Of a stretch of DNA of 64,000 nt, positions 1 through 64,000 are shown piece after piece. Position 1 is the stretch's first letter. Every line of letters begins with the position of its first letter. The notes under the pieces are model-generated. The model saw only the letters and a list, made by a program, of their open reading frames with translations, ran no database searches and was not told the origin of the DNA. The position numbers and the translations under genes are program-made. The stretch comes from Dendrobates tinctorius (Eukaryota), in assembly GCF_039654945.1 (NCBI RefSeq), contig NW_027361730.1, forward strand, positions 1,860,001-1,924,000, in the 5' to 3' direction.

Positions 1-878
1 GTCTGCTGAGCCGTGTATCTAATCCTATCCTGTGTGATAGTCTGCTGAGCCATGTATCTAATCCTATCCTGTGTGATAATGTCTGCTAAGCCATGTATCT
101 AATCCTATCCTGTGTGATAGTCTTCTGAGCCGTGTATCTAATCCTGTGTGATACTGTCTGCTGAGCTGTGTATCTAATCCTTTCCTGTGTGATACTGTCT
201 GCTAAGCCATGTATCTAATCCTATCCTGTGTGATAGTCTGCTGAGCCGTGTATCTAATCCTATCCTGTGATAGAGTCTGCTGAGCGGTGCATCTAATCCT
301 ATCCTGTGTGATACTGACTGCTGAGCCGTGTATCTAATCCTATCCTGCGTGATACTGTCTGCTGAGCCATGTATCTAATCCTATCCTGTGTGATACTGTC
401 TGCTGAGCCATGTATCTAATCCCATCCTGTGTGATGCAGTCTGCTGAGCCGTGTATTTAATCTTATCCTGTGTGATACAGTCTGCTGAGCTGTGTATCTA
501 TTCCTATCCTGTGTGATACTGACTACTGAGCCGTGTATCTAATCCTATCCTGTGTGACACTGTCTGCTGAGCTGTGTGTCTAATCCTATCCTGTGTGATA
601 CTGACTGCTGAGCCATGTATCCAATCCTCTCTTGTGTGATACTGACTGCTGAGCCGTGTATCTAATCCTATCCTGTGTGATACTGACTGCTGAGCTATGT
701 ATCTAATCCTATCCAGTGTGATACAGTCTGCTGAGCCGTGTATCTAATCTTATCCTGTGTGATACAGTCTGCTGAGCTGTGTATCTATTCCTATCCTGTG
801 TGATACTGACTACTGAGCCGTGTATCTAATCCTATCCTGTGTGATACTGACTTCTGAGCCGTGTATCTAATCCTATCC
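1..878. repeat. 41-bp minisatellite array (CTGCTGAGCCGTGTATCTAATCCTATCCTGTGTGATACTGA)n, left part
   Basis: About 21 directly adjacent, slightly diverged units; the array runs off the window start and resumes at about 8905 after a CR1/piggyBac insertion. Confidence 0.95.
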
Positions 879-2344
879 TAGAATCATAGAATCGTAGAGT
901 TGGAAGGGACCTCCTGGGCCATCTGGTCCAACCCCCTACTCAAAGCAGGATTCACTAAATCATCCCAGTCAGATGTCTGTCCAGCCTCTGTTTGAAGACT
1001 TCCATTGAAGGAGAACTCACCACTTCTCGTGGCAGCCTGTTCCACTCATTGATCACTCTAACTGTCAAAAAGTTTTTTCTAATATCTAATCTGTGTCTCC
1101 TCCCATTCAGTTTCATCCCATTGCTTCTAGTCTTTCCTTGTGCAAATGAGAATAATGATGCTCATTTTACAATGTGACAGCCCTTTAGATATTTGTAGAC
1201 AGCTATTAAGTCTCCTCTCAGTCTTCTCTTTTGCAAACTAAACATTCCCAAATCCTGCAACCTTTTCTCATATGACATGGTTTGCAGACCGGTCACCATT
1301 CTGGTCGCTCTTTTCTGAACTTGCTCCAGTTTGTTGATGTCTTTTTTAAAATGTGGTGCCCAAAACTGGACACAATATTCCAGATGAGGTCTGACCAAAG
1401 AGGAGTAGAGGGAAATAATGACTTCACGTGATCTAGACTGTATGCTTCTGTTAATACATCCTAGAATTGCATTTGCCTTTTTTGCTGCTGCATCACACTG
1501 TTGACTCATATTCAGTCTGTGATCTATTAGTTTACCCAAGTCTTTTTCACATGTGCTGTTGCTTAGCCCTATTCCTCCCATTCTGTATATGCTTTTTTCA
1601 TTTTTATTGCCCAGATGTAGTACTTTGCATTTTTCCATGTTAAAAACCATTCTGTTAGTTGCTGCCCACGGCTCCAGTTTATTTATATCTTTTTGAATCC
1701 TCTTCTCTAGCCCCTTCACCCCCAAGGGTGGTTTGCACGTTCATGACCAGGCCAATTTTTACAATTCTGACCACTGTCCCTTTATGAGGTTATAACTCTG
1801 GAACGCTTCAACGGATCTAGGCGATTCTGAGAATGTTTTCTCGTGACATATTGTACTTCACTTTAGTGGTAAAAATTTTTCGCTATAACTTGCGTTTATT
1901 TATGAAAAAAACAGAAATATGGCAAAAATTTTGAAAATTTTGCAATTTTCAAACTTTGAATTTGTATGCCCTTAAAACAGAGAAATATGTGACACAAAAT
2001 AGTTACTAAATAACATTTTCCACATGTCTACTTTACATCAGCATAATTTGGGAAACAACATTTTTTTTTGTTAGGAAGTTATAAGGGTTAAAATTTGACA
2101 AGCGATTTCTAATTTTTACAACAAAACTTACAAAACCATTTTTTTTAGGGACCACCTCACATTTGAAGTCACTTTGAGGGGTCTATATGGCAGAAAATAC
2201 CCAAAAGTGACACCATTCTAAAAACTGCACCCCTGAAGCTACTCAAAACTACATTCAAGAAGATTATTAACCCTTCAAGTGCTTCACAGGAGCAGAAGCA
2301 ACGTGAAAGGAAAAAATGAACATTTAACTTTTTAGTCACAAAAA

Positions 2345-4985
2345 TAATATTTTAGCAACAATTTTTTTATTTTCCCAAGGGTAACAGGAGAAATTGGACC
2401 CCAAAAGTTGTTGTCAAATTTGTCCTGAGTACGCTGATACCCAATATATGGGGGGGAACCACTGTTTGGGCACAAGGCAGGGCTCAGAAGGGAAGGAGCC
2501 CCGTTTGACTTTTTCAACCTAAAATTGGCTGGAATTGAGATCGGACGCCATGTCGCGTTTGACGAGTGTCTGATGTGCCTAAACAGTGGAAACCCCCCAC
2601 AAGTGACCCCATTTTGGAAACTAGACCCCCTAAGGAACTTATCTAGATGTGTGGTGACCACTTTGAACCCCCAAGGGCTTCACAGAAGTTTATAACACCC
2701 GGGCGTGAAAATAAAAAATCATATTTTTTCCACAAACATGATCATTTAGTCCCCAATATTTTGTTTTCCCAAGGGTAACAGGAGAAATTGGACCCCAAAG
2801 GTTGTTGTCAAATTTGTCCTGAGTACGCTGATACCCAATATTTGGGGGGGAACCACTGTTTAGGCACATGGCAGAGCTCAGAAGGGAAGGAACCCCGTTT
2901 GACTTTTTCAACCTAACATTGGCTGGAATTGAGATTGGACGCCATGTCACGTTTGATGAGCGTCTGATGTGCCTAAACAGTGGAAACCCCCCACAAGTGA
3001 CCCCATTTTGGAAACTAGACCACCTAAGGAACTTATCTAGATGTGTGGTGACCACTTTGAACCCCCAAGGGCTTCACAGAAGTTTATAACACCCGGGCGT
3101 GAAAATAAAAAATCATATTTTTTCCACAAACATGATCATTTAGTCCCCAATATTTTGTTTTCCCAAGGGTAACAGGAGAAATTGGACCCCAAAGGTTGTT
3201 GTCAAATTTGTCCTGAGTACGCTGATACCCAATATGTGGGGGGGAACCACTGTTTAGGCACATGGCAGGGCTCAGAAGGGAAGGAGCCCCGTTTGACTTT
3301 TTCAACCTAAAATTGGCTGGAATTGAGATTGGACGCCATGTCACGTTTGACGAGCGTCTGATGTGCCTAAACAGTGGAAACCCCCCACAAGTGACCCCAT
3401 TTTGGAAACTAGACCCCCTAAGGAACTTATCTAGATGTGTGGTGAGCACTTTGAACCCCCAAGGGCTTCACAGAAGTTTATAACACCCGGGCGTGAAAAT
3501 ATAAAATCCTGTTTTGTTCCCACATAAATGATCATTTAGTCCCCAATTTTTAATTTTCTCAAGAGTAACAGGAGAAATTGGACCCCAAAAGTTGTTGTCC
3601 AATTTGTCCTGAGTACCCTGATACCCCACATGTGGGAGAAAACTACTGTTTGGGCACACGTCAGGGCTCGAAAGGGAAGTAATGACGTTTTGGAAAGCAG
3701 ACTTTGATGGAATGGTCTGCGGGCATCATGTTCCATTTGCAGAGCCCTTGATGTTCCTAAACAGTAGAAACCCCCCATAAGTGACCACATTTTGGAAACT
3801 AGACCCCCTAAGGAACTTATCTAGATGTGTGGTGAGCACTTTGAACCCCCAAGTGTTTCACTAAAGATTATAATGCCCAGGCGTGAAAATATAAAATCCT
3901 GTTTTGTTCCCACATAAATGATCATTTAGTCCCCAATTTTTAATTTTCCCAAGAGTAACAGGAGAAATTGGACCCCGAAAGTTGTTGTCCAATTTGTCCT
4001 GAGTACCCTGATACCCCACATGTGGGAGAAAACTACTGTTTGGGCACACGTCAGGGATCGAAAGGGAAGTAATGACGTTTTGGAAAGCAGACTTTGATGG
4101 AATGGTCTGCGGGCGTCATGTTCCATTTGCAGAGCCCTTGATGTTCCTAAACAGTAGAAACCCCCCATAAGTGACCCCATTTTGGAAACTAGACCCCCTA
4201 AAGAACTTATCTAGATGTGTGGTGAGCACTTTGAACCCCAAAGTGTTTCACTAAAGATTATAATGCCCAGGCGTGAAAATATAAAATCCTGTTTTGTTCC
4301 CACATAAATGATCATTTAGTCCCCAATTTTTAATTTTCTCAAGAGTAACAGGAGAAATTGGACCCCAAAAGTTGTTGTCCAATTTGTCCTGAGTACCCTG
4401 ATACCCCACATGTGGGAGAAAACTACTGTTTGGGCACACGTCAGGGCTCGAAAGGGAAGTAATGACGTTTTGGAAAGCAGACTTTGATGGAATGGTCTGC
4501 GGGCGTCATGTTCCATTTGCAGAGCCCTTGATGTTCCTAAACAGTAGAAACCCCCCATAAGTGACCACATTTTGGAAACTAGACCCCCTAAGGAACTTAT
4601 CTAGATGTGTGGTGAGCACTTTGAACCCCCAAGTGTTTCACTAAAGATTATAATGCCCAGGTGTGAAAATATAAAATCCTGTTTTGTTCCCACATAAATG
4701 ATCATTTAGTCCCCAATTTTTAATTTTCCCAAGAGTAACAGGAGAAATTAGACCCCAAAAGTCGTTGTCCAATTTGTCCTGGGTACTCTGGTACCCCACA
4801 TGTGGGAAAAAAACTGTTTAGGCACACGTTGGGGCTCGAAAGGGAAGTAGTGTTGTTTTGGAATGCAGATGGTCTGCTGGCGTCATGTTCCATTTGCAGA
4901 GTCCCTGATGTGCCTAAACAGGAAAAAACCCCACATATGACATTATTTTGGATACTAGACCCCCAATGAACAAATCTAGATGTGC
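2345..4985. repeat. Internal tandem array of about 390-394-bp units in two subtypes inside the piggyBac element
   Basis: Repeated ORFs at a 394-bp period (2690/3084, 2868/3262) and then a 390-bp period (3861/4251, 3926/4316); about 3 units of type A followed by about 4 of type B. Confidence 0.92.
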
Positions 4986-5006
4986 CCCCAACTAATCTAA
5001 TGTAAA

Positions 5007-6760
5007 TTAGTAGTGCATGGAGGTGTGGTACAATTTGAAGCAATCCTTCATGCACAGGCCAGGTTTTTCGGGGCAGGTGTCGCACTGGTAAATGGTGTCC
5101 CTGCGTATTCCTTTTTTGTAACACACTCAACACCTTTTTTGCGGCTTACCTTTTCTTTGGGTTGGCGGGACCACCCCCGGAAAATGCTGACCTGGGACAA
5201 TAGGAGCACCTTCAGTTCCTGAAGTACTGGGGCCCGCTCCTTCCTGAGCGCCAAACATCATGGCCTTAACCACTACCTCCTGGAAATGAAGGTACGACGT
5301 ATCGCTGGGCATGCACATTGTGACAGCAGGAATGCGTTGAGCATTGCCATTTGGACGATGTGCACGGCCAGCTTTTTGTACCACACCTTGGCCTTCCTCA
5401 ATGCATTGTACGGTTGGAGGAGTTGATCGGAGAGATCAACTCCCCCCATTTTTTTGTTGTACCCCACTACACATGTCGGTTTGAGGACCTGTGTAGAGGT
5501 ACCCCGTACAGTGCAGAGGGTACTGCCATCACCGTGTATGGTGGTCAAGAGATGGACATCTCTCTTGTCCTTGTACTTGACCACCAGCAGGTGGTCGCTA
5601 CATTGGGCTCTGCTCTCACCTTTTCGGAGCATCTGCCCAAGTAGCGTCTTCGGGAGGCCTCTCTGATTTTTGCGGACAGTACCACAGGCTGCGGTACGTC
5701 GCTCAGAGAGGGATTTGTAGAGTGGGATGCTGGTATAAAAGTTATCAGTGTAGAGGTGATAACCTTTATCCAGCAGTGTGTGCACCAAATCCCACACAAT
5801 TTTCCAACTCACTCCCAGGAAAGGAGGACACTCAGGGGGTTCAATCCGGGTGTCCTTCCCTTCGTAAACTCTAAACTTGTGGGTGTACCCTGAGGTACTC
5901 TCACACAACTTATAGAGTTTGATTCTGTACCTGGCCCTCTTACTGGGCAGGTATTGACGGAATCGCAGCCTTCCCTTGAAGTGAACCAAGGACTTATCCA
6001 CGCAGATGTCCCTTTGGGGCACGTACACTTCAGCAAACTTTTTGTTGAAGTGTTCGATGACCGGCCGAACTTTGAACAGACGGTCAAAGTTGGGGTCATC
6101 TTGTGCGGGACACTCTGCATTATCAGTATAATGCAGAAACTTGTGGATGGCCTCAAAACGCGTCCGGGCCATGACCATTCGGAACACTGGAGTGTTGTAT
6201 AAAATATCAACACTCCAATATTGCCGAATTTCCGGCTTCTTCAGTATCCCCATATGGAGGACCAGGCCCCAAAACTGCGTCATTTCAACTGCGTCTACAG
6301 GAGACCAGTTTGAAAATGTTGAACGCGGGTTTTGCTCCAAAAATTGACGAGCGTACAAATTAGTTTGCTCCACCATGAGGTTAACAAAATCCTCAGAGAA
6401 AAAGATTTTGAAAAAGTCAATTTCTGTGAGGCCGGTGGTGTCAAACTTGATTCCTGATTCTGCCACAAAATCAGGAATCAGTGGCTCGTAATTTTCGGGG
6501 GGCGAGGTCCATACGGGGAGCACTGGGTCAGCTGCGGGCATGGTGGGCGCTGCCTCATCTTCTGTCCTGGAGCGTCTGCGTGGCGGTTCCGCAGGACCCG
6601 AGGAGGAAGATGAGGAGGGGGAAGAGGAAGAAGAAGAGGATGAAGAATCCGAAAAATAAAGAAAAGTCGGATCGTCATCCAAATCGCTATCAGTTTCGGA
6701 GGCAAGTAAAGCATATGCCTCCTCCACTGAATAGCGCTGTTGGGATGAATTTGATGACAT
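5007..6760 (-). pseudogene. piggyBac (PGBD4-like) transposase with a C-terminal frameshift and a nonsense codon
   Basis: ORF 5273-6760 has DDD motifs (ICVDKSL, YTDNFYTS, GGVDLSDQ). The C-terminus continues in another frame near 5300 (YLHFQEVVVK...KPQKRC*VCYKKGIRRDTIYQCDTCPEKPGLCMKDCFKLYH), with TGA at 5127-5129 inside the Cys-rich domain and the natural stop at 5007-5009. Confidence 0.92.
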
Positions 6761-6999
6761 TTTTGTGTAAATATGGTGCTTGGGTGTACACTTTATTGAA
6801 AACTGTATGTGTACGTGAGGGGGGGGAGTGATTGGTGTAAACTTTCTGTAAAGAAAAAGCTGTGGAAAAAAAGTCTAAAACAGCAGGCCCTAGCTGATAA
6901 GTGTCACTTATCAAAACTAGGCTGCTGGATGTGCGCACGGGGTGGCGCAAGGGGGGGGGTGGAAAAAAAAAGAAAAGGAAAATGGCAAACTCTGATAAG

Positions 7000-7480
7000 T
7001 GAACTGTGTCACTTATCCAAGTTTCGCAGCTGCGGGATGTGTGTACGGAGGGGCTAAGGAAAAAAAAGCGAGCTCAAGTGTTGATCGGTGAACTGCGTCA
7101 CCAATCAACGCTCGGCGGCTGCGCACGGAGGTGGCGCAAAAGTGGGGTGGAGGGGGGTAAAAATAGGGGGAAGGGGGATGGGGGGATTGGGGTGGATGAA
7201 GAGAGATTGGGCAGGGATCAACAGTTAGGGTTGTAGTTAGGTGGCACAAAGGGGGGTGAAAAAAATGAAAAGCGGCAGGCACAAGCTTGGATAAGTGACG
7301 TGTGTCACTTATCCAACTTTTGCGGCTGCGGGATGTGTGTACGGAAGTGGCGCAAAGGGGGCTAAGGAAAAAAAAGCGAGCTCAAGTGTTGATCGGTGAA
7401 CTGCGTCACCAATCAACGCTCGCCGGCTGCGCACGGAGGTGGCGCAAAAGTGGGGTGGAGGGGGGTAAGAGGGGGCGTGG
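7000..7480. repeat. About 296-bp direct duplication upstream of the transposase within the piggyBac element
   Basis: ORFs at 7006 and 7302 encode near-identical peptides; GATAAGTG..CACTTATC mini-palindromes recur. Confidence 0.8.
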
Positions 7481-8904
7481 AGGGGGGATGGGGGGATGAA
7501 GATAGATTGGGGGGGTGAAGATAGATTGGGCAGGGGATCAGGGATCAATTAACACTTACAATTGTAGTTTTCTTTCTTCTGCAGGGATTGTGATGCTACA
7601 AGCTGTGGCACCACAATACCCAGCACAGGAGCTCTTGCTGCGTCCGACCTCTCTGCAGGAATCCTCAGCTAGAGTGAGGACCCCTGCAGACAGGTCAGAC
7701 AGGTCAGAGGCAGGTCAGGGGGCAGGTCACAGAGCGGTCACATCGCTGCTGTGACCTGTCATTGGTGGGATCGAATGATTACATCGATCCCACCAATCCC
7801 TGATCTGCCTGGTGACCATGGCAACTGCCTAGAATCAGAGCTCACAGCTCCGATTACTAGGCAGGTCATGCCCAGGTCACCAGCAGGGCACAGAGCGGTC
7901 ACATGGTGACCGTAGCTGTGCCCTGTGGTTGGCGCGATCGCCGATCTAATTGATCGTGCCAGCCAACTCCTGCAGACCCTGCTGGGCCTGCATCAGGCTC
8001 CAGCACGATCGGTGCTAATATAGCACCGATCTTGGCCGGCACTGGCAGGGCACAGCGGCGATATAGCGCCGCTGTGCACTGCGATTGGCGCGATCGATCA
8101 GATCGGCGATCGCGCCAATCCGGGTGCTTTTTGCGGGTGCCTGGCGTTGCCAGGCACCGGCTCTAGGATCGAGTACATCGGTACTCGATCCCAGCCTAGG
8201 ACATCATTGTTTCAGCCAAGCTGATTGGCTGAAACAATGAGAAACGCTGCGATTGGCTGTTCAGAATTGAACAGCCAATCACAGCGCTCTGGATGCCGGG
8301 GGGGCGGGATCGCAGCCCGGGATGCCGACGCCATATTTTCTAAGGTGAGATGGCGTCGGAATTTTAATGCGATCACCGCAAGTTTAGTCGCGGTATCGCA
8401 TTAAAGGGCCCGACGTACTATCCCGTCCACGGTCATACGGGCCCGGGTACCGTGGACGGGATAGTACGTCGGATGGCAGAAAGGGGCTAGTATTAGCTAT
8501 CCCTCCTAGCTTTGTGTAATCAGCAAATTTAATCAGTTTACCCTCAATTCCTTCATCTAAATCGTTGATAAAGATGTTGAACAATACAGGGCCCAGGACA
8601 GAGCGCTGTGGTACCCCACTTGAGACATTCTTCCAACTGGATGTGCAGCCATTTACGACCACTCTTTGGGTCCGATCACTAAGCCAGTTATGAATGCACC
8701 TAACAGTTGCCTTGTCCATTCCATACTTAGTCATTTTTTCAATACGGATTGTGTGAGATACTTTGTCAAATGCTTTGCTGAAGTCAAGATATACTATATC
8801 TACAGCATTTCCTTGATCCACCCAATCAGTGATTCCGTCATAGAAGGAAATTAAGTTAGTCTGACATGACTTATTAGTTACAAACCCATGCTGACTCTGT
8901 TTAA

Positions 8905-9610
8905 TCCTGTGTGATTCTGACTGCTGAGCCGTGTATCTAATCCTATCCTGTGTGATACTGACTGCTGACCTGTGTATCTATTCCTATCCTGTGTGATACT
9001 GACTGCTGAGCCGTGTATCTAATCCTATCCTGTGTGATACAGTCTGCTGAGCCGTGTATCTCATCCTATCCTGTGTGATACAGTCTGCTGAGCCATGTAT
9101 CTAATCCTATCCTGTGTGATACTGACTACTGAGCCGTGTATCTAATCCTATCCTGTGTGATACAGTCTGCTGAGCCATGTATCTAATCCTATCCTGTGTG
9201 ATACTGACTACTGAGCCGTGTATCTAATCCTATCCTGTGTGATACAGTCTGCTGAGCCGTGTATCTAATCCTATCCTGTGAGATACTGACTGCTGAGCTG
9301 TGCATCTAATCCTATGCTGTGTGATACTGACTGCTGAGCCGTGTATCTAATCCTATCCTGTGTGTTACTGACTGCTGAGCCATGTGTCTAATCCTCTCCT
9401 GTGTGATACTGACTGCTGAGCTGTGTATCTAATCCTATCCTGTGTGATACTGACTGCTGAGCCGTGTATCTAATCCTATCCTGTGTGATACTGACTGCTG
9501 AGCCATGTGTCTAATCCTATCCTGTGTGATACTGCTGAGCTGTGTATCTAATCCTATCCTGTGTGATGCTGACTGCTGAGCCGTGTATCTAATCCTATCC
9601 TGTGTGATCC
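8905..9610. repeat. 41-bp minisatellite array, right part
   Basis: Same unit as 1-878, about 17 copies. Confidence 0.95.
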
Positions 9611-10076
9611 TGGGCTCCCCCTGCAGTCTGTATCAGGGGGTGGTCTGTGTTGGCACAGTAATAAATTGTGTAATTTCTAGCTTTACAGAAGGACAATAAC
9701 ACCATAGAATAATAGGCCTCAGTTACCACAACTGTCTACAATGAAAACTGTTGCTCATAGAAACCAATCACAGCTCAGCATCTTTTAAACAGCTCTGGTG
9801 AAATTAAAGATGCTTAGTGATTGGTTGCTCTGTGGAGTGGGCGTGGCTGATACACACACACACATACACTCACACACACACATACACTCACTCATTTTTA
9901 TATATAGATTATGGCTGAAATTTGCGACATCGTGCGTTCTGTCCGTCATCTCATTCTTCAAAAGTTTGGAGTTATGGGATTGATCAGCATGAATCGCCTG
10001 AAAGGTTCTATTTGAAAAATATTTCTGTTGTACTACAGGCTATCCCCTCTATCTATGCTGTGTACATGATCTCTTC

Positions 10077-10090
10077 TGACATCTAGTGGC
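10077..10090. promoter_or_regulatory. Candidate CTCF site
   Basis: TGACATCTAGTGGC resembles the CTCF core TGCCATCTAGTGG with one mismatch; motif match only. Confidence 0.35.
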
Positions 10091-10118
10091 AAAAACTGGA
10101 TTTACAATATGTTTACTA

Positions 10119-10186
10119 GGAAAAGTGAAACTAATTGTTATCAGTAGAGAAATGAAACTAAACTGTCAAAGCTATGACTCCGGAAG
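10119..10186 (+). promoter_or_regulatory. Tandem ISRE/IRF elements plus an ETS site; putative interferon-inducible promoter of the IgV-TM-NLR gene
   Basis: GGAAAAGTGAAACT (10119-10132, IRF1/2 consensus) and GAAATGAAACT (10149-10159, ISRE-type) 30 bp apart, then CCGGAAG (10180-10186), in non-repetitive sequence just before a strong splice donor. Confidence 0.65.
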
Positions 10187-10209
10187 CCGTGCAAATTGCA
10201 AAACTAATG
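10187..10209 (+). other. Putative exon 1 ending in an ATG codon (5' boundary unknown)
   Basis: ATG|GTGAGT donor at 10207-10215; the ATG joins in frame and stop-free to exon 28348 (MTIRRNQHSLTLKNLYMKLF...). Confidence 0.5.
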
Positions 10210-10629
10210 GTGAGTAACATTCTTATTAGGCTGCATGCTCAAAAATAACCCCTTTACGGCGATGTTATGAGCGGCATCCACCAGTAAGCTGTACAGCAAA
10301 AAGTGAGGCTAAGGAAGGCCATATTTATGTGGTATAAGCAGCCTCGGCTGTGCCTGTCATCTCACCACCACCCTTCCACCTGCTTCGGGTTATGTTTGTA
10401 TATGTGCAGGTCTACCTCAGCAGATTTTGGTGTCAGATTTACTGAAGTTGTTGCTGTGTTTTTCTACATATACCCCTTTTGCTTATGAAACCTCAGATGA
10501 GTGGCTACAAAGGGGATGCCTCTTTGCCTGCCTCAGTGGTCTGCCAGATTGCCTGCTCCTACTGATGCCTCCTATTACATCCCAATAGATATTACCCTTA
10601 CTAATTGGTGGGCAATAAAATCTCACAAT

Positions 10630-10815
10630 CAGTGGCGTAACTACAAAGTTATGGGCCCCAGTGCAAACTTTAAAATGGGGCCCGCCCATGCCAAAATACA
10701 CGCACATCTCTGCTCCGTACACCTCGTACATGCACGGCTCCGCTCCGTACACCTCGTACATGCGTGGCTCTGCTCCGTACACACACGGCTCCGCTCTGTA
10801 CACCCCGTACACACA
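10630..10815. mobile_element. hAT-like non-autonomous element fragment with a CTCCGTACAC minisatellite
   Basis: CAGTGGCGTAACTAC terminus followed by short tandem units. Confidence 0.5.
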
Positions 10816-10829
10816 CTTACAATTATTAT

Positions 10830-11791
10830 AACATTTAGTAAGTGAAAACAAGGTATAAAAAATGCATTTATAATGCCCCCGTTTCTATGCTAATGAGGGC
10901 TTTGACTAGTTGCTGTGGTGTTAGTTGCCCCAGACTAGTCAGCCATTTTATCACGGCCACAGTGGGCGTGATAACATAATTTGCAAGAGCAGAAGCTATT
11001 TTGTAAACTTTAGGACATGTGCACTGCGCGCCTCTTAAGGCTAGTTTCACATTAGTGCTTTTGAGCGCAGCGACGGCCCGCGCACGGCCGCCGCTAAGCT
11101 CCGCCCCCTGCCGCGCCTCCGGCGGTAGCTCAGCCTACCGGCGCATGACGCTGCATGCGTCCCCTATCTTTATCACTGGGGGCGCAGGCTGTGCGCAGTA
11201 TGCGTTTGGCGGAGCATGCGTCCTTTTGATGGTACGCCGACCAGCACCAAACGCAACCTGTTGCAGTTTGGTTGCGCTCGGCGCACCGTGAAAACGACGC
11301 ATGTGCCGCCAAACGCATACTGCGCACGGCCTGCGCCCCCAGTGATATAGGGGACACATGCATCGTCATGCGCCGGTAGGCGGAGCTACTGGCGGAGGCG
11401 CGGCAGGGGGCGGGGCTTAGCGGCGGCCGTGCGCGGGCCGTCACTGCGCTCAAAAGCGCTAATGTGAAACTAGCCTAAGCCGGGAAGCGTGCATCCAGCT
11501 TCAGAGACACAGTGACGCTGCCGGAATGAGCGGTGTGCATGCGCTTGATTTGCATGAGCAGCGATTACACCACTTGTGCAAATTATGTTATCATGCCCAC
11601 AGGAGTGTAATGGAAAGAGGGCTGACTAGTCAAAGCCCTCATTAGCATAGGAAAAGCAGAGGTTAAAAATGCTTTTTTTATACCTTATTTTCACTTAATA
11701 ACATTATACAGGGCTGGTTAGGCAGGGAGTTTGCTCACACATAGGTGAATGCTGTTGGGTTGGAGGGCTTGGGGGACCAGGCAGGTTCCCT
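10830..11791. mobile_element. T2/Kolobok-like palindromic MITE (left end eroded) hosting a Harbinger-like MITE
   Basis: Inverted arms ATGCTAATGAGGGCTTTGACTAGT / ACTAGTCAAAGCCCTCATTAGCAT; right end CAGGTTCCCT-TTAA. Confidence 0.55.
11039..11475. mobile_element. Harbinger-like palindromic MITE
   Basis: TIR GGCTAGTTTCACATTAG, TAA duplication on both sides, near-perfect whole-element hairpin. Confidence 0.85.
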
Positions 11792-11821
11792 TTAAGAAAT
11801 TTGGCTATCTACCCTCTGTAA

Positions 11822-12298
11822 GGCTGGTTTCACATTAGCGCATTTTCAGCTCCGCCCCCGAGCCGGCTCTCTGCCCGGCGTGCCCGCCCCTTGCTTGTAG
11901 CGCCGCCTACTAGCGGACAGCGGCACCTGCGATCGGCGCACCCTATCTTTAGCATAGGGTGCGCAGATCGTGCGCAGGCCGTGCGCTAGTTGCGCTTTGA
12001 CCTGCGCTGCGCACTTTTGACGGTGCGCCGTGCGCGCCAAAATCAAACTTTTCGGATTTTGGCGCGCACGGCGCACCGTCAAAAGTGCGCAGCCCAGGTC
12101 AAAGCGCAACTAGCGCACGGCCTGCGCACGATCTGCGCACCCTATGCTAAAGATAGGGTGCGCCGATCGCAGGCGCCGCTGTCCGCTAGTAGGCGGCGCT
12201 ACAAGCAAGGGGCGGGCACGCCGGGCAGAGAGCCGGCTCGGGGGCGGAGCTACCCCCGGCCGTGCGCGCGCTGAAAATGCGCTAATGTGAAACCAGCC
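11822..12298. mobile_element. Harbinger-like palindromic MITE
   Basis: TIR GGCTGGTTTCACATTAGCGC, TAA TSD (11819-11821, 12299-12301); mirror-image ORFs on both strands. Confidence 0.88.
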
Positions 12299-12924
12299 TA
12301 AGAGTGCTTTCACATTGCGTTCTGTGTCCCTGGCCGGGAATACGTCCGAAAATCCCCATCCAAACGGAGCCAATAGACTGTAATGGTGACGGAAGAGGGA
12401 AAGTGCACTTTGCCGTGCATCATTTTTGGGAGTGTACGCCAGTAGAAGGTAGACACAAAGACGTGGTAGACTATGTCTGAGTTTCTGTCACCTATAGGTA
12501 CACGTTCCCGAAAAAAGTGCAAGGCAAAGCTCAAGTTTGCTGTGCCATCACTATTACTGTCTATTGGCCTCATCAGTGCATGTGTTCGGATGCCGTTTTG
12601 ATTTTTTTTCTCGTGTGCAAAAAATAGAATGACTTTCATCAGTGCTTTAGTTAAAATTTTCATGGGAGATTTTACCATCAGAGTCTCAGCAGTTTTTCTC
12701 GCATGCAAACTCTCCCGTCCCCAAAAACTAGAGGTTTCTCTGGTTTCTTCTATTAGAAAGTCAGGAGAAAATGAACAGTGCATGGATGGCACCCAAGCGC
12801 TGTCCAATTTTTTTTGAAGGATTCATACACTTGCATTGGAGAGTTTGATACGGGTCTTGAATCAAAATCATTTAGGTCTCTGTATTTTGGTGTGGACTGC
12901 CCCATTACTAACAACATAAATCCC

Positions 12925-13220
12925 CCTTTATATTCAAGATGGAGCTTTTGCTGTCTTAAATGTTTTTTATGCCCTTCAGCCAAATGGGATATTCAAAATC
13001 CTGGTTTCCTTAAATGCTTCCTATTCTTCCCTCTTTTCGGAATTGTTTGTGATTGTGCTTTGAGAATTTCATTTTTCAAGATTTCCCATCCTTCCTGGAC
13101 ATTTTTGTCTTTAAGGATATCCAGCCATTGGATCCCTCCAATTCTCTTTCTGAATCCCTTAAAATCTGCCTTTCTGAAATCTAACCTTGACGTCTGAGTC
13201 TTCACAGGTCTTCCTGGGTA
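12925..13220 (-). mobile_element. CR1 LINE ORF2 fragment
   Basis: KTQTSRLDFRKADF...VQEGWEILKNEILKAQSQTIPKR; homologous to the CR1 start at about 31150. Confidence 0.8.
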
Positions 13221-14218
13221 TGTTCAGAAAGAGTTTATTAATGTAAATATTGAAGCAGATCAAAAAACTCCTTGTGAACATGCCATTAAGGTTTTAAAGA
13301 GGTTGTCTGATAGTGACATTTTTTTTTAAGGCATAGATGGTTTTAAATTAATACATGGAGGCAAACTCACCTTTCAGTGTGCAGCTGCTGCACAGTGTTC
13401 TACTCTGCTCGAATGTCAGAGAATCACTGCAGCCTGTGATTGGCAGCAGCGGTCAGGTGACGAGAGGAGTGCATCATCAGAGGTCTTAGGGTGTGTGCAC
13501 ACGCTGCGGTTTTTTGCTGCAGAAAAATCTGCATCGCTTGGCAGAAACCGCATGCAGTTTTCCCTGCGGATTCCTATACTTTGTCCAGCGGAATTGATGG
13601 AGATTTCATTGCGGTTTGGGCTGTGCGGATTGTGGAAGGAGAGAGAGACAGAGAGAGAGAGAGGTTTGTATGTTCGTTCTTGTCACTAGGAGTATGCCTC
13701 TGTTTATTGTTTTAAAACCATCCATGCTTATAAAAAATAAATTTCACTATTGTGCACCTCCTTTAGGTGTTTTGTCTGTGATTTCATGAATACATTATTG
13801 TGGGCAGTGAATTAATCTCTGTATTGTTCAGCCGTTCAACAGTGAATGTATTCAGGAATAAATATAAGGCCTCTTTCACACATCTGTATTTTTGATCAGT
13901 ATTTCATCAGTATTTGTATGCCAAAACCAGGAGTGTCTCCAAAACAAAGAACAGACATCAGTCTTTCAATTATATTTTTTTCTTGGTAAGTTCCATTCCT
14001 GGCTTTGGCATACAAACACTGATACAAAATACTGACCAAATACTGATGTGTGAATGAGCCTTAGCACAGCTTACAACTGTATTTCTTATAGCTGGTGATC
14101 TTAGCATCTGGTCTGTCAGCTTGCAAAGTGAAAGTAAAATCTGCTCCAGCCACACACACAGTCAACAGGAACTTCCAGTTTTTTGTTTTTTTTAAACAGG
14201 GTTTTTCTGTCAATATAA

Positions 14219-14578
14219 AGGCCCCTTTACATTTAGCAATGCTCCAGCGATCCCGACCACGATACGACCCGGTCAGGATCGCTAAATGGTCACTAGTGAG
14301 CTGCCAAACAGGCAGACTCACCAGCGATGTAGCGACGCAGCAGCGGTCGTTACTTACCATTCAGACGCGGCGATCCTGATGTCCTCGCGTCGCTCGTCGG
14401 CGCCAGCAGGAAGCGTCCGAAGAGAAATGGAGCTGCGCGATCAACGACAGACAGCGGGGGAGCCGGTCGGAGGTAAGTATCACACATAGCGATATCGCTA
14501 GCAATATCGCTGCTGCGTCACCAAATCGGTGACGCTTTAGCGATATTACTAGCGATATCACTATGTGTAAAGCCTCCT
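14219..14578. mobile_element. Harbinger-like MITE (AGCGAT-rich family; other copies at 34242, 50651, 54903)
   Basis: AGG..CCT ends, TAA TSD, shared internal sequence with the other copies. Confidence 0.8.
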
Positions 14579-14975
14579 TAACACTATTACTGGAGACAGA
14601 AACTCATACACTATTAATCAGTGGTAAATAGTAGTTGTTGCAACATATACAATGATAAGCATTATTCCAACAATTTCGTTAGGGAATTACCGTACTGCAA
14701 TTTAAATTGTTATTCCACTTTAGATGACTGTCAGGGTGGTAAGTCCCAATCCCAAACACACAATGTAGTCACTGCCCGCCAGCCATACATATGTCACAAG
14801 TACAAGCTTAGAATTTCCAGAATCGGGCAGCAAGATAAAACTATTAAAAAGTTAGGATAGTTAACAATACAAAACAGTTCAAAACGCACATGATTTAAAA
14901 TGCCCATGACAATTAATTTTCATTTCCGCTTGTCAATTGTGGGTAAATATGTTTTGTATATAGGTAATAATGTAC

Positions 14976-15430
14976 GGCTGGTTTCACACTTGCGTTTTTT
15001 AGCGCTGCGCCTCGTGCGCATGCGCATTGCTCCCCTATCTTTAACATGGCGGGCGCATGGTATAGCGCTTGTATGCGTTCATGTGTGTTTTCGTGCTCTG
15101 CGTTTTTTCCAGATGTGCGCCCAAGCACGCCAGATGCAACATGTTGCATTTTTCTGTGCGCCCAACTGCTGCCAAAAAATGCATGCACACGTTAGCGCAC
15201 GGAATGCTCAAAAAAACATTACAGTCTATGAGATCACACACGTGCTCTAGGACATGCGCAAGCATGCGTTTAAAATCTCATGCGTTTTTAAAGTTAACAT
15301 GGCGACAAACTGGTTAACTCGCATGCGCAAAAAAACAGCAAACGCATGCAAAACGCTTGATGCGTTTTTTGCATCCGTTTGGAATGCGCACGAGGCGCAG
15401 CGCAAAAAAAACGCTAGTGTGAAAGTAGCC
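14976..15430. mobile_element. Harbinger-like MITE
   Basis: GGCTGGTTTCACACTTGCG ... CGCTAGTGTGAAAGTAGCC-TAA. Confidence 0.75.
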
Positions 15431-15581
15431 TAAGAGTGTATCAAATAAGATATATAGTATAAAATGCACATAAATAAATGCATATAAATATGTTTGTTAG
15501 ACTGATGTACAATATTAGAAAAGACATGCGGTTATATTGAAAGATAAGGCAAGTGTAAAGAAAACTATTTATTGTTGCTTA

Positions 15582-17420
15582 AGGCTGTGTGAACACGTTG
15601 TGGATTTGTTGCGTTTCCACAGCGTTTTTTCCACGTGGAAATGCTCCAAAAACGCAAGTGCTTACTTAAGCAATGTTAATCAATGGCATTCATGAATTGG
15701 TGTTCACATGCTGCAGAAACTTCCGTCCTTATTTGCAGCATTTTATTTTCCGCAACATGTCATTTCTTTTTGCTGATCTGCAGCGTTTCTGCACCCATTG
15801 ACTTCCATTGAGTCGGTCAAATCTGCAGCAAAACCGCAGGTGTAAAAAGGTTTGCGGATTTGCTGCGGATGTGCTGCCAAAACCGCTGCAGAAAAGGAAA
15901 TGATGTCAGTAGGCGGAAGAATGTGTGGACGGAGAATATGTGAATGTCTGTCTATGGGTGTATGCAGGTGTCTGCGTGTGTCTGTGTGTGGGTGTCTGCG
16001 GCTGTGAGCAGTAACGCTACCACCGGTACTGTCGGTCATAGCGCTGCGGGATTATGCTGTCACATGTCAGCGTGACCCCGCAGCTGTGACTGTCACCCGC
16101 GGTAATGCTACCACCGGTAATGTCGCTGATGGGAGAGTAGTATCATCTGCCGGCACCTGTGCTCACAGTTATAAAAAAAAAAAACTAAAATTACATACTC
16201 ACATAAAAATAAAAACCATTTAATACCCACCTCACACCAAATCCTCGACGACCTCATCTCCTAGAAATAATGTAAAATAATAAACCAACATATAATCCCT
16301 GTCCGCCGTAGTCCAGGTAATCCAGATTGGCCCACGGCGATCTCACGTGTAGAACAGTCACATCGGGAGATGTGACTGCTCTAGCCAGCCTCCGGCGATA
16401 CACTGACAGGATGTAATCCCTCTAGTAGTGTATCACTGCACTACCATGAGAGTTCACCGGAGTACATCAGCTTACGGCACCGCTGCTTGGGAAAGTTCTC
16501 ATACAGAGGTAGTGCCGTAAGTGAGAGCACCGGAGCTGATGAATTCCAGTGAACTCTCACAGCAGTGCAGTGATACACTACTGGAGGGATTACCTCCTTT
16601 CAGTGTATCGCCAGAGGCCAGGTAGAGCAGTCACATCTCCCGATGTGACTGTTCTGCACGTGAGATCGCCGTGGGACACTCGGAAAATGGACTACGTCAG
16701 ACAGGGAGTATTATATGTTGGTTTATTATTTTATTTTTGTTACAGAAGATGATGGAGTAAGGGATTAGGCATTCAGTAAGTATGGTAAATTAAGATTCAA
16801 TAAAGGAGTCTGTGTGATTATTTCAAATAAAGGACTATTCTGGCTGTGTGTTTATTTACCATATAACTATAGGATTAGTAATGGATAGATGTCTTATAGA
16901 CGCCTCTCCATTACTAAGCCGCGGGCTTGGTGTCACCTGACAGTACAAAGGTAACATCAACCCCACAAATATGAACTCCACTTGCCACAGCTACAGGGCA
17001 AGTGGGAGAGTGAGGCTAGGTGCCAGAAATAGCGAATCTATAAGATGCGCCATTTCTGGTGCGGCTGAGAGCTGATGTTTTTAGACTGGGGGGTGCCAAT
17101 ATCCATGGCCCCTTCCCAGGCTATTAATATCAGCCTGCAGCTGTCTGCCTAGCCTTTGCTGTTTCGATTTTATAGGGGGACCCATGTCAATTTTTTTCTG
17201 GGATTCCTCTGTAAACTAGCCAGTAAAGGCTAAGCAAACATCAGCCCTCAGCTTTCCCTCTGCTGGTTATGAAAAAAAAAATATTTTGAAAAATAAGCAG
17301 AAATTGCGTTTCACGCAGATTTCGCATGTGTGTGTGTATGTGTCTTTAACTCTTTATGTACCGTTTTATTAATGAGGGTATGTGGCTGACACCTGCTCAT
17401 TACTAAACCTCGGGCTTGGT
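15582..17420. mobile_element. Long non-autonomous Harbinger-like element remnant with internal inverted repeats
   Basis: TAA-GGCTGTGTGAACAC start; internal palindrome at about 16290-16720; interior similar to 19990-20850 in the opposite orientation; right boundary approximate. Confidence 0.55.
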
Positions 17421-19988
17421 ATTACACAGGTTTCGAACAACAGGTAATCTACTACTTGTTACTCATGTGAACACAATATTTTTTGCTCTGTTTTGGACTT
17501 GTTTTTAACAATAAATTGGACTTGAATTTGCAAAGCTGACCTTTTTTCTTTTTCCTTGGTTACTGCGTGAAGACTGCACGTGATCCGGGCTATCCACTAC
17601 ACATGACTTCAGGTGAGCTGGCTTCTTTTTCTCTTTTTGGATGTTTTACACACACCAATAGACTTGAATGGGTGTTCGATATCTGATCTGCGGACCCACT
17701 CACAGCATGCTGCAATTTTTTTCATCAGACCGATTTGGTCTGTAGAAAAAAAATGTAGATCTGTACTGCCACACAGTAAAACATTGCTCCAAGTGCTATC
17801 TGATCATGTGAGCGAGTCCCTAGAGTTTGCTTACACTCAGTATTTTAGCAAGGATTTTAAAAATAGAAATCACAAAGCGCTTCAAATACTTGTTGACTAC
17901 ACTTAATATTGACTTCCATGGAAAACCCACCTTATTGTTCATACAGTCAATTTTTCCAACAAGGTTTTTTTTAATTTTTTTATTTAGAATGTGACATGTC
18001 ATTTTTTTATGTCGATTCCTTGTGGAATCCACACCAAACTTGACACTATCAAGTGAAAAGTCTGCAAAAGACCACATCGAGAAAAGTGCATCAAAAATGA
18101 TGTCAAAACTGATTGAAAGATCGCTTAAAAAATTGCATCAGATTTGAAAAATTCTGCAGCCCCATCTCAAATGGAACGGGTGTGCTGGCTCGACTTCCGC
18201 TCCATTCATTGTCTAGGGGACTGGCAAAATTGGTGGAAAATTGTACACGCCTTTCTTGTTCAGTCCCATAGATAATTAGTGGACTGGAAGTCGAGTAAGC
18301 GAACCTATGAATTTTGGGAATAACCTTTTATTTATTTTGCAACTTGTGAACACAAATAACGATTGCTTTTACGTGGCCTGATGATCAATCCAAACTAAAG
18401 ACCCTGAGCAGTCAGTTTTAGTAAACTATAGGGATAATCCATTCACACTTCTTACTACACATTTTACAATATCTTGTATAAATTTTTTCTACAGATTTTA
18501 AACAGCTCATCATAATTCTTCATTGGGGACCTACAGAAATCCACAGCTTTACCGGCATGTATAAAGGAAACAGGAATCAGTTTCAAGACCTTTAGTAAGT
18601 ACTAACCTTCCCAGAAGAGACAGTACTCACGTACCCTGAGCATCATTGACCTGTACAGTGAGAGTTATTAAATGTTTTATATATTAAACGCTATGTAACA
18701 GATCTGATGACGGCTCGTTCACATGATTGTATTTTCGGTCCAAGTGTTGAATGTTATTCAATGGGGCAGTGTAGATGAGTGGTTTTATTTCACTGTCTGA
18801 ATCTACGTGTGAAAAGAATCGCAGCATGCACTCATTTATTTTCTGTAAATCGGATGAGACTCACTCATTCAAGTCTATGGGTGCGCAAAAAAATCAGATG
18901 CCATACGGAGCCACAGTATAGCATCCGATTTTTACAGATACATTGCAATAAAGTATCATAAGAAACAGTAAATGTTCTTGTAAATGATGAATAACTGCTG
19001 CAATAAAAAAAACTGATTGTACAGTATATGGGCTGCACATGGAAGAAAAGTTAGAAAAAAATTGTCCAACTTTGCTTTTTGAAACTCTGACGATTGCTTA
19101 TACACTTATGTGAACCTGGCCTTATGGTGATAATACTAGTATAACTGTAATAACTTAGTATAGTATATAATATCATATAGGGCTATTCAAACTGTGTATT
19201 TTCCTTTGTTTTTAGACATTTTTTTCTATCCTCATCATGGATTCACAGAGCGCCAGTGAGAGACTAGTTACAACAAAACTTGCATCAAAGGTGAGCAAAT
19301 ATGAGGCACTGTGAAATACCGCAGAGTGTCAAACTCAAATACACAGTGGGCCAAAATCAAAAACTTGGCCAAAGTCGTGGGCCAACGTTGATATGTTGAT
19401 ATTTCTAAATTAAATGCAACAGAAAAAAAATTAAGGGGGGGGGGGATAATGGGTTTGGGAAATCTGTCTAGGATAGGGAGAGCCCCAATACTGCGGAATA
19501 AATTAGGGTTGTGAGGATGGGCAGATAGCAGTATACAGGGAAATGCAAAGGGTGTGGTGACTCTCAATTAGGAAATATAGGGAAGTACAGAACATCAGAA
19601 ATACATAAACAGCACTGAAAAAATAATATTCTCTGAGTCAGAATGGTAGGTAGTGAAGAAAAAGAGTAAGAACTCAATACATAGGGAAATAATAACAATG
19701 TACAAAAAACCAAAATGGAGAATACATGATAAAATAAAGTAATAAGATAAATCATGGCATGAGCGCACCAGCTCCATGGCATACCTGCGACCAGCTTACG
19801 GAGGACATAGAGGATAGTAGGTACTATGGGTGCTGAGATGTATGGGAGAGCACAAGGGAAGTGCACGCTGATGTAGGGAGGAGAGAACTTGCGTGTCATA
19901 GCTGGGGAGCAGGTTACTACGCAGCAAGTTGAAAATGACCTTGTAGTAACCAGGGAGCGGGACCAGAAATGTGGGATTTGTAGTATTA

Positions 19989-20287
19989 GGCCAGAGTCAC
20001 ACTACCGTAGAATATGGACGAGTGCTATGCGAAAAAAAATTGCATAGCACTCGGACCAGTGTTAATTTATGGGGCAGCTCCCGTCATCCGTTTTTTTCTC
20101 GCCCCTATTATACGTGCGATAGAAATCGCAGCATGCTGCGATTTTCACCGTATTACGGCCGAGATTCGCAAATGCAAGTCTATGGGTGCGAGAAAAAAAA
20201 CGGATTACACACTGATACTGTAAAATCACACTGACAGCTTACAATAGAATATTTAGAATACATGTATACACATAGTATAGGTATATG

Positions 20288-20343
<56 letters not shown>

Positions 20344-20850
20344 TAGAGCTATAGATAGCAGAATAGGTGATAATTCAATTGTCAGCTTCTGTAAAATCAT
20401 TTCAGAACCCGACAGAATATAAGACATGATTTACATATAGTAAACCATTGCATATTCGTTAGCTTTATACTGTATATGTCCGTCACTAATAATGTTAGTA
20501 GTGTAAGTGTTTAAAAAATTGGAGCTGTAGGTGTTAAATTAAAGAATTAAATCACGGAAAAAACTGGTGGGGGCTCCCGCACAATTTTCTCCGCCGGAGA
20601 GGGAAAGCCATTGAGTGAGGGAAGATATTAATAGCCTACAGAGGGACCATGGTTATCGCCCCCCCCCCCCCCCCCCCCCGGCTAAAAACATCTGCCCCCA
20701 GCCACCCCAGAAAAGAGGCATCTGTAAGATGCACCAATTACAGCGCTTATCCACTCTCTTCCCATTGCTCTGTAGCAGTGGCTTATGGGGTTATAAGGGG
20801 TTAATGTCATCTTGCTATTGTAAGGTGACATTAAGCCTGGTTAATTATTT
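19989..20850. mobile_element. Non-autonomous Harbinger-like element remnant containing (TA)n at 20295-20334
   Basis: TTA-GGCCAGAGTCACAC start; interior shared with about 16900-17250 (reverse). Confidence 0.5.
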
Positions 20851-21846
20851 TGCCTTAATTATTGTATTGTTAACGTTGTTACTTATTACTTGTGTTTCGA
20901 AGCTGTTAAACTGTAAGGCGCTGTGGAATATGTTGGCGCTGTCACGCCGCGCTCACCTGGGGGCGGGACCTCTGTCCCGACGTCATCTCTCCCGGAGCTG
21001 CTGCCACTCCAGGAGTCCCACCGGGTGCGCAAGCGCACCTCTCGTACTTAGGTTCATGTTTTCTCCATGTTCTGTGTGCGCACGCTCGCTCTTCTCAGCT
21101 CTGTCTCCAGGTCCGTCCTCTCTATGGTATTGGAGGACTTGACCCGGAAGCCCTAGTGATCATGTGCTATATCAGGCTACCTCTTCCTATGGGAGGTGCC
21201 TGATTATTGTTGTACTTCCTGGCTTGGTCTGCCGTGTTCCTGCCTGGCTGTGAGCTGTATTCGGGTCATCTGCCTTGTACTCTATTGTGCCTCTTGGCAC
21301 ACGCTGTGAACCTGTACTCTGCCTTGTACTCTGTTGTGCCTCCTGGCACAGGCTCTGATCCGGTACTCTGTCTTATGCTCAGTTGTGCCTCCTGGCACAC
21401 ACTCTGTTCCTGTACTCTGTTACACCTCCTGGCACACATGCTGCCTAACTCAGTACTCTGATGTGCTCCTTTGCACGCGTCCTGCTTTGCTCACACCCGG
21501 ACGTACTAGTCGCTGCACGCCATACATGCTCCCGTGTACCCGTCTTGCACTATCCTGTATCTAACGCACTCCCGTGTACACGCCTTGTGTTCCCAAGTAG
21601 GTCCTGTACCGTCCTGTACACCACATGTCCCTGTGTCTACGCTTTATACATTCCTGAAGACACACTCATTCGTGTGTCCTGTGAGCCGGCCACCTGGTGC
21701 CCGCAGTCGTGGTACCTTACCCCCTTGGGCTTGCCCCTGACACTCCCTGTATAGGGGGTGGTCCTCACTAGGTCAGCTCGCCCTGGGAGGGTTGGTGCCA
21801 CGACCCAGAGGGTCCACTCCAGGAGTCGTCACAGTATAATCAGGCC

Positions 21847-24800
21847 ATGGACCCCGCTGGTACTGCGGCTCCCGTCCAAAAGGAACTGGTGTTCCTCCGG
21901 GAAAACCAGACTAGGATTATGTCATTTCTTAAGTCCATGGAGACCTGTTTATCTGCCTTACAGTCCTCTGACCCTGGGAATACTTCCCAGTTGGCCAGCC
22001 TCCAGCAAGAACTCACACAGCAACGCGACACCCAGCCCCATATCCTCAACTATATGGCGTCGGTAGATAATCGGCTCCTTTCCATGCCTTCCGTTTTCGT
22101 ACCTTGTCCTCCGAAGTCGGTTGGAACAACGAGGCCCTCGTAGGGGTCTTTTGGCGTGGTCTGTCCGGTCGGATCAAAGATGAACTGGCAGGCAGGGATA
22201 CTCCCACCTCTTTAGAGGATCTGATCTCTCTGGCGACACGCATAGACCTGCGTTTCTAGGAGCGTGCCCGTGAATCAGTCAGAGAGAAGGCCTTCCCGCC
22301 TCCTGTCGACTAACCGCAGACCTCTCCACTCGCGCCCTGTGCCTTCTGCGGCCTCCGTTTCAGAGCCTACGGAGGTGGACCGTGGCAAGTCGGTCGAACA
22401 GCGTCGCGAGGAGAGGCTTACTCTTGGTCTCTGCCTTTACTGTGGGAGTTCCTCTCATCTCCTTCGTTCTTGTCCCAAGAAGCCGGAAAACTTCTCTGCC
22501 TAGGATTGTTGGGAGAGGCCTCCCTAGGTGTACGTGACTCCTCTCCCTCCCTGGTCGTGTCCCTGTTACTGAATCTTGGTACCAAGCGTTATTCAGAGGA
22601 GGCTTTTCTGGATTCTGGCGTGGATGGGAATTTTATCACACTCGAGGCGGTTAAAAAATACCGGATTCCTGTCAGATCCCTGGAGACTCCTCGGTCGATA
22701 GTTTCGATCAATGGTACATCCTTGCAGGAGATCGTTACCCAGGCCACCGAAGAGATCGAGCTGCAGGTCGGAGCCCTGCACCGGGAGAAGATCTCCTTCC
22801 ACGTCATGTCTACTATGTCTCACGCTCCTTCTAGGTCTCCCTTGGCTACGGACTCATGAGCCAACCATGGACTGGCAGTCGGGCGATATACTCCGCTGGG
22901 GACCGTTCTGTCAGGAGAAGTGCCTGTTGCCTGTCCATCCGATAAAATCTGCCTGTCCATCCTCGGCACCTACGGGATTGCCGTCGGCTTACTGGTCCTT
23001 TGCAGACGTCTTCGACAAGAAGGAGTCCGAGACTCTGCCCCTCCATCGGCCATACGACTGTCCGATTGATGTCGTTCTTGGTTCTATGCCATATATCCGC
23101 TATCCCCTGCTAAAACCCAAGCGATGTCTGAGTATATCCAGGAGAACCTTGCTAGAGCTTTTATCCGTAAGTCCTTCTCACCTGCAGTAGCGGGGTTTTT
23201 CTTTGTCAAAAAGAAGGACGGCTCCCTTCGTCCCTTCATAGACTACCGAGGGCTGAACAATATCACGGTCAAGAACAAGTACCCATTGCCATTGATCCCA
23301 GAGCTCTTTGACCGGCTTAGAGGAGCTCGAAGTTTCACCAAACTGGATCTTCGTGGGGCCTACCACTTGATCCGCATTCGTTCCGGTGATGAGTGGAAGA
23401 CCGCCTTTAACACCCGAGACGGTCACTACGAGTACTTGGTCATGCCCTTCGGCCTCTGCAATGCCCCAGCGGTGTTCCAGGAGTTCGTGAATGACGTCTT
23501 CCGGGATATGCTGTACTCCTGCGTGGTAGTCTATTTGGATGACATCCTCATTTTTTCTCCAGACCTCACCGCACACAGAAAGAACGAGCGTCAAGTCCTC
23601 CAGCGCCTGAGGGAGAACCGCCTTTATGCCAAGCTCGAGAAATGTGCCTTCGAGCAAACGTCACTGCCATTCTTGGGGTACATTATCTCAGACTCTGGTC
23701 TACGCATGGATCCGGCGAAGGTGTCCGCCTTCCTCGATTGGCCACGGCCCCATGGGGTGAAGGCAATCCAACGCTTCCTTGGTTTTGCGAACTACTACCG
23801 ACAGTTCGTTCCCCATTTCTCCTCGTTGGTTCGCCCCATCTCGTCCCTTATCCGCAAAGGAGCTAACCCAAAGGCTTGGCCCTCTGAGGTTGAAGAGGCC
23901 TTCCAGTCGTTGAAACAAGCCTTCGCCTCTGCTCCGGCGCTTCAACGACCTGAGGTTAGTAGACCTTTCACTCTTGAGGTGGACGCATCCTCTACGGGGC
24001 TGGGGCAGTCCTTCTGCAGAAACCTTCTTCTGGACGTTTTGTCACCTGTGGCTTCTTTTCTAAAGTATTTTCCTCCACTGAGCAGTACTCCATTGACGGC
24101 AAAGAGCTATTGGCCATTAAATTGGCCTTGGAGGTACTTACTGGAGGGTGCCATACATCCGTTCAAGATCTTCACGGACCATAAGAACCTGGCGTACATC
24201 CAGTCCGCACAGAGGATCAATCCTCGGCAAGCCAGGTGGTCCTTATTCTTCGCCCGCTTTGACTTTGAACTACATTTTCGGCCCGGCGATAAAAACGTTA
24301 GAGCGGATGCGTTGTCAAGATCATTCCTGTCATCAGATGCAGAAGAAGAACCCTCTCATATCATTGACCCGTCCAAAGTAATTACCATGGCTCCTATCAA
24401 GTTAACCACGTTACCTCCGGGAAGAACCTTTGTGGCTGAGAATAACCGAAAAACGAGTGTTAAACTGGGGACATTCATCCAAGATTGCCGGCCACGTTGG
24501 TGTCAAAAAGACTTTGGGCTTAATCTCTCGCTATTATTGGTGGTCTTCTCTCTCCCAGGACGTTAAAGACTTTGTAGCATCTTGCCCTTCCTGTGCCCAG
24601 AACAAGATACCCAGACAACCACCCTCCGGTCTTCTGCTCCCGCTTCCCGTTCCATCGGCTCCATGGCAGCACATAGCCATGGATTTCATTACTGATCTGC
24701 CTCGCTCTTCCGGTTCTACTGTGGTCTTAGTGGTTGTAGACTGATTCTCAAAGATGGCCCACTTCATTCCTCTTCCCGGACTACCCTCTGCTCCTGACTT

Positions 24801-26449
24801 GGTGAAGATCTTCATTTCTCATATCCTCAGAATTCACGGCTTCCCTGGGCACATCGTGTCGGACAGAGGGGTCCAATTCACCTCCCGGTTCTGGAGAGCT
24901 CTATGCGGACTCATGAAAGTGTCATTGGATTTCTCTTCCGCCTATCACCCCCAAACCAATGGGCAGGTGGAACGTACCAACCAGATCCTTACATCCTACC
25001 TCCAGCACTTTTCAAATGCTCATCAGAATGACTGGGTCAGTCTACTTCCTTGGGCTGAGTCCGCCTACAATAATCACTCCAGTGAATCGTCCACCAAGTC
25101 TCCTTTCTTCATCGTCTTTGGACAGCATCCCAGTGTGCCTCTACCGGTACTTCCTGTCTTGGGGGTACCTGCTGCCGATTCTCTGTCTGTGGAGTTCTCC
25201 AGGGTAAGGCAGGAGACCAAAACCGCTCTCGAGAAAGCACGGGACAGAATGAAATTACACGCTGACAAAAGGCGGACGTTCCTCCATATCTCCCTGGTGA
25301 CAAGGTGTGGCTTTCCACCAAATACATCTGCCTTAAGGTACCGTCTTACAAACTGGGTGTTAGGCGTCAGGTTTCTGCATCTGCTCTGCAGGAATCCAGA
25401 GCCTCACATTCTGTGGTCTCCTGCTGTCTTTCTACTGCAGAGGAGATTACTTTGCAGCAGACCGCTCCAGAGACTAAGTCCCTCTGTGCTACTACTGGGC
25501 ATGCTCACGAGACGATCTCCCATTGGAGATCGGGAGTTATGTGTCCAGGTCTTGTTCCAGATCTCATTGGTCCATCTCGGAGATCTGGAAGGTCCCGCAC
25601 GGCTATAAAAAGTGCGCATGGCCGTTCCGCCATGCGCTAGTATAGACTATACTGCTATGTGTGAATGGTGACGGATGTATGATTCTGGTGACTGACTTAT
25701 TATGAAACCCCTTCCCTCTGATATTACGCATGTGGTTAGGGAATTAGTTCAGTAGTCTGCGCCAGTCTGTGGCAAGCCTTAGGCCACTGTGCACACCGCA
25801 CCTCTGCGCAGTAGTGACGACGCACACACGGTAGGTCTAGAGGAACGCAGCCCCTCTGTCTTAGTTCCTGCTCCTGTGACCTTATACCTTGTGTGCATTT
25901 ACCTGAGGCCTGTGACTCTAACAGGCTCAGCCTTTTGTATGTTTTTGTTGCGGTGCCTCTGTGTGTGAGCAGAGCCCGCTCTGCGCACTTCGGTGAAGTT
26001 GAACCCCAACTGCACGGTGGACCCCGAGCGGCGAACGCACTCTATTATTATTTTATTTAGTGCGTTTTGCCGTTCCTAACACTGGGTCCCCGTTACATTG
26101 GTCCTTTTGAGGTCCTCAGGCGTATTAATGATGTAGCATACAAACTAAAGCTACCTCCTTCGCTCCGTATTCCCAATTCCTTCCATGTATCTCTCCTTAA
26201 ACCTGTGGTACTTAACCGATTTCATCCTTCTCCAGGCCACACACCCCAGCCTGTTGGCATCGGGGATGAGTTTGAGGTGAATGACATTTTGGCCATGAAG
26301 AAGGTAAGAGGGAGAACCATGTTCTTGATCGATTGGAAGGGTTTTGGCCCTGAGGAAAGGTCATGGGAACCCAGGGAGAATATCCATGCACCCCAGATTT
26401 TGTCTAAGTTCCTCTCCAGCTTTAGAAAGAGGGGCGTAAAGGGGGGTAC
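21847..26449 (+). pseudogene. Gypsy gag-pol (PR-RT-RH-IN-chromodomain), frameshifted and interrupted
   Basis: ORF fragments 21847, 22264, 22470, 22711, 23124, 24430, 24754 and 26067 are collinear in changing frames. Confidence 0.9.
25358..26081. mobile_element. Solo LTR (724 bp) of an unrelated LTR element inserted in the Gypsy integrase
   Basis: TGTTAGG...CCTAACA termini with a 5-bp TSD CTGGG (25353-25357, 26082-26086); the host frame PSYKLG|PRYIGPF resumes after it. Confidence 0.92.
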
Positions 26450-28347
26450 TGTCACGCCGCGCACACCTGGAGGCGGGACCTCGGTCCCGACGTCATCTCT
26501 TCCGGAGCTGCGGCCACTCAGGGGGTCCCGCCAGGTGCGCACGTGCACCTCTCGTACTTTGGTTCATGTTTTCTCCATGTTCTGTGTGCGCACGCTCGCT
26601 CTTCTCAGCTCTGTCTCCAGGTCCGTCCTCTCTATGGTATTGGAAGACTTGACCCGGAAGCCCTAGTGATCATGTGCTATATCAGGCTACCTCTTCCTAT
26701 GGGAGGTGCCTGATTATTATTGTACTTCCTGGCTTGGTCTGCCGTGTCCCTGCCTGGCTGTGCGCTGTATTCGGGTCCTCTGCCTTGTATTCTATTGTGC
26801 CTCTTGGCACACTCTCTGAACCTGTACTCTGCCTTGTACTCTGCTGTGCCTCTTGGCACACACTCTGTTCCTGTACTCTGTTACACCTCCTGGCACACCT
26901 GCTGCCTAACTCAGTACTCTTGAGTTACACCAGATCTCATTGGTCCATCCGCTGGGTGGGGCTTATTCAAGTGCTCCCCCCCTCCCTGTCTTGCTCTATG
27001 CATTTTTTCTTGTGTAGAGCAAGACGGGGGGGGGGAGCAGTTGAATAAGCCCCGCCCATTGGACCAGACCGTGGCAGTTTACATACATCTGAACCGATAT
27101 AAAAAAGGTATTTATGCATGAAAGGTGCGGGGTCAGGGGGAAGCAAAAGTACTAAGAGAATCCTTATGTAACACACAATTGAATGATATCATTATATGAT
27201 ATTTCAAAAAAGGGGTGACAGATTCCCTTTAAAGCATAAATGCCATAGAGTGATGTCCACAGCTTGTGACCACTGTCTATTAGGTAGAAAGAAGAACCGA
27301 AACAAAGTGCAACTCCCTCTGGAGGACCTGTCTCATCTCCACATGGATGGTCCATTGCATTCAGTCGGCAATTTGGAATACAGCATTTCTCATGCAGAGA
27401 CTCTGAAATATTGTACTTATTTTCAGAGTACCTTTCAAGGGAAGGGTTGCCAAAATGTTTTGGTTGTTTTTCCCTGTAAATTATGGAGAGTTCCTTTTTT
27501 TCTCACCTTTGAAGCGATTGTACAGCAACATACAGATATGTTCTGTTGTGTATGAATTGCTATGTAATTACAGTTAATAATTTACTTTATTGTTTGCCTT
27601 GATGTCATGTTTTTAAACGTTCCAATCCTCATTATGGGAGCTTCACTTTCACATTAATCTCAACACTGAAAAGGGTAAAATGTCCCTTCCTGTGTCCTAA
27701 CATCCCTGGAGATGGAGATGCTGGTAATGTACATGAGAAAGCTCAATTATATAATATTTCATACCAAGTAAAACATGCTTTTGAGTTACTGGGCAACCCT
27801 ATGAATAATATTATACACACAACTTTAGGTTCTGTGTATTTATTTCAGTTGTTGGGCCTTTCGGGATTGGTTACCCTGTAAAAGAGAGGCTGGTGTTAGA
27901 TTTAGGCCAGATTTACATATCCATGTTTCGCTATTCAAATATGGACCATGATATATGGACTGGACGAGGATTTCCTGACCCAAACGTGACAGCCTCATCT
28001 ATGTCTATGGGACTATTGAGTTCAGGAAGAGAGTCCCAAGACCGGTCTGTGAGTCACAAACCATGGCACACAGATGTCTGAATACAGTACTTCTTACAGA
28101 AGACTTGCTCCTTAGCAAAGTCACTGTATGAACACACATGGAATTCAGTTCATGTAAAAACTGCTTTCTATCTATATAATGATTGGGGCTTTAGTTTTGA
28201 ACTTCTCTATGTGAATAATAAGTGCTTGTGAATACTTGCCAATAAATAATCTGTACACACTAACAATATAAATACACGTATATACATGTATACAATGCTT
28301 ACATAGGAATTGTGTTAACATTTGTCTTATATTGACATTTCCAACAG

Positions 28348-28426
28348 ACTATCAGAAGAAACCAGCACTCACTTACCCTTAAAAATCTATATATGAAGTT
28401 GTTTGGCTCTATTATCTTTTTGCCTG
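28348..28426 (+). CDS. IgV-TM-NLR gene, signal-peptide exon (ATG at 28393: MKLFGSIIFLP; open upstream to the acceptor)
   Basis: Acceptor tttccaacag|, donor G|GTAAGT, phase 1; joins the IgV exon to give the hydrophobic leader MKLFGSIIFLPVVNFASL. Confidence 0.75.
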
Positions 28427-28994
28427 GTAAGTGGGTTTGTTGTTTTTTTTACTGTTATTAAAAAACTATTTTGGATACAAAGTGTCATAATAAAACAACA
28501 GATCACTAAACAGCATAAAATCTCATTGACTTTACAAAAAAAAAAAAGCATAGTTATTCAATTAGGTAAATACCTTTCAATGTGTATATCCAATCCAGTG
28601 ACAAATGTGTGAAATTTGCTTATTTCTTATCTTGCACTGATCCTTCGTTTTAGCCAATTAACTTTCTCGCAAAATGATGTAACTTTATGTTCATCTTGCA
28701 GTAGATTTTCCACAATCCGAAGTACAGTTGCATCAGAGGGATGCTGCTGTCATTCATAGTTAGAATTCATACCCATCAGCGTGAATAAAAACGGTCTGTA
28801 AGCCCAGTGGGCAGGAGATTTGTATAAGTCCCATCCACTTTGATGTAATAGAAAAACGCCGCGTTTTCTGCTCAGTGAAATTACGCAGCGTCAAAAATTC
28901 AACGTTGGATTACAGCCTTAATGTGCATGGTGATCGCCTAGGCTCATGTATGTGTTTAGTTGAGCTTCATCCCCTTGGTTTACCTAAAAGCTTA

Positions 28995-29674
28995 GGCTAC
29001 TTTCACACATCAGGTTTTCGGCGTCAGGCGCGATCCGGCGTCGTGCCGGAATGCCGGATCCGGCAAATGTTTTGTAAAACCTGATGTGCCGGATCCGGTT
29101 TTCTGCCGGATCCGTCTTGTTCTTGACAGACAAAACCGGATCCGTCTCATCCGGTTCATCCGTTTTTCTATCCGTTTTTCGACGGATTACGCCGGATCCG
29201 GTTTTTAAAATTGACCCTTGTGGCCTTCCGAACGGGATTGGCTACTGGAAAACTATATATAGCATGTTCCTACAGCCCTTCTTTGACAGGTTGTAGTGGG
29301 CAGAGCTACTGAGCATATTCAGACCAAAAAAACCGGATCCGGCCACCGGATCCGGCTTTCGCCGGATCAGGCGCATTGCGGCGCTCATAGGCTTTCATTG
29401 TGTGAAAAAGCCGGACGCGCCGGATCCGGCGTGTCCGGCTTTTTCGCCGGAGACAAAAAACGTTACAGTAGCCGTTTTTTCCAGACACCGGATCGCGACA
29501 CATTGCCGGATCCGGCGAAAACCGGATGAAACACATGGCCATTCGGCGCGATCCGGCGCAAATGCAAGTCAATGGGGGGGAAACCGGATCCGGCATTGCA
29601 TTTCGCCGGATCCGGTTTCTGTCAAAAGCGCCGGATCGCGCCTGACGGCGAAAACCTGATGTGTGAAAGAGGCC
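28995..29674. mobile_element. Harbinger-like MITE rich in CCGGATCCGG
   Basis: GGCTACTTTCACACATCAGG...CCTGATGTGTGAAAGAGGCC, TTA TSD. Confidence 0.85.
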
Positions 29675-30016
29675 TTAGTTAACTTCATTTGTCATTGACT
29701 TCTAAAAAAAAAAACCTATATACTTCAGGCATATACAGTATTATCATTTTAGAATTGCAGTCAACTAAACTTTTCAATATATTTAAGGCAAGGATATACA
29801 AATGTGCATAGACAAATGACAAAAAGATGTTCTTTTCCCATGGTATAAGTCAAATGTAGTGTCACAGTGTGAACACCGACTTTACTGTGCTCCTATAGTA
29901 ATGTGGGGCTAAAACCTGCAGACTTGTGAATGTAGTTCAGATTATGGGCTATAATGAGGATGAGTACGAGATAAGCCATTACAAAGTTAGGGTACATACA
30001 TCAGAGAGTTAATTTA

Positions 30017-30262
30017 TTTTCCAAACTTATATAGCGCCATTAATTCCACACTGCTTTACAGACATCATCATCACTATCCCCATTGGGGCTCACAGTCTAG
30101 ATTTCCTATCAGTATGTCTTTGGAGTGTGAGAGGAAATCGGAGGACCTGAAGGAAACCCACGCAAACACGGGGAGAACATACAAACCCCAGGCAGATGTT
30201 GTCCTTGGTGGGATTTGAACCCAGGACCCCAGATCTGCAATGCTAACCACTGAGCCACTGGA
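30017..30262 (-). mobile_element. tRNA-derived SINE (V-SINE/SINE2-like) with an L2-type tail
   Basis: On the minus strand: A-box GTGGCTCAGTGGTTAGCA, B-box GGTTCAAATCC, core TCTCCCCGTGTTTGCGTGGGTTTCC, tail GTAAAGCAGTGTGGAATTAATGGCGCTATATAA. Confidence 0.85.
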
Positions 30263-30559
30263 CTGTGTTATGTTATTTTATGTTGTGTATTCCCCTGCTG
30301 TATAACTTAGTAGTGCTACTGGAGTGCTAAGTGCTACTGAAACTTAGCATTATGTTTAGTAGTTACTGTAGACATGCACTAAATTTTGTAATTACCTATG
30401 CCTAGTCTACACCATAACAGTTATTATGATTGTGATGTGTAGTACTACGAATATATGCACTAGATGTGCGACAATTAGGAGATGTGTTACTTGAGTGATG
30501 TATGTGAATAGGAGAAATGCCCCTGTCAGATAGTGCCCGACAGGATTCTACTATTTAAG

Positions 30560-31120
30560 ACTTATTGCAGCTCATCAAGGATGGCACATCAATGCGAGCT
30601 GTGGCAAGAAGAGTAGATGTGTATGTCCGCACAGTGTCCAGAGCATAGAGCAGATACCAGGAGACAGGCCAGTACACCATGTGACGCGGATGGTGCCGTA
30701 GAAGGGTAACAACCCATCAACAGGACTGTTACCTCCTCCTTTGTGCAAAGGGGAGCTGTGCCAGAGCCATGCAAAATGCTTTCCAGCAGGCCACTAACAT
30801 CCATGTGACTGCTAAAAAGTCAGAAACAGACTCCATGAGGATGGTATGAGGGCCCTACTTCCACAAGTGGGTGTTGAGCTTACAGCCCTATGCAGGGCGA
30901 TTGGCATTTGCAAGAGAACACCAAGATTGGCAGATTCGACATTGGCGCCCTGTGCTCCTCATGAATGAGAGCAAGTTCACTCTGAGCACGTGACAGAAGT
31001 GACAGGGTCTGGAGACGACATGGAGAATGTTTTGCTGCCTGCAACATCCTCCAGCATGACCGATTTTGCACTGGGTCAGTAATAGTGTGGGGAGGCATTT
31101 ATTTCGAGTGCCACACAGCC
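30560..31120 (+). mobile_element. Tc1 transposase fragment (same family as 58401-59954)
   Basis: Reverse-complement similarity to about 59050-59610; encodes degenerate MNESKFTLST.DRSDRVWRRHGE. Confidence 0.8.
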
Positions 31121-31544
31121 AAACTCAGAGTGTAGGAAAGGTCCAATAGCTGAATGTTCTAAAGGACAGAAATGTCCAAGAAGGGTGGGAGATTTTGCTA
31201 AATTAAATTCTCACTGCACAACCTGTAACAATCCCGAAAAGAAGGAAGAATTGGAAGCATTTAAAGAATGAAGTGAGGCTTGCAAGGGAGACCAAAACAG
31301 TAAAAAAAGGATTTGGGGGGTATAGCAGAAACAAAAGAAAAGTCAAAGATGCTATAAAGCTTTTACAGGATGAAAAGAGTGAAGTGGTCAAAAATGATGT
31401 TGAGAAAGCCGAACTTTTAAATTCCTTTTATGCATCTGTGTTCTCTTAGAAAGCAACTGTAACATCAACAGTGCCATAGAAGGAATAAAATAATTCACAC
31501 TATCTATAAAGAGTGAGATGGTGAGGGAACTTTTAGCTAATTAA

Positions 31545-32787
31545 CCCCCGGTGCTGTTTTCGGTTTTGCATTTACGTTTTTCGCTCCCCTACTTCCCAGA
31601 GCCATAACTTTTTTATTTTTCTGTCAATATGGCCATGTGAGGGCTTATTTTTTGCGGGATGAGTTGTACTTTTGAGTGACATCATTGTTTTTACCATGTC
31701 GTGTACTAGAAAACGGGAAAAAAATTCCAAGTGCAGTGAAATTGCAAAGAAAAGTGCAATCCGACATTGTTTTTTTAATTTGGCTTTTTTGCTAGGTTCA
31801 CTAAATGCTAAAATTGACCTGCTATTATGAGTCTCCAGGTCATTACGAGTTCATAGACATCAAACATGACTAGATTCTTTTTTATCTAAGTGGTGAAATA
31901 AATTCCAAACTTTGCTAACAAAAAAAACACGCCATTTTCTGATGCCCGTATCATCTCCATTTTTCGTGATCTCGGGTTGGGTGAGGGTTTATTTGCGCAC
32001 CGAGCTGACGTTTTTAATGATACCATTTTGGTGTAGATACGATCTTTTGATCGCCCATTATTGCATTTTAATGCAATGTTGCGGCAACAAAAAACTTAAT
32101 TCTGGCGTTTTTTAATTTTTTCTCGCTACGCCATTTAGTGATCTGGTTAATCCTTTTTTTATTAATCGGGCGATTCTGAATGTGGCTATACCAAATACTT
32201 GTATGTTTGGTTTTATTTTTATTGCTTTATTTTGAATGGGGCAAAAGGGGAGTGATTTGAACTTTTATTTATTTTTATTTTTTTTTTAATATTTTTAAAC
32301 ACACTTTTTTTTACTTTTGCCATGCTTCAATAGTCTCCATAGGAAGTTAGAAGGTGGCTCAACTCAACCGGCTCAGCCACATAGAGGCGATGAGCAGATC
32401 GCCTCTATGTAGCTGAATTACTGACTTGCTATGAGCGCCGACCACTGGGTGGCACTCATGGCAATCCGGCACTGACAACCATAGATGTCTCCAGGAGACC
32501 TCGGGTTGTCATGCTGACACACTGGTGACCCTCGATCACCGGTGAGTGTATTTACGTTACGCTTGCCAGAATCGTGTGTTAAATGCTGGTGTCAGTGTTT
32601 GACAGCGGCATTTAACTAGTTAATAGCCGCAGGTGGATCGCGATTCCACCCTTGGCTATTGCAGGCATATGTCACCTGTTGAAATAGCTGACATGTCCCA
32701 GGAAAGATGTGGGCTCACCGCTGGAGCTCACATCAAAGGGAGCGATACCGACATCGGCGTAATTTTACGTCCGATGTCGGTAGGGGG
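31545..32787. mobile_element. Non-autonomous piggyBac-type element
   Basis: TTAA-CCCC...GGGG-TTAA; reverse complement of the family at 35728 and 47983. Confidence 0.85.
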
Positions 32788-34241
32788 TTAAATTAATTTA
32801 AATCTCCTGGTCCAGATGAATTGCATCCTAGGGTCCTAAAATAATTAGCAGACAAAGGTGCAGAACCACTAGCCAGAATGTTTGAAAAATCCTGGAGAGC
32901 AGAAGAAGTCCTAGAAGATTGGAGAGGGGCAACTGTTGTCCCTATCGTCAAAAAAGGAAAGAAGAGGGGACCAGGAAATTACAGGCCAGTGAGCCTTACG
33001 TCTATACCAGGAAAGATTTTTTAACAAATTATTAAACAGCATGTATGCAAGTGCTTGGATAAGAATACAGTAATTAACCATAGCCAGCATGGGTTTATGG
33101 CAAGTAAGTCATGCCAAACTAATGTATTTTCCTTCTATGATGGAATCACAGACTGGGTGGATCAGAGAAATGTGGTAGATATAGTATATCTCGACTTCAG
33201 CAAAGAATTTGATAACGAATCTCATAATAGCCTTATTGAAAAAATTACTAAGAATTGGATTGACAAGGCTACGGTTAGGTGGATTCATAACTGTATTCAA
33301 AGCGTGGTAATAAATGGTTGCACATCCAACTGGAAGAGTGCTTCAACTGTGGTACCACAAGGCTCTATCCTGGCCCCAGTGTTGTTCAACATTTTTATAA
33401 ATGATATAGATAAGGGAACTGAAGGTAAACTAATCAAATTTGCAGACAATGCAAAGTGAGGAGGGATAGCTAACACTGCTGGAGAAGATAGAGAAAGGAT
33501 TCAGAAGTATCTAGATAAGCTTAAATGATGGGCAGTGACTGATAGAATGGCAAGGAGAAATGCAAAATTGTACACCTGGGCACGAAAAATGAAAATTACT
33601 GTACATCTACAGAATGGGAGGAATAGAACTAAGCAACAGCATGTGTGAAAAAGACCTGGGTATACAAATATTCTGCACAGGAGTCAACATTGTGATGCAA
33701 CAGCAAAAAAGTCAAACACGGTTCTAGGATGTATTAAGAGAAGCATACAGTCTAGATCACGTAAAGTAATTATCCCCCTCAACTACTGTGTCCAGTTCTA
33801 GGCACCACGTTTTAAAAAAGACATTGAAAAACAGGAGCACGTTCAGAGAAGAGGTACCAGGAGGGTGAGGGACTGCAAAGTATGTCCTCCGAGGAATGGT
33901 TAAAGGATCTGGAAATGCTTAGCTTGCAACAAAAAGGCTAATAGGAGACTTAATAGCTGTCTACAAATATCTGAAGAGATGTCAGTGTAGAAGAATCATC
34001 CTTATTTTCATTTGCACATGGAAAAACGAAAAGCAATGGAATGAACCTGAAAGGGAGACGATACAGATATTGGAAAAAACATTTTGACAGGGTGATCAAT
34101 GAGTGGAAAACATTGCCACAAGAGTTCTCCTTCAATGGAAGTCTTCAAACAGACATCTGTCTGGGATGGTATAGTGAATCCTTTGCTGCATTGATCAGGG
34201 GGGTTGGGCACAATGACCCTGGAGGTTGCTTTCATCTCTAA

Positions 34242-34611
34242 AGGGCCGTTTACATTTAGCGATGCACCAGCGATCCGACCAGCAATCCGACCTGGTCAGG
34301 ATCGCTGGTGCATCGCTAAATGATCGCTAGTGAGCTGTCACACAGGCAGACCTCACAGCGATGCAGCAGCGATGCAGCGCACGATACTCACCTTTCACAC
34401 ACAGCGATCCTGCCGTCCTCCCGCCCGCCTCCACGCGTCGCTCGACGTCACAGCAGGAAGCTGACGACGAGAAATGGAGCCGGACATTCTCGCGCGATCA
34501 GCGATGGACAGCGGGGGAGCCGGTCGGAGGTAAGTATCACACATAGCGATATCGCTATAACGCCACAAAATCGGTGACGTTATAGCGATATCGCTATGTG
34601 TAAAACCCCCT
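34242..34611. mobile_element. Harbinger-like MITE inserted in the CR1 3' tail
   Basis: TAA TSD; removing it restores CTCTAACATTCTATGA. Confidence 0.85.
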
Positions 34612-34841
34612 TAACATTCTATGATTATATGAATAAAGATCTGGAACTGGGATATTTCATTCAGTGATATCCAGGATGTGGTATTTTAGTCTTCCATTTA
34701 TTTTTTGGAGCAATGTATTTAAACTCCTCTGTATCTCGTATGGTGCAGTGGATATTAACACTATAAAACAATATTTATAATATATATAATAGCACGTTAT
34801 AATTTCTACAAATGTTTTAAATATGTCTTTTCTTTTGCCAG

Positions 34842-35192
34842 TTGTCAACTTTGCGTCCTTAGATGTTGAAGGACAACTACATGAAGATGTTCTCCTTCCA
34901 TGTATTGTCATCTACAAGGATGAATTTGACTACAATTTGCTTGTAGTTCACTGGCAGCGACCAGAGAATGATGTTGTGGTCCATTCCTTCTATTATGACT
35001 CAAGCCAATCTGAATATCAATCAGATCAATATCGAGGTAGAACACAGATGTTTTATGATTTATTGCCCTCTGGTAATCTGTCATTGCTTCTCAGGAACCT
35101 CTCTGAATCAGATGCTGGGAGTTACACTTGTCAGAGTGTACTGCAAGAGACATCAGGGATCACCATTCAAGGTGTGAACCTTACACTAAAAG
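34842..35192 (+). CDS. IgV-TM-NLR gene, V-set Ig exon (B7/butyrophilin-like)
   Basis: cttttgccag| acceptor, G|GTAATA donor, phase 1-1. VLLPC, VHWQR, YRGRT and GNLSLLLRNLSESDAGSYTC are canonical B7-family IgV motifs; three N-glycosylation sequons. Confidence 0.93.
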
Positions 35193-37770
35193 GTAATATT
35201 TGTTTAATTATCTTTACAAAAAATAGTAGATTATATTGTATAGTTGTTAAGTCATCCATGGCTGTTTGGACAACATAGTGTCCTCTTACCTGGTTGAATT
35301 TGATGAACTTAAATCTATTTTTATCCAAACTGATATTTTTATTACGATGTTCAGTATACTATAAAACTGAGCTGGCAATATGATTCTCCAGGTTATAAGT
35401 AAGCAGATACAAAACATGTATAGTTTTTTTCATGTAAGTGGGGGGAAAATTTGGAAAAAATCAAAAAACGTTGCTTGTTTCGCCATTTTCTGAGACCCAT
35501 AACCCTTTCAAGTTTTGGGATATGGTGTTGTGTAAGTGTTTCTTTTTTGTGCCCTGAGCTGATGTTTTTACTGATAACATTTTGGGGTAGATAAAATGTT
35601 GCTAGCCTCTTATTGCATTGTTGCAGCAGCCAAATAATCATAATTCTGGGTTTTTTGATTTTTTTTTCTCATCCTTTTCTGATTGGATTAGTTTACTTTA
35701 TATTTTTATAAATTGTTTTATTTTTAACCCCTTACTGCCATTGGACATTATAGCACGGCAGTGAGCTCGCATCAAAGCAGGGATATGTCAGCTATTTTGA
35801 ACAGCTGACCATGTTCCCACAGTAGGTGCGAGTGGAATCGCGATCCACTTGCGCCTATTAACTAGTTAAATGCCGCTGTCAAACGCTGACAGCGGCATTT
35901 AATTTATCGCGCGCTTCCGGCTGTCATCAGTGCATCAGCATAACAATCAGAGGTCTCCTTGAGACCTCTATGGTTGTCAGTGCCAGATTGCTATGAGCAC
36001 CACCCTGTCATTCTGCTACATAGAGGCGATCTGAGCTTTGCCTCTATGTAGCAGAGCCGATCAAGCTATGGCAGCTTCTAGTCTCCCATGGAGGCTATTG
36101 AAGTATGCCAAAAGTAAAAAAAATGTTTTTAAAATATGAAAAAGTTTAAATCACCCCCCCTTTCGCCCCATTCAAAATAAAACAATAAAATAAAAATCAA
36201 ATATTAGGTATCGCCGTGTTCAGAATAAAAAAAAGGTTTAACCTGATCGCTAAACGGCGCAGCGAGAAAAAAATCGAAATGCCAGAATTAAGTTTTTTTG
36301 GTCACTGCATTAAAATACAATAACAGGCGATTAACCCCTTTCCTACATTAGATGTACTATTCCGTCCATGTGACCCAAGGACGGAATAGTACGTCTAATG
36401 CGATCAGCTGCGCTCATGGGGGTAGCGCAGCTGATCGCGGCCGGGTGTCAGCTGATTATCACAGCTGACACCCGGCACAATGTGTCAGGGGCGGTCACGA
36501 ACTGCCCCCGACACATTAACCCCTGGCACATCGCGATCAAACATGATCGCGGTGTATCGGGGGTTAAAGAAAGCATCGGCAGGGAGGGGGCTCCCTCCGT
36601 GCTTCCCTGCGACCCCCAAAGCAGCGCGATGTGCAGCGCCGCTGAGGGGGTCGCCTTCCCTGCAGGTCCCCGGATCCATTAAGGTGACGGGGACCTTCGG
36701 GGGCCTGCAGGGAGCTGGCTTCCTCACTGCCCGCAGAGCGCAGGCATGAGGAAGCCTGCAGCATTGCCTGTGACAGATCGCTGATCTGTCACAGTGATCT
36801 GTGATGTGACAGATCAGCGATCTGTCACAGGACAGTGATGTCCCCATGGGACATTATAATAAAGTAAAAAAAAAAAAAAAGTGTAAAAATAATTTAAACA
36901 AAAATCGCTAAATAAATTAACAGAAAAAAAAAATATTCCCTAATAAATTCATTTTTTGAAAGTAAAAAAACAATAAAAGTACACATATTTGGTATCGCCA
37001 CGTCAGTAATGACCCACCCTATAAATCTGTCCCATTAGTTAACCCCTTTAGCGAACCCCTTAAAAGATAAAAATAAAAAACGAAGCGAAAAATAATGATT
37101 TATTATCATACCGCCAAACAAAAAGTGCAATAACGCGCGGTCAAAAAGACGCATATAAATATCCTTGGTACCGCTGAAAACGTCATCTTGTCCCGCAAAA
37201 AACGAGTCACCACACAGCATCATCAGCGAAAAAATAAAGTTATAGCTCGCAGAATAAAGCGATGCAAAAATAATTATTTTTATATAATATTGTTTTCATT
37301 GCATGAAACCACCAAAACATAAAAAAAATGAAATAAATGAGGTATCGCTGTAACCATACTGACCCGAAGAATAAAACCACTTTATCAATTTTACCGCACG
37401 CGGAACGGTGTAAACGCACCCCCAAAAGAAATTCATGAAACTCTGGTTTTTGTTCATTCTGCATCCCAAAAATCGGAATAAAAAGCGATCAAAAAATGTC
37501 ACGTGCCCGAAAATGGTACCAATAAAAACGTCAACTCGTCCCGCAAAAAATAAGACCTCACATGAGTCGGTGGATCAAAATATGGAAAAATTATAGCTCT
37601 CAAAATGTGGTGATGCATAAACTATTTTTACAATAAAAAGCGCCTTTTAGCGTTTGACAGCTGCCAAATATAAAAACCGCCATAAATAGTAAATCAAACC
37701 CCCCGTTATCACCCCCTTAGTTAGGGAAAATAATAAAATAATTTTTTTTTTATTTATTTCCATTTTCCCA

Positions 37771-37860
37771 TTAGGGCTAGAGTTAGGGTTAGGGCTAGAG
37801 TTAGGGTTAGGGCTAGGGTCAGAGCTAGGGTTAGGGCTAGGGTTAGGGTTGGAGTTAGAA
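37771..37860 (+). repeat. Degenerate telomere-like (TTAGGG/CTAGGG/CTAGAG)n tract inside the piggyBac derivative
   Basis: About 15 hexamers, several exact TTAGGG. Confidence 0.85.
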
Positions 37861-39036
37861 TTGGGGGGTTTCCACTGTTTTGGCACATCAGGGGCTCTCC
37901 AAATGCAACATGGCGTCCGATCTCAATTCCAGCCAAAAAAGTTAAATGGCGTTGCTTCCCTTCCGAGCTCTGCCATGTTCCCAAATAGTGGTTTACCCCC
38001 ATATATGGGGTATCAGCATACTCAGGACAAATTGCACAATAACTTGGGGTCCTGTTACTCTTGGGAAAATAAAAATTTGGGGTGAAAAGATCATTTTTGT
38101 GGAAAAAATATGATTTTCTTTATCGCCTTATTGGGGGACACAGAATACCATGGGTGTATGCTGCTGCTGCTAGGAGGCTGACACTATGCAAAAACAAGAA
38201 AATTAGCTCCTCCCCGGCAGTATACACCCACCGACAGGCACCAAGCACCTCAGTTTGTGCTTAGTGTCTGTAGGAGGCGGACCGGGGTCTCCCCAGATCC
38301 GCAGCTTTAATACAATTTTCCTTTCAGGTTTAGTTTGAACTTTTTAATTTTCTCCCTCTTTTGTCTTTTAGGTTTTTTCCATTGGGAAACAGGGTATAAG
38401 TTATCACCCTGATTTCCTATATCATGCGGCTGAGCGAGCAGTGTGGTGTCACCCACATCGCACCTCTCAGTACCGCAGGCAGGACTTTTCCCTATCACCA
38501 TCTGGTGATAAGGGTTGCGGACAGGTGGCTGGTCCTTGCCGAATCCCCCTCCTCACCCCTTTCTCGGGACAGGGCTGAGAGGAAGACGGCGATCGTAGGT
38601 GTTCTAAGAAAGCCGTCTTCTGCAGGATGCGGGTACAGAGGACTCCTTCCCCTCCCAGCGGCCTGCCGTTTCCCCGTGAGCCCCTGTGTTCATCCTCTTC
38701 AGGGACGTCAGGTAAGTGCCTGTACATTCCCTCCGGCCCCGCATAAGCTTCAGTGACATGGGAGAAGAAGGGACCTTGTTGGTTTCAGGTCCACAGATTT
38801 GAATCTCCCGCCCTTCTCTGCCTGCCGCGCGCTCAGCCGCTTGCGTTCCTCCACTTTCCCTGCTCTAGTCGGGGAGTCTATGGGGATCTCCTCACTCACC
38901 GCAGCGTCACAAGCAGCAGGACCTGGTCAGATTGCATCCTTAGCGCGGTATGTAACGACTTCGAAAAAGTCGCTTACCAATCTGCCATTCCATGGTTGTA
39001 GGCTCTTTGGAGCAAAGCTGGATCAGATAATTTCCG

Positions 39037-41180
39037 ATGCCATTGGAGGTAAAAGTACTTCGCTTCCCCAATCTCGACCAAAACGTCCTTTCAACAGAAG
39101 TGGTTTTCGACCATTCAGGCCCTTTCGTCCCTTCTCTGCCACGGAGAGAGCCACTCAACAGGATCGGCCGCCCGCCACCAGGGAGCGGGATCAGAGGAAA
39201 CCTTCCTACAAACCCACTCCTCGCTGGAGATCTAGAGGACAATATTCCAGATCTGCAGGAGCCAATTCCGGCAGATTTTCGTCTAAGTGACGGGTCACCC
39301 CCACCTGGAATTTCTTCCAGGGTGGGAGGCAGACTTTCCTTTTTCGCGGATGCTTGGCTGTCCGTTGTCGACGACGCTTGGGTCAGAGAACTCGTCGCAT
39401 CCGGATACAAGATCGAATTTGCTTCACTCCCGAACAGACGGTTTTTCCAGTCTCGGCCTCCGCGACAGCGGGCCCAGCTTCCGGGTTTTCTGCAGGTCAT
39501 TTCCTCCCTTCTTTCCGCCGGAGTCATTGTTCCCGTTCCCTCAGACGAACGGTTTTCCGGGTTCTACTCCAATCTCTTTGTAGTCCCGAAGAAAGACGGC
39601 TCTCTTCGTCCTATTCTGGACCTCAAATTGCTCAATCGCCACGTGAAGATTCTTCACTTCAGGATGGAGTCTCTTCGGTCGGTGATTGCTTCCATGGAGC
39701 CCGGGGAATTTCTCTGCTCTGTGGACATTCGGGATGCCTATCTGCACATTCCAATTTGTGTGCAACATCAGAAGTATCTTCGATTTGCGTTTCAGGGAGA
39801 CCACTTTCAGTTCACAGCTCTCCCTTTCGGCCTAGCTTCAGCGCCCCGTGTTTTCACGAAGGTGATGGCGACCGTCATGGCCATCCTTCGCTCTAGAGGG
39901 ATCCTCATCATCCCTTATCTGGACGATCTTTTGATCAAGGGTTCGTCTCGCCAGGACTGTCTCCGGAGCCTTCAGATAACCCTGGACACTCTCAGCCGCC
40001 TAGGTTGGCTGGTCAACAAGGAGAAGTCCATTCTGATCCCCACCCAGCGTCTGACCTTTCTGGGTATGGAATTCGACACGAAGCTAGCCCGTGTTTTTCT
40101 TCCAAGGGAAAAATGTACAACTCTGTCCAAGGGCATCAGAACTCTCAAGAGGCCTGTTCCTATTCCCATTCGGTTCTGCATGAAGGTCCTGGGGAAGATG
40201 GTGGCCTCCATGGAAGCAGTACCCTTTGCGCAGTTTCATCTTCGCCCCCTCCAGCTGTCTCTGCTTTCAGCCTGGGACAAGACCACGATGTCCTTGGACC
40301 GTCCTATTCGGCTTCCTCTCAGAGTGAGGCAGTCTCTCACTTGGTGGTTACGGCCAGCGTCAGTTCTCCAAGGGAGGTCCTTCCTTCCGCCTCAGTGGCA
40401 AGTCATCACCACCGATGCGAGCCTTCTAGGATGGGGAGCCGTGTTCCATCAGAAAGCGGCCCAAGGCCGCTGGAAGCCACAGGAGTCTCTCCTCCCAATC
40501 AATCTTTTGGAGATCAGAGCAATTTTCCTGGCCCTTCTTCATTGGCAGCCCCTCCTCTCCGGCAAGCCGGTCCGTATTCAGTCGGACAACGCCACGGCCG
40601 TGGCGTACATAAACCATCAGGGGGGCACGCGCAGCAAACAAGTAATGTCAGAAGTGGCCAAGATATTCCGCTGGGCAGAACGTTACGTTCCGACAATCTC
40701 CGCCGTCCATATTCCAGGGGTGGAAAATTGGGCAGCCGACTTTCTGAGTCGCCAGGGCCTAGCGTCCGGCGAATGGTCCCTGCACCCCGCAGTTTTCTCT
40801 CAGATATGCGACCGTTGGGGCACCCCGGATGTCGATCTCATGGCATCTCGGATGAACCACAAGGTGCCACAGTTCGTAGCCAGGTCCAGGGACCCTCTAG
40901 CGACGCACTGGTGACTCCGTGGTCCCAGTTTCAACTTCCGTATCTGTTCCCGCCTCTGGCATTGATCCCTCGAGTGGTCAAATAGATAAAATCGGAAGGC
41001 GTACCAGTGATTCTAGTCGCTCCAGATTGGCCAAGACGGCCTTGGTACGCGGAACTGGTCAACATGCTCGCGGACGTTCCCTGGAGGCTTCCAGACCGTC
41101 CAGATCTTCTCTCGCAAGGCCCCCTTTACCACGAGAATTCTCAGTCTCTGAGTTTGACGGCATGGCCGTTGAGACCGCAA
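39037..41180 (+). pseudogene. DIRS RT-RNase H-MT ORF, frameshifted near 40900 with a stop at 40983
   Basis: ORF 39037-40914 continues in another frame as DALVTPWSQFQLPYLFPP...VVK*IKSEGVPVILVAPDWPRRPW. Confidence 0.85.
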
Positions 41181-42211
41181 TTCTGAAGGAATCAGGTCTG
41201 TCCAGTCAGGTTATTCAAACTATGATCAGAGCCAGGAAACCAGCCTCTTCTCGCATTTACTATAGGTACTGGAAGGCTTTTTTCCGTTGGTGCGACGATA
41301 AAAGAGTGTTCCCAATGTCTTTTTCTATCCCATCTATCCTGGGGTTTCTTCAGTCTGGGTTAGACGCGGGTCTGTCCCTCAGTACGCTCAAGGGCCAGGT
41401 TTCCGCTCTCTCTATCCTCTTCCAAAGAGAGCTGGCTTCTCTACCACAGGTCAAAACCTTTCTGCAAGGGGTTTCCCACGTGGCTCCTCCTCATCATTTG
41501 CCAATAGACCCGTGGGATCTCAACCTCGTCCTTAGCGCTCTCCAGAAGGCGCCGTTCGAGCCTCTCCAGGACATTCCTTTGTCCCTTCTCTCTTGGAAGG
41601 TCACCTTTTTGATCGCCATCTCATCCATCAGAAGAGTTTCTGAATTGGCGGCCTTGTCATGTCGTTCCCCTTACCTCATTCTCCATCAGGACAAAGCCGT
41701 CCTCAGGCCCGTTCCTTCTTTTCTTCCAAAGGTGGTTTCCGCTTTCCATATCAATGAGGATATCGTCCTTCCTTCTTTTTGTCCGGCTCCATCTCATCCT
41801 CTTGAGAAGTCTCTCCACAAACTGGACGTAGTTAGAGCCCTGCGTGTCTATCTCGCCAGGACTTCTTCCTTTCGTCTGTCCGATTCCTTGCTGATCATCT
41901 CTGAAGGTCGCCAGAAGGGCCTTCCGGCTTCCAAATCCACGATCGCTCGCTGGATTCGTTCTACCATTCTGGAAGCGTATCGTCTTCAGGAAAAGCGGCC
42001 CCCTCCGGGAGTAAGAGCTCATTCCACCCGGGCTGTGGCGGCTTCGTGGGCTGCTCGTCACCAGGCCTCGGCCATGCAAATTTGCAAGGCTGCAACCTGG
42101 TCATCTTTGCACACCTTCACGAGGTTCTACAAGGTTCATACCCAGGCCTCGTCTGATGCTGTGGTTGGTAGGAAGGTTCTGCAGGCGGCGGTGGCTCACC
42201 GGCCGACCTAA
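40919..42211 (+). CDS. DIRS tyrosine recombinase (catalytic domain intact, N-terminal overlap region frameshifted)
   Basis: SIRRVSEL, AHSTRA and ATWSSLHTFTRFY catalytic motifs. Confidence 0.85.
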   Translation: MVPVSTSVSVPASGIDPSSGQIDKIGRRTSDSSRSRLAKTALVRGTGQHARGRSLEASRPSRSSLARPPLPREFSVSEFDGMAVETAILKESGLSSQVIQTMIRARKPASSRIYYRYWKAFFRWCDDKRVFPMSFSIPSILGFLQSGLDAGLSLSTLKGQVSALSILFQRELASLPQVKTFLQGVSHVAPPHHLPIDPWDLNLVLSALQKAPFEPLQDIPLSLLSWKVTFLIAISSIRRVSELAALSCRSPYLILHQDKAVLRPVPSFLPKVVSAFHINEDIVLPSFCPAPSHPLEKSLHKLDVVRALRVYLARTSSFRLSDSLLIISEGRQKGLPASKSTIARWIRSTILEAYRLQEKRPPPGVRAHSTRAVAASWAARHQASAMQICKAATWSSLHTFTRFYKVHTQASSDAVVGRKVLQAAVAHRPT

Positions 42212-44553
42212 GCCTTTCAGTTTCTTTCGTTCCTTATTGCTGTTCCCACCCTTGGGACTGCTTTGGGACGTCCCATGGTATTCTGTGTCCCCCAATAAGG
42301 CGATAAAGAAAGATGGATTTTTGGTTCTTACCGTAAAATCTCTTTCTTGGAGCCTTCATTGGGGGACACAGCACCCTCCCTGTTTAAGTTGTACCGTGTT
42401 GGGTCTTAGAGTCCCTTGTTGGGTTGGTACATATGGTTCGAGTTTTTTCTCGTTGCTTCTCCTACTGCTTTTTCACCAACTGAGGTGCTTGGTGCCTGTC
42501 GGTGGGTGTATACTGCCGGGGAGGAGCTAATTTTCTTGTTTTTGCATAGTGTCAGCCTCCTAGCAGCAGCAGCATACACCCATGGTATTCTGTGTCCCCC
42601 CAATGAAGGCTCCAAGAAAGAGATTTTACGGTAAGAACCAAAAATCCATCTTTTTTTAATTGTACGGCTGTACGTTATAAACTTCTGTGAAGCCCTTGTG
42701 GGTTCAAAGTGCTCACCACATATCTAGATAAGTTCCTTGGGGGGTCTAGTTTCTAAAATGGGGTCACTTGTGGGGGGTTTCCACTGTTTAGGTACATCAG
42801 GGGCTCTCCAAACGTGGCATGGCGTCCAATCTGAATTCCAGCCAATTTTGCAGAGAAAAAGTCAAACGACGCTCCTTCCCTTCCGAGCTCTGCCTTGTGC
42901 CCAAACAGTGGTTCCCCCCACATATCAGGTATCGGCGTACTCAGGACAAATTGCACAATAACTTTTCCAGTCCAATTTCTCCTGTTACCCTTGGTAAAAT
43001 AAAAAAATTGAACCTGAAGTAATTTTTTTTGTGAAAAAAAGTTAAATGTTCATTTTTTTTTTTAAACATTCAAAAAATTCCTGTGAAGCACCTGAAGGGT
43101 TAATAAACTTCTTGAATGTGGTTTTGAACACCTTGAGGGGTGCAGTTTTTAGAATGGTGTCACTTTTGGGTATTTTCTATCATATAGACCCCTCAAAGTG
43201 ACTTCAAATGTGATATGGTCCCTAAAAATAAAATGGTGTTGTAAAAATGAGAAATCGCTGGTCAACTTTTAACCCTTATAACTTCCTAACAAAAAAAATT
43301 TGGGTTCCCAAATTGTGCCAATGTAAAGTAAACATGGGGGAAATGTTATTTATTAAGTTTTTTGAGTGCCATATCTCTGTGATTTAAGAGCATAAAAATT
43401 AAAAGTTGGAAAATTGTGACATTTTCAAAATTTTCTCCAAATTTCCATTTTTTTCACAAATAAATGCAAGTTATATGAATGAAATTTTACCTCTAACATG
43501 AAGTTGTCCAATATGTCACGAGAAAACAGACAATGTCATAATCACCGGGATCCATGGAAGCGTTTCAGAGTTATTACCTCATAAAGGGACAGTGGTCAAA
43601 ATTGTAAAAATTGGCCCGGGAATTAACATGCAAACCATCCTTGGGAGTAAAGGGGTTAAAAGATCGTATCTGCACAAAAGTGGTATAATTAAAAACGTCA
43701 GCTCAGCGCGCAAAAAATAAGCCCCCCACCCGACCTGAGCTAATGAAAAATGGAGACTTGGAAAATGGGGGAATGGGGTCTCGGAAAATGGATTTTTTTT
43801 TTAGCAAACTTTGGAATTGTTTTTCACCACTAAGATAAAAAAGAACCTAGCCATGTTTGGTGTCTGTGAACTCGTTATGACCTGGAGAATCATAGTGGCA
43901 GCTCAGTTTTAGCACTTAATGAACCTAGCAAAAAAGCCAAAGAAAAAAACAGTGTGGGATTGCGCTTTTTTTTGCAATTTCACCGCACTTGGAATTTTTT
44001 CCTGTTTTTGAGTACACAACATGGTAAAACCAAAAGTACAACTCGTCCCGCAAAAAATAAGCCCTTACATGGCCATATTGACGTAAAAATAAAAAAGTTA
44101 TGGCTCTGGGAAGAAGGGGAGCGAAAAATGAAAACGCATTAACGGTCATTAAGGGGTTAATGGGTGCAAAGGAGTGGGTATTTGAACTTTTATGTTTTTT
44201 AAATTCTTTTCATATTCGTAAAAACATTTCTTTTCACTTTTTATTGTATATATTAATCCCTTTAGGGGACTTGAAGCAGTGATCGTACGATCACTTGTAC
44301 TATACATAGCAGTGCATCATCATTTCTATGTATAGTGAAGATCACAATCTCTTATGAACGTCAGCTACAGGCTGACATTCACAGAGGAATTGTCATGACA
44401 TGCATGGACGTCCTCAGCAGACCTCTGGTTGTCATAGCAATCCATTGGTACTCTGTGATCACGACACGGGAGTGCCAGTAGGCGCATGGAATGGCATGCC
44501 TCCCTGCCATCGCGTGTTAATGAGCACTGTCAGAGACTGACAGTGGCATTTTA

Positions 44554-44904
44554 GGCTGTGTTCACACACAGCGTTTTTTTAGCGGTTTTTACCGCGGTTT
44601 TCACTATAAAACCGCTAAAAATAAGCTTCCCAGTCATTTCTATGCATTTTGCACTTTTTGTGCACATTGATGCGTTTTTTACCTCGAAAAAACCGCATCG
44701 CTGTAAAAAACGCAGCATGCTCATTAATTTTGTAGATTTTTCCGCGGTTTTGGCTTCTTCCATGCGGTTTGAAACCGCTGCGGAAAAAAACGCATCAAAA
44801 TCGCCCAAAAAACACGCAAAAACCGCAGCGGAAAAATAGGTGCGGTTTCTGGGAAGGGATTCAGGTTTTTGAGCAGAAATTTTCTGCAACATGTGCACTT
44901 AGCC
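44554..44904. mobile_element. Harbinger-like MITE
   Basis: GGCTGTGTTCACAC ... GTGCACTTAGCC with TWA flanks. Confidence 0.7.
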
Positions 44905-45059
44905 TAACAGTTTAACAGCCGTGGTCAGAGCTCTGCTCCACCCTTATCTGTTAAAGGCAGATGATTGCTAGTTAAATCATCCATCATCTGCCAGGAAAGA
45001 TGCGGACTCGGCGTGCCAGCCCGCTTCAAAGTCAGGGACATGACACAAGATGTTCAACC

Positions 45060-45350
45060 TTTCTCTACCAATTGTACATTACATTATTAAATTAACTATA
45101 ACCCACAATGCTATGTGTATTAAGAAAATTATCCAGCCCTTTTTTAAAAGCTGTAATAGTGTCTGCCATTACTACCTCTTGTGGTAGGGTATGCCACAGT
45201 CTCACTGCTCGAACAGTAAAGATCCCTTTCCTATTTAGCTGCCAGAATCTCCTTTATTCCACCTGTAATTTGAACCCCCTGGCCCTTAATATGGTCTTTG
45301 AAAGGAATAAGTCATGTGCCAGTCCTTTTTGTTGACCACACATATATTTA
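45060..45350 (-). mobile_element. LINE (CR1-clade) 3' fragment
   Basis: Reverse strand reads as an RT C-terminus (..FTVRAVRLWHTLPQEVVMADTITAFKKGLDNFL). Confidence 0.7.
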
Positions 45351-45697
45351 TACATTGCAGTAGTTTAGGTATCCATGGTTACGACCACTAAGGCCTGTTT
45401 CACACTTCAGTTTTTGTCCATCAGTCAAGATCCGCCGTTTTGCAAAAAAAACGGATCCGCCATTTTGCTTGGCAGATCCGTTTTTTTCCCATTGAGTTGC
45501 ATTACCGGCGGATCTTGACGGATGGCCATGCGTTGGATCCGTTTTTTTGCGGATCCGCCAAAATTTTGACGTCCGCCGACATGCCCGAATGGAGCATGTA
45601 ACTTTTTTTTCGGGCGGCAGGATCCGCACTTCTCACTGCGCATGGCTGAAAGACTTCACTCAGCCGGAAATTTAACCCTAAAATCTATTCTGGCGGC

Positions 45698-45742
<45 letters not shown>

Positions 45743-46052
45743 ACAACTAGATGACTGTCACTTCTGTATATGAGTTGTCCTAACCATAGATATATTTGTA
45801 TACTTTTTTTATGTGGCTTCTTTAATTTAATCAGTAAACTTTTTTTCTACATTGAAAATACATTGTAAATTATTAGCAAAAAAAAAACTATATCAAAAAA
45901 TTGCAATCTTTTGTTACCTAGTGAAATATGACTGTATGCTAAACGGCAAGGCTTGTGGTTAATTAGCCTAGGTAAATAGTGATGCTTTGTATGTCAACAC
46001 CTCAGCCATGAAATTGTCACTTAATATAATTTTAACTACATCTGTCTTAAAG

Positions 46053-46199
46053 GAAGAAGTGAGGGCCAAATTCCAACGACTGGAGACACACTCCGAAAAC
46101 GTACTTTGAGCATTACCAACACCGTTGCTGTTTGCATTTTGGACTTGTGTCTCTTTTGCTTTCTAATTAAACTAAATAGAAAACGAAATAATGATGAAG
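46053..46199 (+). CDS. IgV-TM-NLR gene, stalk plus transmembrane exon
   Basis: tctgtcttaaag| acceptor, G|GTAGGT donor, 147 nt, phase 1-1, open: GRSEGQIPTTGDTLRKRTLSITNTVAVCILDLCLFCFLIKLNRKRNNDE; a hydrophobic stretch followed by a basic KLNRKR stop-transfer cluster. Absent from the ORF track. Confidence 0.8.
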
Positions 46200-47982
46200 G
46201 TAGGTGGAGTCATTGAGATCAAACTTGCTGCATAAATAAAAGCTGCTGCTTAGTTGCTCATTTTCATTAAGGGTTAAATTGTGTATTTTCCGATCTGGTT
46301 TAGATTTTATATACTTTTATTTTGGGCTAAAAATTGCCATTATGTTGATGATCATGACAAAAAAATTCCAATAACAAATGTGTCATCGTGTTATCGGAAG
46401 AGTATGGTAGCAGTACATTGAGATATTGAGGAAGGGATTCTGAGAGATCTAGAATTCAGATAGCGTGTTGTACTTCTGTCTTTTTGTGTTTGGAGCGAAG
46501 TTGTAACAACATTATGGTAAAGCCATCGCAAGGGGAAACGCTGCCTCCCCTAATCCACCATCAACCAGTGCCCTACTCTGCACACGTGAGGTGTTAGGGG
46601 GCAAGAGTTTGTGTGTGGGGTGGAAGGCGAGAGTACAGTTGCTATATTTATTACTTCATGAAGGATCACATGTTTGATCACAGTAATGAAGATGGGAGAA
46701 ACTGGGAGCTCACCTACAGCTTCATAACAAGTACAGTATGTACAGAATAGTGGGCTGAGGGTGAAGGTGCAGGGCTCCAGTTTTTAACACATGACGGACA
46801 TGGAACTGGTAGAGGGTATACACTGATAAAAAAAAAAAAAACATGATACAGATATCATTGTTGTCATATTGTATATAATGCTATTTCTCATGTACACACA
46901 TTTTGATTCTCTCTCATGAAGTTAAAAAGCTATTCTTACCTTGTGAATTCATAACATATGTCTAGGATATGCGATCACTTTATATCGATCCCACGAGGCC
47001 TTAGGATAAGATCTCTTTAAGACGTCCGTTTATTGCATACAATGCTATCTGTGCTTTTCAGGGATAACATTTGGACCTATAATAATGAATGGGGCTGTTC
47101 ACATTTTCATTATTTTTCAAGAACCGAGCCAATTCGCGGAGACATGTCCAATATTGATCTCAGTGTTGGATTAATATTGGCAGTGCATGTCTATGGATCC
47201 ATGAAAAAAATTGGACAGCACTCAGATGTCAACCAAATGTGGACTGATGTTCATGGACTGTTACATATGAGAAACTTTTTTTTCACCTACAAGAAAAACT
47301 GATGAGTATCAGACTAAACTCTGATGAAACTTGGACCAAACCCTGACCAAAGTCACTCGGTCTATTTTTCTCGTGAAAATAACTGAAACCCGAATGAGGC
47401 CTTAGGGAGCACAGTGCTAGTTAAGCTCTGTATTCCCTGCATTGCTTTCTTCCTATAGTGATTCATCCCCAGGGTAGGTGCACACTACTCTTTTCTCTCC
47501 ATCCGAGAAAAACGGTCTGACTATGCTAATCAGATTCCGATCAGAGTTTGATCAGAGTGGGATCCATATTTCTTGGAGGTGGAGATAAACAAAAATTGGT
47601 TCTCCACCTTCTACATTCAGTTAGTTTGTGAAAATTGGACCACACTTGGGATGTCATCCTTGGGTGATCTGATGTTGTCCGCAGACCCATAGACTTGCAT
47701 TGCCAATTTTGATCTTACACTCAATTCAAAATCAGACATGTTACCAATTGGACATGTTCACAGCTCCATAGAATAACATGGATACAAGTATTATCAATCA
47801 AAACCATGGATAGCACTTGTCCAACTTAAATGGTCATGTGCACGAGCACTTAAGGACATAAGTGGCAAGTTTTTTTCTCTCCGTTGCCATGAGTGTTCCA
47901 AATTTTATTTTAATTACAAATCTGTCATATAATTCCAGGGATATGGGTCTTTTTACTTAGTGCTAATTTTTATGGTTTTTAG

Positions 47983-49227
47983 CCCCTTACTGCCATTGGA
48001 CGCAATAGTACATCTAATGGCAGTACCCCTGCTTTGATGAGGGCTCCGGCAGTAAGCCGGCATCAAAGCCGGGACATGTCAGCTGTTTTCAACAGCTGAC
48101 ATATGCCCGCAATAGGTGCAGGTGGAATCGCAATCCACCCGCGCCTATTAACTAGTTAAATCCCACTGTCAAATGCGGGATTTAACCTGCGCTTCCGGTC
48201 GCCGGGCCAGAAATACGCTCATCACCAACCTCCATCACATGATCTGGGGTCAGCGATGCGTTGCCATAACAACCTGAGGTCTCCTAGAGACCTCTATGGT
48301 TGTTGATGAGGCATTGCTATGAGCGCCACCTGGTGGTCGGCCCTCAGAGCTATGCTATAATTCTGCTACATATAGTCGAACTGCTCATCGCCTATATGTA
48401 ACAGAGCCGATCAAGTTGTGGATTCTTCTAACCTCCCAAGGAGGCTATTGAAGCATGGCAAAATTATTTAAAAAATGTTTTAAAAAAATATGAAAAAAAT
48501 AAAAAAATATAAAAGTTTAAATCACCCCACTTTCGCCCCATTCAAAATAAAACAATTAAAAAAAATCACACATACACATGTTAGGTATCGCCGCATTCAG
48601 AATCGCCCGATCTATCAATAAGAAAAAGGATGAACCTGATCGCTAAATGGCGTAGCGGGAAAAAAAATCGAAATGCCAGAATTACTTTTTTTGGTCACCG
48701 TGACATTGCATTAAAATACAATAATGGGTGTTCAAAAGATCGTATCTGCACATAAATGGTATCCTTAAAAATGTCAGCTCGGCGCGCAAAAAATAAGCCC
48801 TCACCCAACCACAGATCACATAAAATGGAGACGGGTATCGGAAAATGGCGCAATTTTTTAGCAAATTTGGAATTTTTTTCACCATTTAGATAAAAAAGAA
48901 CCTAGACATGTTTGGTGACTATGAACTTGTAATGACCTGGCAAATCATAATGGCGTGTCAGTTTTAGCATTTAGTAAACCTAGCAAAAAAAGCCAAACAA
49001 AAACAAGTGTGGGATTGCACTTTTTGCAATTTCACCGCACTTGGAATTTTTTTCCCGTTTTTGAGTACACTACATACTAAAACCAATGATGTCGTTCAAA
49101 AGTACAACTCGTCCCGCAAAAAATAAGCCCTCACATGGCCATATTGACGGAAAAATAAAAAAGTTATGGCTCTTGGAACTAGGGGAGCGAAAAGCAAAAG
49201 CCGAAAAAAGCTCTGTTCATTAAGGGG
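47983..49227. mobile_element. Non-autonomous piggyBac-type element (duplicate at 52232-53476)
   Basis: CCCCTT...AAGGGG ends, flanked by TTAG and TTAA. Confidence 0.85.
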
Positions 49228-49527
49228 TTAAAAAGTGGGTGGTGCTCACTACATACTAAGCACTAAATAAAGAGTGACATATCTCTGGAATCTTAGGGTG
49301 TATTTATAAAAAAGCTTAAAAAAATGGAATACTAAGGGGAGCAGCGGGAATAAAATAGGAGCAAAAACTGGGCACTGTTGACCTGATGACAGGTCCTCTA
49401 AGAGGATGGACCTCGGTGCATTTCCCTGCTGTCAGCTGGCCAGGACCAATGTGCTTTGATTTCAAATGGGAATAACATGTGCAGCTGTAATTCTTGCACT
49501 GTCTCATACAAGGGACATTTTGACTAA

Positions 49528-49976
49528 GGCCGGTTTCACATTTGCAATTAAGACCGCAGCGTCGGCCTGCGCACGGCCACCGCTAAGCCCTGCCCCCTGT
49601 CGCGCCTCCGCCGGTAGCTCCGCCTCCGGGTGCATGACACTGCATGCGTCATGCGTCCCCTATCTTTATCACTGAGGACGCAGACCGTGCGCAGTATGCG
49701 TTTGGCGGCGCCTGCGTCCTTTTGACGGCGCGCCGAGCTCCACCAAATTGCAACAGGTTGCGTTTGGCGCTGGTTGGCGCACCGTCAAAAGGACGCAGGC
49801 GCCGCCAAAACGCATACTGTGCACGGCCTGCGTCCTTAGTGATAGGGGATGCATGACGCATGCAGCGTCATGCGCCCGGAGGCGAGCTACCGGAGGAGGC
49901 GCGGCAGGGGGCGGGGCTTAGCGGCGGCCGTGCGCAGGCCGACGCTGCGGCCTTAAACGCAAATGTGAAACCGGCC
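49528..49976. mobile_element. Harbinger-like palindromic MITE (duplicate at 53777-54225)
   Basis: TIR GGCCGGTTTCACATTTGC, TAA TSD; related to 11039-11475. Confidence 0.88.
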
Positions 49977-50191
49977 TAAGTCAGTTAAGTTCTCGCTATG
50001 GTTTTGGCATTTGAGAAAATAGCAAAGTGGTAGCATTCTACAGGCAAATGTTAATGATAACAAGAAGTATATGGTAAGTTGGGAAATTAATAATTTTTTT
50101 TGTGTGAAGAACAGTAATACAGTATTCCATTGTTACACAATATACGGTAGATCATTGTTTGTAACAAGATGTACTTGTCTTTTTCTTGCAG

Positions 50192-50224
50192 AAAATCCGG
50201 CCCTCATTGATGCAAAGTCGCAAG
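50192..50224 (+). CDS. IgV-TM-NLR gene, 33-nt cytoplasmic linker exon, copy 1 (ENPALIDAKSQ)
   Basis: Strong acceptor ttgtctttttcttgcag|, donor AAG|GTATCT, symmetric phase 1-1. Confidence 0.7.
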
Positions 50225-50650
50225 GTATCTAACTGTATTTTGCAGATATTTTAATTTTTGAACCATATTTAACCCCTTCCCGACATCTGCCATACATGTA
50301 TGGCGCAGGTTGGGAGCGGGTGTATGGAGTGGGCTCACAGGTCGATCTCGCACCATAAGCGGGATATAATAGCTGCATATCACAGCTCTGAGTCTAACAG
50401 TAGCAGGATGGAGCCTAGCACCCACGACTGTTAACCTGATAAATGCTGCTATCAGTCTCTGACAGCAGCATTAAAAACTCACTCTTATCAAAGTTTATTT
50501 TAGAAAATACATATATTTGTTGTAAAATAACAATTATGCAGCATTATCTCTTAGAACTCTGCATTTTTCTAGTCCTCTTGAATTCCTCCTAGAAATATAT
50601 GAATAAATTGAAGGAGTTGCCACTACTCTGACAACCCCCTCTCACGGTAA

Positions 50651-51046
50651 AGGTACTGTCACACTTAGCGATGTACCAGCGATCCTGACCAGCGATATGA
50701 CGCGGTCAGGATCGCTGGTACATCGCTAAGTGGTCGCTAGTGAGCTGCCACACAGGCAGATCTCACCAGCGACATCGCTGGGGACGGGGATCGCTACTTA
50801 CATGTCACAACAGGCGATCCTGCGTCCTCCCGCCCGGCTCCACGCGTCGCTCGTCCTCACAGCAGGAAGCGCCGCAGGAAGCAGACGACGAGAAACAGTC
50901 CTGAACGTTCTCGCGCGATCAGCGATAACCAGCGGGGGAGCCGGTCGTAGGTAAGTATCACACATAGCGATATCGCTAGCAATATCGCTATAACGTCACT
51001 AGTTATAGCGATATTGCTAGCGATATCTCTTAGTGTGACATGCCCT
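50651..51046. mobile_element. Harbinger-like MITE, AGCGAT-rich family (duplicate at 54903-55298)
   Basis: TAA TSD; homologous to the copies at 14219 and 34242. Confidence 0.8.
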
Positions 51047-54000
51047 TAACAGTTCACCAAGCAACTGATCTACTCTGCTCGACTTTTTGATAATTTGTGC
51101 ATTATTTGCTCCATATCTTTCAGGTAAAAAAAAATCCTGGTTATGCAACACTTAGGGAAATAGTTGAACTGATTAGAATCCTTCAGCTGTCTAATCTCTT
51201 TTCTTCAACCTTCATCTCAGGTTTAGTGTTCTGCTGGGCCCTGAACTTTTATAATAGGTGGTTATTGTGTCATTAGGGTTTGTGGTTACATTGATGGAAA
51301 TAAGCCAAATGAAGAATGAAAATAATGTAGTGCCAGAGCACCATAGCAGAATATATGCTTTTCAAAGCTATCATGCAAACTGTCTCTTCAGACACGAAGA
51401 GGACTTGAACTCTAGTGAAACCTATAGGAAGTAGCAATTCTAAAAGTCAATAACGACTCTCCGTCCTAAGCCGAATGTATGGACATGTAGGTCATAAGAA
51501 GCTAAATAAAATATTATCTGTGATCAGATGCCTTATTCAAGTGAGATCAACGTTTTCTTATATGTACTGTAAATGAAATGTTAAAGCAGGCTTGCACAAT
51601 ATATGACCCCCCATAGGATGTTGTGCTGCCTGCAGACAACCAGGAGACTCCAGTTCTCATTTTCCCATGTTCAACTGTATTTGCATCCTTCAAGAATTGT
51701 AAAATGGCACAGTAGCAAAGGAGCAGTGTGGGGGATAATTTGGAGAGGGGCAGTTTGGCAGGGTATATTATGGAGATGGGCAGAGACTGGGGTATATTAT
51801 GGAGAGGAGTGGTGTGGGGATATATTATGAAGAGGGGCAGTGTGGGGGGATATTATACAGGGGGCAGTGTAGTGAGATATTATAGAGAGGAGCAGTGTGG
51901 TGGGGATGTTATTTTTCAGGAAACAGAGTGAGGAGCAATAGACTTGCATTGCCAATTTTGATCTTACACTCAATTCAAAATCAGACATGTTACCAATTGG
52001 ACATGTTCACAGCTCCATAGAATAACATGGATACAAGTATTATCAATCAAAACCATGGATAGCACTTGTCCAACTTAAATGGTCATGTGCACGAGCACTT
52101 AAGGACATAAGTGGCAAGTTTTTTTCTCTCCGTTGCCATGAGTGTTCCAAATTTTATTTTAATTACAAATCTGTCATATAATTCCAGGGATATGGGTCTT
52201 TTTACTTAGTGCTAATTTTTATGGTTTTTAGCCCCTTACTGCCATTGGACGCAATAGTACATCTAATGGCAGTACCCCTGCTTTGATGAGGGCTCCGGCA
52301 GTAAGCCGGCATCAAAGCCGGGACATGTCAGCTGTTTTCAACAGCTGACATATGCCCGCAATAGGTGCAGGTGGAATCGCAATCCACCCGCGCCTATTAA
52401 CTAGTTAAATCCCACTGTCAAATGCGGGATTTAACCTGCGCTTCCGGTCGCCGGGCCAGAAATACGCGCATCACCAACCTCCATCACATGATCTGGGGTC
52501 AGCGATGCGTTGCCATAACAACCTGAGGTCTCCTAGAGACCTCTATGGTTGTTGATGAGGCATTGCTATGAGCGCCACCTGGTGGTCGGCCCTCAGAGCT
52601 ATGCTGTAATTCTGCTACATATAGTCGAACTGCTCATCGCCTATATGTAACAGAGCCGATCAAGTTGTGGATTCTTCTAACCTCCCAAGGAGGCTATTGA
52701 AGCATGGCAAAATTATTTAAAAAATGTTTTAAAAAAATATGAAAAAAATAAAAAAATATAAAAGTTTAAATCACCCCACTTTCGCCCCATTCAAAATAAA
52801 ACAATTAAAAAAAATCACACATACACATGTTAGGTATCGCCGCATTCAGAATCGCCCGATCTATCAATAAGAAAAAGGATGAACCTGATCGCTAAATGGC
52901 GTAGCGGGAAAAAAAATCGAAATGCCAGAATTACTTTTTTTGGTCACCGTGACATTGCATTAAAATACAATAATGGGTGTTCAAAAGATCGTATCTGCAC
53001 ATAAATGGTATCCTTAAAAATGTCAGCTCGGCGCGCAAAAAATAAGCCCTCACCCAACCACAGATCACATAAAATGGAGACGGGTATCGGAAAATGGCGC
53101 AATTTTTTAGCAAATTTGGAATTTTTTTCACCATTTAGATAAAAAAGAACCTAGACATGTTTGGTGACTATGAACTTGTAATGACCTGGCAAATCATAAT
53201 GGCGTGTCAGTTTTAGCATTTAGTAAACCTAGCAAAAAAAGCCAAACAAAAACAAGTGTGGGATTGCACTTTTTGCAATTTCACCGCACTTGGAATTTTT
53301 TTCCCGTTTTTGAGTACACTACATACTAAAACCAATGATGTCGTTCAAAAGTACAACTCGTCCCGCAAAAAATAAGCCCTCACATGGCCATATTGACGGA
53401 AAAATAAAAAAGTTATGGCTCTTGGAACTAGGGGAGCGAAAAGCAAAAGCCGAAAAAAGCTCTGTTCATTAAGGGGTTAAAAAGTGGGTGGTGCTCACTA
53501 CATACTAAGCACTAAATAAAGAGTGACATATCTCTGGAATCTTAGGGTGTATTTATAAAAAAGCTTAAAAAAATGGAATACTAAGGGGAGCAGCGGGAAT
53601 AAAATAGGAGCAAAAACTGGGCACTGTTGACCTGATGACAGGTCCTCTAAGAGGATGGACCTCGGTGCATTTCCCTGCTGTCAGCTGGCCAGGACCAATG
53701 TGCTTTGATTTCAAATGGGAATAACATGTGCAGCTGTAATTCTTGCACTGTCTCATACAAGGGACATTTTGACTAAGGCCGGTTTCACATTTGCAATTAA
53801 GACCGCAGCGTCGGCCTGCGCACGGCCACCGCTAAGCCCTGCCCCCTGTCGCGCCTCCGCCGGTAGCTCCGCCTCCGGGTGCATGACACTGCATGCGTCA
53901 TGCGTCCCCTATCTTTATCACTGAGGACGCAGACCGTGCGCAGTATGCGTTTGGCGGCGCCTGCGTCCTTTTGACGGCGCGCCGAGCTCCACCAAATTGC

Positions 54001-54440
54001 AACAGGTTGCGTTTGGCGCTGGTTGGCGCACCGTCAAAAGGACGCAGGCGCCGCCAAAACGCATACTGTGCACGGCCTGCGTCCTTAGTGATAGGGGATG
54101 CATGACGCATGCAGCGTCATGCGCCCGGAGGCGAGCTACCGGAGGAGGCGCGGCAGGGGGCGGGGCTTAGCGGCGGCCGTGCGCAGGCCGACGCTGCGGC
54201 CTTAAACGCAAATGTGAAACCGGCCTAAGTCAGTTAAGTTCTCGCTATGGTTTTGGCATTTGAGAAAATAGCAAAGTGGTAGCATTCTACAGGCAAATGT
54301 TAATGATAACAAGAAGTATATGGTAAGTTGGGAAATTAATAATTTTTTTTGTGTGAAGAACAGTAATACAGTATTCCATTGTTACACAATATACGGTAGA
54401 TCATTGTTTGTAACAAGATGTACTTGTCTTTTTCTTGCAG

Positions 54441-54473
54441 AAAATACGGCCCTCATTGATGCAAAGTCGCAAG
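54441..54473 (+). CDS. IgV-TM-NLR gene, 33-nt linker exon, copy 2 (ENTALIDAKSQ)
   Basis: Same splice sites as copy 1; CCG to ACG (Pro to Thr) difference. Confidence 0.65.
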
Positions 54474-56444
54474 GTATCTAACTGTATTTTGCAGATATTT
54501 TAATTTTTGAACCATATTTAACCCCTTCCCGACATCTGCCATACATGTATGGCGCAGGTTGGGAGCGGGTGTATGGAGTGGGCTCACAGGTCGATCTCGC
54601 ACCATAAGCGGGATATAATAGCTGCATATCACAGCTCTGAGTCTAACAGTAGCAGGATGGAGCCTAGCTCCACCCACGACTGTTAACCTGATAAATGCTG
54701 CTATCAGTCTCTGACAGCAGCATTAAAAACTCACTCTTATCAAAGTTTATTTTAGAAAATACATATATTTGTTGTAAAATAACAATTATGCAGCATTATC
54801 TCTTAGAACTCTGCATTTTTCTAGTCCTCTTGAATTCCTCCTAGAAATATATGAATAAATTGAAGGAGTTGCCACTACTCTGACAACCCCCTCTCACGGT
54901 AAAGGTACTGTCACACTTAGCGATGTACCAGCGATCCCGACCAGCGATATGACGCGGTCAGGATCGCTGGTACATCGCTAAGTGGTCGCTAGTGAGCTGC
55001 CACACAGGCAGATCTCACCAGCGACATCGCTGGGGACGGGGATCGCTACTTACATGTCACAACAGGCGATCCTGCGTCCTCCCGCCCGGCTCCACGCGTC
55101 GCTCGTCCTCACAGCAGGAAGCGCCGCAGGAAGCAGACGACGAGAAACAGTCCTGAACGTTCTCGCGCGATCAGCGATAACCAGCGGGGGAGCCGGTCGT
55201 AGGTAAGTATCACACATAGCGATATCGCTAGCAATATCGCTATAACGTCACTAGTTATAGCGATATTGCTAGCGATATCTCTTAGTGTGACATGCCCTTA
55301 ACAGTTCACCAAGCAACTGATCTACTCTGCTCGACTTTTTGATAATTTGTGCATTATTTGCTCCATATCTTTCAGGTAAAAAAAAATCCTGGTTATGCAA
55401 CACTTAGGGAAATAGTTGAACTGATTAGAATCCTTCAGCTGTCTAATCTCTTTTCTTCAACCTTCATCTCAGGTTTAGTGTTCTGCTGGGCCCTGAACTT
55501 TTATAATAGGTGGTTATTGTGTCATTAGGGTTTGTGGTTACATTGATGGAAATAAGCCAAATGAAGAATGAAAATAATGTAGTGCCAGAGCACCATAGCA
55601 GAATATATGCTTTTCAAAGCTATCATGCAAACTGTCTCTTCAGACACGAAGAGGACTTGAACTCTAGTGAAACCTATAGGAAGTAGCAATTCTAAAAGTC
55701 AATAACGACTCTCCGTCCTAAGCCGAATGTATGGACATGTAGGTCATAAGAAGCTAAATAAAATATTATCTGTGATCAGATGCCTTATTCAAGTGAGATC
55801 AACGTTTTCTTATATGTACTGTAAATGAAATGTTAAAGCAGGCTTGCACAATATATGACCCCCCATAGGATGTTGTGCTGCCTGCAGACAACCAGGAGAC
55901 TCCAGTTCTCATTTTCCCATGTTCAACTGTATTTGCATCCTTCAAGAATTGTAAAATGGCACAGTAGCAAAGGAGCAGTGTGGGGGATAATTTGGAGAGG
56001 GGCAGTTTGGCAGGGTATATTATGGAGATGGGCAGAGACTGGGGTATATTATGGAGAGGAGTGGTGTGGGGATATATTATGAAGAGGGGCAGTGTGGGGG
56101 GATATTATACAGGGGGCAGTGTAGTGAGATATTATAGAGAGGAGCAGTGTGGTGGGGATGTTATTTTTCAGGAAACAGAGTGAGGAGCAATTATTTATTC
56201 AGTGGCACAGCATGGTATATATTTTTTATTCATGGGGCATTATAATGATACTTTTTATTTTTAAGTACTGCAGAAGGCCAGAGAAGAGGGAAGTCTGGAA
56301 AGATGAGCTCTAGGCGTAAAATCTCATAATTGTGTCTGTACTATGACAAAAGGATTGGAGACAAGAGATGGGAACAACTTCAATCAGAGAAGATGTCAAG
56401 TATAAGGTGCATGGATACAAATGTTTTTGTGATACTGGCTGATG

Positions 56445-56447
<3 letters not shown>

Positions 56448-56510
<63 letters not shown>
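56448..56510. repeat. (TA)n microsatellite
   Basis: About 31 TA units. Confidence 0.95.
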
Positions 56511-56513
<3 letters not shown>

Positions 56514-57095
56514 CTGACCTGAAATTGCAAATTATCATAGTACTAAACTTGGTGATGTACTCCTGTACTTACAGTGTTTCTGGTGATGTATTCATGTACT
56601 GACAGTGGTTTTGGGAATATATTCATGTACTGTTGGTGGTCCTAGTGATGGATTCATGTACCGATGGTGGTTCTGGTGATTGTATTTGTGTCCTGTTGGT
56701 GGTTCTAGCACTGCATCCATGTACTGACGGTGGTTGTGATCATGTAGCAATCCATAATGTGCTTCATGCTAAAACTGAAAAATCATCAAAACTTAATTTT
56801 GAGATTAAGAGGAGGATTTGGTTGAGTTTCCACTTAGTTTCTGCTCCAAAAACTCGATGTATTTTTGGGTGTGTTCAAACTGAGCATTTTGGAGCAGAAA
56901 CTCTCCAAATCCTTCTAAAATACTCAAAAATTTGTTCTAATGATGTATTAGTTCTGATGATGTATTAATGTACTGACGGTGGTTATGGTGATATATTCAT
57001 GTAAACACCCCTTTAGATTATTTTGCAGCCTTTTGGATTGGTTCAATATGAAAATGTGGGCCTTGGACCAAAAAATGTTGTTCACCCCTGTGTTA

Positions 57096-57473
57096 GGGTG
57101 TGTGCACATGCTGCGGAATCTGCTGCGGATTCATCCGCGCGGATTTTGCAAAATCCGCAGAAAAATCCGCAGGTCAAAAGACCTGCGGTTTATCTGCAGA
57201 TTAGCTTGGGGTTTTGCCCTGCGGTTTATCATCTCCACAATGGAGGAGATGGTAAACCGCTGCGGAATCTGCAGAAAGAATTGACATGCAATTCTTTCTG
57301 CGGATTTGAAACCGCAGCAAAATCCGCGCGGAAAATTCCGCAACGTTTGCACAGCGGTTTTTAATTCCCATAGGGAATAATGGTACTATACACCGCAGCT
57401 AATTCTGCTGCGGATCCGCAGGGCCAAATCCGCTGCGAATCTGCAGCAGAATCCACTTCGTGTGCACATACCC
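57096..57473. mobile_element. Harbinger-like MITE
   Basis: GGGTGTGTGCACA ... TGTGCACATACCC, TTA TSD. Confidence 0.8.
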
Positions 57474-58124
57474 TTAAAGACAATGGGCAAAACACATCTC
57501 CCTGAGAATCTTCAGAACTTAATTTTTTTTAAAAAGGGGAAGTTACCAGTGTGAGACATGTAACTAACACAGAACAGTAAAACTGAGCTTTGTCTTCTTA
57601 CAAACACATTTACTGCAGCACTGCTGTGTTACGACAATATTGTAACCCTGCCTGGCTGTGAGATGGAAGCTGAAGCACTGAGATCTCTCCAGTGAGATCA
57701 GTAAGAGTAGTAAGCAGCCATAACAAATCATACAGGTAACTCCCCCTTTTATTTAAAATAAGCTCTGGAGTTAGATTCTCATGCAGATCAGTGTCCGACC
57801 CATAACCTGGAACAGCTCATTTACATACATAAAAAAACTGGATTCCTCTAGAATAAGACATCAGACCACAAATATCAAGGTATCATTTTATTAACTTCCT
57901 ATCACCTACATGACGATATAGATGGCTTAGGAGGGTTGATCCTCCTAACAGATTCCCTTTAAATACAGCCTTGTTATCTATGATTGAGACAGAGCAGAAC
58001 TGGCTATGGCATGCAGATATCTTTTGAGCACATTATGGTAAATGTATTATTTACTTTAAGTTCAAGCATTCATGCAAAAATATTATATGTAATGGACCCA
58101 TAAGTGTGTTCCAGAATTACTCTA

Positions 58125-58397
58125 GATGTAAGATATTTGCCCACACCTGTCCATGAAATAGCCTTGGAGTCAATTGTCCAATTACTTTTGGTCCCTTTAA
58201 AAGCAGGGTGGCACATGTTAAGGAGCTGAAACTCCTAAACCCTTCATCCAATTTTAATGTGGATACCCTCAAATGAAAGCTGAAAGTCTGAACTACAACT
58301 GCATCTGAATTGTTTTGTTTAAAATTCATTGTGGTAATGTCTAGAACCAAAATTAGAAAAATGTTGTCTCTGTCCAAATATATATGGACCTAACTGT
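58125..58397. mobile_element. Terminal fragment of a second Tc1-like family
   Basis: Ends ...GTCCAAATATATATGGACCTAACTG-TA, a CAGT-type Tc1 TIR. Confidence 0.65.
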
Positions 58398-58400
58398 ATA

Positions 58401-59954
58401 CACTGCTCCAAAAAATAAGGGGAACACCACATCCTAGATATCATTGAATGAAATATTTCAGTTTTAAATATTTATTCATTACATAGTGGAATGTGTTGAG
58501 AACAATAAAACTTAAACATGATCAATGTAAATCAAAATATCCCATGTAGGTCTGGATTTGGAATGATACTCAAAATCAAGTGCAAAATCATTTTACAGGC
58601 TGATCATTGGAAATGCCTCAAGACAAGGAAATGATGCTCAGTAGTGTGTGTAGCCTCCACGTGCCTGTATGACCTCCCTACAACGCCTGTGCATTCCCCT
58701 GATGAGGTAGCGGATATTCTTCTGTGGGATCTCCTTCCAAACCTTGATTAAAGCATCAGTCAACTCGTGGCCAGTCTGTGGTGCAACGTGGAGGATGGAA
58801 TGAGACATGATGTCCCACATATGCTCGATTGAATTCAGGCCTGGTGAATGGGCAGGCAAGTCCATAGCATCAATGGCTTTATCATGCAGGAACTGCTGAC
58901 ACACTTCAGCCACATGAAGCCTAGCATTGTCATACATCAGAAGGAACCCAGGGCCCACTGCACCTGCACATGGTCTCACAATGGGTCTGAGGATCTCATC
59001 ATAGTACCTTACGGCAGTGAGGGTACCTCTGGCTAGCACGTGGGGGGCTGTGCAGCACTCCAAAGAAATGCCTCCCCTCACCATTACTGACCCATTGCCA
59101 AACCGGTCATGCTGAAGGATGATGCAGGCAGCAGAACGTTTTCCACAGCGTCTCCAAACTCTGTCATGTCTGTCACATGTGCTCAGTGTGAACCTGCTCT
59201 CATCCATGAATGGCACAGGGGCACAGGACGCCAATGTTGAATTTGCCAATCTTGATATTCCCTGACAAATGGCAATAGCCTGCACAGTGTTGGGCTGTAA
59301 GCACAACACCCACTTGTGGATTCGGGCCCTCGTGCCACCTTCATGGAGTCTGTTTGTGACAGTTGGAGCAGAATCATGAACGTTGGTGGCCTGCTGGAGG
59401 TCATTTTGCAGGGCTCTGGCACCGCTCCTCCTGTTCCTCCTTGCACAAAGGGGAAGGTAGCAGTCCTGCTGCTGGATTGTTGCCCTCCTATGGCCTCCTC
59501 CACATCTCCTGGTTTACTGGCCTGTCTCCTGGTATCTGCTCCATGCTCTGGACACTATGCTGACAGACACAGCTACCCTTGTTGCCACAGCTCACATTGA
59601 TGTACCATCCTCGATGAGCTGCACTACCTGAGCAACTTCTGTGGGTTGTGGACACTGCCTCATGCTACAGTACCTCTAGGAGAGAGAGCAATGACAAAAC
59701 CAACAGCCAAAAAGGGAAAAGAAAAGAGAAATGGTCTGTAGTACCTGAAGAACCACTCCTTTATAGGGGTTGTCTTGCTAATTGCTTATCATTTCTACCT
59801 GTCATCTGTTCCATTTGCACAACAGCAGGAGAAATCGATTCACAATCAGTGTTGCTTCATAACTGGACATGCTGATTTCACAGAAGTGTGATTGACTTGG
59901 AGTTAATTTGTGTTGTTTAGTTGTTTAAGTGTTCCCTTTATTTTTTGAGCAGTG
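58401..59954 (-). mobile_element. Tc1/mariner transposon, full-length and decayed
   Basis: TA-CACTGCTC(C/A)AAAAAATAA(G/A)GGGAACAC TIRs at both ends; ORF 58638-59309 has FMDES, MYDNA and LNSIEHMW (DD34E remnants), frameshifted upstream. Confidence 0.92.
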
Positions 59955-60123
59955 TACATGATCAAAGTGAAGGGGTGGGAAAGAATAAAGTATTTGATGT
60001 TGTCTAGCGAGTTGATGATATTCATAATGTGACTATTGAGCAATCTCTCCACTTATTGTACTGTGTATATGTGTGCCTCATTTTAAACATGATCTTCTAA
60101 ACCTTTTCTTTGTCATTTTATAG

Positions 60124-61669
60124 AATCTATAATACAACATTATAAAAAAAGTGTGGCCTACATTATGCAACATAAAGATTATTCTCTATCACAAAGACAT
60201 TTACTTGTGAAAAAATGTAGTTTTCTTGAATCTTCTGGAAAAATGAAAGCATATACAGAGGACAAGTCTGAGACTATAAATGCAGAAGAACTTTTTACAC
60301 CGGAAAAGCAGCAGCTTATATCCAGAAGAATGTGTTTACTGGGGGATGCCGGGAGTGGAAAAAGCTATTTCTGTAAATGGCTTCAAACTGAATGGATACA
60401 AGAAAAACTTACAATGTATAAATGTATTGTATACCTACCCAGCAAAAAATTCAAGAATAACATGAGCCTGGAGGCTGTATGTGATGAAACATATTCTAAC
60501 CTTTCTTCAGTTCTCAGCATGGATAATATCCTGCTCATTTTTGATGGACTTGATGACCTTGTGTGTGAAAACAGAAACTCAGACTCAACTCAGAAGAGTG
60601 AAATAACTAATTGCTCTTTAAATATGTACCCCTTGTTGGAAAAAATCATGAAAAAAATACTTGTGCCTGACATGGATGTCTTAATTGTATGTCGCAATGA
60701 CTCTTTGATTGACTTACAGAAGGAATGCAACTCAGCTTTTATTCTTCTAGACTTTACTGAGCAAGAGACTGAGAATGTCTATAATACAATTACTGTAAAA
60801 GAGCAAAAATCAGACAAGAGATGTAAAAAAATATCAGATATCACACACATGCCTGCTTTTGTTGTAATGATGAGTCATTTCAGCAATAACCACCATCTGG
60901 AAACAATCAGAGATTCTAGTCCATATACGATTCTTACTGATATTTTGTTGGAGTGGACTACAAATGTCATAGGAGAAAGAATAAAGCAGAATATTTTTAT
61001 AAATATGGCAAGTCAATCATATGTAAACCTTATTAAAGGTGAGCCAAACAGCACAGAGACTATAGAGTCCTGGGACACATTTCTGAAATTTTATAACTGC
61101 CAAGAGCAAAGTAAGTACCAGCGCAATATTCTGAGAGACATGTTGGCAGCTGCACACTGCGTATGGGAAATACACCGTACAGGAGGCTTAAAAGAGTGCC
61201 TGAATTTCTGGGTGTTTGGAAGCAATATACATAGGAATACTGAGTTGCTAAAATCTGTTGCAGATGAGCACAATGCAAAATATTATCACTTCATAAGATT
61301 CTTCATGAGACTTCTCAATTATCCAGATTGTGAGAGTCTGTGTAATAATATGCCCATGAAGAACAGTTGTATGGAAGACTTACTTTCAGACTGGTTCAAG
61401 GAGAACATTTGCAAATGTAGACCTTCTGAAAAGCTGAAACTCCTCCATTGCATTTTTGAACTTCATGATGAGATGATGACAATAGAAGTTCTGTCAAACT
61501 TGAAAAAGTTAGAGCTCTTTAACACCCCTCTGAACTTTAAAGATATCCAGGCCTTGGATTACTGCTTCAAAGACATTGAATTGGAAGAACTGGACTTGAG
61601 GCTTTGTGCTCTTGAGGACAAAAGTGTTAAACGACTCAGAAGTGTGATTAAGAACACCAAAAATGTTAT
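60124..61669 (+). CDS. IgV-TM-NLR gene, NACHT exon (NBD-HD1-WHD-HD2 and first LRR)
   Basis: tgtcattttatag| phase-1 acceptor in frame with ORF 60153; Walker A GDAGSGKS, Walker B LLIFDGLDDL, sensor-1-like LIVCR, HD2 motifs FIRFFMRLL and LLHCIFEL, LRR LEELDLRLCAL; donor AT|GTAAGC, phase 2. Confidence 0.93.
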
Positions 61670-62750
61670 GTAAGCTGATCTGTTTGTTTGTTCCAATACA
61701 GTTGTAGAGTAATACCAGTAAAAGATACCAATGCAATGCACAGATCATTTTATCTTTATGTGCCATAGATTGGTTGGCATTACGGACAGGGTCACTATTG
61801 GGGTACGTGAACACATTGAGTAATTACAGCTGATTTTTCTGCACAAGAAAAACGTGGCAGGATAAATGCTGCACAGAATACTTGTTTGTTGATACATTTT
61901 TACATATGTTTTTAATGTGTTTTAACTTGCGTTTAACACTACATAAAAGCTAAAAGAATCAACCTGCTGCAGATTTGAAAAAACTTTTTGTTGGTTCAAA
62001 TCCGCAAGGAAAAAAATAAGCAACATGTTTGTGTCATTCACTTTGCTGGTACTGTAAAGTGCAGCATTGTTTACCCTTCAAAAATGCAGGTAAAAAAAGT
62101 AGCAAAAACACAGCCCACGCAAACTATGGTCAAACACTCACCAACTCCAACAATTGTTGTACGGGAGTTATAAGGTTTCCATTCTAAAGTAAAAGTGACC
62201 TTTTAATTGGGAAATGAGGTTCAAACCTTTTATCTGGCGTAGTGCATTTTCTTTAACATTAATTTAAATGCATGTTCAAAAAGGGATAGTATTCACATAA
62301 TACTCACTTTTGGGTCTTGACCATTTGTCCTTATGGAGACCAGATAGTTCTAATGATAGTCCTGACAACTGATTGCGGCACTGTTGCCATGTATTGAAAC
62401 ATACCCAGGATAAAATAGCATACCTGTAGGAATAATTTGAATCTCAGCGATAAAATATAGGCTCATCCAGTTTTGTATTGTCATAAACAAACTGGATAAA
62501 ATAAAAATTGAGATTTATAGAAACTGGAAATGTATTTTACATCAGGCTTCATAGAATGGCACAGCTCTTGAGAACATCAAATATGTGATTCCAAAAGCAT
62601 ACAAGTTTGGGAATATAGATACAATTCGTTGGCCATTGATACCTGTACATAAATACCCATACATAAACACTCGCTGTACATAAATAGCTATATTACATAA
62701 AATATTTATTTCTGTGGTCATCATATTTGGATTGATTTTATTTGTTTCAG

Positions 62751-62837
62751 GCTGTCTTCTAACTACTTGACTGAAGAAGCTGGAAAGGTACTAGGAGAAA
62801 TTCTGGTAGAGCCTGGCTGTATTATTGAAAAACTTTC
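62751..62837 (+). CDS. IgV-TM-NLR gene, 87-nt LRR exon
   Basis: tttgtttcag| ... |GTGAGT, phase 2-2; (M)LSSNYLTEEAGKVLGEILVEPGCIIEKL(S) is a ribonuclease-inhibitor-type LRR. Confidence 0.9.
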
Positions 62838-63239
62838 GTGAGTATAGAAATCTGCATATTTTCTACATGTTCATATTTAATCAAAGAACAAACAGATGAA
62901 CGGCAAACTAGGGCACACAAATCACCACATTAACAGACGGAGCTATTTATCTGAAGTATTGCGGTATATGTTTCAGTCAAAAAACGGAGGTGCTTGCATA
63001 AAAAAACATGAATACTTCAATGTGAAATGGAAGTATAGCTGAAAAACTGTGCATCTTTATTTCACATCAATTCCATCAACAGGTATGTGGACATACAGGA
63101 CGTTAGAGGAATGCTAGGGGAGGGAGGTGCACAGGATGCACGGTTCTTCAGCTATATTGGTGAGTGCTGCATATTTTTTCTTCTTCGATTTCACATTGAA
63201 ATGTTCATATTTAAATCAATATATTTTTGGTCCAGGTAT

Positions 63240-63730
63240 ATATTCACAAAATTTTGTGGACCATAAGACGCACCTTTGAGGTGCAAAATAGGAAAAACCT
63301 TTTTTAAATAAAATGGTGGTGGTCTTATAGTCCTTTTTAACGTTAGCTTACCTTGGGATGGCTACAGAGGAGTGGGGCCAAAGGAGGCAAGGTTGCTGCT
63401 TCCGGAGGCCGGCCGGCAGGAGCAAGGCGATGCTGCGTTGTCTGGGATCTCAGATGGTGTCGGCGCTGATGAGCGGAGTCCATTTTCCAAATGATATTGC
63501 TGCGGTGGGCTTTGGTACGATGACCACCGGAAGCGGTGCATGCACAGTTTGAAATCTCAGGAGACGAGAGCTCCTGCTGCTGCCGGCCTCCTGAAGCAAT
63601 GACCCTGTCTCCTGTGACCTTGCTCCATTGCAGCCGCCCCTCAGTAAACTCACTTCGGATTATAAGATGCACCCCCTTTTTCATTTCAAATTTGAGGAAA
63701 AAAATGCATCTTATAATCTGAAAAATACGC
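63240..63730. mobile_element. Pogo/Tigger-like non-autonomous element
   Basis: GGACCATAAGACGCACC ... TGCATCTTATAATCTGAAAAATACG terminal motifs. Confidence 0.6.
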
Positions 63731-63953
63731 TATTACAAAGAATAAAAGAACATCAGCGACCCTATTGAAAGAAATACTCAGGGTTGATGCTTCTTTGTAG
63801 GTGTGCATCTCAGCCTGACAAAAAGTTGTACAATTTAAGCATCTGTCCATGTTCCATAAGCTGGACACAGAAACACAATTTGCTCCTTAGACTATATACC
63901 CAATAAAAAAAATTCAACCATTGCATACTATAAGTAAAATTTTATTTTTGCAG

Positions 63954-64000
63954 GGTGGGAACCAATCAGTTGGGTGATCATGGCGCTCAAGAACTTTGGA
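63954..64000 (+). CDS. IgV-TM-NLR gene, next LRR exon (runs off the window)
   Basis: ttttatttttgcag| phase-2 acceptor; (S)VGTNQLGDHGAQELW matches LxxNxLGDxGAxxL. Confidence 0.88.

Follow-up and report, generated by a model that had tools for sequence, protein, structure and literature searches.

A Dendrobates tinctorius gene that very probably encodes a membrane-anchored NLR with a B7-H3-like IgV ectodomain and belongs to an ancient gnathostome family

Do the exons for a B7-like immunoglobulin domain and those for a NACHT-LRR protein, which follow each other on one strand of a 64,000-nucleotide stretch of Dendrobates tinctorius DNA (contig NW_027361730.1, positions 1,860,001 to 1,924,000; hereafter the window), belong to a single gene, and if so, what kind of protein does it make? 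Our analyses suggested that one expressed gene very probably encodes a membrane-anchored NLR, with a signal sequence, a B7-H3-like IgV outside the cell or in the lumen, a transmembrane (TM) helix, a linker, NACHT-HD1-WHD-HD2, a short LRR and a helical bundle, and that it belongs to an old, unnamed gnathostome family of IgV-TM-NACHT-LRR architecture. The initial annotation had proposed such a single type-I-like gene; the RefSeq model, an RNA splice, intron-less cDNAs and conservation in about 25 species all supported it.

The gene extends from about 10.1 kb in the window to its end at 64 kb and then about 16 kb further, and the CDS of the whole gene spans 60,961 bp. Its features are as follows, in window positions.

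10075 to 10209, forward strand: putative non-coding or first exon ending ATG/GT, read from sequence, its 5' border placed from transcript length only
10119 to 10160, forward strand: two adjacent ISRE/IRF-E-like motifs (GGAAAAGTGAAACT, AGAAATGAAACT), read from sequence
19216 to 19290, forward strand: exon in which RefSeq places the start codon (ATG 19237; MDSQSASERLVTTKLASK), AG acceptor and GT donor, ending in phase 0
28348 to 28426, forward strand: exon for the signal sequence or signal anchor, covering its basic n-region and hydrophobic core (TIRRNQHSLTLKNLYMKLFGSIIFLP), ending in phase 1
34842 to 35192, forward strand: IgV (Pfam V-set) exon of B7-H3/B7-H4 type, phase 1-1
46053 to 46199, forward strand: stalk and transmembrane helix (ITNTVAVCILDLCLFCFLI), then KLNRKRNNDE, phase 1-1
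50192 to 50224, forward strand: 33-nt exon a, coding for ENPALIDAKSQ in the cytoplasmic linker, within duplication copy 1 (48052-51939)
54441 to 54473, forward strand: 33-nt exon b (ENTALIDAKSQ), cytoplasmic linker, in copy 2 (52301-56191), spliced to the NACHT exon
56266 to 56404, forward strand: candidate alternative terminal exon, weakly evidenced; splice 54473>56266 gives VLQKAREEGSLER and a stop after 13 codons
60124 to 61669, forward strand: large exon for a linker/FISNA-like region, NACHT NBD, HD1, WHD, HD2 and the first LRRs, phase 1 in, phase 2 out
62751 to 62837, forward strand: LRR exon, ribonuclease-inhibitor type, phase 2-2
63954 to 64000, forward strand: first part of a further LRR exon that runs past the end of the window, in isoform X1 and skipped in X2

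AG acceptors and GT donors were found at all eight exon intervals first proposed, and the claim that phases match at every junction was borne out on the sequence (1, 1, 1, 1, (1), 2, 2). The joined frame contained no stop in any version, whether neither 33-nt exon was included (737 codons), one (748) or both (759, in agreement with the roughly 760 codons originally estimated). These two exons sit in a 3.9-kb tandem duplication whose copies are 99.8% identical. RefSeq independently models the same fused protein under the label "NLRP1 homolog" (XP_073435308-10, 932/876 aa): isoform X1 (932 aa) includes the exon starting at 63954 and X2 (876 aa) lacks it, and the rest of the LRRs and the C-terminal helical bundle are encoded past the window end.

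The D. tinctorius sequencing runs, whose library type is unrecorded, were taken as RNA on account of their spliced joints. The joint 54473>60124 (GT..AG), a junction that the initial annotation had singled out for checking, was present in contigs of four of four runs at depths of 14, 32, 6 and 25. A joint going back by 33 nt in runs X15, X16 and X29 corresponds to two tandem 33-nt units in RNA; together with the RefSeq protein, it settles that D. tinctorius uses both small exons, one after the other, where either or both had been suggested. All sampled words of the NACHT exon were contained in runs X15-X18, and depth was near zero over unique intron stretches. On the 5' side of the NACHT acceptor, contigs continued for 853-890 nt, as expected from the Ig/TM 5' part (697 nt of CDS plus UTR). 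That IgV and NACHT are linked on one D. tinctorius molecule is deduced from how long the contigs are, together with the RefSeq model and the cDNAs of orthologues. In related frogs, one continuous 917-aa V-set+NACHT+HD2+LRR ORF was carried by each of two Logan contigs that lack introns, L001 (3266 nt) and L002 (3639 nt), and the cDNA protein P0131 aligned end to end with the frog protein P0009 at 65% identity.

Translation most likely starts at ATG 19237 rather than at ATG 28393, which had been chosen initially and is probably wrong. In tblastn, P0001/P0009 matched 19237-19290 at 100% identity; this stretch encodes the RefSeq N-terminus MDSQ and is joined to 28348 in phase 0. The same N-terminus is kept in the cDNA orthologues and in Engystomops, Mantella and Pyxicephalus, while Ile occupies the site of the Met at 28393 in Ranitomeya, Engystomops and P0131. 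Read through 21 nt of the following exon, the ATG of the putative first exon at 10075-10209 is in frame with MDSQ (MTFFSILI-MDSQ). Before the NACHT acceptor, the contig of X15 carries 853 nt, compared with 697 nt of CDS and the further 21 nt, and comparably extended N-termini are seen in Bufo, Pyxicephalus and the cDNA P0133. Judged by motif, the ISRE/IRF-E-like pair might make the 5' end of the gene responsive to interferon; ISRE-like matches across the whole window numbered 7 versus 6.7 expected, which is not above chance.

The ectodomain is a V-set (Pfam, 1.1e-11 at 34844-35191) with a canonical Cys-Trp-Cys and DxGxYxC core and three N-glycosylation sequons. As a single sequence it matched the PDB entries of CD276 (2e-17) and VTCN1 (4e-10), and the family profile scored CD276 (2.5e-45), VTCN1 (1.3e-24), MOG (2e-21) and BTN3A1 (9e-19). 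Residues C65, W82, D135, Y139 and C141 were invariant in the family IgV. In the AF2 model (pLDDT 77), an Ig sandwich and a TM helix are followed by a disordered linker and then the NLR body, with the beta-sandwich at residues 51-161 (pLDDT 80-90) and the TM within a helix at 171-208. Only about 20 stalk residues separate IgV and TM; a membrane-proximal IgC domain was not found in the frog protein, and among the members scanned C2-set_3 occurred only in Alosa P0080. The TM segment has a Kyte-Doolittle value of 2.29 with four K/R downstream, and nearly all family members show an N-terminal hydrophobic segment and one strong TM followed by a K/R cluster. Type I topology is suggested by hydropathy and the positive-inside rule. 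Signal cleavage is uncertain because neobatrachian members carry an extension of about 33 aa, basic in the frog protein, ahead of the hydrophobic core, and this long extension may leave the signal uncleaved, giving a two-TM hairpin. In other amphibians, IgV-skipping isoforms retain the signal peptide and the TM.

A flexible cytoplasmic linker of about 90 aa, including the two 11-aa exon repeats, leads from the TM to the NACHT. On 60126-61667 Pfam scored NACHT (5e-15) and NLRC4_HD2 (8e-10), so that V-set, NACHT and NLRC4_HD2 were all scored on the joined protein, in line with its initial domain reading. An intact Walker A (GDAGSGKS) lies at residue 306 and Walker B (LLIFDGLDD) at 368, and G311, K312 and D373 were invariant in 16 sequences. 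Searched as a single sequence with phmmer, the frog NACHT exon matched no PDB chain, which indicates that this module is divergent. The family profile matched NLRP3 (2.6e-82, the alignment beginning in the FISNA region), NOD2 (1e-71) and NLRP1 (2.4e-58), and NLRP3 and NOD2 are the nearest relatives of solved structure; their alignments span HD1-WHD-HD2, and NOD2_WH was also scored in the catshark member. Foldseek matched NOD2 (1.5e-21), NLRP3 and NLRX1, the best Swiss-Prot model being NLRX1 (1e-26, post-LRR helices included). Residues 700-932 of P0009 matched ribonuclease inhibitor (2.6e-22) and the NOD2 LRR (1.4e-14), other members matched LRR_6, and the AF2 model shows alternating strand-helix units at 694-860. 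Pfam detected no CARD, PYD, FIIND, BIR, B30.2 or FISNA in the frog protein, and neither PYD nor CARD in nine relatives, just as the missing PYD/CARD exon had implied. An NLRP1 identity was rejected, since P0009 and the nine relatives have no PYD, FIIND or CARD and NLRP3 outscores NLRP1 in the NACHT; on these sequence grounds, the label "NLRP1 homolog" in RefSeq is unwarranted.

Some 25 species, ranging from sharks to frogs, share the same combination of signal sequence, B7-H3-like IgV, TM followed by K/R, NACHT, HD2 and LRR. Homologues occur in many frogs, salamanders, one caecilian, gars, sharks and one chimaera, with a fragment in alligator; no member was detected among birds or mammals. V-set+NACHT+HD2 was scored in all ten members examined (frogs, newt, caecilian, gar, catshark, shad). 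The NACHT modules of the family form one clade (core SH-aLRT 100) whose topology roughly follows the species tree, the frog gene falling in an anuran paralogue lineage. The full ORF has stayed intact and conserved over about 450 My, the most conserved parts being the IgV (45%) and the LRR (48%), with the NBD lower (35%). In addition, separate clupeid fusions (Alosa P0080) carry an IgC (C2-set_3), and some percomorph teleost models have a signal peptide, Ig and TM before FISNA-NACHT.

Two other readings were weighed. It is very improbable, and largely refuted, that a B7/BTN-like gene and a neighbouring NLR gene were merged by prediction or read-through with phases compatible by chance. Predictors do merge neighbours, and the Latimeria model P0035 resembles such a case; Ig genes often have phase 1-1 exons, and phase compatibility alone is therefore weak evidence. 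However, an in-frame splice enters the NACHT exon from exons without a start codon of their own, the continuous ORFs lie on intron-less cDNA, different annotation pipelines and many taxa give the same architecture, and no other gene was called within 10 kb of the locus. Somewhat less remote, but still improbable, is a real but minor fused mRNA, with a short Ig-TM protein and/or other truncations as the main products and the full TM-NLR of little function in D. tinctorius. In one contig of run X29, 54473 joins the exon at 56266 at a depth of 8.8, versus 6.1 for the main joint there, and an Ig-TM-only isoform is therefore possible on this slight evidence. Yet the alternative joint occurs in one of four runs and the NACHT joint in all four, and both the long conservation of the full ORF and the full-length cDNAs of related frogs speak against a negligible product.

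For the single fused protein, the NOD-LRR module under the membrane would act as the usual nucleotide-driven oligomerisation switch. As TM and IgV fill the effector-domain position of other NLRs, oligomerisation would cluster TM helices and B7-like ectodomains, and a cytosolic trigger would thus cause a B7-like ligand to be displayed multivalently to a conserved counter-receptor of the host. We tentatively favour this inside-out signalling over outside-in signalling, the direction in either case being pure inference. In the outside-in alternative, which is possible though hardly probable, the IgV would bind a microbial or host ligand outside the cell or in endosomes, and clustering would drive NACHT oligomerisation and a cytoskeletal/phagocytic or NF-kB response; the anatomy would be identical, and the only characterised Ig-TM-NACHT protein, sea-cucumber AjNLRC4, reportedly acts in this way (PMC8699970; PMC13133943). 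On the other hand, no cytosolic effector domain that could relay such a signal was recognised in the frog protein, its family keeps a conserved LRR that is absent from AjNLRC4, and the IgV is highly conserved, not diversified. For inside-out signalling we count that same lack of a cytosolic effector domain, together with the conservation of IgV and LRR above the NBD, which fits conserved partners and not an arms race. In its widest form, the inside-out proposal is doubtful: a membrane-spanning NLR ancestral to jawed vertebrates, in which active NACHT-LRR would cluster a B7-H3-like IgV read by a conserved lymphocyte/myeloid counter-receptor, undetected in birds and mammals and re-invented several times in fishes. 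If true, one polypeptide would link innate cytosolic sensing inside-out to B7-type co-signalling.

The frog protein shares the NACHT-HD1-WHD-HD2-LRR body and Walker A/B with NLRP3, NOD2 and NLRX1, but has no PYD, CARD, FIIND or mitochondrial presequence; a signal, an extracellular IgV and a TM stand in the N-terminal effector position. It is thus not of the typical soluble cytosolic type with a death-fold or BIR N-terminus, neither of which Pfam found. With B7 proteins and butyrophilins it has in common an N-terminal B7-signature V-set with the canonical disulfide, and with BTN genes the short in-phase cytoplasmic exons; hydropathy suggests a type I layout. It differs from both in lacking an IgC and in having a whole NLR as its tail instead of a B30.2 domain or a short tail. 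The B30.2 tail of BTN3A1 is a cytosolic sensor domain governing an Ig ectodomain, and offers a precedent for such control. Teleost NLR-C/NLR-B30.2 proteins are likewise lineage-specific NLRs that combine a NOD module with a domain common to butyrophilins, but their NACHT belongs to a different clade and the frog protein has no Pfam FISNA or B30.2; to our knowledge, they are cytosolic in all described cases.

The view that no characterised vertebrate protein has this architecture holds insofar as no vertebrate paper describing IgV-TM-NACHT-LRR proteins was found in the literature searched; the proteins themselves are already public, under misleading automatic names such as "NLRP1 homolog", and an echinoderm analogue has been characterised. 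In sea cucumber, AjNLRC4 and AjNLR-new unite an Ig ectodomain, membrane spans and NACHT on one chain and were localised to the membrane experimentally (PMC8699970; PMC13133943). AjNLRC4, the only characterised Ig-TM-NACHT analogue found, has two Ig domains, two TMs, no LRR and a reported role in actin-driven phagocytosis (PMC8699970); by published domain layout, it and the vertebrate family are probably independent fusions.

Sequence checks and protein mapping established that the exon and domain anatomy of the Ig-TM-NLR gene is real. At the proposed bases, every exon interval of the initial annotation is flanked by an AG acceptor and GT donor. Counted from ATG 28393, the joined frame is stop-free whether it includes one of the 33-nt exons (748 codons), both (759) or neither (737), and its junction phases are 1,1,1,1,(1),2,2 as predicted. 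The NACHT-exon protein, used as a query, matched a Dendrobates tinctorius RefSeq protein at 100% identity, XP_073435310.1 (P0001, 876 aa), of which isoform X1 is XP_073435308/9 (P0009, 932 aa). V-set, NACHT and HD2 domains are already present in both models, which carry the label "NACHT, LRR and PYD domains-containing protein 1 homolog". Mapped on the window, the two proteins recovered all of these exons, both 33-nt exons included, and revealed one more. The principal features are as follows.

10119-10160, two ISRE/IRF-E-like motifs, adjoining the exon-like stretch that ends at 10209
to 10209, exon-like stretch ending ...ATG/GTGAGT, its ATG sharing the frame of the MDSQ start (19237)
19237-19290, additional coding exon found by protein mapping, encoding MDSQSASERLVTTKLASK
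34842-35192, IgV exon
46053-46199, stalk and TM exon
48052-51939 and 52301-56191, tandem duplication of 3.9 kb, copies 99.8% identical
50192-50224 and 54441-54473, the two 33-nt exons
56266-56404, alternative acceptor exon, spliced from the donor at 54473 in a single X29 contig
60124-61669, NACHT exon

Since the upstream coding exon joins 28348 in phase 0, ATG 28393 is internal and probably does not serve as the start that had been assigned to it; this position is occupied by Ile in Ranitomeya, Engystomops and the cDNA orthologue P0131, whereas the MDSQ N-terminus is conserved in the same comparison. The putative exon ending at 10209 would extend the N-terminus by MTFFSILI, and comparable extensions are found in Bufo, Pyxicephalus and one frog cDNA. 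The CDS spans 60,961 bp and thus ends about 16 kb past the window, and no other genes were called within 10 kb of the locus.

Joining of the two halves was proven at the transcript level in related frogs. The Logan contigs L001 (SRR5149468, 3266 nt) and L002 (SRR12112769, 3639 nt) each contain one continuous ORF of 917 aa with V-set, NACHT, HD2 and LRR domains, and P0131 aligns with P0009 at 65% identity from residue 1 to the C-terminus, the alignment passing over all exon junctions of the frog gene; a D. tinctorius gene of about 61 kb fits a 3.3-kb contig only as spliced mRNA. For the region 54401-60400, contigs were aligned from three D. tinctorius runs (X15, X16 and X29, library type not on record) and from X5, an RNA run of a close relative. 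The splice 54473>60124 (GT..AG), which had been singled out for checking, was present in contigs of all four runs at depths of 14, 32, 6 and 25. Contig depth was near 0 in unique intron stretches, so the contigs are RNA-derived. The X15 contig (3190 nt) and the X5 contig (2723 nt) hold 853 and 890 nt upstream of the NACHT acceptor, against 697 nt of CDS in the fused model; the surplus is plausibly 5' UTR. The D. tinctorius lengths are consistent with a fused IgV-NACHT transcript and do not amount to proof. Transcripts came from D. tinctorius, one close relative and two related frogs, and an exact protein look-up for a D. tinctorius transcript returned the genome record only. In addition, one contig of X29 alone joined 54473 to 56266, where the frame stops after 13 more codons, hinting at a possible Ig-TM-only isoform.

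All three D. tinctorius runs also contained a joint that goes back 33 nt, corresponding to two tandem 33-nt units. By sequence comparison, the second 33-nt exon is a product of the 3.9-kb tandem duplication; D. tinctorius RNA includes both copies in spliced form (ENPALIDAKSQ-ENTALIDAKSQ), and X5 and P0131 carry a single unit. On our own reading of ORF translations, the introns hold large transposon ORFs at 5273-6760 (-), 22470-26666 (+), 39037-42211 (+), 58638-59309 (-) and 33055-33459 (+), resembling piggyBac-like transposase, Ty3/gypsy-like protease-RT-integrase, DIRS-like RT/RNase H with tyrosine recombinase, Tc1/mariner transposase and LINE RT fragments. RNA-contig depth was very high over some intron stretches (54801-55400, 57000-58400). 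As for the 5' motifs, the ISRE count in the window was at chance level and the pair at 10119-10160 was not statistically distinguished, so interferon control of the gene remains a guess.

Pfam annotations assigned the 351-nt exon to a V-set Ig domain (1.1e-11) and the 1546-nt exon to NACHT (5e-15) and NLRC4_HD2 (8e-10). The closest solved structure to the frog IgV is CD276/B7-H3 (2e-17), followed by VTCN1/B7-H4 (4e-10). The frog NACHT has a Walker A motif, GDAGSGKS, and a Walker B motif, LLIFDGLDD, whose key residues are invariant in a 16-sequence alignment. No CARD, PYD, FIIND, BIR or B30.2 was detected by Pfam in the frog protein or the scanned relatives, and the RefSeq name "NLRP1 homolog" is therefore misleading. 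An AlphaFold2 model of P0009, built on the family alignment (mean pLDDT 77), predicted the following order.

51-161, Ig sandwich
171-208, long helix, the TM
203-227, disordered stretch, the 11-aa repeats
after the disordered stretch, NBD/HD/WHD body
to about 860, LRR units
867-931, helical bundle

The frog NACHT exon alone found no match in the PDB by single-sequence phmmer. NLRP3 was the top match of the family profile (2.6e-82, with an alignment running from the FISNA region onward) and NOD2 the second (1e-71), and Foldseek matched NOD2 at 1.5e-21. Among Swiss-Prot models NLRX1 ranked best (1e-26) and covered the C-terminal helices of the frog model, at TM-scores so low that the structural likeness is only a lead; P0041, from the sister group, was rejected as an NLRX1 orthologue. 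In the linker before the NBD (60126-60400), X5 and the window differ at 12 bases in 11 codons (9 nonsynonymous, 2 synonymous), which suggests either that the juxtamembrane linker evolves fast or that the X5 sequence is a paralogue.

Homologues were sought by exhaustive HMMER with the NACHT exon, look-ups, a 16-sequence profile search and a search with an alligator fragment. These searches yielded homologues carrying the N-terminal IgV in anurans (dendrobatids, Mantella, Pyxicephalus, Hyperolius, Bufo, Leptodactylus, Engystomops, Pelobates, Pelodytes, Discoglossus, Bombina and Ascaphus), salamanders (Pleurodeles, Lissotriton and Ambystoma), the caecilian Rhinatrema, gars (Lepisosteus and Atractosteus) and chondrichthyans (Scyliorhinus and Callorhinchus), along with an Alligator fragment. 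In Chelydra and Latimeria the models held the NACHT part; members in birds, mammals and pipid frogs were not found at the sensitivity used. All 10 members scanned with Pfam had V-set, NACHT and HD2. By hydropathy, nearly all members combine a signal-like stretch at the N-terminus with one strong TM (KD 2.1-3.4), after which come 4-7 K/R, and the predicted IgV-skipping isoforms of Rhinatrema, Pleurodeles and Ambystoma retain signal and TM. The likely topology places the IgV outside and the NOD-LRR inside. In Latimeria, P0035 comprises the end of a NACHT module and then a C-terminal IgV and TM; gene prediction seems to have fused two tandem family members here, and the coelacanth would then possess a tandem array.

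In the NOD-module tree the core family formed one clade (SH-aLRT 100), with chondrichthyans basal, then gars, coelacanth and tetrapods; the latter split into two paralogue lineages, the Dendrobates gene lying in the anuran one. Clupeid IgV-IgC-TM-NLRs and percomorph Ig-TM-FISNA-NLR models fell in other NLR clades. Monophyly of the core family with the clupeid Ig-bearing NLRs was rejected (AU p = 3e-6, for a group chosen after seeing the tree). In P0080, P0082 and P0126 (Alosa, Coilia) and in P0138-P0142 (percomorphs), the NACHT is preceded by a signal peptide, Ig domain(s) and TM, the Ig part of the clupeid proteins being a BTN-like IgV-IgC pair. If the gene models are right, these look like independent fusions, and the design seems to have more than one origin; such recurrence would point to repeated selection for it.

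In reviews and textbooks, vertebrate NLRs figure as cytosolic, soluble sensors and B7/BTN proteins as ligands on the cell surface; the Ig-TM-NLR family unites both types of module on one chain. The family is old, from chondrichthyans to frogs and crocodilians, with intact ORFs, and offers a natural system for studying NLR oligomerisation under membrane tethering. It also bears on which molecule the B7-H3-like V domain ancestrally paired with, the mammalian B7-H3 receptor being, to our knowledge, still unknown, and prompts one to ask why the searches yielded no member from birds or mammals. The sequences are already public under wrong automatic names, dozens of RefSeq entries called NLRP1 homolog, NLRC3-like or NOD1-like being Ig-TM-NLRs. 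The suspected novelty held in full-text literature searches, in which no account of a transmembrane or Ig-bearing vertebrate NLR came up; papers on zebrafish NLR-B30.2, the whale-shark genome, sturgeon NLRC3-like, PRR domain architectures and fish NLRs (a 2025 review) were irrelevant to this architecture. Among invertebrates, the 2021 paper on AjNLRC4, a sea-cucumber Ig-TM-NACHT receptor, stated that proteins with both Ig and NACHT were previously unreported (PMC8699970), and a second echinoderm case was described in 2026 (PMC13133943). The design is not categorically new, since its two modules were known before and an invertebrate analogue exists.

Mechanistically, the NOD module may act as an oligomerisation switch beneath the membrane, with TM and IgV occupying the effector-domain slot of other NLRs in a protein that would have no cytosolic effector domain. 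Across 14 core members, IgV and LRR are the most conserved parts (mean pairwise identity 45% and 48%, against 35% for NBD, 31% for HD1-WHD-HD2 and 20% for the linker), which argues for conserved partners at both ends of the protein rather than a pathogen arms race. On account of the occupied effector slot and this conservation, we favour, at a little short of even confidence, inside-out signalling, in which cytosolic activation would cluster a B7-like ligand for a host counter-receptor; BTN3A1 offers an analogy. The converse, outside-in signalling, is conceivable though somewhat doubtful, and has in its favour that it is the mode reported for sea-cucumber AjNLRC4 (PMC8699970).

What the first reader, a model, noticed from the sequence alone, without database searches (positions are those of the whole stretch)
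34842..61669. Possible inside-out signalling: a butyrophilin-like scaffold with NACHT-LRR in place of B30.2
Seen: exon order leader / IgV / TM / very short (33-nt) symmetric phase-1 cytoplasmic exon / large terminal-domain exon. Established: butyrophilin genes have Ig exons, a TM exon, short cytoplasmic exons and then a B30.2 exon; BTN3A1 senses cytosolic phosphoantigen and signals outward to gamma-delta T cells; activated NACHT domains oligomerise and cluster whatever is N-terminal to them. Inference: phase-1 exon shuffling put an IgV-TM in the effector position of an NLR, so cytosolic sensing by the LRR/NACHT would cluster extracellular IgV domains and show infection status to lymphocytes. 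The reverse direction (ligand-driven NACHT oligomerisation with a C-terminal effector beyond the window) is also possible.
Basis: inference. Interest (0 to 1): 0.8.

Follow-up and report, generated by a model that had tools for sequence, protein, structure and literature searches.

The report
Membrane-anchored NLR with B7-like IgV
A poison-frog gene joins an outward-facing immunoglobulin domain and a membrane anchor to an inward-facing NLR danger sensor; the same design runs from sharks to alligators and I found no paper describing it in vertebrates, so it may link a cell's internal alarm to its surface.

Summary
The window (Dendrobates tinctorius, contig C62) carries one expressed gene. Its parts in order are a leader, a B7-type IgV, a TM segment, a 33-nt phase-1 micro-exon present twice, a NACHT exon, LRR exons, and a last exon 16 kb beyond the window.

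Spliced RNA contigs in four runs join both micro-exons to the NACHT exon. In another frog a 3.3-kb mRNA contig encodes the whole protein.

Beyond the window there is no B30.2, CARD, PYD or FIIND. The C-terminus is 7 LRRs plus a three-helix bundle, most like the C-terminus of NLRX1.

The gene is single-copy here. The architecture and exon plan also occur in chimaera, shark, gar, coelacanth, lungfish, all three amphibian orders and alligator. My literature searches found only an echinoderm Ig-TM-NACHT precedent.

The IgV is closest to B7-H3 and B7-H4, not to butyrophilins, and there is no IgC domain. Sister NLRs carry a CARD where this family carries IgV-TM. The micro-exon encodes a conserved acidic dileucine sorting motif, which suggests endocytic or endolysosomal traffic.

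The direction of signalling is untested. I favour inside-out (0.4) over outside-in (0.3) or a mere tether (0.22).

The scan's first stage had also noted this stretch (s1-362199).

The parts
10122..10160 (+). Two ISRE/IRF-like sites (10122-10133 and 10149-10160) next to the putative first exon
   Evidence: Sequence. The relaxed pattern RAANNGAAACTA gives 2 hits in 64 kb against 0.39 expected; 6 of 100 shuffles reach 2. The strict ISRE consensus gives 0 hits. Weak evidence.
10075..10209 (+). Putative first exon ending in ATG (10207-10209). The 5' end is inferred, not observed.
   Evidence: It has a GTGAGT donor and splices in frame onto 19216. Bufo and an RNA-derived frog orthologue carry matching short N-terminal extensions. 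The X15 contig has 135 nt more 5' sequence than exons 2-7 account for. The exon was not read directly.
19216..19290 (+). Exon holding the annotated start codon (ATG at 19237); encodes a conserved 18-residue N-region
   Evidence: Exact mapping of P0001 residues 1-18; AG/GT borders.
28348..28426 (+). Leader exon: basic stretch plus the hydrophobic core of the signal sequence; ends in phase 1
   Evidence: P0001 residues 19-44; borders.
34842..35192 (+). IgV exon, 351 nt, phase 1-1; B7-H3/B7-H4-like V-set domain
   Evidence: Pfam V-set 2.5e-11. Best solved-structure sequence matches are CD276 and VTCN1. The model has pLDDT 92 and its 50 best structural neighbours are B7/butyrophilin-family IgV domains, MOG included. 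The disulphide cysteines are invariant and the sequon at N123 is kept in 19 of 20 sequences.
38133..42600 (+). DIRS-like retroelement inside the IgV-TM intron; not part of the gene product
   Evidence: 127-nt terminal inverted repeats, 99% complementary. ORFs with RVT_1/RNase H and a phage-integrase-type recombinase.
46053..46199 (+). Stalk plus transmembrane exon, 147 nt, phase 1-1, followed by basic stop-transfer residues
   Evidence: Hydrophobicity scan; sequence and borders; P0001 residues 163-210. It is the least conserved part of the protein.
47689..56191 (+). Tandem duplication of a 4.25-kb intronic unit (47689-51939 and 51938-56191) that doubled the micro-exon
   Evidence: 99.84% identity over 4254 nt.
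50192..50224 (+). 33-nt micro-exon, copy 1; encodes the acidic dileucine motif ENPALI
54441..54473 (+). 33-nt micro-exon, copy 2 (ENTALI); spliced to the NACHT exon
   Evidence: The joint 54473 to 60124 and the 'goes back 33' joint appear in 4 runs.
60124..61669 (+). Central exon: pre-NACHT segment, NACHT NTPase (Walker A and B intact), HD1/WHD, HD2 and the first LRRs
   Evidence: Pfam NACHT 4.8e-15 and NLRC4_HD2 7.9e-10. Walker A G/G/G/K and the Walker B Asp are invariant in 14 orthologues. The family profile's best solved-structure matches are NOD2 and NLRP3.
62751..62837 (+). 87-nt LRR exon, phase 2-2
   Evidence: P0001 residues 749-777; borders; the same exon exists in Callorhinchus and Bufo.
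63954..64000 (+). Start of a 168-nt LRR exon that runs to 64121, beyond the window. It is skipped in isoform X2 and present in orthologues.
   Evidence: Open frame with AG/GT borders. Orthologues contain the corresponding 56 residues. Whether it is included in this species was not observed.

Best explanation
**What it is.** The gene encodes a type I membrane NLR. A signal sequence puts a glycosylated B7-H3/B7-H4-like IgV outside the cell or in an organelle lumen. One TM helix follows. A micro-exon then supplies an acidic dileucine [DE]xxxL[LI] signal that should route the protein through clathrin adaptors into endocytic or endolysosomal traffic. The cytosolic part is a motif-intact NACHT NTPase, then 7 LRRs and a three-helix bundle.

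**Where it belongs.** It is the only copy in this genome of a family that dates to the ancestor of jawed vertebrates.

**How it most likely works.** Because the NACHT hangs about 100 residues below the membrane, its oligomerisation and the clustering of IgV-TM must go together. My committed direction is inside-out. The C-terminal LRR/three-helix module senses or is released by a cytosolic cue. The NACHT then oligomerises, and the N-terminal IgV-TM, which stands where sister NLRs have a CARD, is the output. Clustered and perhaps retained at the surface, it would be read by a conserved partner on another cell or in cis.

**Shown versus inferred.** Shown: architecture, expression, conservation and motifs. 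Inferred: topology, trafficking, coupling and direction.
For: **One gene, one mRNA.** The NCBI model maps exactly onto the exons. Spliced contigs occur in 4 runs. A 3266-nt RNA contig in another frog carries one open frame for the whole 917-aa protein.

**Topology.** There is a leader and a TM segment. The disulphide cysteines are invariant and the N123 sequon is kept in 19 of 20 sequences. The IgV has a B7-family fold.

**Sorting motif.** [DE]xxxL[LI] lies 10-19 residues after the TM in 17 of the 24 proteins in which both the TM segment and Walker A were located, including shark and chimaera. It is encoded by a micro-exon of 30-33 nt kept in Callorhinchus and Bufo.

**No death-fold or B30.2 anywhere.** Pfam finds none and tblastn finds none in 124 kb.

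**C-terminus.** The model (pLDDT 94) has 7 LRR strands plus 3 helices. Its best match is the NLRX1 C-terminal fragment 3UN9: Foldseek E 4e-13, VIA-align Z 24.4 over 217 residues reaching into the tail.

**Arguments for the inside-out direction.**
- The nearest NLRs have CARD-NACHT-LRR with the profile match running into the tail. IgV-TM therefore sits in the effector slot. In STAND NTPases the N-terminus is the output and the C-terminus the sensor (established knowledge).
- IgV and LRR are the two best-kept modules at depth. Against Mantella and Ascaphus, IgV identity is 59% and 58% while the NBD is 40%.
- The gene is single-copy. This fits a conserved host partner better than a diversifying pathogen sensor.
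- B7-family IgVs act as ligands in trans (established knowledge).
Against: - No experiment bears on direction.
- The only studied Ig-TM-NACHT protein, sea-cucumber AjNLRC4, works outside-in as a phagocytic receptor (PMC8699970).
- A dileucine signal suggests much of the protein is inside the cell, where no lymphocyte can see the IgV.
- No receptor for the IgV is known.
- In the frog branch that holds this gene, the winged-helix His that contacts ADP in other NLRs is replaced by Arg or Cys, and parts of HD1/WHD are deleted. Its regulation may therefore differ from the ancestral form.
- The upstream 853 nt of the D. tinctorius RNA contig were not read directly. The IgV-to-NACHT link in this species rests on contig length, the NCBI model and orthologues.
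Confidence: 0.4

Rival explanations
1. Outside-in receptor. The IgV binds an extracellular or lumenal ligand (microbial or host). Ligand-driven clustering, possibly after dileucine-mediated uptake into endosomes or phagosomes, brings NACHT domains together. The cytosolic oligomer then recruits unknown partners through NACHT, LRR or the three-helix tail.
For: - Sea-cucumber AjNLRC4 (Ig, TM, NACHT) binds microbes with its Ig domain, dimerises, is internalised and drives phagocytosis (PMC8699970; PMC13133943).
- Type I receptor layout and a conserved endocytic motif.
- Possible interferon-type promoter sites.
Against: - There is no recognisable signalling domain on the cytosolic side.
- The LRR/three-helix module has been kept for over 400 My although this model gives it no sensing role.
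- The IgV is conserved and single-copy rather than diversified.
- B7-type IgVs are not known microbe binders.
- AjNLRC4 lacks LRRs and may be convergent.
Confidence: 0.3
2. Tethered regulatory NLR. IgV-TM and the dileucine signal only place a modulatory NLR on endolysosomal or plasma membranes, as the targeting sequence places NLRX1 on mitochondria. There it tunes other pathways, and the IgV carries no signal in either direction.
For: - The C-terminal module is most like NLRX1 (7 LRRs plus a three-helix bundle; PMC6797603).
- Like NLRX1, it has a targeting device in place of a death-fold domain.
- The NACHT is of the NOD/NLRC type.
Against: - The IgV is among the best-conserved parts of the protein while the TM exon is the worst. 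A mere anchor would not need that.
- The NBD tree does not pair the family with NLRX1.
- Pfam NLRX1_C does not match the tail.
Confidence: 0.22
3. Annotation artefact. A B7-like IgV-TM gene and a separate NLR gene have been fused by gene prediction.
For: There are long TE-filled introns: 10.9 kb between IgV and TM, and 14 kb between TM and NACHT. The first 853 nt of the RNA contig were not read.
Against: - The NACHT exon opens in phase 1 without a start codon.
- Spliced contigs join it to the micro-exons.
- An independent annotation in Engystomops joins TM, micro-exon and NACHT.
- An uninterrupted mRNA contig in another frog encodes IgV through tail.
- The same architecture is found in about 30 species.
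Confidence: 0.03

Closest known systems
NLRX1
   Same: NACHT followed by 7 LRRs and a C-terminal three-helix bundle. The N-terminus is a membrane or organelle targeting device, not CARD or PYD. It is the best solved-structure match of the C-terminal model (3UN9: Z 24.4, 217 residues; profile match in one stretch, positions 2-240 of 273).
   Different: NLRX1 has a mitochondrial targeting sequence, not signal peptide-IgV-TM. Pfam NLRX1_C does not hit this tail. The true NLRX1 of this frog lies on contig C18. The NBD tree does not make the two sisters.
B7-H3 (CD276) and B7-H4 (VTCN1)
   Same: These are the closest IgV sequences among solved structures: 78-80 bits for a single IgV domain (mouse CD276 78.3, VTCN1 79.7), and 143 bits for the two IgV domains of human 4Ig-B7-H3 together. 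They share motifs around the C', D and F strands and the GN(A/L)S sequon, and are type I membrane proteins.
   Different: B7 proteins have IgV plus IgC and short tails. Here there is one IgV, no IgC and a cytosolic NLR of about 650 residues.
Butyrophilins (BTN3A1)
   Same: A B7-family IgV outside, one TM, and a cytosolic ligand-sensing domain. There is precedent for inside-out signalling. Phase-1 Ig and TM exons and short cytoplasmic exons are shared.
   Different: Butyrophilins have an IgC and a B30.2 domain. This IgV scores lower against BTN3A1 (about 60 bits) than against B7-H3 and B7-H4. No B30.2 is found in 124 kb. The sister-group comparison points to replacement of a CARD, not of a B30.2.
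AjNLRC4 of the sea cucumber Apostichopus japonicus
   Same: Ig domain, TM and NACHT in one membrane protein with the Ig outside. It has been studied experimentally.
   Different: It has no LRR or tail and two TM segments, and its Ig binds microbes. Homology with the vertebrate family was not tested here, so it may be convergent.
Unnamed CARD-NACHT-LRR-tail NLRs of fish and amphibians (auto-named NLRC3-like; Spea P0133, Alosa P0137)
   Same: These are the nearest NLRs in both trees. The family profile aligns to them through the C-terminal tail positions. The NACHT is NOD-type.
   Different: They have an N-terminal CARD (Spea) or no recognised N-domain (Alosa) instead of signal peptide-IgV-TM. 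They are presumably soluble.

Membership tests
NLR (NACHT-LRR) family | NACHT NTPase domain with Walker A and Walker B | tested here: met
   Pfam NACHT 4.8e-15. GxxGxGK and the Walker B Asp are invariant in 14 orthologues.
NLR (NACHT-LRR) family | Helical domains (WHD, HD2) and C-terminal ribonuclease-inhibitor-type LRRs | tested here: met
   NLRC4_HD2 7.9e-10. The model has 7 LRR strands. It matches RNH1, NLRP1 and NLRX1 LRRs.
NLR (NACHT-LRR) family | Winged-helix His that contacts ADP in the closed state | tested here: not met
   The His is present in shark, coelacanth, caecilian, newt and Bombina, and aligns with the His of the NLRP3 'FIH' motif, which I take to be His522 from memory. It is Arg566 in this gene and Arg or Cys across the anuran branch. 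This is a conserved feature rather than a defining one.
NLRP1 (the name NCBI gives the model) | PYD, FIIND and C-terminal CARD | tested here: not met
   No such Pfam hits at E up to 0.1. The name is an automatic misnomer.
NLRX1 orthologue group | NLRX1_C (PF21402) tail, orthologous position and NBD grouping | tested here: not met
   PF21402 hits contig C18, not this locus, at E up to 1. In the NBD tree the family is monophyletic (99) without NLRX1, which sits on a long branch. Only the fold of the C-terminal module is alike.
B7/butyrophilin family | B7-type IgV | tested here: met
   Profile against solved structures: CD276, VTCN1, MOG, PD-L1 and BTN3A1. All of the 50 best Foldseek matches are B7/butyrophilin-family IgVs, MOG included, at TM 0.76-0.87, nearly all 0.80 or above.
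B7/butyrophilin family | Membrane-proximal IgC domain | tested here: not met
   The IgV exon is followed directly by the stalk/TM exon in frog, toad and chimaera. No family protein has a second Ig hit.
Butyrophilins | Cytoplasmic B30.2 (PRY/SPRY) | tested here: not met
   No Pfam hit. No tblastn hit with two B30.2 queries in 124 kb.
Type I membrane glycoprotein | N-terminal signal sequence, one internal TM, lumenal sequons and disulphide | tested here: inconclusive
   Hydrophobic leader and TM. The sequon is kept in 19 of 20 sequences and the cysteines are invariant. Basal members have ordinary short signal peptides. In frogs a conserved N-region of about 30 residues precedes a short hydrophobic core, so cleavage is not certain. 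No dedicated signal-peptide or topology predictor was available.
Proteins sorted by acidic dileucine signals | [DE]xxxL[LI] in the cytosolic tail near the membrane, with binding to AP complexes | tested here: inconclusive
   The motif is present twice here and at the aligned place in 17 of 24 scored family proteins. Adaptor binding cannot be tested with these tools.

The most novel reading that the evidence does not exclude
An ancient vertebrate 'NLR-gated B7 ligand'. A cytosolic cue sensed by the LRR/three-helix module drives NACHT oligomerisation under the membrane. That clusters, and perhaps unmasks from dileucine-driven endocytosis, a B7-H3/H4-like IgV. Infected or stressed cells would thereby show their internal state directly to lymphocytes. 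The system would have been present in the first jawed vertebrates and lost in mammals.
Probability: 0.3. Interest if true: 0.9.

Novelty: new variant of a known kind. Interest (0 to 1): 0.75.

Why it matters
NLRs are treated as soluble cytosolic sensors, and B7 proteins as surface ligands with short tails. This is one polypeptide that is both, kept from chimaeras to crocodilians and amphibians.

- **If the IgV is the output,** it is a direct wire from innate cytosolic sensing to cell-to-cell immune signalling. It could also hint at what the orphan ligands B7-H3 and B7-H4 once did.
- **If the IgV is the input,** it is a vertebrate NLR that reads the outside or the endosome lumen, a role otherwise held by TLRs.

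Either way it is a missing branch in accounts of NLR evolution. It is testable in axolotl, Pleurodeles, gar or frog cells. It also shows that automatic names such as 'NLRP1 homolog' and 'NLRC3-like' are hiding a distinct family.

Tried and rejected
1. **NLRX1 as sister gene.** The fold and profile of the C-terminal module favour NLRX1. However, PF21402 does not hit the tail. An NBD-only tree that includes this frog's NLRX1 exon leaves NLRX1 on a long branch outside the family. The question stays open and is not claimed.
2. **MHC linkage.** All 36 MHC class I alpha-domain matches lie on contigs C45, C135, C157 and C314. None lies on the 41-Mb contig C62. Chromosome-level linkage could not be judged.
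3. **Neighbouring B7, BTN, B30.2 or CARD exons.** None in the window plus 60 kb downstream. No called neighbour lies within 10 kb in Callorhinchus or Bufo.
4. **A second family member in this genome.** Searches with its own NACHT exon and with a clade-A NACHT find only this locus plus distant NLRs. Both searches ran with a stricter first look.
5. **TM helices as a pore-forming output, as in plant resistosomes.** Rejected: the TM exon is the least conserved part and has no conserved polar residue.
6. **Strict ISRE consensus.** No hit. Only a relaxed pattern hits.
7. **ESM Atlas feature search of the C-terminal part.** It returned only generic LRR and NLR clusters.
8. **Literature.** Seven searches found no vertebrate Ig-TM-NLR description. 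The library lacks most subscription journals.
9. **Complex prediction** was not used, because the report claims no specific pair.
10. **dN/dS by domain** was not attempted, because coding DNA was at hand only for pairs too diverged for it.


Full report
**Where and what.** The window is contig C62:1860001-1924000 of a 6.36-Gb assembly. A word search with the large ORF at 60153-61673 returned a 100% identical NCBI protein, P0001 (876 aa), from Dendrobates tinctorius. Its contig length (41,430,482) equals that of C62. P0001 maps exactly onto the window and its downstream continuation:
- 19216-19290: start ATG at 19237.
- 28348-28426: leader.
- 34842-35192: IgV.
- 46053-46199: stalk and TM.
- 50192-50224 and 54441-54473: two 33-nt micro-exons.
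- 60124-61669: NACHT.
- 62751-62837: LRR.
- 79897-80197: last exon, 16 kb past the window end.

An open 168-nt LRR exon at 63954-64121 has good splice sites and is present in orthologues, but is skipped in this isoform. The IgV, TM and micro-exons are symmetric phase 1. The NACHT exon opens in phase 1 without a start codon. The introns are full of transposons: a DIRS-like element, Ty3/Gypsy fragments and a Tc1 fragment.

**Is it one transcript?** The four runs that hold every sampled word of the NACHT exon (organism code B, which I take to be the window's own species; one study) were laid on 54400-60399. Each has a contig of 1.9-3.2 kb showing two joints:
- A GT..AG joint from 54473 to 60124.
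- A 33-nt 'goes back' joint, which means two tandem micro-exons lie in the mRNA.

In run X15 the NACHT exon starts at contig position 854. That fits 697 nt of upstream coding sequence plus a 156-nt 5'UTR. I could not read those 853 nt, so the link to the IgV in this species rests on other evidence:
- The contig length.
- The NCBI model.
- An independent Engystomops annotation that joins TM, micro-exon and NACHT.
- A 3266-nt RNA contig from another frog (SRR5149468) with a single open frame for a 917-aa orthologue running from IgV to tail.

I put the gene-fusion artefact at about 3%.

**What lies beyond the window.** There is no B30.2, FIIND, CARD, PYD or death domain. Pfam on P0001 and on eleven relatives finds only V-set, NACHT, NLRC4_HD2 and LRR-type families. 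tblastn with B30.2 and CARD queries finds nothing in 124 kb.

I modelled the segment from the end of HD2 to the C-terminus on an alignment of 15 orthologues, using the complete Ranitomeya orthologue as first row. The model has pLDDT 94, seven LRR strands and three C-terminal helices. Its best solved-structure match is the NLRX1 C-terminal fragment 3UN9: Foldseek E 4e-13, and VIA-align Z 24.4 over 217 residues, model 11-265. 3UN9 is the top-ranked match and one of the few whose aligned range runs through the tail; NLRP14 and NLRP5 entries also reach past residue 250, at lower Z. The sequence profile aligns to 3UN9 in one stretch, positions 2-240 of 273. NLRX1 is described as having 7 LRRs followed by an uncharacterised three-helix bundle (PMC6797603).

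This is a likeness of module, not orthology:
- PF21402 (NLRX1_C) finds the frog's real NLRX1 on contig C18 but not this tail.
- An NBD-only tree does not pair NLRX1 with this family.
- ESM Atlas clusters auto-named NLRP12 and NLRC3-like match the module even better than the NLRX1 cluster does.

**The IgV.** The domain has the invariant disulphide cysteines and a sequon (N123) kept in 19 of 20 orthologues. The window's own exon, modelled on 20 orthologues, gives pLDDT 92. Its 50 best structural neighbours are B7/butyrophilin-family IgVs (PD-L1, B7-H4, B7-H3, BTN3A1, ICOS-L, MOG) at TM 0.76-0.87, nearly all 0.80 or above.

By sequence profile the order is:
- CD276: 143 bits over its two IgV domains, 78 bits for the single-IgV mouse protein.
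- VTCN1: 80 bits.
- MXRA8: 72 bits.
- MOG: 69 bits.
- PD-L1: 64 bits.
- BTN3A1: 61 bits (single sequence).

But the domain is B7-H3/H4-like rather than butyrophilin-like, and no family member examined has an IgC.

**A family, not a one-off.** Word and profile searches, an exhaustive HMM search of 1.84 billion representatives, and cluster look-ups find the V-set plus NACHT architecture in these groups:
- Callorhinchus and Scyliorhinus.
- Lepisosteus and Atractosteus.
- Protopterus.
- Salamanders, with two paralogues.
- Some twenty frogs.
- Alligator.
- Latimeria (partial models, no IgV seen), Rhinatrema (an isoform with TM but no IgV) and a Chelydra fragment belong to the family by sequence, but the IgV itself was not seen in them.

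Pfam confirms the architecture for the species tested. No mammal, bird or squamate appeared among roughly 45 named clusters. That is suggestive only.

The family scores 500 bits or more against its profile. True NLRC3, NLRP-like and teleost NLR-C proteins score under about 400. In a tree of 38 proteins the family is monophyletic (SH-aLRT 100). It splits in tetrapods into two clades:
- A slowly evolving clade: caecilian, crocodilian and turtle, salamanders and a few frogs.
- An anuran-only clade on a long stem, which holds this gene.

D. tinctorius has only this copy.

The exon plan is the same in Callorhinchus and Bufo: leader, IgV, TM, a micro-exon of 33 or 30 nt, the NACHT exon, an 87-nt LRR exon, a 168-nt LRR exon and the tail exon.

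The nearest outgroups are unnamed fish and amphibian NLRs. One has an N-terminal CARD (Spea P0133), and the family profile aligns to them through the tail positions.

**The micro-exon.** Its conservation for over 400 My has a plausible reason. It encodes [DE]xxxL[LI]:
- ENPALI and ENTALI in this gene.
- ERAALI in chimaera.
- EEMPLL in catshark.
- DEVKLL in caecilian.
- ELEPLL in Bombina.
- ENTPLL in Ascaphus.

The motif lies 10-19 residues after the TM in 17 of the 24 proteins in which both the TM segment and Walker A were located. From established knowledge this is the acidic dileucine signal read by AP-1, AP-2 and AP-3. It resembles the signals of LIMP-II, tyrosinase and Pmel17 as I recall them. 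I therefore infer endocytosis and endolysosomal traffic, which is untested. A 4.25-kb tandem duplication, 99.84% identical, has doubled the exon in this frog, and both copies are spliced in.

**The NACHT.** Walker A and the Walker B Asp are invariant. The family profile is closest to NOD2 and then NLRP3 among solved NLRs. The winged-helix His that aligns with the His of the NLRP3 'FIH' motif (His522 by my memory of the numbering) is kept in basal members. It is Arg566 here and Arg or Cys throughout the anuran clade, which also has deletions in HD1/WHD.

**Conservation by domain.** Against Mantella and Ascaphus, identity is:
- IgV: 59% and 58%.
- LRR: 54% and 50%.
- NBD: 40% and 40%.
- HD1-WHD: 32% and 27%.
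- TM exon: 10% and 12%.

The IgV and the LRR are the parts under the tightest constraint, and the TM is only an anchor.

**How it works.** What is shown is the architecture, its expression, its age and the motifs. What follows from them is topology (IgV outside or lumenal, NLR cytosolic) and mechanical coupling. With about 100 residues between membrane and P-loop, NACHT oligomerisation and IgV-TM clustering cannot be separated. Direction is inference.

I favour inside-out (0.4) for these reasons:
- STAND NTPases put the output at the N-terminus and the sensor at the C-terminus.
- Sister NLRs have a CARD at the same place.
- No other output domain exists in the protein.
- The LRR/three-helix module is retained.
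- The IgV is a conserved, single-copy member of a ligand family.

Outside-in (0.3) has the only experimental precedent, sea-cucumber AjNLRC4 (PMC8699970). It also fits an endocytic receptor. A tether-only reading in the manner of NLRX1 gets 0.22.

**Other checks.** There are no MHC class I exons on C62. I find the following:
- The donor is good.
- The exon splices in frame onto 19216.
- The short extension it would add resembles the N-termini of Bufo and of an RNA-derived orthologue.
- The motif statistics are weak: 2 hits against 0.39 expected, and 6 of 100 shuffles reach 2.

**Novelty.** Seven full-text searches found no description of a vertebrate Ig-TM-NLR. Two NLR surveys that I opened do not mention one. 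The library is incomplete, so prior description elsewhere cannot be excluded. I class it as a new variant of a known kind: an NLR with a new N-terminal module. It has a possible invertebrate parallel.

Noticed in passing
window 10075-10209: A putative first exon ends exactly in ATG and splices in frame to 19216. Two IRF/ISRE-like sites lie at 10122-10133 and 10149-10160. If the 135 extra 5' nt of the RNA contig come from here, the sites lie inside the 5'UTR rather than upstream of the transcription start.
   Followed up: partly
window 47689-56191: A very young 4.25-kb tandem duplication (4 mismatches and 1 gap in 4254 nt) doubled the dileucine micro-exon. The two copies differ by one base (Pro to Thr) and both are in the mRNA. 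Ranitomeya and Phyllobates have one copy.
   Followed up: yes
window 38133-42600: A DIRS-like retroelement lies in the IgV-TM intron on the gene's strand. It has 127-nt terminal inverted repeats (99% complementary) and long open RT/RNase H (625 aa) and tyrosine-recombinase (430 aa) frames, so it looks recent.
   Followed up: partly
window 5273-6760 (-): An uninterrupted 495-aa piggyBac-type transposase ORF (DDE_Tnp_1_7, E 3.7e-87). Whether it is active, domesticated or simply young was not examined.
   Followed up: no
window 22711-26666 (+) and 58638-59309 (-): Ty3/Gypsy-type pol fragments lie in the intron after the start-codon exon. A Tc1/mariner DDE_3 fragment lies in the intron before the NACHT exon.
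   Followed up: no
window 19237-19290 and 28348-28426: In the anuran clade the signal sequence has an unusually long, conserved N-region of about 30 residues (52-93% identity among the hyloid orthologues, lower in ranoids) before a short hydrophobic core. Shark, newt and Bombina have ordinary short signal peptides. It might be an uncleaved signal anchor, which would give a two-pass topology like AjNLRC4.
   Followed up: no
window 61120-61122 region (P0001 residue 566): The ADP-contacting winged-helix His of NLRs is Arg here and Arg or Cys in all anuran-clade members, together with deletions in HD1/WHD. Basal family members keep the His.
   Followed up: partly
proteins P0027, P0028, P0030, P0032 (percomorph teleosts): These gene models combine several IgV domains (35-42% identical to this family's IgV), a TM segment, FISNA-NACHT-LRR and sometimes B30.2. 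They could be a teleost counterpart of Ig-linked NLRs, or fusions of neighbouring genes made by the annotation.
   Followed up: no
L008 (C62:1968382-1970200, 44 kb past the window): An array of a roughly 124-nt tandem repeat, seen as a repeating open frame in the downstream ORF list.
   Followed up: no
L026 (G000:C28:39198358-39199854): A 617-aa open NACHT exon, the second-best match to the family in this genome (26-28% identity). It is probably this frog's member of the CARD-type sister group.
   Followed up: no
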